Translations under genes and position numbers: made by a program | Shown: piece by piece, positions 1 through 50,155 of the stretch | How positions within the stretch are numbered: position 1 is the stretch's first letter | Layout of the letters: each line of letters starts with the position of its first letter | The notes under the pieces: model-generated | Databases searched by the model: none | What the model was told of the DNA's origin: nothing | The model's input: only the letters and a program-made list of their open reading frames with translations | IMG/VR virus record: IMGVR_UViG_3300040736_000076 | Coordinates: 1-50,155 of that record | Source: a virus | Taxonomy: Duplodnaviria > Caudoviricetes | DNA: 50,155 bases | Strand: one strand, 5' to 3'

Positions 1-56
1 GTCCTGAAACTATTTACCGTTAGGCTCGGGTAACCGATGTCCTGACATTTGAGACA
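1..56. mobile_element. Possible terminal repeat of an IS481-like insertion sequence (element lies outside the window)
   Basis: Minus strand reads TGTCTCAAATGTCAGGACATCGGTTAC..., with a TGT terminus and GTCCTGA repeated at 1-7 and 39-45. It begins where the ferredoxin motif of the adjacent CDS becomes non-canonical. Confidence 0.4.
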
Positions 57-989
57 TAGCCCACAGCCGATGCATCGTTCAAGGTTCAGCGCAATGCGAT
101 CCCCCTCTTTACTGAGCGCCTGCATCTGACACCGTTCCAAACAGGTCCAACACCCTTGGCAGACTTCAGGCTTCAACGTGTTAATGAATGCGCTGGCAAC
201 AATCTTGGACGGGTTTGGATGCTTCTGAAGCCTTTTCAGCACACCGCAACAGCAGCCACAGCAACAGCAGAGAAAGACCATATCCTGTGAATTATTAGGT
301 TGCAGAACCAGGTTGGCGGCATCAGCTCTGGCCAGGATCTCCGTAACTTCAGAGCGATCAATGGGACGCGCCCGGCCATCGCGAACATGGAATTCCGCCC
401 ACTCACCAAAAAACAGACAACTTTCTTCTGGAGCGTCACACCCACCTCCCATCATCGTTGCTCTACGACGACATATACAGGGACCAACAGCAAAGTAATC
501 CTGAGTATTGATCAACTCATCCACTTGCTCATACGGAAGCGCTTCAATATGTGGTTCGATACTCTTGCCAACAGGAATGGTGCGCATCTGCTGTATGGTC
601 TGTGGCTGGGCTTTTTTGGTGGCCATGTAATCGGCAAGTTCCTTGAGGAGGTCCGCATTCAAATTATTGACCTGGAATTCATAGATCCCAAGTATGAACG
701 GCACAGCCTGATAGAGAGGCGGCCCATCCTTGGGGTGAACTGAAAAAATAAGTCCCTTGTGGGCCATCTCAGCAAGTCGTTGCTCCGTTTCGGAATGCGG
801 CACACCAGCTCTGTCGGCAATGCTTCGCGCCTCCTCTCTGTCCAGGGTTAGATATAGTGCCAATTCGGCCTCTTGCGGTGTAAACAATAGTTTCAGTAAG
901 CGAATTGCAACGCCAGGATCAGTGTTAATAAAACCTCCGGGAAACTGATCCAGATGTTCGGCCAGTCTTTGATAAATTTCCTCGTTCAT
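3..989 (-). CDS. 4Fe-4S dicluster (ferredoxin-type) protein, 3' end runs off the window or is interrupted
   Basis: Translated by hand from ATG at 989 (RBS AAGGAG): MNEEIYQRLAEHLD...CICRR...CCCCGCCCG...CQGCWTCLERCQ...CIGCGLC. It is absent from the ORF track because it has no stop in the window. Confidence 0.85.
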   Translation of the reverse strand, partial: MNEEIYQRLAEHLDQFPGGFINTDPGVAIRLLKLLFTPQEAELALYLTLDREEARSIADRAGVPHSETEQRLAEMAHKGLIFSVHPKDGPPLYQAVPFILGIYEFQVNNLNADLLKELADYMATKKAQPQTIQQMRTIPVGKSIEPHIEALPYEQVDELINTQDYFAVGPCICRRRATMMGGGCDAPEESCLFFGEWAEFHVRDGRARPIDRSEVTEILARADAANLVLQPNNSQDMVFLCCCCGCCCGVLKRLQKHPNPSKIVASAFINTLKPEVCQGCWTCLERCQMQALSKEGDRIALNLERCIGCGLCLKCQDIGYPSLTVNSFR

Positions 990-1037
990 AGTCTTCTCCT
1001 TTTAAAGGTCAGCCATCTTTTGTCCCCTGGCTCTTTA

Positions 1038-1826
1038 CTAGTCGGGATTTACCAAATCCCCCGGTATTTTGCATACCGGAACAGGTACTATCTTGTGCAG
1101 GTTGAAGTTGTGATGACTTCTATAGATTCTGAGTACTTCACGTTGCCTTTTGCCAAGCGTCGATTCGTCGCCGCTAAAATCCATGGCCCACTCCAATTCT
1201 GGGTATCTGGCTCCGATCTGATCTTCGTCAGTACGATTGTCGGTCCAAAGTCCGTCGGTCGGCGCTGCTGTCATGATTGATTCGATGATGCCCAGTTCAT
1301 CTCCCAGTTTGTAGACCTGGCTCTTGGTAAGATCGGCAATGGGGCTGAGATCAACACCGCCATCTCCATATTTTGTAAAGAATCCAATGCCGAAATCTTC
1401 AACCTTGTTGCCTGTTCCGACAACAAGGTAATCGTACAATCCGGAAAAATAGTAAAGCGTGGTCATCCGTAATCGTGCGCGGACGTTGACAAGTGATATT
1501 TCTTTCTTCCCCGTATCTTCAGCTTCCGGCAGAGATTTGATAAACACGTCGAACACGGTTGTCAGTTCCACTGCGTGACTACGTACATTCGGGTACTTTT
1601 CTTTAAGAAGCATAATGTGATTTTGGGCTCTCGATACTTGAGCCTGACTTTGATAGATCGGCATTTCAACACATAACAAGGGTAAGCCTGTCCGTGCTGC
1701 CAATGCAGAGGCTACTGCGGAGTCAATCCCGCCGGAAACCCCGACAACAAAACCTTTGGCCTTTGACTCTTCAAGGTAATTTCTGAGCCAGTCGGTGATG
1801 AATTGAATTATCACCTTGCATTTCAT
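1038..1826 (-). CDS. nadE: NH3-dependent NAD+ synthetase
   Basis: GVSGGIDSA PP-loop, NVRARLRM, GTGNKVE, FFTKYGDGG, APTDGLW and TDEDQIG motifs. Confidence 0.95.
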   Translation of the reverse strand: MKCKVIIQFITDWLRNYLEESKAKGFVVGVSGGIDSAVASALAARTGLPLLCVEMPIYQSQAQVSRAQNHIMLLKEKYPNVRSHAVELTTVFDVFIKSLPEAEDTGKKEISLVNVRARLRMTTLYYFSGLYDYLVVGTGNKVEDFGIGFFTKYGDGGVDLSPIADLTKSQVYKLGDELGIIESIMTAAPTDGLWTDNRTDEDQIGARYPELEWAMDFSGDESTLGKRQREVLRIYRSHHNFNLHKIVPVPVCKIPGDLVNPD

Positions 1827-2346
1827 AGCGCCCCCTTTGTGCAATTCTTATCATTTTTTTCTCGAGCATCATGGTTCCCGTATGTGCTGATCTTTCGTAC
1901 CGTGACGGTGAACCTTTAGATATCAGGTTTTCTTCACTATCTGTAAGGCATGACGGATTCTTGATCGAGGTTTTCCTCTAATGCCTTTGCCAGCCGCTCC
2001 CTTTTGAGGATTAGTGACAATTGTCTTTTATCTCCGATGACCTCGATCCTGGGGAGGTAGAGTTCCAGGAGGCTTTCCAGGCCATAGAAATCGACACGAT
2101 AGACGAAAACCCGCGCCCATTTGACGAGTACATCCGCCAGGAAAAGATCGTCGACGCATCCCGGTACGGTATGAAAATAAACTGTTGTTTAATTTGGAAA
2201 GTATAACAAACTTATGGTCAGTATAAAGAGAGCGTGCGCCGGCATTCTGTGTATTTGTCGAGAAGCGGGCATCCCGTTTCCGTGATGTCTTTTCTGAAAC
2301 TAGAGAAGAGTTTTCTTCCGGCAGGCAGGTTGAGGAGGGCCTTGTA

Positions 2347-5322
2347 GTGGTCATGCAGCGTGTCACAAGAAGTTTTGATGATCTTCGTGATGTGGAGCTC
2401 CAGGAAGTGTATGAACAGAGCAAACAGGAGGTGCTGCGTGAGTATGCCTTCAGAGTAAGGCTGGATGCCGCGGACAGCCTCGAAAAGCTGAAGGCGCTGG
2501 TTTTCGAAGGAGCTGCGGGGCTCCGTCGCTGGACCGCCGGTGAGCTGCTGGAAATATCCAACCGTCTACGCCTGTTCAGCGCACCGGACTGTGAAATCCG
2601 GCTCTATGAAGAGTGCGGAAACGCCGAATTCCGCGACATTCCCCGTGTCCGGGAATTCTACCTGCTTGCCTTGAACAAGGCGGGTCGGGTCTGCGAGGCG
2701 ATACGGGAATGCGGGCGCCTTATCGCTGAAGGCGGGGAGAACGGACTGGTGTGGGGCATCCTGGGCGATGCCTTTTCCTGCAGGATGCTGAGCGCCGAGA
2801 TCTTTGCCCGGAAACTGAACGACGCTTCGGAGAGGATCGACATCGTTCCGGCACAGGTCAAGGCGGAGTTCGCACGGCATTTTCCCGGCCGGGATCTTTC
2901 AGTAATTTCCGTGGAACAGGTGCGCTCCCTGCGCCGCCACTGTCTGGAGCGGGCGGCCGAGGCCTACCGCCGGGGTTTTGAAGGCTTCGGGACCCCCTTT
3001 CCGGGCTTCTGCTGGATGCTGCGCACCGGGGACCGGTACGCGGATTTGTGTGCGGAGAGAGGTGCGGCTTTCGCGTCGATGCATCAGGAAACTGGGCCTT
3101 CCCATGAGACAGGGATTTCGGCAGAGCTTGAGGTGGAAATCGCCAGACTGCGCGCCATACGTGAAGTTCAGCCCGTCCTGCTCCGCAGCGCCCTGGAGAT
3201 GAAAGGAGGGGCGGAATCCCTCGATTTCTGGGCCCATGCGGGCTATCTCCAGCTGTATTTTCATGAAGGATGTCCCCCGGAGCAGGGCGATCCCTTGCCG
3301 GCCCGCGCCTTGGCCTGCCTTGACGCCGGATTCAAGCTGGACATCCTCTTGAGAGACCTGTCGCGCATCCGGGAGCAATTCGCCAAAATTGCGGATGGTG
3401 AGTGGATGCGACGGCCTGAACCGGGCGGGCCGGCAGAGATCCAGAAACGGATGCAGGCAGTGCTCGCGGAGCTGGCAGCCGGGCGGGAACGGTTCATCGC
3501 CCGCGGCAAGAACCGGGAAGCCCCGCTCAATGAGGCAGGGCGGGAGTTGCTCGACGGAAAAACCACGGATCCGGTGACGCTGTTTCTCAAGCGGACCATC
3601 AATTTCCGGACCCTTGTCGATCCCCTTGTGCCGCAACGCATCCCGGGCGGCATCGGCCGGGTGGGCGCACGCATGCCCGACCTCATCGTCAACCGCCAGG
3701 TCCGCGATGACCTGCTCTCCGTTATCAGCGAAAAAATACTTCCGTCACTGTCTCCCGCGGAACTCACGCAACCAAAGGCCGTTATCTCGGCCATCCGGCG
3801 CTTGGTGGGCTCCCAGCTCGGCGTGGCCGAACTCCAGGACCTGCACTCCCCGGCACACCGTGAATTCGACGCACGTTCCGACGGACTGATACTGTTGTCG
3901 GGCATTGATCCGGTCATGCGCATCGGTTCCCGCTCCACCACGGCACTATCCGCCGCCATGCTTCTGAACACCGGAGATTGCCGTGAGACCATGTACCTGA
4001 ACGGTGCTCTCTTTGCCCTGTATCAGCAGATGCTGGTGAAGACGAAACTGGCGGAGGCGATGAAACATATGGAACGGGGTTCGATAGAGGATGCTCGGCG
4101 CATTACCGGTGTGGAGATTCCCGCGATTCTGCGATACCAGCTGCGTGGGGGGTATGTTGCGGTATACGTCGAGGCGATCTCCATGGAGGAGAAGTACAAG
4201 GTGAAGAGGGCATCGGCGGATGATCCGACGCCCATGGAGCGCTGCTATGGAATGAAGGATTTCAAGGCCGGCCGACCCCTCGCCAGGTATGAGCTGGAGA
4301 ACGCTAAGATAGTACTCGGTTATGCGGACGGCACGCTCAGGCTCATCGAGCCCCGCGATGAAGTCAACGGCAGGTGGCGTCCCATCCCCCACCTGGCCGC
4401 CGACGGAGGCGGTATTCCCGTGATTCCGAACTTCGGAGCCCATGGCGGAGCGGTGGAGAGTATCCAACTGCTGAATCTGGTGGAAGAACATTCCCTTTGC
4501 TTCTTCCATGACAGTGAAACCGGAGAGATCGAGTTGTGCGACGGTTTCTACAATGAGCAGCTCTTCGACAGCCCCTATAGTTTCGGCTCCGGACGGATCG
4601 ATACCTGCGACCCGCTTGCCCGGCACGGACTGCTTCGAGCCGGGACGCGACGCGTACGCGGAACGGACGGAGGTGTCCGTGAGCGTCAGGTCTTCCTGGA
4701 ATTCCTCCCCTTTTCCACAACGGACTATGTGCCCTGTCTGGAAGAGGGTGACTTTCCCCGGTGCTTTCAGCTCATGGGGAAGCTTTTCCGTGGAGATCTC
4801 CGCGAGGAACGTCGGCGGCTCGAAGAAGGGACCTCGGCTGTGCCGTCCGTCCTGGAGAAGCTCCGGGTCTGGCAGATGCTGCACGGGACCGCGGACCGGC
4901 AGCGCCAAGTGCTCGACCAGCGTTTTGTCCGGGTTCTGCTGGAGCTGGCCCGGGATCGGCCGGAGATCGTGACATTGGAGGATGTGGGACGGGAGCGGCC
5001 TCTCATAACCCAGGGCCGGGAAAGCGAAAGTGTCTACGTCGTCTTGTGCGGAAGGTTTCTGGCATACCAGGACGGAAGGCTGCTCAAGGACCACGGCCGG
5101 CCCGTGGCGGCGCTCCCCGGCACCGCCCTGGGAGAGATTTCCGCCCTGCGGGGCTGCCTCCCCACCGCCACGGTGGTGGGGGAGGGAACGGTTCTCCGTA
5201 TCGCAAAGGCCGAGTTTATCAGGCAGATGGACTTGAATCCCGCGTTTCGCGAGAGCGTGGAAGAACTGGTCATGATGCGGATGGACCGGGACCGGGTGCG
5301 CCAAGCCCATCCACGTGGCTGA
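2347..5322 (+). CDS. 991-aa protein: TPR-sensor (DUF4071-like) N-terminus, putative transglutaminase/papain-like core, C-terminal cyclic-nucleotide-binding domain
   Basis: C-terminal LITQG..SESVYVVLCG...GEISALRG..PTATVV is a typical cNMP motif. N-terminal helical motifs LALNKAG, WGILG, AYRRGF, DFW. Central GDCRE...H...D. Confidence 0.65.
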   Translation: MVMQRVTRSFDDLRDVELQEVYEQSKQEVLREYAFRVRLDAADSLEKLKALVFEGAAGLRRWTAGELLEISNRLRLFSAPDCEIRLYEECGNAEFRDIPRVREFYLLALNKAGRVCEAIRECGRLIAEGGENGLVWGILGDAFSCRMLSAEIFARKLNDASERIDIVPAQVKAEFARHFPGRDLSVISVEQVRSLRRHCLERAAEAYRRGFEGFGTPFPGFCWMLRTGDRYADLCAERGAAFASMHQETGPSHETGISAELEVEIARLRAIREVQPVLLRSALEMKGGAESLDFWAHAGYLQLYFHEGCPPEQGDPLPARALACLDAGFKLDILLRDLSRIREQFAKIADGEWMRRPEPGGPAEIQKRMQAVLAELAAGRERFIARGKNREAPLNEAGRELLDGKTTDPVTLFLKRTINFRTLVDPLVPQRIPGGIGRVGARMPDLIVNRQVRDDLLSVISEKILPSLSPAELTQPKAVISAIRRLVGSQLGVAELQDLHSPAHREFDARSDGLILLSGIDPVMRIGSRSTTALSAAMLLNTGDCRETMYLNGALFALYQQMLVKTKLAEAMKHMERGSIEDARRITGVEIPAILRYQLRGGYVAVYVEAISMEEKYKVKRASADDPTPMERCYGMKDFKAGRPLARYELENAKIVLGYADGTLRLIEPRDEVNGRWRPIPHLAADGGGIPVIPNFGAHGGAVESIQLLNLVEEHSLCFFHDSETGEIELCDGFYNEQLFDSPYSFGSGRIDTCDPLARHGLLRAGTRRVRGTDGGVRERQVFLEFLPFSTTDYVPCLEEGDFPRCFQLMGKLFRGDLREERRRLEEGTSAVPSVLEKLRVWQMLHGTADRQRQVLDQRFVRVLLELARDRPEIVTLEDVGRERPLITQGRESESVYVVLCGRFLAYQDGRLLKDHGRPVAALPGTALGEISALRGCLPTATVVGEGTVLRIAKAEFIRQMDLNPAFRESVEELVMMRMDRDRVRQAHPRG

Positions 5323-5496
5323 CGCAGGGGTCGCGGCAATCCGCTGTGCCGCCCCCACGAAAGCAAGCGATTCATGACCGGGATTGCTTCCGTGCCGCCA
5401 GTCGGGGGCAGACAGAATTCCCGTGTTGTGGTACGGTACTGCCGGTGCCCGTTCAGACCTTTCCCGGGCACATCAGACATACTACCTGGACATTCC

Positions 5497-6399
5497 ATGC
5501 GCTTCGGACTCTGCTGTATCTTTATCAACGAACCGATCCGGTTCCGCACCACCACCGCCAAGACGCTCTCCGTGCTGTCCCGTGACGTGCAGCTCAACCG
5601 TCTGTCGGGCATCTGCCGCGAAAACGCCGCAAACCTTCTCCTCGCCGTCCGGACTGCGCACCGGCTCGGCATCGGCGCATTCCGGGTGTCGACTCCGCTG
5701 TTCCCCCGTTACACGCACCCGGAAGTGGGATATGCCCTGGACGACCTGCCTGCCGGCGAAGAGATACGAACGATTCTTGACGAGGTCAATCAACTGGGCA
5801 GCCGCCTCCATATCCGCCTCAGCTTCCACCCGGACCAGTTCGTGTCCATCTCGTCTCCTCGTGACGACGTGGTGCGAAAATCCATGGCGGAACTGGAATA
5901 CCAGGGGTTGCTGGCTGAAATGATCGGGGCCGAAGTCATCAATATCCACGCCGGCGGCAGGGAGGGGGGAAAGGAAGAAGCCCTGCGGCGGCTGGCGGCC
6001 GCCTTCGCCGGGCTCTCGGAAAGGGTGAGAGCACGGCTCACCCTGGAGAATGACGACATCACCTACACGGTTAAAGACCTTCTCCCCCTCTGTGAAAAAC
6101 TCGGCATCCCCCTGGTCTATGATGTTCATCACCACCGCTGCAACCCTGACGGCCTTTCGGTCGAGGATGCAACGCGCCATGCCGCAGCTACGTGGCAGCG
6201 GTTCGGTCGCGAGCCGTGGTTCCACATCTCGTCGCCCAGAAACGGGTGGGGGAATGGTAACCCGAGACCCCACGCCGACTACATCGATCCCGGGGATTTT
6301 CCGGGCTGCTGGCGGGATAGAGAGATTACCATCGACGTGGAAGCAAAGGCAAAAGAGCTGGCGGTGCGGCGGCTGATGACCGATCTCGGGGTGCGCTGA
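5497..6399 (+). CDS. uvsE: UV DNA damage repair endonuclease
   Basis: MRFGLCC start, RLSFHPDQF, LENDD, VYDVHHHRCN, PHADYI and DVEAKAKE motifs. Confidence 0.93.
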   Translation: MRFGLCCIFINEPIRFRTTTAKTLSVLSRDVQLNRLSGICRENAANLLLAVRTAHRLGIGAFRVSTPLFPRYTHPEVGYALDDLPAGEEIRTILDEVNQLGSRLHIRLSFHPDQFVSISSPRDDVVRKSMAELEYQGLLAEMIGAEVINIHAGGREGGKEEALRRLAAAFAGLSERVRARLTLENDDITYTVKDLLPLCEKLGIPLVYDVHHHRCNPDGLSVEDATRHAAATWQRFGREPWFHISSPRNGWGNGNPRPHADYIDPGDFPGCWRDREITIDVEAKAKELAVRRLMTDLGVR

Positions 6400-6558
6400 A
6401 GGTGTGGAGTCGCGACTCAAAAATATTTGTTGATTAATACCATATAAAACAGGCATTATTTCAACGTTGTCCATCTACAGTATAAAGAGCACAATACAGC
6501 AGGGGGCAGGGTCTATTGGCTTGAGCATTTTTGGATGGTGATTAATGGAGGCAGGTGA

Positions 6559-9500
6559 ATGATGAGCTCAATCATCCCTGGGATACGGAAGCGTTCCCGT
6601 TGGCTTTGGCCGGCAGGAGCGCTTTTTTTGTCTGTCGTTCTGGCTGTCGTTGCGTGGAACCGGCATCTCGCACATGAAGGCGCGGACCCGCTGACCGCAA
6701 CGGAAAGGGCTTGGCTCAAGGCCCATCCGGTGATCCGGCTGGCGCCTGATCCGGATTTTCCGCCGGTCGAGTATTTTTCCGGGAACGGCGACTACGCCGG
6801 AATAACGGCGGATTACGTTTCCCTTCTCGAAAAAAGGCTCGGCATACGCATCGAGATCGTCCACCTACGGAACTGGGATGAAGTCATCAGCAAGGCAAAA
6901 AGCAGGAAAATCGATGTGTATGTCGCAACAAAGACCCCGCAGCGCGCCGACTATATGCTGTTCACCGGGCCTTTCCTGGAATTTCCCGTCGTAATCATCG
7001 CCCGCGAGAAGGTCAAGGGACCTCTCGACCTGGAAAAACTCAAAGGAATGAAGGTTTCGGTGGTGTCCGAGTATGCGGCCCATAATTTCATCGTCAACAA
7101 ACATCCGAAAGTAAACCCTGATCCGGTTCCGGATGTCCGGACGGGATTGCGAAAGGTTTCTTTCGGCCTGAGCGACGCATTCGTTGAGAATCTGGCTACA
7201 GCCACCTATTACATCGAAAAGGAAGGGATCACCAACCTTCGGATTGTCGGCGAATCGGGATATTCCTACAGAATGGGCTTCTGCTCGCGGAAGGACTGGC
7301 CGGAGTTGAACAGGATCCTGGACAAGGGACTTGCGGCAATAAGCACAGCCGAGAAGCAGGCGATATATAAAAAGTGGATTCCCGTGGAACCCGGATCGCT
7401 TTTCGCCAGCAGTGAATTCCGGATGGGACTTCTGGCGGCTGTGGCGGCGATTCTCCTCATGGTCGCGGGCGTCATTGCCTGGAACAGGGCTCTTGCGCGA
7501 CAGGTGAGGCTGAGGACCGGAGAGCTTGAGGATGAACTGGCCGAGCGTAAACGCGCGGAGGAAGCCCTCCGGGAAAGTGAAGAAAAGTTCCGGGTGCTGG
7601 CGGAGACAATTCCGGCAGCGGTTATCGTCTACCAGGGAGAGGAGATGGTCTATCTGAATCCAATGGCCATTCATGCGATAGGATATGAGGAGCGGGAATG
7701 CCTGAACATGAAATTCTGGGACATGGCGCATGACGATTTCAGGGAGCTGGTGAAGGAGCGCGGGCTGGCACGGCAGCGGGGTGAGGCCGTGCCTTCGCGG
7801 TACGAATACAAGTGGGTTACCAAGGAAGGTAAAGAGAAATGGGCTTTGCTCAGCGGCGCGCGAATCGAGTACAGGGGAAAGCCCGCGGGCATAGCCACAC
7901 TTATCGATATTACCGAACGAAAGCAGATGGAAGAGGAACTCCAGCGTGCCCGCGACGATCTGGAAATAAGAGTTGCCGGGCGGACAACGGAACTCCGGCG
8001 CGCCAAGGAACTCCTGGAGGAGGAAATCAGCGTACGAAACCGCACCGAAAGAGTCATCACGGCACGGCTTCGGCTTCTGGAATTCGCCGCGACCCATTCC
8101 ATGGACGCACTGCTTGAGGCGACCCTTGACGAGGCGGAGGCGCTGACGGATAGCCTCATCGGCTTCTATCATTTTCTTGATGACGATCAGAAGACACTTT
8201 CCCTGCAGAACTGGTCGACCAGGACAAAGGCGGAGTTCTGCAGGGCGGAAGGGAAAGGGCACAACTATGACCTGTCGGCCGCGGGGGTATGGGTCGACTG
8301 CATCCATGAACGCCGTCCCGTCATCCACAATGATTATGCCTCGCTTTCCGACCGCGGGGAGATGCCGCCTGATCACGCCCGCCTCGTACGGGAACTCGTC
8401 GTGCCGGTTTTTCGAGGCGACGCTGTTGTGGCAATCCTCGGCGTGGGTAACAAACCCCGCAACTATACCCCCGAAGATGTTGAGGCGGTCTCCCTGCTCG
8501 CCGATCTCGCCTGGGAGATAGTCGAGCGCAAGCGGATGGAAGAAGAACTGCTGTTGTCCCAATTCTGCATTGACAAGGCCGGGATCGGCATTTATCAGAG
8601 CGATGAAACCGGCACGATCTTCAATGTGAACGATCACGCCTGCAAGGATCTCGGGTATACCAGGGAGGAGTTGTGCGCGCTCAGCATATTCGATATAGAC
8701 CCGGAAATAAACCCCGAGAGGATGCTGGAGCTGAAAAAAATACTGGATGACAAGGGCGCCGCGACACACTATACGAGCCATAGACGGAAGGACGGTACCA
8801 CCCTACCCGTTGAAATCACCGCCAACCACCTCGATTTCCATGGAAAAAGATACGGCATCTCATTTGTCAAGGACATAACCGAGCGCAAGCAGGCCGAGGA
8901 GGCGCTGCGTGAGAGCGAGACGCGCGTAAGGCGGAAGCTGGAGAGCATCCTCGACCCCGAAGGCGATACCGGAGAACTGGACCTTGCCGATATCCTGGAC
9001 TCGCCGCAGATCCAGGCGCTTATGGACGATCTCTACCGCATCACCGGCCTCAAGATGGGCATCATCGATCTCAAGGGGCGGGTGCTGGTGGATGCGGGAT
9101 GGCAGGATATCTGTTCAAAATACCACCGGAACCACCCCGAAACCCTGAAGAAGTGCCTTGAAAGCGACACGGACCTCACGGTCGGCCTACCGCCGGGGGA
9201 GTTCAGGCAGTACCGATGCAGGAACAACATGTGGCATATCGTCACCCCCATCATCGTCGGGGGAAGGCATATGGGCAATCTGTTCCTGGGGCAGTTCTTC
9301 TTTACCAACGAGGAACCCGATTACGACCTGTTCCGCTCTCAGGCGAGCGCGTACGGCTTCCCCGAAAAGGAATACCTGGCAGCCCTGGATGCCGTGCCCC
9401 GCCACAGTCAGGAGCTCGTGAACACGGGAAAGGCCGTTTTCCTGAGGTTCACCGAAATGCTGTCCAAGCTGAGCTACGCCAACATCAAGCTGGCGCACTC

Positions 9501-11052
9501 GGTTGCCGAGCGGGACCGGCTGACGGCAACCCTGCGTCAGGCCAATAAGGTGGTGGAAAACAGCCCGGCGGTGCTGTTCCGCTGGAAGGGCGATGATGAG
9601 TGGCGCGTTGAGCTGGTTTCCGGAAATATCAAGCAGTTCGGGTATGACCCCGATGATTTCCTTTCCGGAAGCGTCACCTATTCCGCGATACTCCATCGTG
9701 ACGACCGGGAGCGGGTGACCCGGGAGGTCCACGATTTCTGCGATGAGGGGGCCGATCAGTTTCTCCTTGAATACCGGATAATGACCAATGGTGGGGATGT
9801 CCGCTGGGTAAACGAGCACAGCAATGTGGAACGGGACGGCGCGGGGCGCGTCACAAACTTCGAAGGGATCGTCATCGACGTCACCGAGCGCAAGAGGATG
9901 GAGGAAGAACTTCGCGACAGCCAGCAAAAGTACCGGTCACTGGTCGATACCTACGATGGCTTCATCTATATCTGTTCCCAGGATTACCGCGTCGAGTTCA
10001 TGAACCGGAAGCTGATCGAGCGGACCGGGGACGACGCTACAGGCGAATTCTGCTACGAGGTGCTTCACGGCAGGGATTCCGTCTGTCCGTGGTGCGTCAA
10101 TGATCGTGTATTTGCCGGAGAGACTCTGCATTGGGAGTTGAATAGCCCGAAGGATGGACGCTGGTACCATGTGGTGAACGTTCCCATTTACAATGCGAAC
10201 GGCACGATCTCGAAACATTCCGTCATCGCCGACATACACGACCTCAAACTGACCGAAGAGAAGCTGAGGGAAAAGAAGCAGCTGCTGGAAGAACTCAACG
10301 GCACACTGGAAAACAGGGTGCGTGAAGAAGTCGAGAAAAACCGTGAAAAGGACATCATGCTCATCCAGCAGAACCGCCAGGCGGCCCTGGGGGAGATGCT
10401 GGATCACATCGCACACCAGTGGAAGCAGCCGCTCACGTCCCTTTCCCTTGTTATTCAGGATCTGGGAGAAACAGCAGCCGATGGCGAACTGACGGATGAA
10501 CACGTCAGGGAAACCGTGCGCATGACAATGGCCCTGCTGGATCACATGATGCAGACCATGGATGTCTTCAGGGGTTTCTACCGGCCGGACAAGGAAAAGA
10601 AGGTGTTCACTATAAAGGACTCCATCGACCAGGCCCTCGCCTTCATTGCGCCGGCCCTGAGTTTCCATTCCATCACGGTTGAACTGGATGTGGATCCAGG
10701 CTTGACGGCGTTCGGCTATCCGAAGGAATATGTCCAGGTCCTTCTCAACATACTGGCAAACGCCAGGGATGTCTTCATGGCACGGGGAACGAAAAAACCG
10801 AGGGTGATGATACGGGCCTATGCGGAAGAGAGTGCGTCGGTCGTCACGGTGACGGACAACGGCGGGGGCATTCCCGAGGGAATCAGGGAAAGGATTTTCG
10901 ATTTCTATTTCACCACCAATGAAGCGGGCGGCGGCACGGGAATCGGTCTGTACATGGCAAAAAATATCATAGAAAAAAACATGGGAGGGGTGCTCAGCGC
11001 CGAAAATACGGCAGATGGCGCACGGTTCAGGATAGAAGTGTCCATTGCCTAG
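6559..11052 (+). CDS. Multi-sensor histidine kinase (periplasmic SBP, PAS, GAF, PocR, PAS, HisKA, HATPase)
   Basis: N-terminal TM and PDFPP SBP motif, repeated DITERK PAS ends, PocR-like YRCRNNMWHIVTPI, IAHQWKQP H-box, and N/G1/F/G2 boxes. Confidence 0.93.
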   Translation: MMSSIIPGIRKRSRWLWPAGALFLSVVLAVVAWNRHLAHEGADPLTATERAWLKAHPVIRLAPDPDFPPVEYFSGNGDYAGITADYVSLLEKRLGIRIEIVHLRNWDEVISKAKSRKIDVYVATKTPQRADYMLFTGPFLEFPVVIIAREKVKGPLDLEKLKGMKVSVVSEYAAHNFIVNKHPKVNPDPVPDVRTGLRKVSFGLSDAFVENLATATYYIEKEGITNLRIVGESGYSYRMGFCSRKDWPELNRILDKGLAAISTAEKQAIYKKWIPVEPGSLFASSEFRMGLLAAVAAILLMVAGVIAWNRALARQVRLRTGELEDELAERKRAEEALRESEEKFRVLAETIPAAVIVYQGEEMVYLNPMAIHAIGYEERECLNMKFWDMAHDDFRELVKERGLARQRGEAVPSRYEYKWVTKEGKEKWALLSGARIEYRGKPAGIATLIDITERKQMEEELQRARDDLEIRVAGRTTELRRAKELLEEEISVRNRTERVITARLRLLEFAATHSMDALLEATLDEAEALTDSLIGFYHFLDDDQKTLSLQNWSTRTKAEFCRAEGKGHNYDLSAAGVWVDCIHERRPVIHNDYASLSDRGEMPPDHARLVRELVVPVFRGDAVVAILGVGNKPRNYTPEDVEAVSLLADLAWEIVERKRMEEELLLSQFCIDKAGIGIYQSDETGTIFNVNDHACKDLGYTREELCALSIFDIDPEINPERMLELKKILDDKGAATHYTSHRRKDGTTLPVEITANHLDFHGKRYGISFVKDITERKQAEEALRESETRVRRKLESILDPEGDTGELDLADILDSPQIQALMDDLYRITGLKMGIIDLKGRVLVDAGWQDICSKYHRNHPETLKKCLESDTDLTVGLPPGEFRQYRCRNNMWHIVTPIIVGGRHMGNLFLGQFFFTNEEPDYDLFRSQASAYGFPEKEYLAALDAVPRHSQELVNTGKAVFLRFTEMLSKLSYANIKLAHSVAERDRLTATLRQANKVVENSPAVLFRWKGDDEWRVELVSGNIKQFGYDPDDFLSGSVTYSAILHRDDRERVTREVHDFCDEGADQFLLEYRIMTNGGDVRWVNEHSNVERDGAGRVTNFEGIVIDVTERKRMEEELRDSQQKYRSLVDTYDGFIYICSQDYRVEFMNRKLIERTGDDATGEFCYEVLHGRDSVCPWCVNDRVFAGETLHWELNSPKDGRWYHVVNVPIYNANGTISKHSVIADIHDLKLTEEKLREKKQLLEELNGTLENRVREEVEKNREKDIMLIQQNRQAALGEMLDHIAHQWKQPLTSLSLVIQDLGETAADGELTDEHVRETVRMTMALLDHMMQTMDVFRGFYRPDKEKKVFTIKDSIDQALAFIAPALSFHSITVELDVDPGLTAFGYPKEYVQVLLNILANARDVFMARGTKKPRVMIRAYAEESASVVTVTDNGGGIPEGIRERIFDFYFTTNEAGGGTGIGLYMAKNIIEKNMGGVLSAENTADGARFRIEVSIA

Positions 11053-11082
11053 CAAAGCAACCCTGACATCCGCTTGATTGAA

Positions 11083-11088
11083 CATCGG
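11083..11088 (+). repeat. Target-site duplication CATCGG (left copy)
   Basis: Identical hexamer directly outside both TG...CA ends (second copy at 27956-27961). Confidence 0.9.
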
Positions 11089-11131
11089 TGATCAGAGATG
11101 ATATAAGTCAGGGACAAGATATGCAATAAGT
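11089..11131 (+). repeat. Left terminal inverted repeat with two ATGNNATAAST putative transposase-binding motifs
   Basis: TGATCAGAGATGATATAAGTCAGGGACAAGATATGCAATAAGT vs right-end reverse complement TGAAGCGCGATGTTATAACTCACCAGCGAAATATGCAATAACT. Confidence 0.85.
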
Positions 11132-11253
11132 GGGTTGCGGGAGAGAGCGGGAGTCTTCGTGATAGTGCGGGATTGTGGTCAATTTCAAGTGATGTTTGAT
11201 GACGATACGGATCTCGTTACATTTTGTTTTCTCCCCAATGGATTGTCTACCAA

Positions 11254-11697
11254 TCAGGTCGCGTGCAACTCGTAAGTCCGGCCTTTCTTCATCCGTTTGA
11301 TGACCCCAGATAATGAAGCAAAGTAGAGGATGTATGAGATGGTTTCTCGTTCGACGCCGGGACATACCTTATACAGATCGGTTTGCAGGATGCCGGGCGT
11401 TGCCTTGATGATCGGGATAAGCACAGCCAATCCGTTTTTGTAGGCAGGATCAGCCTGGACAAAATCGGAGTACTCCTTATTTACAAGCTCAAGCTCTCTT
11501 GACCACTTGCCGCCCTCTGTTTCGTTGGCCTGCCGCCAGCTCTCGGCGGCCTTCATGTATTCCACCCGTGCTCTGTCGGTATCACCGGCACGGACCGCCT
11601 GTCGCGCCCAGTCCAAATGCAGTAATCCATCACCTACTCGTCCACAACCCTGCAAATAGTCTCTATTATTCAGGTCTATTCTTTCAGAAATACCCAT
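11254..11697 (-). CDS. Hypothetical accessory protein, possible C-terminal winged helix
   Basis: ORF coupled to the upstream gene, ATG at 11697, ends ...GVIKRMKKGRTYEL. Confidence 0.6.
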   Translation of the reverse strand: MGISERIDLNNRDYLQGCGRVGDGLLHLDWARQAVRAGDTDRARVEYMKAAESWRQANETEGGKWSRELELVNKEYSDFVQADPAYKNGLAVLIPIIKATPGILQTDLYKVCPGVERETISYILYFASLSGVIKRMKKGRTYELHAT

Positions 11698-11698
11698 T

Positions 11699-12340
11699 TT
11701 ACTTAGCCCCCTGCTTCCAACCTGCAACCGCAAGATAAGTCTTTCTCAAATCATCATCGCTCAAATCTGAGATGGAATCGACTTGAAATCTATCATTCAA
11801 ATACTCGTCAAGTTTCTTCTCAAGGCCCATTTTTATGACATTTGTTTTAATATAAGCATATTGTCTCTTGCGCCAATCAGTGGTGAGTTTTTTAGGAGCG
11901 CTCTTTGCGCCTGTCAAGCGTCCGATCCATTGACGAAGATATTTCTCCACAACTGGAAACTTTTCAAGAGGTATCAAGCGATACTGGGTGACGCCGCCCT
12001 TGTTATTTGCGGCATTTTGAATTGCGGCATAGCTTTTTGGTTTCGTTTTCAGGGCTTTCTCAAGGTCTCCTATCTCTCTGACAAGGCTTCTGATGATAAC
12101 CGCCTGTTCTTCAGTGATAACCACATGTCCAGGCACTACCGTGACTTTTGGCCGATGTACAACCTTTTCAGCTGTGATGTTGTTAACCGTGCCATTGTCG
12201 CCTATGACAACGCCGTGACTATCTGAAACTGAAATGCTTGTCGATATTTCTTTCTTCTTGCTGGGCGAGGGCTTCTCTCCTGACACTGGTTTTACCAGCT
12301 TCAAAACGCTTTTCATTCTTTCTTTCGTATCGTCCGCCAT
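11699..12340 (-). CDS. Phage ORF6C-like domain protein, co-oriented with the repressor
   Basis: RBS AAGGAG; VTQYRLIPLEKF resembles the ORF6C signature. Confidence 0.55.
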   Translation of the reverse strand: MADDTKERMKSVLKLVKPVSGEKPSPSKKKEISTSISVSDSHGVVIGDNGTVNNITAEKVVHRPKVTVVPGHVVITEEQAVIIRSLVREIGDLEKALKTKPKSYAAIQNAANNKGGVTQYRLIPLEKFPVVEKYLRQWIGRLTGAKSAPKKLTTDWRKRQYAYIKTNVIKMGLEKKLDEYLNDRFQVDSISDLSDDDLRKTYLAVAGWKQGAK

Positions 12341-12352
12341 ATCCCTTTCTCC

Positions 12353-12778
12353 TTATGCCGCAAGCCTTACCAAACTTATCACCGTTGCCCTGTTGATTTT
12401 CCTGCTTTCCGGAGCTTCCTTCAAATGCCATTGACAGAGCAGCATCACCAGTTCCGCCTTCTTTTCCGGCGTCAGTGTCCCCTTTATTTCCTCCAAATAC
12501 TCCTCAACCGCCTGGATTGCCTCTTTCAGTAACTCCTCGTCAATGACCCCAGGTGCGGCTTTGGGCTCTTCACCTCGTTTCATGGGGCCTTCGCCCGTGA
12601 GAAGCCACTTGTGTTCAATCTGATATCGCTCGCAAACGAGGACAATAAAATCTGCGGGTGGAGTCCTACCTTTGAGGTACTGATTTACAGTAGTAGAGCT
12701 TTTGCCAAGCTTTGCAGCAAACTCCCTACCAGACACGGACCCCATGATTATTTTCAGCCTGTCCGCAAATGAGTTCAT
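12353..12778 (-). CDS. XRE-family HTH repressor (Mu c position)
   Basis: FADRLK...SGREFAAKLGKSSTTVNQYLKG..P and WLLTGEG motifs, divergent from the early operon. Confidence 0.88.
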   Translation of the reverse strand: MNSFADRLKIIMGSVSGREFAAKLGKSSTTVNQYLKGRTPPADFIVLVCERYQIEHKWLLTGEGPMKRGEEPKAAPGVIDEELLKEAIQAVEEYLEEIKGTLTPEKKAELVMLLCQWHLKEAPESRKINRATVISLVRLAA

Positions 12779-12784
12779 TTTTTG

Positions 12785-12813
12785 TTGACTCCGTTCTTAA
12801 TTGAGTTTATATT
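12785..12813 (+). promoter_or_regulatory. Sigma70-type early promoter (Pe-like)
   Basis: TTGACT-17 bp-TATATT upstream of the ner-like gene. Confidence 0.65.
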
Positions 12814-12915
12814 GTCCTCAAATGTTTACGAATCTAAACGTAAAGTGATAAAAATTTTTTGCTGACCTATCAGCCTGAGACGTCGCGGGAAACTTTCCCA
12901 GAAGCGAGGCAACCC

Positions 12916-13113
12916 ATGAAAAACTATGAAATCAGAAAGACCAGATCGCTTATGACTCTATATGGAATCACCAATCGTATGATTGCAGAGCAAGCCGGGG
13001 TCTCGGAAACATTCGTCTCCTACGTCATCAACGCAAAACGTAAAGGCAGCCGGGTGAAAAAAATCATTGAAGAAATGATCCGTGCAAAGAGCGGCGAACC
13101 CATTACAGCCTGA
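12916..13113 (+). CDS. Ner/Cro-like HTH regulator
   Basis: GITNRMIAEQAGVSETFVSYVI HTH, first early gene opposite the repressor. Confidence 0.8.
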   Translation: MKNYEIRKTRSLMTLYGITNRMIAEQAGVSETFVSYVINAKRKGSRVKKIIEEMIRAKSGEPITA

Positions 13114-13170
13114 TTGATTTTGCACTCTATCAAATATGGTTTGAGTTTAACAGAGCAAATGAGGGATGTC

Positions 13171-13608
13171 ATGGCGAATCGAAAAGCACATGTTGATAAG
13201 GGGTTATCTATGCAACCGGCGCTGTTTGACAACAACACGGCAGAGGGTGCCCTTGATATTGACCTGGGCTTCCGACAGTGCCTGTCCAGGTCGATGAGCG
13301 GCTGCGGCAAGGACCGCTATCAGATTGCGGCCGAGATGTCACGCCTGATGAAGGCAACGATCAGTAAAGAGATGTTGGACAAATACGCAGCAAGTGATCC
13401 GGCTAATGGAATGAAGGCCGCTGCTCTTACGGCGTTCTGTTTCGTAAGCGGCACTTTTGAGCCCTTCCGCTACCTGTTGGAGCCCCTCGACGCCGATGTG
13501 TTGCACCCGGAAGACAAGGACTTGGTCGAGCTGGCCCGGCTCACCGAACAACAGCGCAGCATCGAGCAGCGGATACTAATAATCCGCTCCAAACGCGGCA
13601 TCAAGTAG
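13171..13608 (+). CDS. Phage early regulatory protein (CII-like)
   Basis: DRYQIAAEMSRL...ISKEMLDKYAA motif common in Mu-like early operons. Confidence 0.6.
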   Translation: MANRKAHVDKGLSMQPALFDNNTAEGALDIDLGFRQCLSRSMSGCGKDRYQIAAEMSRLMKATISKEMLDKYAASDPANGMKAAALTAFCFVSGTFEPFRYLLEPLDADVLHPEDKDLVELARLTEQQRSIEQRILIIRSKRGIK

Positions 13609-13618
13609 GAGGCGCGTC

Positions 13619-13807
13619 ATGTTGATGGGATTTCCGATGATACCGTTTCGCCTGTGCGATTTCTGGGCGATTCACGAAGAGAAGATGGAGTGCGGTGTTT
13701 TACGAGTGTTCGGCGAACTTCCGGGAGGTTCTTCCGCCGTCGCGTATTTTCGACCGCAAGCTGTTCCGCGTGGCTCCTGGATAGCGGACAACCTTAAGGA
13801 GGTCTGA
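13619..13807 (+). CDS. Small hypothetical protein
   Basis: RBS AGGAGG, fills the operon gap. Confidence 0.45.
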   Translation: MLMGFPMIPFRLCDFWAIHEEKMECGVLRVFGELPGGSSAVAYFRPQAVPRGSWIADNLKEV

Positions 13808-13809
13808 TC

Positions 13810-14106
13810 GTGGCGACAACTTACAAACGGATTGAGGCGGTCCGGAAGACGACAGAGATTATTGAGTACCTGTCTGGGGTAAAGGACATAGTCACCGGGC
13901 CACAGATCGCTCAGGCGGTCGGCATGTCGGTGGGCACGGTCATGTGCCACCTGGCCACGCTGGAGGACGCAGGGTACGTGATGATGATCGGCGGAGGCTA
14001 TCGGCTCGGCATGAGGCTGGCCGTGCACTGGGCCAGGATCAGGAGCAACCTGGAGGCAGAGATCGCCCGGCGGCAGCGCGAGCTGGAATCCATAACGGTG
14101 AGGTAA
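13810..14106 (+). CDS. IclR-type HTH protein
   Basis: IEAVRKTTEIIEYL...QIAQAVGMSVGTVMCHLATLEDAGYV, RBS AAGGAGG. Confidence 0.8.
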   Translation: MATTYKRIEAVRKTTEIIEYLSGVKDIVTGPQIAQAVGMSVGTVMCHLATLEDAGYVMMIGGGYRLGMRLAVHWARIRSNLEAEIARRQRELESITVR

Positions 14107-14202
14107 GTGTTATGCCGAACAGAAAAAAAGGCGTCTGGCCTTACTAGCCGGGCACTTATAAATAGGTTGAAAGACAAATTCTCATGGATGATGGAGGCGA
14201 AA

Positions 14203-15114
14203 ATGTCGCGAAAACAAACTGAAATACCCGTGGAAACCCTTGCTGGTGAAGAGATTTACAAAACAGCGAGGGCGGCCGCCGATCGGGAGCTTGCCGAGAT
14301 GCGAGAAAAAATGAATTTGTCCAACGAACTTGGACTGATTGCAGGGCGTATACAGGCATACAAATCAATAGAACTCCTCTCGGAATACCTCGGATATAAA
14401 CAGCTGGCCAAGATCATAGACAACAAAGAATTCAAGAAAATTCCGGGCATTACAAGCATAGATGACTATCTCGAACAGCTCGGGATCGGTAGATCAACCG
14501 CCTATAACAATCTTAAAATTGCACGCACATTGACGGTTGAAGAAGTTAAATTGTTGGACAAAGTCGGTTTTACTCGCCGTGACCTCCTCGGCTATGCCTC
14601 CCTCCCGGACGAAGCCCGTATGGAAATACGCGACGGCAAGGTCATAAATCTTGAAAAAGCCGACCGGGAAGAGATTCGGAAGGTTATCGAGGACATCCTC
14701 TTGGAGAATAAGAAGGTAAAAGAAGATACAGATGCAGAAATAAGGGTTCGCGATAGGGAAATTGCATCAAAGCGGGAATTAATCAAAAAGCAGGAGAAAG
14801 AACTTGCCCTCTTCGAAAAACAGGCACTGGTCCGCGGGCTTACCCCTGACGAGGATGCGTTCGTTAAACGGATCGAAGCATACAAAATCATGGCGCAAGG
14901 TTCGTTGATTGCCATGGAGCCCGCTGAAATCAGGAACGAATTTCCCGACCTCTCCCCTCGCATGCGCGCCGCGCTCATCTCCAGCGCCCATTACCTGAAG
15001 ATGCAGATTCTAGCCCTCTACGACACCCTGGTTACAGAGGTGGGCGATCCCACCATGAACCCGGAACTTCTGGAGGATTATTCCCGATGGGCGGAGCAGA
15101 ACGGCTTTAAATAA
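14203..15114 (+). CDS. DUF3102-like phage protein (HTH plus coiled coil) preceding the transposase
   Basis: SIDDYLEQLGIGRSTAYNNLKIA HTH, typical position in B3-like transposable phages. Confidence 0.6.
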   Translation: MSRKQTEIPVETLAGEEIYKTARAAADRELAEMREKMNLSNELGLIAGRIQAYKSIELLSEYLGYKQLAKIIDNKEFKKIPGITSIDDYLEQLGIGRSTAYNNLKIARTLTVEEVKLLDKVGFTRRDLLGYASLPDEARMEIRDGKVINLEKADREEIRKVIEDILLENKKVKEDTDAEIRVRDREIASKRELIKKQEKELALFEKQALVRGLTPDEDAFVKRIEAYKIMAQGSLIAMEPAEIRNEFPDLSPRMRAALISSAHYLKMQILALYDTLVTEVGDPTMNPELLEDYSRWAEQNGFK

Positions 15115-15177
15115 GCAGGGGAGGCGGTTATATCCTCCCGGACGTGACGCGACGGAAACTTCACCAGAGAGGGAAGT

Positions 15178-16860
15178 ATGTGGCAACGGGATATGGTTTT
15201 TGACCTTAAAGAAGCGCAGCCCGGCGACCGGAGGGCAATCATCGACAAGTACTGCGGCCAATATGGTTACACCTACGGGCACATGATGCGGATAGCCAAG
15301 GAGTACGGCTTTAGCAGCGGACGCAAGTCACGTTGCGACAAGGGAACAAGTTCCATCAGCCCCGACCAGCTCGACGCGGTAGGGTCCTTTATGCGAGTCA
15401 CACGCCGTGAAAACAAAGGGGTCATCTCCCCGGTCGAAAACGCTCTGGTCTTTTTCGAGGATAACGGCCTGATTGCACCGGGCCAGGTATCGGTCCCCAC
15501 GCTACAGAGAAAACTCAGGGAGCGGCAAATGAGCGCCAAACATCAGAACAGCCCTACCCCGCACACCGAGATGCGCAGCCTTCATCCGAACCACGTTCAC
15601 AGCGTCGATGTATCAACCTGCATCCAGTATTACCTTGACAAAGGCGGCATGTCGGTAATCCGCGAGGATGAATTCTACAAGAACAAACTGGAGAATTTCA
15701 AAAAAATCAAGACGCCACTGCAACGCTACATCATCACCGATCATTTTTCCGGCTTCTTCTTTGTCAAATATTACCTCACGGACGGCGAGACCGCCGAGAA
15801 CCTGTTCGATTTCGTATGCAGCGCCTGGGAGGTGAAGCATGACAACCGCTTCCCTTTCCGGGGCGTGCCGCTGCTGATGCTTATGGACGGCGGTTCGCGG
15901 GCAAAAGCAAAGGCGCTCGGGCTCCCCTTCTGGGACGGCATCGGCGTTGACATCCTTCCAGGCATGGCGGGCAATTCCCGCCGTCAAGGCTCGGTAGAGG
16001 TAACCCATTGCATCTGGGAAGAATGGTTTGAAACCCGCCTCCGGATCGACCCGGCGACCTCTTTGGAGGACCTGAACCGAAAAGCCTTCGGTTTCTGCCT
16101 CTGGTACAACGCCACCAAAAAGCACACCCGCCACGGTTTCCCCCGCCTTTCCATGTGGCTCAACATCAATGCGGAACAATTACGTGAACTCCCCGCCAGG
16201 GCCGAACTCCAGGACCTGCTGAACAAACCGGAGGAAGAGCGCACCGTGGCCAACAACCGCATTTCCTTCCAGGGCAAGGAATTCAACCTGCGCGGCTTCG
16301 GTATCCCGGCAGGGGCAAAGGTAACGGTCATTAAGAACCTGTACAAGTGGCGCGAAGGTATCGTCATCATCGGGTACGAGAATAACCGGTACGAGGCGCG
16401 GGCTATCGACAAGTTGCCGGCCGAGTTGGGAGGGTTCTCCGTCAATGCGGCTATCATCGGCCAGGAATACAAGGCCCAGCCCGAGACCTTTACACAGCAG
16501 GCCGCAAAGCGGATGGACGAGCTTGCTTACGGCAGCCGGGAGCCCAACAGGAAGAAGGAAACCCCCTTCTATGGCATGAACGCCTTCGAGGGGTTCACGG
16601 AAAAGGTGGACAACCTTGCCACCCTGCCGAAACGTGGCACACCCATCGAGATCGCCCGCCCTGCCGCGCCGATGGAATACCCCGTCATGGAGCTGTTCAA
16701 GCGCATGAGAGAGGCCGGAATCGCTATCACCACGGAGATAAACCGGGAGCTGCGGGCCGAGTACCGGGGCACGGTCACGGCAGCGGATATAGAAGCGGTA
16801 ATCGGCCGATTTACGGGTAGTGAGGCAGGTGAAAACCAGCGGCAGGCGGCAGGCGGCTAA
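15178..16860 (+). CDS. Mu-like DDE transposase (gpA)
   Basis: RSLHPNHVHSVDVS, RYIITDHFSG, RGVPLLMLMDGGS and GSVEVTH motifs of B3-type transposases. Confidence 0.92.
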   Translation: MWQRDMVFDLKEAQPGDRRAIIDKYCGQYGYTYGHMMRIAKEYGFSSGRKSRCDKGTSSISPDQLDAVGSFMRVTRRENKGVISPVENALVFFEDNGLIAPGQVSVPTLQRKLRERQMSAKHQNSPTPHTEMRSLHPNHVHSVDVSTCIQYYLDKGGMSVIREDEFYKNKLENFKKIKTPLQRYIITDHFSGFFFVKYYLTDGETAENLFDFVCSAWEVKHDNRFPFRGVPLLMLMDGGSRAKAKALGLPFWDGIGVDILPGMAGNSRRQGSVEVTHCIWEEWFETRLRIDPATSLEDLNRKAFGFCLWYNATKKHTRHGFPRLSMWLNINAEQLRELPARAELQDLLNKPEEERTVANNRISFQGKEFNLRGFGIPAGAKVTVIKNLYKWREGIVIIGYENNRYEARAIDKLPAELGGFSVNAAIIGQEYKAQPETFTQQAAKRMDELAYGSREPNRKKETPFYGMNAFEGFTEKVDNLATLPKRGTPIEIARPAAPMEYPVMELFKRMREAGIAITTEINRELRAEYRGTVTAADIEAVIGRFTGSEAGENQRQAAGG

Positions 16861-16886
16861 CGGCTGAAAATCAATGGAGGTGTGAC

Positions 16887-18116
16887 GTGACGAACGGATC
16901 GAACGCGTACCGGTTGGAGGTGCGGCCGATCGTGCTGAAAGAGCTGATCGTGCGGTGCGACATCTTCCAGGGAAACCTTGCAACTCATCTTGGACTTGCC
17001 AGGACAACCATCAACCTAGTTATCAACAGAGGGTATCTACCGGCCACGGTTCCAGATTTCAAAAGCAAGGTCGAACAGTGGCTGATGCAACAACCCGGAG
17101 TGGAACAGTGGCTGATTCAGCAGGGGTTTCGAATAGGCGACATCTGGAGCCCGCTCGGCAGGCAGATGCACCGGGTGCACCCGAAGAGCAGCTATCAGAC
17201 GAAGAAAGACGGGGCAACGACCCCCGGAAACCCTGAGTCAATCACTATACAATGGGAGGTGGAGATGATTTCACAAGAGGCGATGCGATATTTCAAGTTG
17301 TTCCGCAACCCCTTCATCGACGATATCCAGAAGGATTCCGACATTTACATGAGCGACGAGCATCGCTTTATCAAAGAGGCCATGCTTGACGCCGCCCGGC
17401 ACGGCGGGTTCCTGGCTATTATCGGGGAGGTCGGCAGCGGTAAATCGGTGATGAGGCGCATGGTCGTCGAGCAGCTGAAGCGTGAGGGCGACATGCTGGT
17501 TATCTATCCCCAGACCATCGACAAAACCCGGCTCACCGCCGCGTCCATCTGCGACGCCATCATCTACGACATCAGCAGCGAAAAGGCCAAAATAAAATTA
17601 GAGGACAAATCACGCCAGGTGCAGCGGTTGCTGCTGGACCGCGCGAAATCCGGATACCGGGCCTGCCTGGTCATCGAGGAAGCTCACGACCTGAACGTGA
17701 AGACCCTCAAATTCTTGAAAAGGTTTTACGAGCTGGAAGACGGTTATCGGAAACTCCTCGGCATCATACTTGTCGGTCAGACCGAGTTGAAGCATCTGTT
17801 CAATGAAGCCCAAAATGTCGATATGCGCGAGGTGATACGTCGGGTCCAAGTAGCTGAGATCCAGGGGTTGAACGGGCATATGCGGGATTATCTTGCCACC
17901 AAGTTCAAACGCGTAGGCGCAAAGATAGAGGACATATTTTCCGAAGATTCGTTTGATGCCCTTTCACGCCGACTTACCAGCGCCAGTCGCGACGGGAAGG
18001 GGAATGTGTCCCACGCATACCCACTCCTAGTCAACAATTATGCCGCCAAAGCCATGAATCTTGCCTTTGAGATGGGGGAAACAAAGGTGAGCGAAGAAGT
18101 AATCATGGCCATTTAG
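16887..18116 (+). CDS. Transposition ATPase (MuB/ExeA-like AAA) with N-terminal HTH
   Basis: Walker A GEVGSGKS, Walker B LVIEEAH, GQTELK, YPLLVNN. Confidence 0.92.
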   Translation: MTNGSNAYRLEVRPIVLKELIVRCDIFQGNLATHLGLARTTINLVINRGYLPATVPDFKSKVEQWLMQQPGVEQWLIQQGFRIGDIWSPLGRQMHRVHPKSSYQTKKDGATTPGNPESITIQWEVEMISQEAMRYFKLFRNPFIDDIQKDSDIYMSDEHRFIKEAMLDAARHGGFLAIIGEVGSGKSVMRRMVVEQLKREGDMLVIYPQTIDKTRLTAASICDAIIYDISSEKAKIKLEDKSRQVQRLLLDRAKSGYRACLVIEEAHDLNVKTLKFLKRFYELEDGYRKLLGIILVGQTELKHLFNEAQNVDMREVIRRVQVAEIQGLNGHMRDYLATKFKRVGAKIEDIFSEDSFDALSRRLTSASRDGKGNVSHAYPLLVNNYAAKAMNLAFEMGETKVSEEVIMAI

Positions 18117-18174
18117 CGGGGAGACAAACACCAGAGAAAAGGGGCTGTGCGATGAACAAAGGAGCGCGTGAAAA

Positions 18175-18495
18175 ATGACCAATACCATATTACAGCAGCT
18201 TGAAGGGATAGAAAGACTGGAGGCGGTCAAGGCCCTTATTGCCGCGCTCCATACGCTAACCGAAGGGATGAAGGCCAAAGACCTGCCGGGGATCGTGCCG
18301 ATTGTGCAGCGGCTTGTTCCGATCAAAAAACGCAAGCATGACCCGTATGCCGAGGTATGGGCATATCTTGAAACAATCCCAGAGTACACCACCGGCAAGG
18401 AACTTAGAGCCGAACTTGTTGCCCGTTTTGGTGAAGAGGGGACGCCTTGTCTGTCGCATCTTTACAAATATCTGCGGACAAGGGGGAAACTATGA
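18175..18495 (+). CDS. Small HTH protein (paralogue of the next gene)
   Basis: YTTGKELRAELVARFGEEGTPCLSHLYKYL. Confidence 0.65.
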   Translation: MTNTILQQLEGIERLEAVKALIAALHTLTEGMKAKDLPGIVPIVQRLVPIKKRKHDPYAEVWAYLETIPEYTTGKELRAELVARFGEEGTPCLSHLYKYLRTRGKL

Positions 18496-18740
18496 TCCGC
18501 GACAAAATAAACCCGTTGCTTGTGCGCCGTCCCCGTGGAGGTATGTCCCGCGTAGAGCAGGATAAGGAGGTGTTCGACTTTATCAACGGGCTTGACCGCT
18601 ACCATACCATCAAGGAATTACGAGAGTTGATATCACGGCGCTTCGGGAAAGCAAGAACCCCGTCAAAAAGCAGCCTGGGACGGTTCCTGAGGAAAATTAC
18701 GAAAGAATACAGCTACGACAAAGGAGGAGAGAGGACATGA
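18492..18740 (+). CDS. Small HTH protein
   Basis: YHTIKELRELISRRFGKARTPSKSSLGRFL, ATGA overlap with the upstream gene. Confidence 0.65.
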   Translation: MIRDKINPLLVRRPRGGMSRVEQDKEVFDFINGLDRYHTIKELRELISRRFGKARTPSKSSLGRFLRKITKEYSYDKGGERT

Positions 18741-18949
18741 CCGCAAGCGAAGAAAATATAGCGCTCAATGAGCTGGAGGACTGCCTCAGCATCACCATGT
18801 TTCTGAATCTGGCATGCTGCGCCATGGCGGGGGAAATGCGCCATCTCCCTAAGAACAACCGTGAAACCGTCGGATTGCAGCACTGCTTTCACTATCTGCA
18901 AAGCAAGCTTGAAGGCGCTATTTCTACCCTTGAAGGGGGGAACGCATGA
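18737..18949 (+). CDS. Hypothetical protein
   Basis: RBS and ATGA coupling. Confidence 0.6.
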   Translation: MTASEENIALNELEDCLSITMFLNLACCAMAGEMRHLPKNNRETVGLQHCFHYLQSKLEGAISTLEGGNA

Positions 18950-19170
18950 CGGAAACAGATAAGAGAGAAATGGAATTACTGGAAAAGGACATAACCAATC
19001 GTCTTTTTGAGCTGGAAGCCCTTGCACAGGCAATGGAACTGCTCTTCAACGATTGCGACATCGATTACATGAAGAGTGAAAGGTTTGAGCCCGGCCTGCT
19101 GTTTGCCACGCAGAAGCGGCTTTACAATGACCTTCATACCCAGGTTCGGGAATTGATCGTCAAAAGGTAG
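18946..19170 (+). CDS. Hypothetical protein
   Basis: ATGA coupling, RBS. Confidence 0.6.
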   Translation: MTETDKREMELLEKDITNRLFELEALAQAMELLFNDCDIDYMKSERFEPGLLFATQKRLYNDLHTQVRELIVKR

Positions 19171-19188
19171 TTCTTGAGGAAAACCGAC

Positions 19189-19647
19189 ATGAAGACGGCT
19201 TCCATAACCAAAAATCAAATCAAGCTGGTGCACAGCCTGAAAAGCGCCCTTCAGCTCGATGATCCGACTTACCGGTCGATCCTTGACGAATGGTTCAAGG
19301 TGACTTCCTCGAAGGAACTTACCATGACCCAGGCTGAAGTGCTGATCCGTGAACTGAAAGACATAGCCGTGCGTGCCGGGGTATGGGAGCAGCGGCCCGC
19401 GCGTCAGAAGAAGTTTGACGAATGGGACGGCCGCCGGGGCAACATAGCCACGCCGCCGCAACTGAGAAAGATAGAGGCCATGTGGCAGGATGTGAGCCGG
19501 ATCGAGGAGCCGGAGTGCCGCAAGAAAGCCCTCCGGTCTTTCCTCGAACGGGTCGCCAAGGTTTCGGATCTCCGATTCCTGGATTTCGAGGGAGCGGGCA
19601 AGGTAATCAATGCCCTCAACTCGATGAGGAAGAGGAAGGCGGCCTGA
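19189..19647 (+). CDS. gemA: GemA/DUF1018 (Mu gp16-like) regulatory protein
   Basis: QIKLVH.LK..LQLDD.TYR.IL...SSKELT and QLRKIEAMW...ALRSF motifs. Confidence 0.85.
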   Translation: MKTASITKNQIKLVHSLKSALQLDDPTYRSILDEWFKVTSSKELTMTQAEVLIRELKDIAVRAGVWEQRPARQKKFDEWDGRRGNIATPPQLRKIEAMWQDVSRIEEPECRKKALRSFLERVAKVSDLRFLDFEGAGKVINALNSMRKRKAA

Positions 19648-19698
19648 CAGGGACGTCACACCAAGGCCCAGCAAAACAAACCATCGAAAGGAACGGAC

Positions 19699-20241
19699 AT
19701 GAGCGCTACTACCATGGATATCGAGGATAGCATCAAGTACTTCGACGCCGTAATAGGCTACGGCATGAAGATCACCAGTCTCTTAACGGCTGTATTTGCA
19801 CTTACCGAAAGCGAGGATGACTCCCTCAGGCATTACAACGAAGTGCAGACATTATTGGGGTTGTGTCTGGATTCGTCTAAGGAAGCGTCCATGCAGCACG
19901 ATGAATGCTATGGAGCCTTCAATAGCTTGCGATGGCGAATCATGAACAAACCGCAACCCGGCGACCAGATACCGGCGGAACTCGTTTCCGGGATCGTGCT
20001 ACATGCCATTGAGCCGACTGGAAACAAAGACTGGCAGTATCAGGCAACGGAAATCGGGAAGATGCTTCTCACTTACGCCGGGATTCACCAGGAACTTGCG
20101 CCTCTGGTAACCTCTTGGGTTAACTTCGTCCGGAAACATGGCGGTGACGCGCGGCTGCATCAACACAAGGACGGTACGCTTGAAGTGTGTTGGTACGGCT
20201 CTCTTGACGGTAGTGCACAAGCCAAGTCGGTCAACGGATAA
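19699..20241 (+). CDS. Hypothetical protein
   Basis: 180-aa ORF with RBS in the early operon. Confidence 0.6.
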   Translation: MSATTMDIEDSIKYFDAVIGYGMKITSLLTAVFALTESEDDSLRHYNEVQTLLGLCLDSSKEASMQHDECYGAFNSLRWRIMNKPQPGDQIPAELVSGIVLHAIEPTGNKDWQYQATEIGKMLLTYAGIHQELAPLVTSWVNFVRKHGGDARLHQHKDGTLEVCWYGSLDGSAQAKSVNG

Positions 20242-20266
20242 AAAGCTTTGCCCTGGAAGGCCGGAA

Positions 20267-20378
20267 CGCGAAATTTGCCCTGTGAGCCGCTTTTCTCGTC
20301 AAACAGTGTCCTACCTATGGGCCGGAAAGCGAAAAGCCGACACGCAAAAATTTAAAGATGGTTTTAATGCGGTTCCGG
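20267..20378 (+). promoter_or_regulatory. Central cis site homologous to the helper G-I intergenic region (candidate strong gyrase site)
   Basis: CGCGAAATTTGCCCTGT and AAAATTTAAAGATGGTTTWAATGCGGTTCCGG blocks shared with 48449-48559 at nearly the same spacing. Confidence 0.6.
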
Positions 20379-20435
20379 AGATGTGAAGTAACTGCCTGTT
20401 CGGGAAATTCAGGTCTGAAGCGTTTTGGAATGGAT

Positions 20436-20508
20436 TTGAGACTATGCGCAGCCGTCCCGACGCACGTCCTTTGCCCGACGGTTGAGGGGACGGCCCCGCC
20501 GGGCCAGC
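20436..20508 (-). ncRNA. Structured small RNA, copy of the element behind the helper MuF-toxin gene
   Basis: About 64/74 identity with 49199-49272, with one compensatory pair and G-U-preserving changes. Confidence 0.65.
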
Positions 20509-20520
20509 AAATAACTCCGA

Positions 20521-20601
20521 TAACGGCGGCGTGGAATCGAACCGCGCAACACGACGGCGCGCTGAAGCGCCCTCCGCTCTTCCTTTGAGACTTACGCCGT
20601 T
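20521..20601 (-). ncRNA. tRNA-like structure (non-canonical)
   Basis: 7-bp acceptor AACGGCG/CGCCGTT plus discriminator A, D-like CTC-AAAGGAA-GAG, GGCGC/GCGCC stem around TTCAGC, T-arm GGTTCGATTCC. Confidence 0.55.
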
Positions 20602-20619
20602 CTATTCAGAGACGGTTTT

Positions 20620-20648
20620 ACTATATCGAACACCGGCACGGAAGTAAA
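20620..20648 (-). promoter_or_regulatory. Sigma70 promoter driving the tRNA-like and small-RNA transcript
   Basis: TTTACT-17 bp-TATAGT, nearly the same hexamers as the helper promoter at 49160-49188. Confidence 0.65.
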
Positions 20649-20668
20649 GGACCCCGGAGAAAAACATC

Positions 20669-21331
20669 ATGCACCTTGCAGTCGCAACCACTGACATGGA
20701 CATTGAGACTTGGCTAGCCACGAACACAGCCTATTGCCTCCGCTATCAAGCCCGACTCTCAATGGCCGCCTGCGGGCAAAACCGGGGGCGATCCGGCGGC
20801 GATTGCCGTTGCGAAGGTTGCGGCGGGCTTTACGACCAGCCGCCGCCAGTTCTTGCATTAAGGCTGGTTTCCCCCGCCCGGTACGCAAACGAGAATGAAC
20901 CGGATAGGGCCATATTGCCGGTTGACGTTGAAGACCCACAGGGTGAGTTTCCAAACGCCGACCAAATTGAGGATGAAAGCGATACTCTTGCCTTGCTGGC
21001 TGATTTCGAGGTCGAGCTTGCCGAAGAACAGCTCGGAGACCTTTGTCCGGGGTTGTCAGGGGAAATCGGCGAACTGCTCGCTGAAGATACTGCCCAGATG
21101 GATGAAGAAGTCCTCTCGGAACGACGGGAAAAGAAACCTCGTCGCCGAAAAGTCGCCGTCTTCATGGGCCGCTGCCACAGGTGCAGCGGCTACATGGTGA
21201 ATGACAGAGAACGGCAGTTTGGTGAAACGGATGAAGAGCTTTACCGGTGCTTTTCATGTGGCTGGCGGATCTCGCCTATCTATGCCTTCAACCGGGCAAC
21301 TCCCGTCAAGGCACAGATAAAGGCGAAATGA
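20669..21331 (+). CDS. Cys-rich (Zn-binding) protein with acidic linker
   Basis: CxxC pairs CEGC, CHRC, CFSC. Confidence 0.7.
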   Translation: MHLAVATTDMDIETWLATNTAYCLRYQARLSMAACGQNRGRSGGDCRCEGCGGLYDQPPPVLALRLVSPARYANENEPDRAILPVDVEDPQGEFPNADQIEDESDTLALLADFEVELAEEQLGDLCPGLSGEIGELLAEDTAQMDEEVLSERREKKPRRRKVAVFMGRCHRCSGYMVNDRERQFGETDEELYRCFSCGWRISPIYAFNRATPVKAQIKAK

Positions 21332-21348
21332 TGATCAAGGGAGGGATT

Positions 21349-21693
21349 ATGAGCCGACGTGCGGGGAAGGGACTCTATCTGGAAGTGGCGAGGGTGATTG
21401 TCGAGACGCTGAAAGAGGCTGGTTTACAGCCTGCCGCCACGGTCAGACTGGCGACCGCCATCACCGCCTCAATATGCAGGAATTTTGCGGGCGCCTGCAT
21501 TTACTTTCCCCTCAACATCGCGGAGCAGCAAGCACGCAAGGCATCCGCGATAGTTGCCGAGTTCGACGGCCGGAATTACCGCGAACTGGCACTAAAACAT
21601 GACCTAACAGAAAATCAGGTCAGAAACCTGGTGAGGCGAGCAAATCCAGCCACTCTCAGGGATAACATCGGGACCTCTGGAGATGACGAATGA
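21349..21693 (+). CDS. Mor/C family transcription activator
   Basis: NFAGACIYFP...IVAEFDGRNYRELALKHDLTENQVRNLV. Confidence 0.88.
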   Translation: MSRRAGKGLYLEVARVIVETLKEAGLQPAATVRLATAITASICRNFAGACIYFPLNIAEQQARKASAIVAEFDGRNYRELALKHDLTENQVRNLVRRANPATLRDNIGTSGDDE

Positions 21694-22058
21694 AGTCCGC
21701 GAGCCTGGAGCAGGTCAATCAGATAGTCGGGCCTGATGCCTTTGCCTTACTCGAAGCCGTCTTCATGGGTTGCCAGCTCTATATTCCAACAGGGAAGGGC
21801 CGAGGGAAGTTTTACGATGACTTCGCGAAGGTCATCGGTTCAGAAAAAACCGCAACACTTATCACCCATCTTGGCGGCCGACTCGTGTATTTCAAGAAGC
21901 GCCAAACGGAACTTATCCGTGAGAAGCACGCCAGAATGGCTGCCGCCTACCACGGGGAGCCAATCAATGATTTTGCCAATGCAAACGGGGTCTCCAAAGT
22001 AACTGCCTACAAGATTCTGAAAAATGCCGGGATGACATGCCTGTCTTCCGGCTCGTAA
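21690..22058 (+). CDS. Mor/C-like regulator
   Basis: FMGCQLYIP and LGGRLVYF motifs plus a C-terminal HTH. Confidence 0.7.
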   Translation: MKSASLEQVNQIVGPDAFALLEAVFMGCQLYIPTGKGRGKFYDDFAKVIGSEKTATLITHLGGRLVYFKKRQTELIREKHARMAAAYHGEPINDFANANGVSKVTAYKILKNAGMTCLSSGS

Positions 22059-22101
22059 TGCTTATTCACTCTGGCTTGATACTGAGATACGAGGGGTAAA
22101 T

Positions 22102-25100
22102 ATGAGTACAGACAAGGTCCAAATCATCATTGAAGCAAAAGATAACGCATCGGCCGCGATCAAGGCTATCGAGTCGGCCTTCCAGGCCATGGGCATATCG
22201 GGCAAGATTGTAGCCAACAGCCTCGACAACTCTTTCTCCGCCCTCTCCGGCGCTTTCAAGACCCTCAATCTTCGGTCCGCGTTCGATATCGAAAAACAGA
22301 GAGCAAGCCTTATAGCTGCTTTTGAACAGATCAAAACTTCCGGAATTATTTCAGCCACGGAAATAAAACGGGCTCACCAGGCATTGAAAGAACAGCTCAC
22401 GGGCCTGGATAAGGAACTGAAAGGGACCGGCAACAGTTTCCTGTCGTTAAAGGGCGCGGTCGGCTCTGTGGGCGCATCACTTGCCGGCATGGGCTTCGTC
22501 GCGATGGGTAAGGAGTGTGTAGACGCCTCGCTAAAAATGACCAAGTTGAAAAGCACCTTGGAGGCCGTCTCCGGCGCTGATGCTGGTAAAGAGATCGATT
22601 TCCTGCGAACAGAGGTAAACCGCCTGGGCCTCGATCTGTCGAGCACGGCTGATTCATACGGCAAGTTCGCCGCCGCCACCAAGAATACCAGCATTGAGGG
22701 CGAAAAGGCCCGAAAGGTATTCGTCGGAGTGGCGGAAGCCGCTACTGCTCTTCATTTGTCAGCGGACGATACAAACGGCATTCTGCTCGCCCTCCAACAA
22801 ATGATGAGCAAGGGAAAAGTAAGCGCGGAGGAACTCAATCAGCAATTGGGAGAACGGCTTCCCGGCGCCTTGAAGCTCGCCGCCGACTCAATGGGAATCA
22901 CCACCTCAGAACTGATGAAACAGATGGGAAACGGCCAGGTCATGGCCGACGATCTGCTTCCCCGCCTTGCTGAAATGCTGCATCTGACCTATGGAGATGC
23001 AGCGGTGAAGGCCGCTCAGGAAGGGCAGGCCGCCATCAATCGGCTGAACAATGAAATACTGGAATCAAAGGCCCAGGTGGGGAAATCACTTCTTCCTGCG
23101 TATACCGCTGCATTGCAGGGCACAAGCACCCTTGCGCAAGGTGTCGCCGTCCTGGTTGAAAAGTACAGGCAATTGACGGCCGCCGCAGTCGGATATTACC
23201 ACGCCAAATATACCGTCACAGACGCCTCGCTCTCCCTGTCCGAACGCATTGCCAAGCTCAAGGAGATCAGGGACCGGGTAATCGAAATCTGGAAAGACAT
23301 AGATTCCGAAGGAGCCAAGAGCACCGGGAATATGGTCCAGGATGCCCTGAAGCGCGCCAACATCGCCATAGAGAGCGGAAAATCAGTTGCGAAGATTGAG
23401 ACGGACCTGACCAAAAAGACGAAAGAGGAATACGAAGAGAGAAAGGGCGCGATCGAGGGATACTGGTCAAAAGCCATGGCGCTGGTCGCGAAAGGGAGCG
23501 ATGAATACCGGCGAATGGAAGAAGGCAGGAAGCGGGAGCTGCTACAGCTTGAAGAACAGTATTCAAAAAAGTCCCTTGCGGCTCAACGTTCAGCCGAGGA
23601 GGGAAAGCTGAAGGATGCCGTTAAGTTCGCGAAGGCTTCAGGGGACCTGGACCGTCAGCTTGTGGCTGAGTATCAACAGAAATACGAAAAGAAGAAAGCG
23701 GCCATTGAAGACCATTACGCCGAGGAATTGAAAAGCACCCAGAAGGGCGCCGCCGCATACATTCTCCTGGAAAAAAATAAAAACGAGGCGCTCCAGGAGC
23801 TGGAAAGAAAACACAAGGAAGATTCGAAATTCATCGAGCTCGATAAGATCGAGATATCGCTGGAGAACAAAAAGAAAGAGACCAAGGGCCTAATCGACCT
23901 GATAAAGGAACAGGTCAATCAGGAAGCCATCACAGAGCAGGCCGGACGGACAAGAATCATAAATCTGGAACTCGAAGATGCAACGAAACTCTACGAAGTC
24001 AAAAAACAGCGCTTCGAGTTGGTTTCAGGCCTGTATGACAAGGAATCGGAAGAATATAAAACCGCCCTTGCTGCGATGAGCCAGGCACATGCGCTGTTTA
24101 CCAACAAGCAGACCGAACAGCGCAAACAGTCACACGAAAACGAGAAAATCAACCTCGAAAAATCCTCCCTCGATTACCAGCTCGAACTTAAAAAGCGCCT
24201 GGACTGGCTGAAGGACAGCGAGCGGGACGGGAGCATCACCCATCAGCAAGCCGCCCGCGACAAGCTGGAGGCTGAAAAGAATTACCTGGCGCAGGTGGCG
24301 GAACTCAGGCGGCGGGAACTGGCGGCCGCTCCGCCCGACACGGTGGAATACAAGCAGGCTCTGGCAGCGAAGTACCAGGCGGACAGGGAATACGCCGAAG
24401 CAAAACGGGCGCTGGACGACCAGATCAACGCCGAGAACATCGGCAGGTATGAAAGCGAGGCGGCGGAAGCCGAGAAGACCTCGAAAAAAGAGCAAGAATC
24501 GTTCCGCTCTTTTGCACAATGGTTTTACGCTCAATGGGACGCGATAACGAACAAGGTGGTCGCGCTCGGCCCGAAGGTGGCGGCGGCGTTCGGCGTATCG
24601 GTCAAACAGGCCGCGCTGGATACCGTGGAGGGGCTCCGTGCCAAACTGGAAGAGGTCGCGGCGGCGGTCCGCAAGGCGGACGAGGCGAGCCGGGACTGGT
24701 TCCAGTTCGGGAGGTTATTGGGCGAGCACGCCGAAAAGGCGGAGCAGCTCACCTACCGCTACTACTCCCAGCGCCTGGCCGTGGCCGAACTGACCGAACA
24801 GCTGAAAAAGATGGGGCTGGCCACCGACTGGCAGGTACAGCGCGCGAACAGCCTGATTAAGGAGATGGACCTCCTGAACGACTCGGACCTGGACGATGTC
24901 AGGAGCGAGGTGGACCGCCTCACGGAATCCCTGAAAGAAGCGCAAGAGCAGGCCGAGGACACGGTGGACAGCCTCCGCGACGAGCTGGACGAGATGTTGG
25001 GCAACAAGACCGCCATCGAGGAGCGCGATTACGAGGCAAAGAAGGACGAACTGCTCGCCAAGCTGGACGACGCCCGGAAGGCGGGAGACATGGCCATTAC

Positions 25101-25647
25101 ACAGGAATATCAGGAGGCGCTCACTCTCCTGGAGGAGATCCACAAGCGGAAGATGGCCAACATAAAGGAAGAGGCTGCCGCTGCCAAGGCCGCTAGGGAA
25201 GCGACTTCCGCTTCGACTTCATCTCCCCTTCCCGGCTTCGCCAGGGGTGGACAACTCCCAGGCGACAGCCCGGTCGATAGCATTCACGTAATGGCGCGAC
25301 CCGGAGAATGGTTTATCAACAATGAGGCTGTGAAGTTCTGGGATACGAAGATCGGACGAGGTTTCATGGCGGCAATCAATGAGCCATGGAGCAGGGCGGG
25401 CCATCAAATCCAGGAACGTCTTACAAGCGCCGGCAGTAATTTTTTCTCAGGTGTTATTCATCTTCCTGTACCAAAGAGCTCATTTGCCACGGGCGGGCAA
25501 GTTGCTGATGCTTTCAGAGCCTCGCCTGATAACGGCAGCCGCCCCATTCAGATTACGAACTATTTTTCGGTTCAGGAGTTAAATGAAAGGACCGTGCGCA
25601 GAGAGGTGATACCGGTTTTAGAGAAGTGTGCACGGTTGAAAAGATAA
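22102..25647 (+). CDS. Tail tape measure protein (1181 aa)
   Basis: ALQQMMSKGKVSAEELNQQLGERLPGA tape-measure domain, long coiled coil, GFARGG/RPGEW C-terminal motif. Confidence 0.92.
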   Translation: MSTDKVQIIIEAKDNASAAIKAIESAFQAMGISGKIVANSLDNSFSALSGAFKTLNLRSAFDIEKQRASLIAAFEQIKTSGIISATEIKRAHQALKEQLTGLDKELKGTGNSFLSLKGAVGSVGASLAGMGFVAMGKECVDASLKMTKLKSTLEAVSGADAGKEIDFLRTEVNRLGLDLSSTADSYGKFAAATKNTSIEGEKARKVFVGVAEAATALHLSADDTNGILLALQQMMSKGKVSAEELNQQLGERLPGALKLAADSMGITTSELMKQMGNGQVMADDLLPRLAEMLHLTYGDAAVKAAQEGQAAINRLNNEILESKAQVGKSLLPAYTAALQGTSTLAQGVAVLVEKYRQLTAAAVGYYHAKYTVTDASLSLSERIAKLKEIRDRVIEIWKDIDSEGAKSTGNMVQDALKRANIAIESGKSVAKIETDLTKKTKEEYEERKGAIEGYWSKAMALVAKGSDEYRRMEEGRKRELLQLEEQYSKKSLAAQRSAEEGKLKDAVKFAKASGDLDRQLVAEYQQKYEKKKAAIEDHYAEELKSTQKGAAAYILLEKNKNEALQELERKHKEDSKFIELDKIEISLENKKKETKGLIDLIKEQVNQEAITEQAGRTRIINLELEDATKLYEVKKQRFELVSGLYDKESEEYKTALAAMSQAHALFTNKQTEQRKQSHENEKINLEKSSLDYQLELKKRLDWLKDSERDGSITHQQAARDKLEAEKNYLAQVAELRRRELAAAPPDTVEYKQALAAKYQADREYAEAKRALDDQINAENIGRYESEAAEAEKTSKKEQESFRSFAQWFYAQWDAITNKVVALGPKVAAAFGVSVKQAALDTVEGLRAKLEEVAAAVRKADEASRDWFQFGRLLGEHAEKAEQLTYRYYSQRLAVAELTEQLKKMGLATDWQVQRANSLIKEMDLLNDSDLDDVRSEVDRLTESLKEAQEQAEDTVDSLRDELDEMLGNKTAIEERDYEAKKDELLAKLDDARKAGDMAITQEYQEALTLLEEIHKRKMANIKEEAAAAKAAREATSASTSSPLPGFARGGQLPGDSPVDSIHVMARPGEWFINNEAVKFWDTKIGRGFMAAINEPWSRAGHQIQERLTSAGSNFFSGVIHLPVPKSSFATGGQVADAFRASPDNGSRPIQITNYFSVQELNERTVRREVIPVLEKCARLKR

Positions 25648-25686
25648 AAAGGTTCAGCCCCGAAGTAACGGATAAGGAGGATATCG

Positions 25687-25896
25687 ATGAATATCTTTGA
25701 ACGGTTTGGAATGGCGGCCGGAAACAGGAAACTGAGCGACGTAGAACTCGATAGGTTTGCCGGAAACGTCTCAAGGATGATGATGGCACATCAAAAGACC
25801 GCGGAGACGTATATCAGATTTGCGGAATCTACCGAAAAGGCAACCGGAAACCGGGATAGCCCCTTGATACCCGCTGATTTGGCACGTCACGTATAG
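25687..25896 (+). CDS. Small hypothetical protein
   Basis: Strong RBS TAAGGAGG. Confidence 0.6.
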   Translation: MNIFERFGMAAGNRKLSDVELDRFAGNVSRMMMAHQKTAETYIRFAESTEKATGNRDSPLIPADLARHV

Positions 25897-25951
25897 AACC
25901 ATTAACCGCGCTGGATGACTACCCGGCAGCCAGCAAAAAGGAGACTCAAAA

Positions 25952-27055
25952 ATGGGAAAACAGACTGCAAAAAAGGTTGATATCGGTACCGAGGAACGAC
26001 TTGCCAAAAGGGACGAAGCACATTCGATGCTTGCCGATCTGCGCGGCACGATTGCCGACGCCTTCAAGGTGCATAAGGAAAAGCAACAGGCACTTGACGC
26101 AGCAGACAAAGCTTTGGAACTTTTTTGTAGAGAGGGCGGTATTGAACAGAAGAGGCGATGTCTCCGCGTAGACGCTTCAAGCCGCATTGACTTAAGTTTC
26201 ACTTTTTCAACGGATCACCTTGAGACTCAGGAAAAGGAAAGGTTCGAGCAACTCAAAACGAAGGTTGAAATCGCGGCGAAAGAGGCGGGGGAGGCCGAGG
26301 CCAGGCTTGAGGAGCTGCAAGAAGAAGAAAAAGCGATCATAGCCGAAGTGTTTGACCTGGACACCGCCGTTGAAGAAACCATTCTGTTCCGGACGAGGCT
26401 TTCCGATGCAGCCCAGAAAGTAACTCAGCTTCAGGAACAGATAGCCCTTCAGGAAGAGGTGTCCGATAAGACCCGTTCCGGGCTGCCGTCACTGGACAAG
26501 TTGAACCGGAAACGGGAAGACCTCCTCGCGGAGATCGCGACCGGGAACGCCACTGAATGTCAACTTTCAGAACTTGATACCCTGATCGAATCCGAAAAGA
26601 AAAGGGTCTCTGTCGCTCTGGAAGACGCTGAAACGACAATCGAGCATGCGCGGCAAACCATAGCCGGACTGAACCGTAAACTTACAGAGGCGGAAGATGA
26701 TTTGGCAACGCTGGAACTGAGGGATAAGGCAGTCATCTCCCGTTTCTTGAGAGTTGAAGCCGAAAAGGCCGGAAGCGATTACGCGCGGCTTGCCGGTGAG
26801 CTTGTCGGCAAGTTCAGGCGCCTGGTAGCCCTGGGCAGAATCATGTCCGCCAGAGGTTTTACCTCGATTGGAGAAGACAATCTTCATCAGTTTACAATCC
26901 CCCGCTTCATGCTTAACGCCCATGATCTACCGGGTGTTGAAGGGTGGTACTTCGACGGGGGCCCGGTATTGCAACACCTTCAGCGGAGAGGTATCAACGA
27001 GAATGATATGGCCGCCGAGACGGAGCGGATCGCCCGCATGGGGATCACTATCTGA
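25952..27055 (+). CDS. Coiled-coil hypothetical protein (367 aa)
   Basis: RBS AAGGAG, E/K/A/L-rich heptads. Confidence 0.75.
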   Translation: MGKQTAKKVDIGTEERLAKRDEAHSMLADLRGTIADAFKVHKEKQQALDAADKALELFCREGGIEQKRRCLRVDASSRIDLSFTFSTDHLETQEKERFEQLKTKVEIAAKEAGEAEARLEELQEEEKAIIAEVFDLDTAVEETILFRTRLSDAAQKVTQLQEQIALQEEVSDKTRSGLPSLDKLNRKREDLLAEIATGNATECQLSELDTLIESEKKRVSVALEDAETTIEHARQTIAGLNRKLTEAEDDLATLELRDKAVISRFLRVEAEKAGSDYARLAGELVGKFRRLVALGRIMSARGFTSIGEDNLHQFTIPRFMLNAHDLPGVEGWYFDGGPVLQHLQRRGINENDMAAETERIARMGITI

Positions 27056-27252
27056 TTTACCGTGGCATGTGCCTGGACAAGGCGGACCAGCAGGCGCATA
27101 CCCCGTTTCCGGCGTGAGCTGTCGCCGGGCCACCTCCTTTATGGGCTGCCAGGGGCTACCCTTGAGAGACCCCGGCCACGCGCCGCTAATCAAGGGAATA
27201 AAGGCCGGTTATGATGTCCATAATCGGCCTTTACACTATGGAGAGTCGGCAT

Positions 27253-27831
27253 ATGGGTAAATGCAATCAAACGAAACTTCCGGAGCGACGCGCCTCTTTT
27301 ACTGAAGTTCGGGCAAAGATGATCGTCGCCATTGGAGAAGAGTCGGCAGGTAAACTCATGAATACTTTTGCCGGTCAAATGCTGTATCTTTCGCCTTCCG
27401 GCGGTGGTAAGGATGCTGAGAAAATAATCAAGGTTATTGGTCTAGATGCGGCTGTGCGTCTCTTCTCTACTTGCGGCAACAATTATGTCTATTTTCCCAA
27501 ATGGAGCCATATCATAACCCGCGAATGGCACAAAGCCGTTGTGGATGCCTATGAAGGGCAGGATCTTTGTGAATACGCCCGCGATTGTGGTAGCAGCACG
27601 GTAACTCTCAGAAAAATACTGAAACGTCACGGCAAGAAACCGACATGTACGAAACGAGAAAGGAACCGGCAAGAGGTCAAAGCGCTTCTCTCTGAGCTGA
27701 CGGCAGCCTATCAAGGCGGACCGGTGAGGGCATTTGCGAAGGAAATGGGCGTCTCCTACACATACGCGAAAATGGCTGTTGCTTTAGCAAGGGGCGAGGA
27801 ACAGAAAGGAGATGTTGAGCGGGGATCGTGA
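27253..27831 (+). CDS. Mor/C-like regulator with duplicated HTH
   Basis: FAGQMLYL and GNNYVYFPK motifs, two AYxG-HTH units, paralogous to 21690-22058. Confidence 0.65.
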   Translation: MGKCNQTKLPERRASFTEVRAKMIVAIGEESAGKLMNTFAGQMLYLSPSGGGKDAEKIIKVIGLDAAVRLFSTCGNNYVYFPKWSHIITREWHKAVVDAYEGQDLCEYARDCGSSTVTLRKILKRHGKKPTCTKRERNRQEVKALLSELTAAYQGGPVRAFAKEMGVSYTYAKMAVALARGEEQKGDVERGS

Positions 27832-27912
27832 GGTGAAAAAGTTACCTGTAGGGTTTCCTGGAAAATTCAAAACCAAACAAAAATTGAACACGTCAAACGT
27901 TTTCTTGCGGCG

Positions 27913-27955
27913 AGTTATTGCATATTTCGCTGGTGAGTTATAACATCGCGCTTCA
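27913..27955 (-). repeat. Right terminal inverted repeat
   Basis: Ends ...GCGCTTCA, with two GAGTTATWRCAT motifs. Confidence 0.85.
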
Positions 27956-27961
27956 CATCGG
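27956..27961 (+). repeat. Target-site duplication CATCGG (right copy)
   Basis: Matches 11083-11088. Confidence 0.9.
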
Positions 27962-27969
27962 CAAGAGTC

Positions 27970-27996
27970 TTGACTTGAAAGCCGAATTGGTATAAT
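27970..27996 (+). promoter_or_regulatory. tRNA promoter
   Basis: Extended -10 TGgTATAAT with TTGACT upstream (15-bp spacer). Confidence 0.6.
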
Positions 27997-28014
27997 AGAG
28001 AAGTCCCCATAGCT

Positions 28015-28090
28015 GCCACCTTAGCTCAGATGGTAGAGCAATTGATTCGTAATCAATAGGTCGCCGGTTCGATTCCGGCAGGTGGCTCCA
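28015..28090 (+). tRNA. tRNA-Thr (anticodon CGT)
   Basis: Canonical 76-nt cloverleaf GCCACCT...ATTGA-TTCGTAA-TCAAT...GGTTCGATTCC...GGTGGCTCCA. Confidence 0.97.
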
Positions 28091-28092
28091 GG

Positions 28093-28136
28093 AAAATCAA
28101 GGCCCCGCGGGATACCCCGTGGGGCCTTTTGATTTA
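28093..28136 (+). terminator. Intrinsic terminator of the tRNA
   Basis: AAGGCCCCGCGGG / CCCGTGGGGCCTTTT stem with T tail. Confidence 0.85.
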
Positions 28137-28294
28137 AATTCCATTGCCGGTCAACCTCTGTCCAACCTTTTCTGCTATTCCAATACCTCATGGAATAATC
28201 GTTGAATCGGCTTCATCAATGTAACGCGCCACATGGTATGACGGTAAATGACACTTGATTTGGTAGTAAAGGATTTTACAAATAATAGGGAATT

Positions 28295-28320
28295 TCAAGG
28301 GTGGTTAATACCACCCTTGA
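28295..28320. terminator. Hairpin, possible terminator
   Basis: TCAAGGGTGG-TTAATA-CCACCCTTGA perfect 10-bp stem. Confidence 0.5.
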
Positions 28321-28437
28321 TTTCACATAAATGTATGATATTGATTATCATTATTAATAGAAATATTTCCCTGCTTCCGACTAGCGAATTATCTGAGGCG
28401 GGCAAGCTTTGCTTGCAGTAAGGTTTTTAACTCCACC

Positions 28438-29214
28438 CTATATCCAACAGTTCCTGATTATCAATTCCCGCCTTCCTTTACCGCTCCCGGCGCCGCCGAT
28501 GGTGTAGTCGATCCCCACTGTTTCAGCCGAGAAACCCTTGAATATGCGCCTCATTTCCGGGTGGTCGTTGATGGTGAGAATGGCGCTGCCTTTCATGGTG
28601 CGCATTGCCTCGGCAATCTTCCGGTATTCGTCGATGGGGAACGGAATTCCGTATCCTTCCAGTTCAAAGTACGGGGGGTCCATAAAGTGGAGCGTGTAGT
28701 CACGATCGTACTTGGTCAGGCATTCGTGCCAGTCCAAGTGCTCAATCCATACCCGGGCCAGCCGCAGGTGAGCCTGGCTCAGATCATCTTCCAGGCGGAG
28801 TATGTTGAATCGAGGCGGAGAACTGGGGGAAACCCCGAAGGTCTGGCCGGTAACCTTGCTTCCGTATGCCAGCTTCTGGATATAAAGAAACCGCGCGGCG
28901 CGCTGGATGTCGGTCAATACCTCGGGCGGGGTTTCCTTCGCCCACTCGAACAGTTTCCGGCTTGAAAGGGCAAACTTGAACTGGCGTATAAACTCTTCTA
29001 AATGGTTCTTTACGACGCGGTAAAGGTTAATCAGTTCGTTATTGGCGTCGTTCAGGACCTCGACTTCGGCCGGTTGCCTGAAAAAGAACATCGAACCTCC
29101 GCCGGCGAACTCCTCAACATAACAGGTATGCGACCGGGTTTCGATAAATGGTAACAAGACTTTCGCTAGCCGACGCTTACCGCCGGGCCAGGCCAGGATA
29201 GGATAATGTCTCAC
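28438..29214 (-). CDS. D12-class N6-adenine DNA methyltransferase (Dam-like)
   Basis: WPGGKRRLA, YVEEFAGGGS, EVLND and DPPY motifs. Confidence 0.93.
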   Translation of the reverse strand: MRHYPILAWPGGKRRLAKVLLPFIETRSHTCYVEEFAGGGSMFFFRQPAEVEVLNDANNELINLYRVVKNHLEEFIRQFKFALSSRKLFEWAKETPPEVLTDIQRAARFLYIQKLAYGSKVTGQTFGVSPSSPPRFNILRLEDDLSQAHLRLARVWIEHLDWHECLTKYDRDYTLHFMDPPYFELEGYGIPFPIDEYRKIAEAMRTMKGSAILTINDHPEMRRIFKGFSAETVGIDYTIGGAGSGKGRRELIIRNCWI

Positions 29215-29224
29215 GTGAGCCCCC

Positions 29225-29359
29225 TTGATTTATCAAACAAGTTTTGTTAGGCTCCCCTAACTCTGTGCAGAGTGGGGCAGCCTTCGGTCGGCTCACTGCT
29301 CGGTCAGTGTGCTGGTGGCCGGGCCATGTTGGCGCATGGTCCGGCCGCTGCCTCTTTTT
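29225..29359 (+). ncRNA. Candidate small structured RNA with own promoter, antisense to the methylase leader
   Basis: TTGATT-17-TAGGCT, outer stem GGGGCAGC/GCTGCCTC, inner stem GGCCGGGCCATG/CATGGTCCGGCC, ends in TTTTT. Confidence 0.5.
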
Positions 29360-29360
29360 C

Positions 29361-30101
29361 CTATCTCCTCAAATCCGCTTTTGACGGCCTGCCGCAACAT
29401 CCGATTTCCGGTCCGCGGTGGTGGCGCAGCATTTCCTCGGCGCTCGGCCAGGGCCTGGCGGCGGGTTTCTCTCCTTTTTTAAACGGCTCTTGCAGCGTTT
29501 TTTTTTCGAATATGGGACGGTATCCCGCTGCTTGAGACCACCCCATCCGGCCCTCATGTCGACAGTACGTTTCCATATCATGTTTCGTCAGCATGGTTAT
29601 TACCGAGCGGTTATTCCACAGGTGCTCGGACAACCCCAGGAAGCCAGCTCGATACAGGATATTCTCTCCTGAGTCGCGCAACGCTTCACATCGTTCCATA
29701 TATCCCGCCAGAATCGGGCTCTCCGGTTCCGCTCCGAAACCGTAACCAGAGAGGATCCGCAATTCTTTCCCAGCGAATATCTGTATTGTCCCATCGTAGC
29801 GGCAGAAAAATGAATGCGCCAACAGGGGCTCAACACAGGCTAGAGGCTCAATGTCGCTATCAAAATAGATACCTCCATACCGATGCACGACGATCACCCG
29901 AAATACATCAGATGTAATGGTCGGATGGTATCCTCGCAGGTCGTAGCGGTCCATGACCTGGGCGTAGTCGGGTAGGTTTGCCTCGGTCCATAGCCGCATG
30001 TCCCAGCCCGGATGCAGCTCCAGGAGCCGATTTCGCCATGCTGCATATTGTGCCGGTAATGCTCCGCCCAGCCATATCTGATGTATGATCCGCGGTATCA
30101 T
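29361..30101 (-). CDS. DXD-motif glycosyltransferase (GT32/OCH1-like)
   Basis: MIPRIIHQIWLGG, SDVFRVIVVHRYGGIYFDSD. Confidence 0.9.
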   Translation of the reverse strand: MIPRIIHQIWLGGALPAQYAAWRNRLLELHPGWDMRLWTEANLPDYAQVMDRYDLRGYHPTITSDVFRVIVVHRYGGIYFDSDIEPLACVEPLLAHSFFCRYDGTIQIFAGKELRILSGYGFGAEPESPILAGYMERCEALRDSGENILYRAGFLGLSEHLWNNRSVITMLTKHDMETYCRHEGRMGWSQAAGYRPIFEKKTLQEPFKKGEKPAARPWPSAEEMLRHHRGPEIGCCGRPSKADLRR

Positions 30102-30382
30102 CAGTAGCCTCCGGCGAAGGAGATTGTGACCGGACCGTACTCCCTCCCGTCGCACGTGGCCCATATACGGAGCGTTCCGGGCTGTCTGGTTATTGACCAT
30201 TGCCCCCCTCCGCCTACCATTACATACCCGACGATTCCCACACTTCCCGCACCGAAAAATATCGGCTCATTGCCGGACAATCCCGACGGAGTCCATTCGG
30301 TACGCCAGGTGACCGGCAGATTGCAGGTTTCACCCATGAGCCTCACAGGAATGAATGAATATGACCCGGTGCCGGACGCCAT
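30101..30382 (-). CDS. Small hypothetical tail-region protein
   Basis: Coupled start/stop with neighbours. Confidence 0.55.
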   Translation of the reverse strand: MASGTGSYSFIPVRLMGETCNLPVTWRTEWTPSGLSGNEPIFFGAGSVGIVGYVMVGGGGQWSITRQPGTLRIWATCDGREYGPVTISFAGGY

Positions 30383-30532
30383 TTATGCGTCCACCGTGAG
30401 TGCAGCGGCCGTCCAGTTCAGATTTTCATCCTGGAGGAATAGCCCGGCGATTTTCGGCGTACACGCCTCTTTTACCATCCGAATTTCGAACTCCTTCGGC
30501 GCGCCGGTAATTACAATCTTTTTCAGCTTCAT
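30383..30532 (-). CDS. 49-aa hypothetical protein
   Basis: MKLKKIVITGAPKEFEIR..., overlaps the upstream stop and abuts the next start (below the ORF-track cutoff). Confidence 0.5.
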   Translation of the reverse strand: MKLKKIVITGAPKEFEIRMVKEACTPKIAGLFLQDENLNWTAAALTVDA

Positions 30533-31602
30533 ACGGTCACGTCCTCTTCACGGGTAATATAGCCGTCGGCCTCAATTCGCAGATGGTGAACGCCGCGGCC
30601 TGTCTGGAATGACACCCTACCGAATTTATCTGACATCAGGGTCGTACCTCCATCCAGTGTGACCTTCGCTCCGGGCAGCGGGTCGCCGGCCTCGTCAGCG
30701 ATAGTGAACGTTGCGAACCCGGCCGAATAGGTGACGCTGATGCCATCCGGAAGTTGCGCCGCATACGCCTCCGACAATTTAGCCAGCACGATTTCCGGAG
30801 CGTCTCCGGCAACCGCTTCCACGGTGAGGCGCACGGAGGCGGCCGACTGGTTCAGTTCGCTGTTCATTACCAGCATTCGGCCCGACGCCGGGGCATGGGG
30901 ATGAGCGACTGAAACCCACACGCCGGGCGGTATCGAGGCGGCCCCTGTCCCGTCCGTGAACGCTATGTCCCATCGCGGCCGGGACAGGTACCCGAGGAGA
31001 CGCACACCCATCGCGAACGCGAGGCGGGAAGAATTGAGCCACTTCAATTCCAGGGTTTTAGTGATCCTGTCGTAGCGCTTAATTTGTTCCGGCGCTTCCA
31101 GCAACATGGCCTTTTTGAACTCTTCGCGCGCCCAGTCGTAGGCATAGCGGATACTGAGGACGGTGTAGATTTCCGAGCCATTGGAGGAAACAACCAGGTC
31201 CGACATGTTGCGGACGGTGAATTCGCCGTAGGAAGGCTCGACGGCCGCTTCCTCGCCAACGACAAGCCCTGCCGCGGTTGTTGCCGTTGCGCCGCGCAGC
31301 AAGCCGGAGATGGATGTTTCGGGGCTGCCGGATACATTGGCCGACCTATCGGCCGCAATCCGCGCGGAGGCCACGAGGAACGCGCCGCGTTGCACTGCAA
31401 TGCCTGGAGACAGGCCGGACACCAGAGCATCGACCACTGAGCCATGAGCGCCGATGACGGCTCCGTCCGCGGCGGAAGACCCGCCACCACGGACAATGGC
31501 GGATCTCTCCGTGGAGATTATCTCCTCACCCGTGACCAGTCCGGACATTTCGGTGCATACGGGCGGGCTACCCGATGTGGCGCTCCCGAACAGTATCAGC
31601 AT
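30529..31602 (-). CDS. Tail-tip protein part with C-terminal carboxypeptidase-regulatory-like (Ig) domain
   Basis: GDPLPGAKVTLDG...SDKFGRVSF...IEADGY motif, located in the tail operon. Confidence 0.65.
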   Translation of the reverse strand: MLILFGSATSGSPPVCTEMSGLVTGEEIISTERSAIVRGGGSSAADGAVIGAHGSVVDALVSGLSPGIAVQRGAFLVASARIAADRSANVSGSPETSISGLLRGATATTAAGLVVGEEAAVEPSYGEFTVRNMSDLVVSSNGSEIYTVLSIRYAYDWAREEFKKAMLLEAPEQIKRYDRITKTLELKWLNSSRLAFAMGVRLLGYLSRPRWDIAFTDGTGAASIPPGVWVSVAHPHAPASGRMLVMNSELNQSAASVRLTVEAVAGDAPEIVLAKLSEAYAAQLPDGISVTYSAGFATFTIADEAGDPLPGAKVTLDGGTTLMSDKFGRVSFQTGRGVHHLRIEADGYITREEDVTV

Positions 31603-31612
31603 GGCGACTCCG

Positions 31613-32437
31613 TCAGCCCTTGATTATCTGCGGAAAGACCCCACCGCCGCCGCCGATCGCGGTAACGTGCACGGCAATGGTATTGAGCCCCTGCACGTCC
31701 CACCACTGGACCGGCAGCAAAAGGATATCGTAGGGAGTCGTAAAATCCGCCGCTCCCCGTTCAAACCGTTTTGTCTCCAATCTGGCGATCAGACTACCAT
31801 CTCCCAGCACTAACGGTGTAATATCGGCATAAGTGAACGCGGAAAAATTATTGACCATCAGGCAAATGCCTATCCGGCCGCCGCAGTCCCCCAAAGGTAC
31901 ACAGTCCAAGAACCAGTCCTGAAATGTGAGAGTGTTGGCCACGTCCTCGTCGTCAGTGACAACGGTGCCCGCCACAGAAACGATGGCGCTGATTCCGGAG
32001 CCATTTACCTCAGAGAGATTCACCCACCCACCCCGCCCTGATTTAGTTCCCTGGGAGACAGGAGACACCCCGCCTCCACTGGGATTGCTGGCGTATATCT
32101 TGACTATCGTATTTGTGCCGTCATACACCACTCCCCACCAGAGATGGCCGTTAGGGATGTTCTCACGGCGAACGCCGGAACCCCACACTTGGAATGACGA
32201 CAAATAGCCGCCAGCGTCTCCCTCAACTGTCGGGCGTTGTCCATCCAGATCCTCGACTGAGTCGGCGACGCTGGTATAATCTACCCGGGCTGGCTGCGCA
32301 GCATCAGCCGGCCTCGCCACCTGGGACACTAGTTGGACAACCCGGCCCAAACCGGTCTCATCGTTCACCTCCCGCGCATCGCGAACGGACACCGGCGTCC
32401 CGTTCAACTGGTCGGCAATCAATATTGCTGTTTCCAT
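31613..32437 (-). CDS. Putative tail/receptor-binding protein
   Basis: Beta-rich ORF in the tail operon, RBS AAGGAG. Confidence 0.5.
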   Translation of the reverse strand: METAILIADQLNGTPVSVRDAREVNDETGLGRVVQLVSQVARPADAAQPARVDYTSVADSVEDLDGQRPTVEGDAGGYLSSFQVWGSGVRRENIPNGHLWWGVVYDGTNTIVKIYASNPSGGGVSPVSQGTKSGRGGWVNLSEVNGSGISAIVSVAGTVVTDDEDVANTLTFQDWFLDCVPLGDCGGRIGICLMVNNFSAFTYADITPLVLGDGSLIARLETKRFERGAADFTTPYDILLLPVQWWDVQGLNTIAVHVTAIGGGGGVFPQIIKG

Positions 32438-32449
32438 ATCATCAGCTCC

Positions 32450-33319
32450 TTACAAGGGATAAATTCTCGCCAGGCCCGGCATGCCGCCGCTCCATACGGC
32501 GCCGCAGCTCGTCAGGATCTCATCGGTCTGTGCGCGGATCGTAATGGTGTCGCTCTTCAGCAGCCCGCACAGACTGATTCCGATTTCCCGGCATTCAGCC
32601 CTGAACGTATCGAGATCGTCATAGGTCACCGGCAGGCTACAGATATTTGCCAGCAGATCCCAGATGATATCCGCGGGGTTCCCCAATAGTTCTCCGGTAT
32701 CCGGGTGCATCTTGCCGCGCAGTGATACCACAATCGTTTCCTGCGACGTGGCGGGGGTCGACAGACGCAGCAGGGATATGGCATGCCCTGTCGGATCGAT
32801 GGTATTTTCCAGGACATACTGAGTATCAGTCGCGCCGTCCCGCGTGAGCCCGTCCACCGCCTGGATCGCATGATCCAACAAAAAATACACCCTGCCGGTG
32901 TTGTCATAGGGAATCGGGGAAATCGTGAGAGGTCCGTAACCGACCGGTAGCGGCGAGGGAGAGACAAATTGTCCCCAGACCGTCGAGGTCCGCAGAGGGA
33001 CGGGATCGGACAGAGGGATGGCCAAGCCGAACGTGTCGGCCTCCCCGCCGATGAACAGGCCAAACGCCGATGTGTTCGGCCGGGATGAAACCAGCGCGGC
33101 CCGTGTCGTTTCCGGCCGTCCCGAGACAATTCCCGCACTGAGAACGGATTCCGGCTGCGCGCCCGCGAACAGGCCCGTACGGTCGGTAGAGCCGCCGCCC
33201 CTGCCGCACACCACGGCCGACGCTGTCGCGCCCGGACAACCGGTGACCACCGAATCCAATGCAGCTCCGTTCAGGGTGGAAACATATCCGTGGCTCTCGG
33301 TCTCGGCCATTAAAGCCAC
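32450..33319 (-). CDS. Tail-tip protein part
   Basis: PLPVGYG...YD...DH and NPADIIWDLL motifs of siphophage tail-tip proteins. Confidence 0.65.
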   Translation of the reverse strand: MALMAETESHGYVSTLNGAALDSVVTGCPGATASAVVCGRGGGSTDRTGLFAGAQPESVLSAGIVSGRPETTRAALVSSRPNTSAFGLFIGGEADTFGLAIPLSDPVPLRTSTVWGQFVSPSPLPVGYGPLTISPIPYDNTGRVYFLLDHAIQAVDGLTRDGATDTQYVLENTIDPTGHAISLLRLSTPATSQETIVVSLRGKMHPDTGELLGNPADIIWDLLANICSLPVTYDDLDTFRAECREIGISLCGLLKSDTITIRAQTDEILTSCGAVWSGGMPGLARIYPL

Positions 33320-33621
33320 CCTTCGTCAAGCAGATTGCCGCTGGGGGAGAAAAGGTTATACCACTTGCGACTGTCCGGCATCAGAGCGATTAGCCGGTAG
33401 CGCAAGACCTGAACCGTTGATCCGCAAAGGTCGAGGCTGACGTTTACGGCCGCATCGAATCCTGTCGGGACGAGACCCGGCGGGCAACTACACCCAACAC
33501 TGCCGTTTCCCACCGCCAGCCGCACAAACCGGAACGGCCGCTTCAGCATCGACGGCCGCACGCCCGAATGCGTCACGCCGTCAGCATCGGTAATAATGAG
33601 CGGACCGAAATCAACTGACAT
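33310..33621 (-). CDS. Hypothetical tail-region protein
   Basis: Overlap-coupled ORF. Confidence 0.55.
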   Translation of the reverse strand: MSVDFGPLIITDADGVTHSGVRPSMLKRPFRFVRLAVGNGSVGCSCPPGLVPTGFDAAVNVSLDLCGSTVQVLRYRLIALMPDSRKWYNLFSPSGNLLDEGWL

Positions 33622-34222
33622 CGAATTCCACCCTGAACTTAATTCCGCTGTTCTGGCCGTATGCGGTCGGTTTCAGGGAGATACCGATATAAAACGAATG
33701 CTCCGCCGATGATGCCTGGTCGGCCAAGGATAGCGCCGCGGCGTTGCCGCCGATGCCGTAGGCCGCATCCCATGCTTGGCCTGAACTGTCTCCTCCTATA
33801 CGGTTTTTGCGGATGGCGGACGCAGTCCGTTCAAATGCGACCACCTTGCATCCGGCGGGTGGTTCCGTGGCGGTGACTCCATCGTACGCATAAAATTTAC
33901 CGTTACTCAACGCCGTATTTACCGCATCATCCTTCCACTCCACCCGCACCGTACAATCAGCCTGTGCCACGTTGGTTGCGTCCAGGGTGATCGCCGCCGC
34001 CTCGTCAAGCGATACCTGCGTAGGAGACACGTAGCGGCAGTTCCGGGCGGCCGCGACGACCGCCAGCAAGGCCGACACCACTATCGTTGCCGGGTTCCAC
34101 GCGTCGACGCTGATAGCCGTCAACGCCCCTCCGGCGGAGGAAAACGCCAGTTTGTCGGTCGCGCCGAGCGCCGCGCCAAATAGTCCATCCGAGCCGTATT
34201 TCCAATTCGTAACAACCGCCAT
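33611..34222 (-). CDS. Putative virion structural protein
   Basis: Ala/Gly-rich beta-type ORF in the tail operon. Confidence 0.6.
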   Translation of the reverse strand: MAVVTNWKYGSDGLFGAALGATDKLAFSSAGGALTAISVDAWNPATIVVSALLAVVAAARNCRYVSPTQVSLDEAAAITLDATNVAQADCTVRVEWKDDAVNTALSNGKFYAYDGVTATEPPAGCKVVAFERTASAIRKNRIGGDSSGQAWDAAYGIGGNAAALSLADQASSAEHSFYIGISLKPTAYGQNSGIKFRVEFDVS

Positions 34223-34223
34223 A

Positions 34224-34559
34224 TTACGCCTCCAATTCCAAGATGATTTCGGATCCCAGGGATATCCTGGATACCGTTCCAGTAAAGAGCCTCACGCTCG
34301 CGCCGGATGAGATATCTTCAATCGCCACGCGCCGCCGGAACGGTGGTGTCGCGAACAGGCCGGTCAGCCGACCGTCGCCGTTGTCCAGGGTTATGGCACA
34401 ACTGGCGTTCTCTCCACCGCCACCGACCTGAAGCGGCCTGCGGATAGTCCCAACACTCACCAGCCGCCGATATGCCACTCCCGCCGCGTACCGTAGCGCC
34501 CGGATGTCGCGGTAAAACGCCAGCGGCGGATCGGTGTCTATGCGCACGAACAAGATCAT
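34224..34559 (-). CDS. Tail protein (ITLDNGDG motif)
   Basis: Motif typical of tail-tip N-terminal domains, ATGA coupling. Confidence 0.6.
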   Translation of the reverse strand: MILFVRIDTDPPLAFYRDIRALRYAAGVAYRRLVSVGTIRRPLQVGGGGENASCAITLDNGDGRLTGLFATPPFRRRVAIEDISSGASVRLFTGTVSRISLGSEIILELEA

Positions 34560-37500
34560 TGCAGCACCGGAGCGAACGGCAATGACAGACTGAGCATCCG
34601 CTGGGCCGCGTCATTCGGATGAAATTGTAATTCGTCCACGATATCGATACCGTCGGTCTCGATCGTCACGAGCATGGCCTCCTCCGGATGGAGGTAATGC
34701 GGGATTACCACCAGCGGCAGGTCGCCGTTCGTTTTACAGTATTCAACGGCTGTTAAATGCTCGTCGAACTCGCTTTTACTGATGAAGTTCCGCCACTCGA
34801 TTTTTCCCGCATCCCCCTTCCCCCCATAGACCGCGCCGTCTCGCGGGCCGTGGGCCAGGTCGTACTGCTTTCGCAGGGTGATGGTCTCCGGCGCCAGCTC
34901 CGTGGTGAGCGCCACGCCCGCGAAGATCCAGCCTATTGCCCCGGCTGTGCTGATGGTCAAGCGCAGCAACGGGGGTGAAACGGTCGCGGCGGGAATCCAG
35001 GTGATGACCGGATGCGCAGCCGAAAGGGTTGTTAAACGGTTCCAGTTTTGGCCGTCGGAGCTCGCCTCGACAATGATGCTCGCGGTCGGGGGGAGGTCGT
35101 GACGGGCGAGCGCCAAGCTGTCTATATCGGTAGCCGATCCAAAATTTACCACCAGTGTCACGCCGGCTGAATCCCAGCGCCACTGCTCCGGCGAGGGTGT
35201 CGCCACGTTTGCGGAGGAGTGCGGTTGCCGGGCCGTAAAACGAAACGTGTCGCCGGTAACGAACGAGGGATAAGCGCCGGGCGTGAACACGGCCGAAAGG
35301 CCATCAACAAGGTACGCGCTCCCTATAGGTAGCCCTGGGCTCCATTCCCCGCCGTTCTTCCTCCAGGCAAACGAGCCTCCCTCCACGGAGAAACTGAATT
35401 TGTCTCCCAATGCGAACGGTATCCCGCCGTTTCCGAGGGTAAAAGCGAGCCCATTAGCCTGGTAGCGGGCCGGAGATGCGTCCATGAGCAATTGCGGAAA
35501 CGCGGTCACCGAACCGCGCACGTCCCACACCAGGGTATCATCCCCCGCGACTCCGCCGCCCAGGTAACGGGCGCTCCCGGCGATGATTGGAATGGTGATG
35601 GTCGCGGACGTGCTGCCTGATGATGTGCCGGATGCGCCGGCGATGGAGATGGTGACCACGTCTCCTTCCTTCAGGTACTGCGTGCATTTGCAGGCGAGGA
35701 CGAAGGCGAATTCCTGCGTATTTTCACCGGCAATGGTTGTGCTGTAGTAGGGCTCGTCAGTAAACGCGGGAGCGTACCCGTCGGACAGCTCCCAGTAATA
35801 TTCCGAGCCCTTGTCGCTCCAACATCCAGCACTCATGTCGGAGCCGTCAGATTTTCCCGGCACGATTCCGGCCGCCAGGTAGATCAGGTCGATTTCAGAG
35901 TTATAACGCGCCAAATACGACTCTTGGACCGTCACGATATCGTCCAGCGCGGAGGCGGTAAGCACGGACAGGTCGCTCAATACCTCGTTTTTCAGGCTGT
36001 CCCACAAGGCGAGGGCCGTCGGGTATATATAGACCGTCTCCAGGGCGCGGAGCAGCAGGCTCAGGCAACGCTCCATCCAGGCGATGTCCGCGGAGGCGGC
36101 GATAAAATTACCCGACCCGCCCTTGGAGTTCACGATCACGGGGTATACTTTGATATTCCCCGTAGTGAGCTGTCCTTCATATGCGGCCTGCGCCGCTTCG
36201 TACGTATCGAAATCCCACACCACGGTACGGACTACGCCGCTGTATTGGCGCAGAAATTTCAGGGTGTAGCCCGTTACCACGGCAGGCTGCCCGGATGATA
36301 GGGTGTTCGCCGTGATAAAGTCGTGCCGCCACTGATAGAGTGCCTGCAACCGGCTCGCATAGGCCGGGTCCAATGCCATAAAATCACCTCCTTCTGATAA
36401 TCCGAGACAGTATGCCGAAAAGCTCACTGGCGCTTCGTCAACCTCGCAGTTCGCGGACTTCCTGTTTTTTCTGTATGTCGCCGTAATGTTTTTCGGCTGC
36501 CCGTTAGCTCCCAGCTTGCTCGCCGCGATGATGATTGGAGGCTCTGTTTCACCGGCGTCGTCATCCCGAGACTGGTAGTTGATTGCGGTGATGCGCACCG
36601 CGCCGGTTTGCTTCGCAAGGCTCGATGTCTGTGTCGCGGCCGCCGCCGGAATGGTGAAACCGACCGGGCTTGACGCATCATTGTACGGCACTCCCGTCCT
36701 GGCCGCGGGCAGACTCCCTGACACCGAGCCCTTCACCCCCCACAGGCTGTCTCCCTGGTAGTCGAGGGTGATGATCTCGGTGGGCGCGCCGGCCTTCACT
36801 TCCAGTCCATCCGCGAAATCCTTCAGCTCGTACCAGCCGCCGCTGATGCCGGGCGGATTGGCGCGCGCCGCCGTGCGCAGGGGCAGATCCAGAGCGGCCA
36901 TGCCTCCAGGCGACAAGTTCTTCGAGACCACGCCCTGGACGGTGAGGAGTCCTGAGCGGAGTCGAAGGGCTGACAGGAAATCGTATAACGTAACGACGCC
37001 TGAATATATTTCCGTGACGTTCCCGTCGGAGACGGTGACGATGCGGGTTCCGGTGACGACGGATACCCGCGCTCCCGCGGCGATGGCTACGGCCGGAGCG
37101 GGGGTCAGGTGATACTCCCACCCTTCGGCAGTGTATTCGCGATACTGGCGGTATACGGTGGAATCGCCCTGGAAACTGATGCGCGGGCAGTCGGCGGGCA
37201 GGGTCCCATCCGGGAGGAGCGTGCGGGTGATGCCGGACCACTCCCACGCATCGCCGGTGAACGTGTCCTCTCCCTCCTTGATCTCGCAGAGCAGGGAATA
37301 ATTAGTGGGCGTCGCGGTCAATTCCTCGGCTACGAACAGGCTCACGTCGTTTCCGGGCTCGCCCGGGCGGGTCGCAATCAACTGCACGCCGTAAAAATCC
37401 AGATAAGCGGACCGGGACGCGGTTCCGAGGCTCACCAGTTCCACGGTGACGGACTGGGCGGGCACATCGGCCGCGGATACATCCACCATCGCGCCGCTGC

Positions 37501-37735
37501 CCACGCCCGCGAATACTGGAGACGATATGCGGCCCGCGCCCAGATCCGAGGTGATGCGCACCTCGAATTCGGCGTCGTCATGGCCGGTGTAGGAACCCGC
37601 GAGGCGCACCGAACCGGAACCCTGGCGGAGCGCCTTGCCCGGGAACACGGCGGCGGCCGGTTTGACCGAAGACGCGGTCAGGACTGCGCTTATCACCGCA
37701 TTGCGGTTATTTGAGAGGATGCGTTGAATGGACAT
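34556..37735 (-). CDS. Large tail protein (1059 aa) following the tape measure
   Basis: Position, repeated F..GD.F.F motifs, C-terminal discoidin-like segment. Confidence 0.75.
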   Translation of the reverse strand: MSIQRILSNNRNAVISAVLTASSVKPAAAVFPGKALRQGSGSVRLAGSYTGHDDAEFEVRITSDLGAGRISSPVFAGVGSGAMVDVSAADVPAQSVTVELVSLGTASRSAYLDFYGVQLIATRPGEPGNDVSLFVAEELTATPTNYSLLCEIKEGEDTFTGDAWEWSGITRTLLPDGTLPADCPRISFQGDSTVYRQYREYTAEGWEYHLTPAPAVAIAAGARVSVVTGTRIVTVSDGNVTEIYSGVVTLYDFLSALRLRSGLLTVQGVVSKNLSPGGMAALDLPLRTAARANPPGISGGWYELKDFADGLEVKAGAPTEIITLDYQGDSLWGVKGSVSGSLPAARTGVPYNDASSPVGFTIPAAAATQTSSLAKQTGAVRITAINYQSRDDDAGETEPPIIIAASKLGANGQPKNITATYRKNRKSANCEVDEAPVSFSAYCLGLSEGGDFMALDPAYASRLQALYQWRHDFITANTLSSGQPAVVTGYTLKFLRQYSGVVRTVVWDFDTYEAAQAAYEGQLTTGNIKVYPVIVNSKGGSGNFIAASADIAWMERCLSLLLRALETVYIYPTALALWDSLKNEVLSDLSVLTASALDDIVTVQESYLARYNSEIDLIYLAAGIVPGKSDGSDMSAGCWSDKGSEYYWELSDGYAPAFTDEPYYSTTIAGENTQEFAFVLACKCTQYLKEGDVVTISIAGASGTSSGSTSATITIPIIAGSARYLGGGVAGDDTLVWDVRGSVTAFPQLLMDASPARYQANGLAFTLGNGGIPFALGDKFSFSVEGGSFAWRKNGGEWSPGLPIGSAYLVDGLSAVFTPGAYPSFVTGDTFRFTARQPHSSANVATPSPEQWRWDSAGVTLVVNFGSATDIDSLALARHDLPPTASIIVEASSDGQNWNRLTTLSAAHPVITWIPAATVSPPLLRLTISTAGAIGWIFAGVALTTELAPETITLRKQYDLAHGPRDGAVYGGKGDAGKIEWRNFISKSEFDEHLTAVEYCKTNGDLPLVVIPHYLHPEEAMLVTIETDGIDIVDELQFHPNDAAQRMLSLSLPFAPVLQ

Positions 37736-37750
37736 GTGTTCCGTTCCACA

Positions 37751-37783
37751 AGACCTGCCAGGTTTTCAAAACCTGGCAGGTCT
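37751..37783. repeat. REP-like palindrome AGACCTGCCAGGTTT-N3-AAACCTGGCAGGTCT
   Basis: Three copies: 37751-37783, 48408-48440, 48574-48606. Confidence 0.85.
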
Positions 37784-37789
37784 GCCTTG

Positions 37790-40700
37790 TTATTTCTTCA
37801 ACTTCGTTACCTTCTCCAACACCGGCAACACTTCCCGCCGGACAGTGGCTTCATCGAGACGCTGGGGGTAAATGTTGACTATCTGGGTAACCCCCCCTTG
37901 GTCTTGCCCCTGGAACGGGGCCGCATCGGAAAAGGCACCGCCTGTCGCGAAATTCACTCGAGGCGTGGGAATATAGATGTAATCCTTCCACGCACTCGCC
38001 CTGGCCTTCAAGCGCTCCCATATCTGGCGCCCGGCGGCGCTCAAGGGGTCGTTGATACCGGCCATGAAGCCCCGGCCGATGTTGCTTTCCCAGAAACGAA
38101 CGGCCTCGTTTTTTATGCCCCACTCGCCGGAGCGGACCTTTACTATCAGGTTGTCCACCGGAGAATCCGGGCCGGGGAACCGTCCGCCGCCCGCGAATCC
38201 GGGGATCGTGCCGGTCGAAGTCGCTGAGGATTCCGCCGCGGCTTTCCTGGCCGCCTCGGTCTCTTCCTTGATGTTAGCCATTTTCCGTTTGTGGATTTCC
38301 TCCAGGAGATCGAGCGCCTCCCGGTATTCCTGGATGATAGCCGTATTCCCCGCCGTCTGCGCGTCGGCCAGCTTGGCGAGCAATTCGTCCTTCTTAGCCT
38401 GATAATCGCGCTCCTCGATGGCGGTCTTGTTGCCGAGCATCTCGTCCAGTTCGTCCTTGAGGTTTTCGACCGTGTCTTTCGCCTGTTCTTCGGCCTCTTT
38501 CAGGGATTCAGTGAGGCGGTCCACCTCGCTCCTGACCCCTTCCAGGTCGGCATCGTTGAGGAGGTCCATCTCCTTAACCAGCTCATTCGCGTGCTGAATC
38601 TGCCAGTCGGTGGCCAGCCCCATCTTTTTCAGCTGCTCGGTAAGCTCGGCAACGGCCAGGCGCTGGGAATAGTAGCGGTACGTGAGCTGCTCCGCCTTCT
38701 CGGCGTGCTCGCCCAGTGCGCTTGAAAACAGGCCCATATCACGTGACGCCTTGTCCGCCTGCAGCACGGCCTTCGCAACTTCTTCCAGCTTGTTCTTCAG
38801 CCTGTCGACGGTGTCGAGGGCCGCATCCGTGACGGTGACGCCGAACGCGGCCGCCACCTTCGGGCCGAGCGCGACCACCTTGTTCGTTATCGCGTCCCAT
38901 TGAGCGTAAAATCCTTCCGCAAAGCCGCGCAGCTCTGCCAGCGATTTTTCCGATTCCGCCCGGATCTCTTCCTCGCGCCGCTTTACTTGCGCGAGGTTTT
39001 CAGCGTTAATCCGGTCGTCAAGCGCCTTCTTCTTTTCGGTGTATTCCCGGTCGGCGGCGTATTTGTCGGCCAAGGCCTGTTTATACTCCACCGTGTCGGG
39101 CGTGGTGTTCTTTAGCGCGCGGGCCTTGAGATCCGCTATCTGACGGGCATAGTTTGTTTCCGCTTCAAACTTGTCGCGGGCTGCCTGCTTACAGGTGATA
39201 AGGCCGTCCCGTTCGCTGTCTTCCAGCCAGTCGAGCCGTTTCCGCAGTTCGAGCTGGTAGTCAAGGGAGGATTTTTCAAGCTGCTCCTTGCGCTCGGCTT
39301 CGGCCCGCTGCGTTACATTGGTCTGGGCGGAGGTCATCTTCGTGAACGCCGTTTCCTTGGCCTTTTGCGCGTCGATGAATTCCTTACTGTCCCGGCCATA
39401 GACTGCGGATATCTGTTCGAAGTTGCGTTGAGCGAGTTCGTATTCCCTCTTGGCTAAATCAGCCTGGATGGTTGCGATCTCTTTTTCGCCGTCGATTTCG
39501 GTCCGAGCTCTGTCGGCAATCTGTTTCCGGATCAGGGCGATTTTCTCGTTTCCTTCTGATTCGGCGATTTCCAGAGCGCGCTTTTTCTCCTCGTTCCCCA
39601 GGAGCGCACGCTTAACTGAATAGAGGTTCTGAACCTGGAAAACCGCCTTTTGCCTCTGTTCTTCCAAGGCGGCAAGATCGGCGCCAGATTCTCCAGCCTT
39701 GGCCTTTTGCGCCGCATAATACGACTCGACCTGTTTCAGCGCCTCAATATATTGCTGGTCCAGCGCGGCGCGGTCTTTTTCGCGCAGGGCGCCCAATGCG
39801 GAGAAATAGTCTTCATCAACTTTGAGCTGCTTTTTCCTGTCTTCCAGATTTTCCAGACTCTCCTTCGCATAGGCTTCCTTTTCCTGTTTTTGCCCATCCT
39901 CGACGATCTTTACGCGGGCTTTTCTGTGTTTCGCCAGGATTTTAAGATACGCATCAAAGTTGAAGCCCGCTTTATGAAGGGCTTCAACATCCGCTTTTTC
40001 ATCCGCATCTTGTTGGGAGAGCTTCTCCTGTGTCTTGCGCTTCAGCTCGTTTATCTGCTTTTCCGTGGAATCGCCCATGATTTCAACCAGCCGGTCTTCC
40101 CGGGCCTTGGCGTCGGCTACACCCTGCCGGGCATCGGCTTCCGCCTTGTCCTGCTCCTGTTTCCGCTTGGCGTGTTGCTCTTTGACTTCGCGATCAACTT
40201 TTCTAAGCTCGGATATCACGAGAATCGGGAAGGCAACTACGGCCATAGCAGCCAGTCCGGTTGCGCCTCCAACCGCCGCCAGCGCGCCGGACAAAAGGCG
40301 AGACGCCCCGGCCGCTGCCCTGGACCCGATGGTAGCAGCGCCCGCCGCAGCGGCGTAGCGGGTACCGGCGGCCGCTGCGGCCGCAGATGCTACCGCCTGT
40401 TCCGCTTCGGCTACCGCGAGCCCACGGCGTGCTTGCGCCTGAAGCATAAGGGAGGCAAACGCATCTTTATTCGCCTGAGCTTCAAGCAGTTGGACTCGTA
40501 ATTTGTCCAAGAGTGCTGTCTTTTCCGCTTCGACAGCGAGTGTCAAAGATAGTTCAGCCCGTTCCCTCAGCATCGCAGCTTTCACGCCATCAAGCATGAC
40601 CGCATTTCCCGCAAGCACGGCGAGCCTTAATTCCAACTGCCCGGCTGCGGCTGTAACTGCCGCGTTGCCGATGCGGCCGATAACCACGGCGGCGCCGACA

Positions 40701-41530
40701 CCGGCGAGAACCTGAACGGCGGTGGTGATGGCGCCGAAGTTCTCCGCGATAAGATTGAGGCCTTCGGTTATGCCGGGCAGTACCATATTGCCCATCTGCA
40801 ACTTTGCCCCTGTCACCGCGTTCGAGAAGTTATTGATCGCCCCCTGGCCCTTCTTAGCTGCCTCTTCCGCATCTTTCCCGAACGTCTTATGGAAGTAATC
40901 GCCTAGCTTCGGGAGGATATCGTTTGCCAGTGCGTCACCGCGGTTAATCATATCCAGGAGCTGCGCCTTGGTGATCCCCAAGCTGTTGGCGACAGCGTCC
41001 ATTGTTCCCGGCAGGGCCTCGGCCACGATGTTCAGGTCTTCAAGCGTGACCTTTCCCTTGCTGACCATCTGGGTCAACTGCCACATAACCCGCTCAGAGG
41101 TTTCGGCGGGCAGACGTTGCGCGGCTATCGCCTCGGCCACACCCAGCCAGATACGGCGGGACTTTTCACCTTCCATACTGCCGTTTTTCGTGGAGGCGAT
41201 GAAACTGGAGTAAGAATTGGCTGAGGTAACGATCTCAAGGCCCAGGCGCTTTGATGCATCCCGGATAAAATCCATCTCTTTTGCGGCGAGACCGGCGGAA
41301 CCGGTTACGGTCTTGAGGCGGGTATCTAGGGCATCGAACTTTAAGGCAGTGTCGACAACGGGTTTAATCGCGGCCAAGACCGTGTCAATAGCGGATTTCA
41401 CCTGGTTGAAGGCAAAGGAGATCGCCGTGACACGTGCGGCCAGGGAGTCGAACGATCCGCTGATCGCCCGGACTACCCCGGTTGACTCGTCTCTGGTGGA
41501 GACGACTATTTCGACTCTGTTATCGGGCAT
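37790..41530 (-). CDS. Tail tape measure protein (1246 aa)
   Basis: QLTQMVSKGKVTLEDL tape-measure domain, coiled coil, GFAGGG/RSGEW motif. Confidence 0.93.
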   Translation of the reverse strand: MPDNRVEIVVSTRDESTGVVRAISGSFDSLAARVTAISFAFNQVKSAIDTVLAAIKPVVDTALKFDALDTRLKTVTGSAGLAAKEMDFIRDASKRLGLEIVTSANSYSSFIASTKNGSMEGEKSRRIWLGVAEAIAAQRLPAETSERVMWQLTQMVSKGKVTLEDLNIVAEALPGTMDAVANSLGITKAQLLDMINRGDALANDILPKLGDYFHKTFGKDAEEAAKKGQGAINNFSNAVTGAKLQMGNMVLPGITEGLNLIAENFGAITTAVQVLAGVGAAVVIGRIGNAAVTAAAGQLELRLAVLAGNAVMLDGVKAAMLRERAELSLTLAVEAEKTALLDKLRVQLLEAQANKDAFASLMLQAQARRGLAVAEAEQAVASAAAAAAGTRYAAAAGAATIGSRAAAGASRLLSGALAAVGGATGLAAMAVVAFPILVISELRKVDREVKEQHAKRKQEQDKAEADARQGVADAKAREDRLVEIMGDSTEKQINELKRKTQEKLSQQDADEKADVEALHKAGFNFDAYLKILAKHRKARVKIVEDGQKQEKEAYAKESLENLEDRKKQLKVDEDYFSALGALREKDRAALDQQYIEALKQVESYYAAQKAKAGESGADLAALEEQRQKAVFQVQNLYSVKRALLGNEEKKRALEIAESEGNEKIALIRKQIADRARTEIDGEKEIATIQADLAKREYELAQRNFEQISAVYGRDSKEFIDAQKAKETAFTKMTSAQTNVTQRAEAERKEQLEKSSLDYQLELRKRLDWLEDSERDGLITCKQAARDKFEAETNYARQIADLKARALKNTTPDTVEYKQALADKYAADREYTEKKKALDDRINAENLAQVKRREEEIRAESEKSLAELRGFAEGFYAQWDAITNKVVALGPKVAAAFGVTVTDAALDTVDRLKNKLEEVAKAVLQADKASRDMGLFSSALGEHAEKAEQLTYRYYSQRLAVAELTEQLKKMGLATDWQIQHANELVKEMDLLNDADLEGVRSEVDRLTESLKEAEEQAKDTVENLKDELDEMLGNKTAIEERDYQAKKDELLAKLADAQTAGNTAIIQEYREALDLLEEIHKRKMANIKEETEAARKAAAESSATSTGTIPGFAGGGRFPGPDSPVDNLIVKVRSGEWGIKNEAVRFWESNIGRGFMAGINDPLSAAGRQIWERLKARASAWKDYIYIPTPRVNFATGGAFSDAAPFQGQDQGGVTQIVNIYPQRLDEATVRREVLPVLEKVTKLKK

Positions 41531-41549
41531 TAGTGATTATTGTCCGGTT

Positions 41550-42122
41550 CTAGACTATACGCATTATAGTGAATTTTGAACCTACCCCTAACAGGTTGTA
41601 GCTGCCGGACTGAAACTTCAGGGTTGTAATTCCATAAATGGCAGCGGTGCGGATAAATGACCTTATATCATAGGTAAATACGGCTAGATCAGAACGTAAA
41701 GAATTTTTGAACGCCATTACTGACATAAATCCTGTCGGCAGCAGTGATAAGGTAGCCTCAATTAATATTACTGCAAAACCTGACGAAACTCCTTCATTGA
41801 TGTATCCAATTGAACTATACGAACCATAATCAGTGGTAAATGAAACTTGATTTCTTTCAATATGATTCAGCCTATAATTTGAATTAGTATCATCGCCTTG
41901 AAACAAACATAAGTCGCTTCCAGTCGTCATATTATTTTTAATTTGACAGAATATTTTATATATTTCTCCAGGTTGAATATTTAGGTCATTTACTACTACA
42001 AGGTTTGTATCTGAACCCGCTACAGTCATAGACCACACAATAGGACTGCCGGATTCTAGTGGAGATATAAACATATCTCCAGAACTCATCCTTCTGCATA
42101 CACTCAATATCCCCTTATTCAT
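41550..42122 (-). CDS. AT-rich hypothetical protein, possible receptor-binding module
   Basis: Visibly lower GC than flanks, beta-rich, ends GSKFTIMRI. Confidence 0.6.
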   Translation of the reverse strand: MNKGILSVCRRMSSGDMFISPLESGSPIVWSMTVAGSDTNLVVVNDLNIQPGEIYKIFCQIKNNMTTGSDLCLFQGDDTNSNYRLNHIERNQVSFTTDYGSYSSIGYINEGVSSGFAVILIEATLSLLPTGFMSVMAFKNSLRSDLAVFTYDIRSFIRTAAIYGITTLKFQSGSYNLLGVGSKFTIMRIV

Positions 42123-42124
42123 TA

Positions 42125-42508
42125 TTACATATCTCCGGCTCTGATAACTATCACGTTAAATGTCTCCGCGTTATGTGTGGACGCCTGCAATTTCCACCCT
42201 GATTTCAAAATTAAGGCCATATCGCGGAAAGAGTAGGACCATACAGCAGTCGACGCAGATGGCGTTACGGGTGTAACGAGCACCTCCCGCCATAATCGTG
42301 AAGTGGTCCCGTCGTTAATAAACAACCTCACGACGCCAGCCGTAGTCGTCCCGGTCGCCACTATAGAAATATCGTCTATTCGTGAGCCGTTTGATCCGGC
42401 CGTAAAAACGTTGACAATAGTCCCTGTCCCGTCCCTCGACGTATTCGAAGCACTAATCTGCGCCATTGCGGTTGCTGGAGTTGCCGCGTATTGAGCCGTT
42501 GCGCTCAT
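42125..42508 (-). CDS. Putative virion structural protein
   Basis: NTSRDGTGT...TAGSNGSRID motif, Thr/Ala-rich. Confidence 0.65.
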   Translation of the reverse strand: MSATAQYAATPATAMAQISASNTSRDGTGTIVNVFTAGSNGSRIDDISIVATGTTTAGVVRLFINDGTTSRLWREVLVTPVTPSASTAVWSYSFRDMALILKSGWKLQASTHNAETFNVIVIRAGDM

Positions 42509-42747
42509 CAGATTACCCCCATGCTCTGAAGCATAAAATCAGGGACGGATGCTCCGGAGCCGGTGGCGGCATCCCCCCATTCAGTATCGTAATCGGTGGC
42601 CGATTTCTTTTTCAGCACCTGCCCGGTAGCACCTCCAGCTGGCACGCCGGCTCCTGTGTCACCGGTCCCCCCCTTCGGCCCCTGTTCGGCCATTTCAGCC
42701 AGGATCGTCTCGTCATCCTCAAACAATACGATGATTTCATCATCCAT
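42508..42747 (-). CDS. Short fibre/collagen-like protein
   Basis: GPKGGTGDTG and GVPAGGATGQVLKKKSATDYDTEW tail-fibre repeat. Confidence 0.7.
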   Translation of the reverse strand: MDDEIIVLFEDDETILAEMAEQGPKGGTGDTGAGVPAGGATGQVLKKKSATDYDTEWGDAATGSGASVPDFMLQSMGVI

Positions 42748-42750
42748 ATA

Positions 42751-43077
42751 TCACCCCGGCAAAACGTGAAAGCGGCAACGCGGTCGCTTTATTACGCTTC
42801 CGCCGTCCAGCCTGATGAGAGAGGTAAATACATGCTCACCGGGAGGTATCTCCTTCGAGCTTGCCTCGTCCAGTACGCAAACATAAACTCCCCCGTCCAG
42901 GTCGTACGGTTCGATTACCAATGTTTTCAAGGCAGTCGGCGACGCCCACGTCCGCTTAATCTCCGCCATGATGACCGCGCCGGTCAGTGGGTAGGGGTCT
43001 CCGGTCCTCTTATTCCGTATCCGCACCCGCAGCTGGAGCGTCTCTCCCTGGACGATGGTGATTATCGGTTCATCCAC
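42751..43077 (-). CDS. BppU-like baseplate/fibre-anchoring protein
   Basis: IVQGET...PYPLTGA motif. Confidence 0.55.
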   Translation of the reverse strand: MDEPIITIVQGETLQLRVRIRNKRTGDPYPLTGAVIMAEIKRTWASPTALKTLVIEPYDLDGGVYVCVLDEASSKEIPPGEHVFTSLIRLDGGSVIKRPRCRFHVLPG

Positions 43078-43576
43078 TGCTCAAATCCCTTCGCGTCCGC
43101 GTGATACGCCATGCGGACCGCAGCCGCCACGCGCTTCACGGCGTCTTCATCGTGCCGGTAAACAGCCTGTAAAGCCTCTATGAAGAAGCCGTATCCGTAT
43201 CCCCAGACATTTTGTCCGTGGCCTCGCTCAATAAGGAGAAATAGAGCGTCGAGAAGGTCCGCGCGGCTGAATTTTTCAGATCTTCGAGGACGCCCTTCAG
43301 CCCCAGCGCGCCCGCTGCCCCGAAAAAAACCGCGTTCACCCGCTTAAACGCCTCCCACACGGCCTCCAGTTCCGACGGCGCCAGCTCTTGCAGCTCCTCC
43401 ACCGGACAATCCACCGCCAGGGGCAGAACCTCCGTTGCCTTGCGGATAACCTCCGACACGGTCACCGCGCCGAGCCTGCCGTCCTCGCCCCGGATGAGGG
43501 ACAGGATATCCTTTACCTTCAGTTCCGAGACGGTGATTTTCCTGCCGTCGATCTCGATTACTTCGTGCTTGCGCAT
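43062..43576 (-). CDS. Tail assembly chaperone G (43178-43576) and -1 frameshift product GT (to 43062)
   Basis: Slippery T TTT TTC at 43328-43322, and the -1 frame is open to ...LIERGHGQNVWGYGYGFF...WMNR*. Confidence 0.8.
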
Positions 43577-43613
43577 AGTCTGTTCTCCGTGGTTAACCTT
43601 TGAGGGTTGATAA

Positions 43614-44408
43614 TTACGCCTCCATAATCTCCCGGAAGTACTTGCTGCCGGTAGTCCGGGTGAGATCCAGCTGGGCGGAACCTTCAAGGGAAATCTGCCC
43701 CCAGCTGTCGCCGATAAGGGAGAGCTCTTTCAGCGGGTCGCTGGAGAATTTAAAAACCTCCACCACTACCGCCTTGTTGTCCTCGGAAGTATTCATCCCC
43801 TCGAAGCGCAGCCGGTAATCCTTCGCCCCCTCCGTCATAGCGTCGACGGTTTCCTGGGCCGCGTAGGAGTAACTGATTTCCAGGTTGTCCTCGTCGGCGA
43901 TGTTGGCCACGGCGCCACGGGCGGTTTGCTCGGCGGCGGTAAGGATGTTGATACTCCCGGCCTCTGGATTCACCGTATAGTTCTTGTCCGCCTCGTAGGT
44001 AACCGGAGTGGCGTCGTCCGATTTCACCACTACGCTGGACACCTTGACATGCGCGAGCGCAATGGTTTTCCCGAGGTACGCGATAACCGGCTCGTCGGTT
44101 GCGGTTCCGGCAGCCACAGCAGCGGCCGTACCCCTTAGCGCCCGGGCCAGATTCTCCTTGTTCAACGACTCGATAATCGCTGAAACAGTAACCTTGGTCT
44201 CCTTGGTGCGGCGCTTGTCAATGCCGCCCTGGCCGGTGGTTGATTCCTTGTGCTCTTCCACGGTCACGGCTACCGACATCTTCAATTCCGGGCAGTTCCC
44301 CACGTGGGTGTAACCCTTGGCCGCCCCGGTTGTCGCGTCGCGTTCGGCGATGAGCAGCGCCCCCTGGCCGGTATAATATTTCGATTCAACGAGATTCTGC
44401 GCGGGCAT
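43614..44408 (-). CDS. Major tail tube protein (non-contractile tail)
   Basis: YYTGQG...GNCPELK...EHKES motifs, no sheath gene present. Confidence 0.85.
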   Translation of the reverse strand: MPAQNLVESKYYTGQGALLIAERDATTGAAKGYTHVGNCPELKMSVAVTVEEHKESTTGQGGIDKRRTKETKVTVSAIIESLNKENLARALRGTAAAVAAGTATDEPVIAYLGKTIALAHVKVSSVVVKSDDATPVTYEADKNYTVNPEAGSINILTAAEQTARGAVANIADEDNLEISYSYAAQETVDAMTEGAKDYRLRFEGMNTSEDNKAVVVEVFKFSSDPLKELSLIGDSWGQISLEGSAQLDLTRTTGSKYFREIMEA

Positions 44409-44423
44409 ATATGCCTCCTTTTT

Positions 44424-44502
44424 CGTTGTCCGTCGTCCGTGTCCGTGTCCGTTAAAACCCGAAAAGCACCTTTACGGACACGGACAACGGACACGGACAA
44501 CG
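44424..44502. repeat. Inverted GTCCGT/ACGGAC short-repeat hairpin
   Basis: CGTTGTCCGTCGTCCGTGTCCGTGTCCGT...ACGGACACGGACAACGGACACGGACAACG, with a related half at ~48371-48400. Confidence 0.75.
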
Positions 44503-44506
44503 GTTT

Positions 44507-44923
44507 TCACGTTATTCCCAATTCCGTCAGCTTCTCCCTCAGCCTGTCCTCGCCCACCGGCGCGGCCGGGCTCGATGTCGTAAAAACAATGTCGTATTCC
44601 CAGATCCCCTGTTTCTCCTCCACAAACTCGTCACCGGCGTACTCGAACCGGGAACAACCCGGGATCTGCCAGCCGTTCACAATCAGCCGCGCCGCCTCCA
44701 GGAAGAGGAGCGCGTCCCCTTCGAACCTGGCCACGGCCCGGATTGCTATCCTGGGGCGCCGTCCCTTGTCGGGGTCGCTCCCGGCGTAGTGGACCAACAG
44801 CGCGCCGCGCGGGTGGCGTAGCCGGTAATCGCCCGGCATGTCCGGGAAGGTGGCGATTTCAAGGCCGGTTATATACGCCTTCAAGCGCCCTGTTACGTGG
44901 TTGACGATTTCGTGGACGAACAT
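44507..44923 (-). CDS. Mu gp37-like tail terminator/neck protein
   Basis: FPDMPGDYRLRHPRGALLVHYAGS motif, position after gp36. Confidence 0.8.
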   Translation of the reverse strand: MFVHEIVNHVTGRLKAYITGLEIATFPDMPGDYRLRHPRGALLVHYAGSDPDKGRRPRIAIRAVARFEGDALLFLEAARLIVNGWQIPGCSRFEYAGDEFVEEKQGIWEYDIVFTTSSPAAPVGEDRLREKLTELGIT

Positions 44924-45351
44924 CAGAACCCCTTCAGACTGTCTTTCGTAAATACCGGGTCCGGAGTCGTGAACCGGGGCAGATCCGCCGGGGCCTGGGT
45001 TACGGTGTCCTCGGCCGCGCCGATTGTTACCGTGCCTTTAGCGATATTCTCCAGCACACGAACCGCGGCATTATATCGGTCTGTGCGCACCTTGGGCGGT
45101 TCGCTGTCCCGTCGGGAGAACAGGTTGTAAATACTGATATCCACCGCCAGCTTGTTGATGATGGAGGGTACAGGCTCGAACGGAACGTCGTACCGCTTGC
45201 GGCAGTACCCGTCTATCTCGCTCCCGGCGTCGGCTATCGCCTTGTCGACATTTTCCATGACGACCGCCCCGGTCAGGTCATCATCGGTGAGCTGTATGAT
45301 GACCGCATCCGGAAGCTGCTTTTTGATTTCGCCATATGTACAGTACTGCAC
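44923..45351 (-). CDS. Mu gp36 (DUF1320) head-tail connector
   Basis: MQYCT...LTDDD...AIADAGSEIDGY...RY motif. Confidence 0.9.
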   Translation of the reverse strand: MQYCTYGEIKKQLPDAVIIQLTDDDLTGAVVMENVDKAIADAGSEIDGYCRKRYDVPFEPVPSIINKLAVDISIYNLFSRRDSEPPKVRTDRYNAAVRVLENIAKGTVTIGAAEDTVTQAPADLPRFTTPDPVFTKDSLKGF

Positions 45352-45361
45352 GATGTCTCCC

Positions 45362-45402
45362 GAAGGGGACAGGCCCTTTACCCCTCAAGGGCATGTCCCC
45401 TT
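45362..45402. repeat. Palindrome GAAGGGGACAGGCCCTT/AAGGGCATGTCCCCTTC (REP-like or terminator)
   Basis: Inverted repeat right after the capsid gene. Confidence 0.6.
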
Positions 45403-45415
45403 CACTTCTTCAGTT

Positions 45416-46534
45416 CTACGCGGTTACCGTTGCATCGCAGATACCGTCAACGTTCGGGATCGGGAACGGCTTGGATTCGGCGACAAGCTGGTACCCGCTC
45501 GGGTTATCGGTCTTGATAGGCTTGACGAAGAAGGGGAGCGGTTGCAGGTTGCCGTCCAGGTCGTCAATGGCGCAGTACGGCATCTGGTGCCCCGCGTCCA
45601 GAGCGATCATCTTGACGGTCTTGGCGGTGACCACCGGGATCATCGCCTTGGTCTGCGGGTTGTAGTACAGCTCGTCCCGGGGCTTGACCAGATACCCGCC
45701 GACATTGATGCCCTGATCGGAGATGGCCACGGTCATCTGGGCCGTAGAGACGAAACCCTCGGCCAGGGCGAACAGGGCGTTAAAGGCTGCCTCACTCGCC
45801 CAGGTCTCGACGCGGCCTCCGTATCCCTTCTCTTTCAGCTTCTTGTGCATGGCGCGCAGGGTCAGGAATACGTCCTTGATTTTGGCGTCGCCGGCGTCCC
45901 ACTTCTTGGACGGGGTATACGTCTGGATCGAGCCGAAGGCCACGGTATAGGTTTCGAAACCGCCGCCTTCGAGCTGCACCGGCCAGGAAAGTGTTCCGGT
46001 CAGGGAAACGGCGCACATCGCCTCGGTGGTGGCCCGGACCGTCCGCCGCAGGATGTCGGTCTTTCCCTGCGCCCAGACAGACAGAGACGCCTGGTCTCCC
46101 TGGATGACCTTCAGGTTGTTGAGGTCCGCGCCGGTGACGCCGATGTCAGGATGGATCGGGAACGGCTCATAGAAGCCGGTCGACCCGGTAGCGCCGGCAA
46201 TGGTGATGGAGTGCCCGCCCCGCCGCGCCAGGGGCATGGCCTTCACCACGGCCCGCACCAGATCGGCGCCGATGAGCGGCAGAGGCTGCTGGGGACGGGA
46301 CGTGTACACCGTGTCCATGACCGGCGTTTCGAGCACGGGCAGCTGTGTCAGGTAATTAATTATGGCCTCGCGGGTAAACAGGCCGCGGATGTTGATGAAG
46401 CCAAAGGCCAAGAGCGGCAAGGCGGGCATAACCTCTTTTCCTCCGGCTGCCATGGCCGGGGCTCCGGGAAACAGGACAACGGCCAACAGTATGAGGCAGA
46501 GCCATACGGAAAGAATGCCGAAAAAGCGTTTCAT
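45416..46534 (-). CDS. Major capsid protein (lambda E-like family), alternative start at 46429
   Basis: RATTEAMCAVSLTG, ESKPFPIP C-terminal motif, position after protease and decoration genes. Confidence 0.88.
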   Translation of the reverse strand: MKRFFGILSVWLCLILLAVVLFPGAPAMAAGGKEVMPALPLLAFGFINIRGLFTREAIINYLTQLPVLETPVMDTVYTSRPQQPLPLIGADLVRAVVKAMPLARRGGHSITIAGATGSTGFYEPFPIHPDIGVTGADLNNLKVIQGDQASLSVWAQGKTDILRRTVRATTEAMCAVSLTGTLSWPVQLEGGGFETYTVAFGSIQTYTPSKKWDAGDAKIKDVFLTLRAMHKKLKEKGYGGRVETWASEAAFNALFALAEGFVSTAQMTVAISDQGINVGGYLVKPRDELYYNPQTKAMIPVVTAKTVKMIALDAGHQMPYCAIDDLDGNLQPLPFFVKPIKTDNPSGYQLVAESKPFPIPNVDGICDATVTA

Positions 46535-46546
46535 GATGTTCCTCCT

Positions 46547-46619
46547 GTAGGGGCGCTGCTTGCCGCGCCCTCGTTCAATGATTGGATTCGATCAAGGGCG
46601 CAGCGAGCAGCGCCCGTAC
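46547..46619. repeat. GTAG-type REP doublet (REPIN-like)
   Basis: GTAGGGGCGCTGCTTGCCGCGCCCT ... AGGGCGCAGCGAGCAGCGCCCGTAC inverted pair. Confidence 0.75.
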
Positions 46620-46627
46620 GGAAAATG

Positions 46628-47224
46628 TTATTTCGGGAAGATCCCCTTCCGCTGCAACAGCATCAGCAGAGAGGCCGACGGCGCCGCCTTGGCGGTTTTG
46701 CCGACCTTGAGAACCGTGCTGTCCACCGTGCCGTGGCCGACATACAGGCCGGACGCGCTGTAGGCGGTGTCCACCTGCTCATCAAGCACACCATCCACCG
46801 CGGTCACATAGTCGCCGGTGATGTTCGTGCCGTTGCCGACGTTGGCATTGAAATCGAGCGATATTGCCCCGGTTTTGTAGTTGATGGCGCCGCTGCCGCC
46901 TGCGCTCCCTGTCAGACGACCGCTGCCGTCGTCGCTGAAAGTTTCCACCCCGTCGGTAATTGCGAGTGTGCCCGGTTCGACCGGGAACGATGCGAGGGTA
47001 TCGTTATAGACCTGAGTGGCGCCGTTGCCGGTGGCGATAATCTCATCGACCACCTCCACCAGAGGAATCAGCACACCTGCCGCGTTACGGGTCAGCACGA
47101 GCCCTGTCGGGTACACGCCGTCACTTGCCGTCAGCTTGCCGGACAGTATCACCGGGGCATGCCCGGGGACCTGCGCGCGCTCTTCGTCTCGGGAGAAGCT
47201 CCCGACCTGTCCGTTGATGGTCAT
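46628..47224 (-). CDS. Head decoration protein with inserted Ig-like domain
   Basis: YPTGLVL...GVLDEQVD...HGTV...GIFP motifs, insert DDGSGRL..INYKTGAI. Confidence 0.75.
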   Translation of the reverse strand: MTINGQVGSFSRDEERAQVPGHAPVILSGKLTASDGVYPTGLVLTRNAAGVLIPLVEVVDEIIATGNGATQVYNDTLASFPVEPGTLAITDGVETFSDDGSGRLTGSAGGSGAINYKTGAISLDFNANVGNGTNITGDYVTAVDGVLDEQVDTAYSASGLYVGHGTVDSTVLKVGKTAKAAPSASLLMLLQRKGIFPK

Positions 47225-47249
47225 GGTATTAACTCCTTTCAGTCGTTAA

Positions 47250-47284
47250 GCCGCTAGTCGCTAGCCGCTAGCTGCTAGCCGCAG
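47250..47284. repeat. Heptamer tandem repeat (GCTAGCC-like, ~4-5 copies)
   Basis: GCCGCTAGTCGCTAGCCGCTAGCTGCTAGCCGCAG. Confidence 0.65.
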
Positions 47285-47287
47285 GTT

Positions 47288-48301
47288 TTATACGTGTTTT
47301 GCCAGGTCGGCGGGAATTTTGCCTTTAATCGCTTCCGGATCGTAATGGCCCTTGCCAAGCTCGCCGAACTCGATGACCTTTGGCATGGCGTTGAGCAGGT
47401 CCCGCAGGATGTCGGCAGGCGCCTTGGTCTGCTTGGCTTCACCTTCGCCGAATTCGATGGTATCGCCCTCGGTGATGCCACAGGCAAAGTCGAGCACGGC
47501 AACCGCTCCCGCCTTGTTCACCGGCAGAAGCTTTCCGGCCTGGACCAGACCTTCGGCAAAGGCTACGTTGCCGTCGTGGATGCCGGCGTTTTCCTTTGCC
47601 TCAACTTTATTTTCCCTGTCTACCAGTTCCGCCTCTTTTACCGACAGCTGCTCGGCCGTCATACCCATGGCTCCCACCTCCTTGTTCGTTTCCGCGAACG
47701 CCGGCTCCGGCGTCGCTTCGGTCTTTATCTCAGGCCGTAAGGCTTCTTCAGTAATGCTCTCCAAGTCCCATTCAGGCAGGGCCGTTTCCGCCTTTTCCTG
47801 TCCGAACTCTCCGATCAGGAAGTTCTTGAACCCCCGCAGCACCCGGGCGATGGTCCGGTCGTTCCAGTCGCCCAGCTCGATAATCCCGGTTTCTCCTTCC
47901 GCGAAGGAGACGATCCCGAGCCCTTTCACCGCCGGCGGCATGGCCCCGAGAAAGCCCAGATGGCGCGGGTAGTAGACGCCGGGAACCGGGTTGTTCGGGC
48001 TGTCCGGCTCATAGAGGGACAGGGATACGCGGTTGAACTTCCCGGAGTTGACCGCCTCGGCGAATGCCGGATCCACCTGGTCCGGCGCGCCCATTAGGAA
48101 CCCCTCCGCGAACTCGGCGGTCCCGATCCTGCCGTAGGCCGGGTCGTCGTGTTTCGGATGGCCGATAACGAACGGGGCCGCGTGGATCTCCGGGTTGTAC
48201 GCCGCGGCCGTGGCCTTCAGGTCCGCCTCGGTGAAACTCACCACCTTGCCGTTCATGGCCGTGAATTTTCCCGGCTTAAGCATCTTGATTCTCTTCTTCA
48301 T
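47288..48301 (-). CDS. Mu gpI-like head maturation protease/scaffold
   Basis: APFVIGHP, VSLSLY, RHLGFLGAMPPAVKGL motifs. Confidence 0.9.
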   Translation of the reverse strand: MKKRIKMLKPGKFTAMNGKVVSFTEADLKATAAAYNPEIHAAPFVIGHPKHDDPAYGRIGTAEFAEGFLMGAPDQVDPAFAEAVNSGKFNRVSLSLYEPDSPNNPVPGVYYPRHLGFLGAMPPAVKGLGIVSFAEGETGIIELGDWNDRTIARVLRGFKNFLIGEFGQEKAETALPEWDLESITEEALRPEIKTEATPEPAFAETNKEVGAMGMTAEQLSVKEAELVDRENKVEAKENAGIHDGNVAFAEGLVQAGKLLPVNKAGAVAVLDFACGITEGDTIEFGEGEAKQTKAPADILRDLLNAMPKVIEFGELGKGHYDPEAIKGKIPADLAKHV

Positions 48302-48323
48302 GCGGCCTCCTGTTTCCGGCCCA

Positions 48324-48368
48324 CCATACCGATGGGCGAAGGGAAGTGATAGTAAAGGGCTTTATAAA
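48324..48368 (-). promoter_or_regulatory. Late promoter (PI-like) with dyad activator site TAAAG-CC-CTTTA
   Basis: Dyad in place of a -35, TATGGT -10, then RBS AGGAGG of the protease gene. Confidence 0.55.
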
Positions 48369-48448
48369 ATCCGTTGTCCGTTTTGCGTGTCCGTGGTCCG
48401 ATTTCCGAGACCTGCCAGGTTTCCAAAACCTGGCAGGTCTGCCTCCGC

Positions 48449-48559
48449 CCGGAACCGCATTTAAACCATCTTTAAATTTTGTCGTGCCGCGTCGGAATCG
48501 CCGGAGACTACCTTTGTCTGTCCCGGAAAATCAAAACGCCTTACAGGGCAAATTTCGCG
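48449..48559 (-). promoter_or_regulatory. G-I intergenic central site (candidate strong gyrase site)
   Basis: Mu SGS lies between G and I, and this sequence is conserved in element 1. Confidence 0.55.
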
Positions 48560-48609
48560 GTTTGTGGTTTTCGAGACCTGCCAGGTTTCGCAAACCTGGC
48601 AGGTCTGCT

Positions 48610-49146
48610 TTACCCGGTTGCCTTTTCGATATGCTTCTCCACAATCTCGATGATTCGTGCCCGGTCCTTTTCCGCCAGTCGCATTCCAGTTCCAGCGTTT
48701 ACCGCCAGATAGGGCCGCGCAGGGAGCCGGGTCTTGCGCCCTCTGCCGGCGAGCCCGCCGAACTGGTGAATGCCGCCATAGGGGATGTGGCCGCCGGTTC
48801 CTATTGACACCTGATTGCGTTCCGCCTGGTAGTGGACCGATCCTCTGAGGTCGCCGTGCTCCACCAGCATCTTCTTGTTCGTAAGGTACTGCCGTCCCGC
48901 TTTGGCCAGATAACCGCTCTTCTTGAGCCGCTTCCCCTTGGCGAGTCCCATCCCCAGGGTAACGGCGGAGAGTCTGGGCCAGGGCCGCCCCTCGGGGTCG
49001 CATTCAGCGGCGAAGTTCTCCAGGACCCGCCGTTCGTAATACTGGCCGATCTCATGCATGGCCGGGGTCATGTCGCCGGTCACGGCGGCGAGCCGTGCCA
49101 AGACCGCTTTCACCTGCTCGTCATGTACGATTATTCTGGTTTCCAT
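48610..49146 (-). CDS. Mu gpG-like virion morphogenesis protein
   Basis: DPEGRPWPRLS, YGGIHQFGG, LPARPYL motifs. Confidence 0.92.
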   Translation of the reverse strand: METRIIVHDEQVKAVLARLAAVTGDMTPAMHEIGQYYERRVLENFAAECDPEGRPWPRLSAVTLGMGLAKGKRLKKSGYLAKAGRQYLTNKKMLVEHGDLRGSVHYQAERNQVSIGTGGHIPYGGIHQFGGLAGRGRKTRLPARPYLAVNAGTGMRLAEKDRARIIEIVEKHIEKATG

Positions 49147-49159
49147 TTATTAATCCCTG

Positions 49160-49272
49160 TTTACATTCCGGCAATGGTGCGGTATAGTTATCCCATTCGC
49201 TGGTCCGGCGGGGCCGTGCCCCTTAACCGCCGGACTTAGGACGTGCGCCGGGACGGCGACGCATAGTCTCAA
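49160..49272 (+). ncRNA. Promoter plus structured small RNA convergent with the MuF-toxin gene
   Basis: TTTACA-17-TATAGT, stems GTCCGGCGG/CCGCCGGAC and GTGCGCCG/CGGCGACGCAT, conserved at 20436-20508. Confidence 0.65.
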
Positions 49273-50153
49273 TCCCTGCCGTACAGAAGCTTGCCCTTCC
49301 GCAGGTTGTTTGCCGCGCTCGACCCTCCCCGGAAGAAATCCCCGCTCACCCAGATTCCGTCCTGAATCTCCGCGTACAGTCCGAGCACCCGGTCCTTGTC
49401 CAGCCGTATAGTCTTCACGTACTTCTTGCGCAGGCCCACCCGGCCTGAAACCTCGCTCCTCGCGAAATTGACCCAGATTTCATACGGCTCTTCGAGCAGT
49501 TCGCGGATGAAAGGGAAGTATTCCTCCCTGCCGTCCCACCGCGTGTCCGACTTGGACAGGATGTGGTCCACTATGGCCTGGGTAATCAGGGTCCGCTCCC
49601 CGGTCGGGTCGGCTATGGATACCGAGTCGCCGCCCACGGCCCTTCTCAGTGCCTCGCGCAGGCCATCCTCGGTATGTTGTTTTGCCCCGAGCTCCGCCTT
49701 CGGCGCGTCCACCGGCATCTTTTTCGGCCGCCGGTACTCTTCCGGCCCGCCCGAGTACAGGTCTTTCCACGGTCCCGAATCTTCCATGAGCCGTTTCTGG
49801 ATGCTCTCGCCGTAGGCTGCCTGCCCCACGTTGTAATCCCACCCCGCGTCTATCCCCACCGGCGCGCCGGTCTTGGGGTTGACTGATTGCCAGCCCTCCG
49901 GAGCTTCCGTCACTTCGTCCTCGGCGGCCCGGACCGCCCGGCAGTGGCACCCCCATCCGTTGGGCGGATAGTGTGTCGTCCAGAAGGGATGTTCGATGGG
50001 AAGGGTCCGTCCGTTCCAGGCCAGATGCTGCGGCCGGGGGTTCATCACGCCGTCGGCGTGAACATAGCGCAGGTACTCGGCGCCGCCTTCCCGGAACTGT
50101 CGCCAGCGGCCCGCCTGGTAGGCGGTGGTGATGTTGGTGTCCCAGATCAGGCG
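49269..50153 (-). CDS. Mu gpF minor head protein fused to a C-terminal PBECR-like nuclease domain (5' partial)
   Basis: RPQHLAWNG...HPFW..HYPPNGWGCHC MuF motif, GIDAGWDYNVG linker, and HI...REEYFPFIRELLEEPYEIW...RKKYVK toxin-like domain. Confidence 0.85.
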   Translation of the reverse strand, partial: RLIWDTNITTAYQAGRWRQFREGGAEYLRYVHADGVMNPRPQHLAWNGRTLPIEHPFWTTHYPPNGWGCHCRAVRAAEDEVTEAPEGWQSVNPKTGAPVGIDAGWDYNVGQAAYGESIQKRLMEDSGPWKDLYSGGPEEYRRPKKMPVDAPKAELGAKQHTEDGLREALRRAVGGDSVSIADPTGERTLITQAIVDHILSKSDTRWDGREEYFPFIRELLEEPYEIWVNFARSEVSGRVGLRKKYVKTIRLDKDRVLGLYAEIQDGIWVSGDFFRGGSSAANNLRKGKLLYGRD

Positions 50154-50155
50154 GC

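Follow-up and report, generated by a model that had tools for sequence, protein, structure and literature searches.

From our analysis of a 50,155-nt stretch of viral DNA (the window), the 16,867-bp element within it is an intact and autonomously transposing mini-Mu, equipped with its own switch, transposase and ATPase, whose likely mode of life is that of a satellite to full-size Mu-like phages, and we consider it probable that it belongs to a family of transposing satellites. By definition, a phage satellite is not itself a phage but carries signals or mechanisms that promote its uptake into particles made by a phage (excerpt of PMC11389934); candidates for such mechanisms in the element are a tape measure protein (TMP), a predicted scaffold-tail mimic and the coiled-coil protein CC. 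The features of the element and its right flank are:

11083..11088, no strand, left 6-bp copy of the target-site duplication (TSD), CATCGG
11089..11131, +, left end, TG and terminal inverted repeat (30/43)
11254..11733, -, ORF o159, no family in PHROGs/Pfam
11699..12340, -, phrog_17822 protein, weak anti-repressor match
12353..12778, -, c-type repressor (PHROGs, Pfam)
12859..13608, +, ner-like repressor and cII-like regulator (phrog_2345)
13810..15114, +, small HTH protein and phrog_4623 protein, upstream of TnpA
15178..16860, +, TnpA, B3/BcepMu-type DDE transposase, 560 aa, intact
16887..18116, +, TnpB-type AAA+ transposition ATPase (PHROGs, Pfam)
18175..19170, +, four small early ORFs
19174..19647, +, GemA (Pfam)
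19699..20241, +, o180, function unassigned
20256..20385, +, central G-I-type site, at 55% of the element
20436..20512, +, structured RNA-like motif, predicted kissing hairpins
20669..21331, +, o220, two Cys clusters and an acidic linker, family marker
21247..22058, +, two Mor/C-family late activators (PHROGs, Pfam)
22102..25647, +, TMP, 1181 aa, intact
25687..25896, +, o69, 69 aa, strong RBS, just upstream of the CC gene
25952..27055, +, CC, 367 aa, long helical hairpin
27211..27831, +, third Mor-family protein (PHROGs, Pfam)
27913..27955, -, right end, CA and terminal inverted repeat
27956..27961, no strand, right 6-bp copy of the TSD, CATCGG
28015..28090, +, host tRNA-Thr, 60 bp from the right end of the element
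28220..50155, -, right half of a Mu-like siphovirus-type prophage, candidate helper

The element begins with TG at 11089 and ends with CA at 27954-27955, CATCGG flanks both ends, and its terminal inverted repeats are identical at 30/43 positions; re-reading of the ends thus confirmed the size, termini and 6-bp TSD proposed earlier. The surrounding region holds 98 TG..CA pairs flanked by a 6-bp duplication, of which the element ends formed the top pair (31/45; runner-up 20/45). By PHROGs and Pfam, the 25 ORFs include a repressor, a ner-like and a cII-like regulator, a B3-type TnpA, TnpB, GemA, three Mor proteins and one TMP, and no capsid, portal, terminase, tail tube, lysis, integrase or primase gene, which bears out the original prediction of an uninterrupted immunity/transposition module in an element devoid of the first five of these. 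Scans for promoters and terminators did not rise above chance. The TMP, central site and RNA common to the element and its neighbour could suggest a recently decayed, functionless prophage derived from that neighbour or a close relative. We regard this as highly improbable, as 91% of the element is coding (fraction 0.907) with no broken gene seen, it has its own ends and TSD, the neighbour's transposase is of another type, and the same plan recurs at 31 other loci, with complete relatives at other sites. As the transposase types differ, the element is not a deletion of the neighbour.

A DDE transposase A with an ATPase B, TG..CA ends and a 5- or 6-bp TSD mark B3/Mu-like transposable phages, and the element has all of these. 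It resembles B3/BcepMu-type phages in its TnpA (29-34% to theirs), TnpB, GemA, Mor and TG..CA ends, and the 6-bp TSD is a B3 feature (excerpt of PMC8705779). However, B3/Mu-like phages are 36-39 kb in size (excerpt of PMC8705779) against 16.9 kb for the element, which is without head, portal, terminase, tube and lysis genes and has o220, o69 and CC. The nearest TnpA of a full-length phage stands at 83%, with the DNA match of that phage confined to A-B, and thus no close full-length relative separated from the element by a single recent deletion was found. In the tree, the B3-type TnpAs of the elements are scattered among those of full-length phages, with 6 label changes of which no fewer than 5 are forced, and repeated independent reduction is therefore possible.

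In our searches with the o220 marker, which has no family in Pfam or the Atlas, we found 32 distinct loci in Geobacter-like bacteria. None of the 32 had a tblastn match to terminase, portal, lysin, tube, gp36/gp37 or helper-type capsid (12 references) within -10/+7.3 kb of o220, a range that several contigs stop short of, and PHROGs gave no such name to any of the 189 ORFs scanned from these loci. Complete ends (TG..CA with TSD) were present in seven loci of 11.2-16.9 kb, and locus L052, in the isolate genome of Geomonas silvestris Red330, is a complete member. Elements of the same reduced plan thus occur elsewhere with TSDs of their own, a check named in the original prediction. Right ends were located in 18 cases, 11 of them with no convincing left end with TSD; on TnpA loci, a generic TSD scan stayed at chance level, as too little flanking sequence was available. 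The left half of L004 is 94-95% identical to the element with a different flank. In G002 and L098, colinearity extends from the first base onward (67-80% identity), at separate sites and with different cargo. Several relatives have an o159 homologue at their left end (L004, 92%; L055, 79%; L058, 76%), partial o180 homologues occur in 8 other elements, and the A gene of G161 is split. The cargo differs among the 32 loci (tape measure in 14, capsid in 7, hub in 3); chaperone-like genes also occur in relatives, and several capsid-bearing relatives have both TMP and chaperone. The dN/dS, proposed as a check in the original prediction, was computed, and the cargo is under purifying selection: 0.09-0.25 for element capsid proteins and 0.147 for TMP (vs L182). 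The marker o220 gave 0.16-0.39. Values of distant pairs partly reflect selection that predates reduction. Against L004, TnpA gave 0.18 and TnpB 0.04.

The element TMP gene shares 75% DNA identity over 1255 bp with that of the neighbour; the protein is 68% identical to the TMP of the full-length phage L182 and 48% to the neighbour's, and the neighbour was rejected as TMP donor. Eight of the last nine residues of o69 equal the C-terminal tail of the neighbour's gpI protease/scaffold; this was the top of 792 element-helper C-terminal pairs (next, 5/9). The gpI tail is kept in the 15 helper-type gpI proteins read, with a variable linker before it, and in the o69 slot relatives have either a gpI protease domain or a short ORF whose end resembles one of three classes of scaffold tail. 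We therefore predict o69 to be a scaffold mimic, an additional argument for the satellite reading that the original prediction had missed. CC, present in 20/32 family loci, is Psu-like by language-model features only (the Atlas pointed to the Psu family at 0.90, with 182 shared features). Comparison with P4 Sid and Psu gave hhalign probabilities <1% (profile vs single P4 sequences), Psu was absent among the families shown for 24 CC members, a PDB sequence search and four fold searches returned generic coiled coils, with Sid/Psu not listed in the fold searches, and the CC alignment searched over 301 phylum-wide genomes matched the centre genome and no other. A search with the third Mor returned this same element only. 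The elements have an o220-Mor-CC module in common, which full-length phages were not seen to carry.

This module bears on the possibility of a passive natural mini-Mu, that is, a deleted prophage still transposing and carried in the particles of whichever helper is compatible, with no manipulation of that helper, its virion genes being hitch-hiking leftovers. Such an origin would suit the polyphyletic transposases, close to those of full-length phages, and laboratory mini-Mus with repressor, A, B and ends do replicate (excerpt of PMC10052514). Yet we find it improbable, given a module common to the elements, a 69-aa ORF that retains the scaffold tail alone behind its own RBS, the purifying selection, and a gene order that cannot arise by deletion from the neighbour or L182. 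Unlike laboratory mini-Mu, the element is natural and conserved, not engineered.

The central site (20267-20378) matches 48559-48449 of the neighbour, is present in 22/32 family loci and lies at 49-60% of the length in six complete elements. It may be a strong-gyrase-site analogue or a late promoter; the Mu strong gyrase site (SGS) is a central site, the counterpart of the G-I site here (excerpt of PMC10052514). The RNA motif (20436-20512) matches 49272-49195 of the neighbour and is found elsewhere directly after MuF-PBECR2 genes of helper-type phages. The order is opposite in the two, with site then RNA in the element and RNA, gpG, site in the neighbour. No Rfam family was matched by the motif, its MFE z-scores were not significant, and covariation was weak (26/500 shuffles, 5 sequences). 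The MuF-linked RNA is common to element and neighbour, as originally claimed, but is not a family-wide feature. Likewise, TMP, site and RNA are indeed shared with the neighbour, but the claims of exactly three shared items and of no visible remnants of the missing genes were wrong, as the o69 tail (ORF 25687-25896) also matches.

Regarding the helper, the terminase, portal, lysin and 739-aa Mu-type TnpA of the neighbour sit outside the window, in record G001. Neither Mu portal (3/15 element genomes, two weak, vs 33/386 others, p=0.14) nor Mu TerS (1/15 vs 36/386, p=1) was enriched, although these two Pfam markers fail to detect the B3-type prophages that G003 and G051 carry, so that the co-residence test undercounts helpers. 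Cargo resembles a co-resident full-length prophage in G003 (capsid 73%), G051 (capsid 75%, TMP 56%) and L080 (protease 51%), and has no match to the portal-bearing regions examined from G141, G283 and G408. Right ends lie near tRNAs in 7/18 cases, and the adjacency of element and prophage may therefore reflect an insertion hotspot. The satellite reading was thus supported in part: on two sequence-level points (reduced homologues elsewhere, no singly deleted close relative) it held, whereas the adjacent prophage as donor or specific helper was not supported, considering the closer TMP of L182, the markers that are not enriched, and a tRNA-proximal insertion that could explain adjacency. A helper would belong to the neighbour's phage group; that it is this very prophage has about an even chance.

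No terminase redirect was seen among the element genes, nor any packaging signal common to the element and the compared part of the neighbour's left arm, whose left end is off the record. Together with variable, lone cargo and a majority of element genomes without a Mu-type helper marker, this fits an anti-phage transposon that spreads inside genomes and from one to another by transposition and ordinary gene transfer, with TMP, scaffold mimic and RNA as dominant-negative decoys spoiling Mu-like phage assembly and no preferential packaging. We deem this unlikely, though less so than the two possibilities above: a full capsid gene in seven relatives, several with TMP and chaperone, is more than a decoy requires, and near-identical copies at separate sites and retention of the central site fit a replicating, transferred element. 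The two roles can also coexist.

Under the satellite reading, induction or helper infection would lift repression, A/B would copy the element in place with the central site assisting, and the Mor proteins would turn on the short late operon. With CC as its likely partner, o69 would compete with the helper scaffold for coat protein so that heads are shrunk or diverted as by SaPI CpmB, the element TMP would enter helper tails as in PLE, and the helper terminase would package the element out of the chromosome along with adjoining host DNA. The broader proposal, to which we give an evenly balanced chance, is a class of never-excising satellites that multiply through replicative transposition of the Mu type and exchange transposase modules with full-size transposable phages. 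Their conserved o220-Mor-scaffold mimic-coiled-coil module, combined with a tape measure, capsid or hub that matches the helper, would serve to turn Mu-like helpers to the production of small heads and chimeric tails.

PICIs go through integration, excision and replication in circular form, and PICIs and cf-PICIs carry a site-specific integrase and a primase/replicase, in contrast to the element, whose 25 ORFs include neither integrase nor primase (PHROGs, Pfam). Seven relatives encode a capsid protein as cf-PICIs do, but are without portal and terminase. By the P4-like criterion of integrase and alpha primase, taken from the P4 record, the element differs in having neither, and no alignment of CC to P4 Sid or Psu was obtained; a possible likeness lies in the long helical hairpin of CC and its language-model lead to the Psu family. 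CpmB of SaPI/PICI is a short protein whose C-terminus mimics the coat-binding tail of the helper scaffold (excerpt of PMC5644958), and the 69-aa o69 likewise ends as the helper gpI tail and may bind coat protein, with no sequence relation implied. PLE11 of Vibrio cholerae supplies a TMP, a tail chaperone and a baseplate hub of its own, with chimeric tails as the outcome (excerpt of PMC12987554). The element has a TMP, and the family has TMP (14 loci), hub (3) and chaperone-like genes, the latter two in relatives only, which may likewise give chimeric tails. Unlike the integrase-based PLE, however, the element is without integrase or PLE-type replication gene, and its helper would be a temperate transposable phage. 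Of the satellite families in a 2024 review (P4-like, PICI, cf-PICI, PLE, PICMI, VEIME and Tycheposon), none is described as Mu-type in the excerpt available (PMC11389934), and our literature searches brought up no satellite that transposes.

Should packaging occur, these elements would parasitise transposable phages and follow a different life cycle, flanking host DNA would be carried between Geobacter-type cells, and scaffold mimicry (as in SaPI) and tape-measure substitution (as in PLE) would have arisen again. The claim is testable, since L052 resides in an isolate. In essence, the family would illustrate in detail how satellites can arise from prophages, and short Mu-like elements that have been classed as defective prophages deserve re-examination.

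The element starts with TG at 11089 and finishes with CA at 27955, with CATCGG flanking both sides and a match between the termini at 30/43 positions. The region contains 98 TG..CA pairs bracketed by a 6-bp duplication, among which this end pair scores highest at 31/45 (the runner-up scores 20/45). The TG..CA ends, terminal repeat and duplication of the original prediction are borne out. Duplications of 6 bp are made by B3, as PMC8705779 describes, and the TnpA of the element is of the B3/BcepMu type. Our scans of 25 ORFs of the element, whose coding share is 91%, identified c, ner-like and cII-like genes, three proteins of the Mor family, TnpA, TnpB, GemA and a tape measure protein (TMP). Genes for head, packaging, tube, lysis, integrase or primase were not among them, in agreement with the predicted lack of capsid, portal, terminase, tail tube and lysis genes. 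The element is similar to B3 and Mu in its movement and lacks the virion genes that mark a transposable phage.

The window is a virus record, and a second record (G001) contains identical DNA plus 19 kb, encoding portal, both terminases, lysin, Mor, GemA and a 739-aa Mu-type transposase. The right end of the neighbouring Mu-like prophage (right half 28220..50155, minus strand) is at 28220, past a tRNA-Thr, and its left end lies outside the record. Neither TnpA nor TnpB of the element matched the neighbour region in G001, so the element was not derived from the neighbour by deletion. The capsid ORF of the neighbour (45416-46534), as in L156, has a hydrophobic N-terminal leader after a strong RBS, and a DXD glycosyltransferase gene (29361-30200) adjoining a Dam-type methylase closes its tail operon. 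A palindromic repeat of 35-40 bp has four copies in the neighbour and none in the element (48401-48600, 37750-37790; also L046:6352-6395).

The predicted relatives of reduced plan elsewhere, with target site duplications (TSDs) of their own, were found; both ends and a TSD are present at seven loci, the window included.

Complete elements, with length and evidence for their boundaries
Window element: 16,867 bp, both ends and TSD
L098: 14,736 bp, both ends and TSD
L096: 14,592 bp, both ends and TSD
G002: 14,538 bp, both ends and TSD; score 20-21/45, rests on end signatures and position
G253: 14,408 bp, both ends and TSD; score 20-21/45, rests on end signatures and position
G247: 12,912 bp, both ends and TSD
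G161: 11,171 bp, both ends and TSD

Eleven further located right ends had no convincing left-end partner. The alignment of G002 with L098 begins at the first base at 67-80% identity, with different sites and different cargo. Colinearity between G180 and L080 extends over ∼12 kb, and L004 is 94-95% identical to the left half of the window element in a different flank. In G161, the Mu-type A gene is broken into two ORFs despite intact ends and TSD. The proposed dN/dS comparison gave 0.09-0.25 for capsid, 0.16-0.39 for the Cys-rich marker o220 and 0.26 for the protease, with synonymous rates often saturated, and 0.147 for the TMP against that of the full-length phage L182.

TnpA searches revealed relatives carrying o220 3' of gemA, and an o220 alignment was used to query viral, family, class, metagenome and 50%-identity representative sets. 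It matched 11 viral loci, 15/401 class genomes and 15 metagenome loci (three weak and three short ones were left unmapped), had 7 strong and 4 partial hits across 87 family genomes and, with a cutoff of E<=1e-30, recovered 66 clusters from the representatives; 32 distinct loci, counting the window, remained after removal of four duplicates. Their common plan is c-ner-cII-A-B-(gemA)-o220-Mor(s)-cargo-end, with an A protein of B3 type in some loci and of 650-830 aa in others, a Mu-type match being established for a few of the latter. A comparison with 12 reference proteins (terminase, portal, lysin, tube, gp36/gp37 and helper capsid) gave no match at any of the 32 loci within -10/+7.3 kb, a span inside which about one third of the contigs end. 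The cargo comprises a coiled-coil protein (CC, 367 aa in the window element; 20 loci), TMP (14, one weak), an IS630-like protein (14), capsid (7), the protease domain of the helper-type protease/scaffold gpI (7) and hub (3), besides gpG, MuF and chaperone genes. The seven capsid-encoding members (G003, G015, G051, L015, L077, L078, L079) lack the protease half to which the capsid is fused in full-length phages. In most others, the slot 5' of CC holds the protease domain or a short ORF with a scaffold-like tail, likeness being assessed by eye against three classes taken from 19 full-length gpI proteins; ORFs from this slot in four members have PHROG matches to the gpI C-terminus, and G259 encodes a gpI-CC fusion. 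The IS630-like transposase, which is missing from the window element, is the last gene in 14 elements (L137:11831-13420 and 13 other loci); with intact D-D-E residues, an extra N-terminal HTH and dN/dS ∼0.08-0.11, it looks domesticated. The structure predicted for CC (pLDDT 80) is a long helical hairpin; the protein's likeness to Psu, a single Atlas match, was not confirmed in later sequence and fold comparisons. A 70% identical CC protein lies on a 58-kb contig (P0002), possibly a sister element next to a prophage.

Exactly three items were originally said to be shared with the adjacent prophage, and the TMP, the G-I site and a structured RNA (20436-20512) are indeed common to both; a fourth, a 69-aa ORF (o69, 25687-25896) with a strong RBS, had been overlooked. 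It ends in IPADLARHV, against IPADLAKHV in the neighbour's gpI; this pair ranks first among 792 C-terminal comparisons of element with helper (second best, 5/9), and no match above 4/9 was found in any other of the 3962 ORF tails compared. This tail is conserved across the 15 helper-type gpI proteins read, after a variable linker. Sharing with the adjacent prophage specifically did not hold: over its full length, the element TMP is 68% identical to that of L182, a full-length phage with a capsid 95% like that of the neighbour, vs 48% to the neighbour's own TMP, so the sharing is with the neighbour's phage group.

By iterated profile, the central site lies 5' of o220 in 22/32 loci and occurs in three full-length prophages, and is absent from all seven capsid-bearing members. 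It sits at 49-60% of the length in six complete elements and at ∼51% of the neighbour. It may function like the strong gyrase site of Mu, which lies near G and I and is most effective when central (PMC10052514). The RNA was seen in no other element of the family. It occurs in five of 15 helper-type loci, those with a MuF close in sequence to the PBECR2 extension of the neighbour, and is absent from the other ten; in the neighbour, it directly follows a MuF-PBECR2 nuclease domain fusion, the two together occupying 49195-50048. A kissing-hairpin model gives 92% pairing and two covarying pairs, a weak signal from five sequences, and a role as antitoxin or decoy is speculation.

Whether this neighbour is the helper of the element we judge to be an even call. 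Mu portal was found in 3/15 element genomes vs 33/386 others and Mu TerS in 1/15 vs 36/386, markers that miss B3-type prophages such as those in G003 and G051, whose capsids are 73% and 75% identical to the respective element's. The L080 member (2600-13800) is nested between B and gam of another Mu-like prophage, with a protease match of 51%; its left end and TSD were looked for and not found. In G141, G283 and G408, the cargo had no match in the portal-bearing regions compared. Adjacency could also be due to a common insertion hotspot, since 7/18 of the located right ends have a tRNA at a distance of 60-428 bp (nine tRNAs across all regions), the end being on the tRNA's 3' side in G253, G161, G180, G283, G086 and L079 and on its 5' side in the window (27955-28015). 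In the B3-type TnpA tree, nine elements require six label changes among 20 o220-less loci (four short loci unlabelled), a scatter that reflects module swapping or repeated origin.

The ends, genes, family, selection, central site and tail match are observed, and the following model is built on them. Replicative transposition in place would copy the element, Mor would switch on the late operon, and the helper terminase would package the element from the chromosome by headful, as is the biology of Mu. Together with CC, o69 may compete for coat protein as SaPI1 CpmB does, and the element TMP may be incorporated into helper tails as PLE11's own TMP is (PMC5644958 and PMC12987554). In such predicted hijacking of a helper, the element resembles PLE and SaPI; P4, PICI and PLE have an integrase and the element has none. 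No Mu-type satellite was found in the literature searched, which lay mostly outside subscription journals. In essence, the element is real and conserved, and it is probably a transposing satellite.
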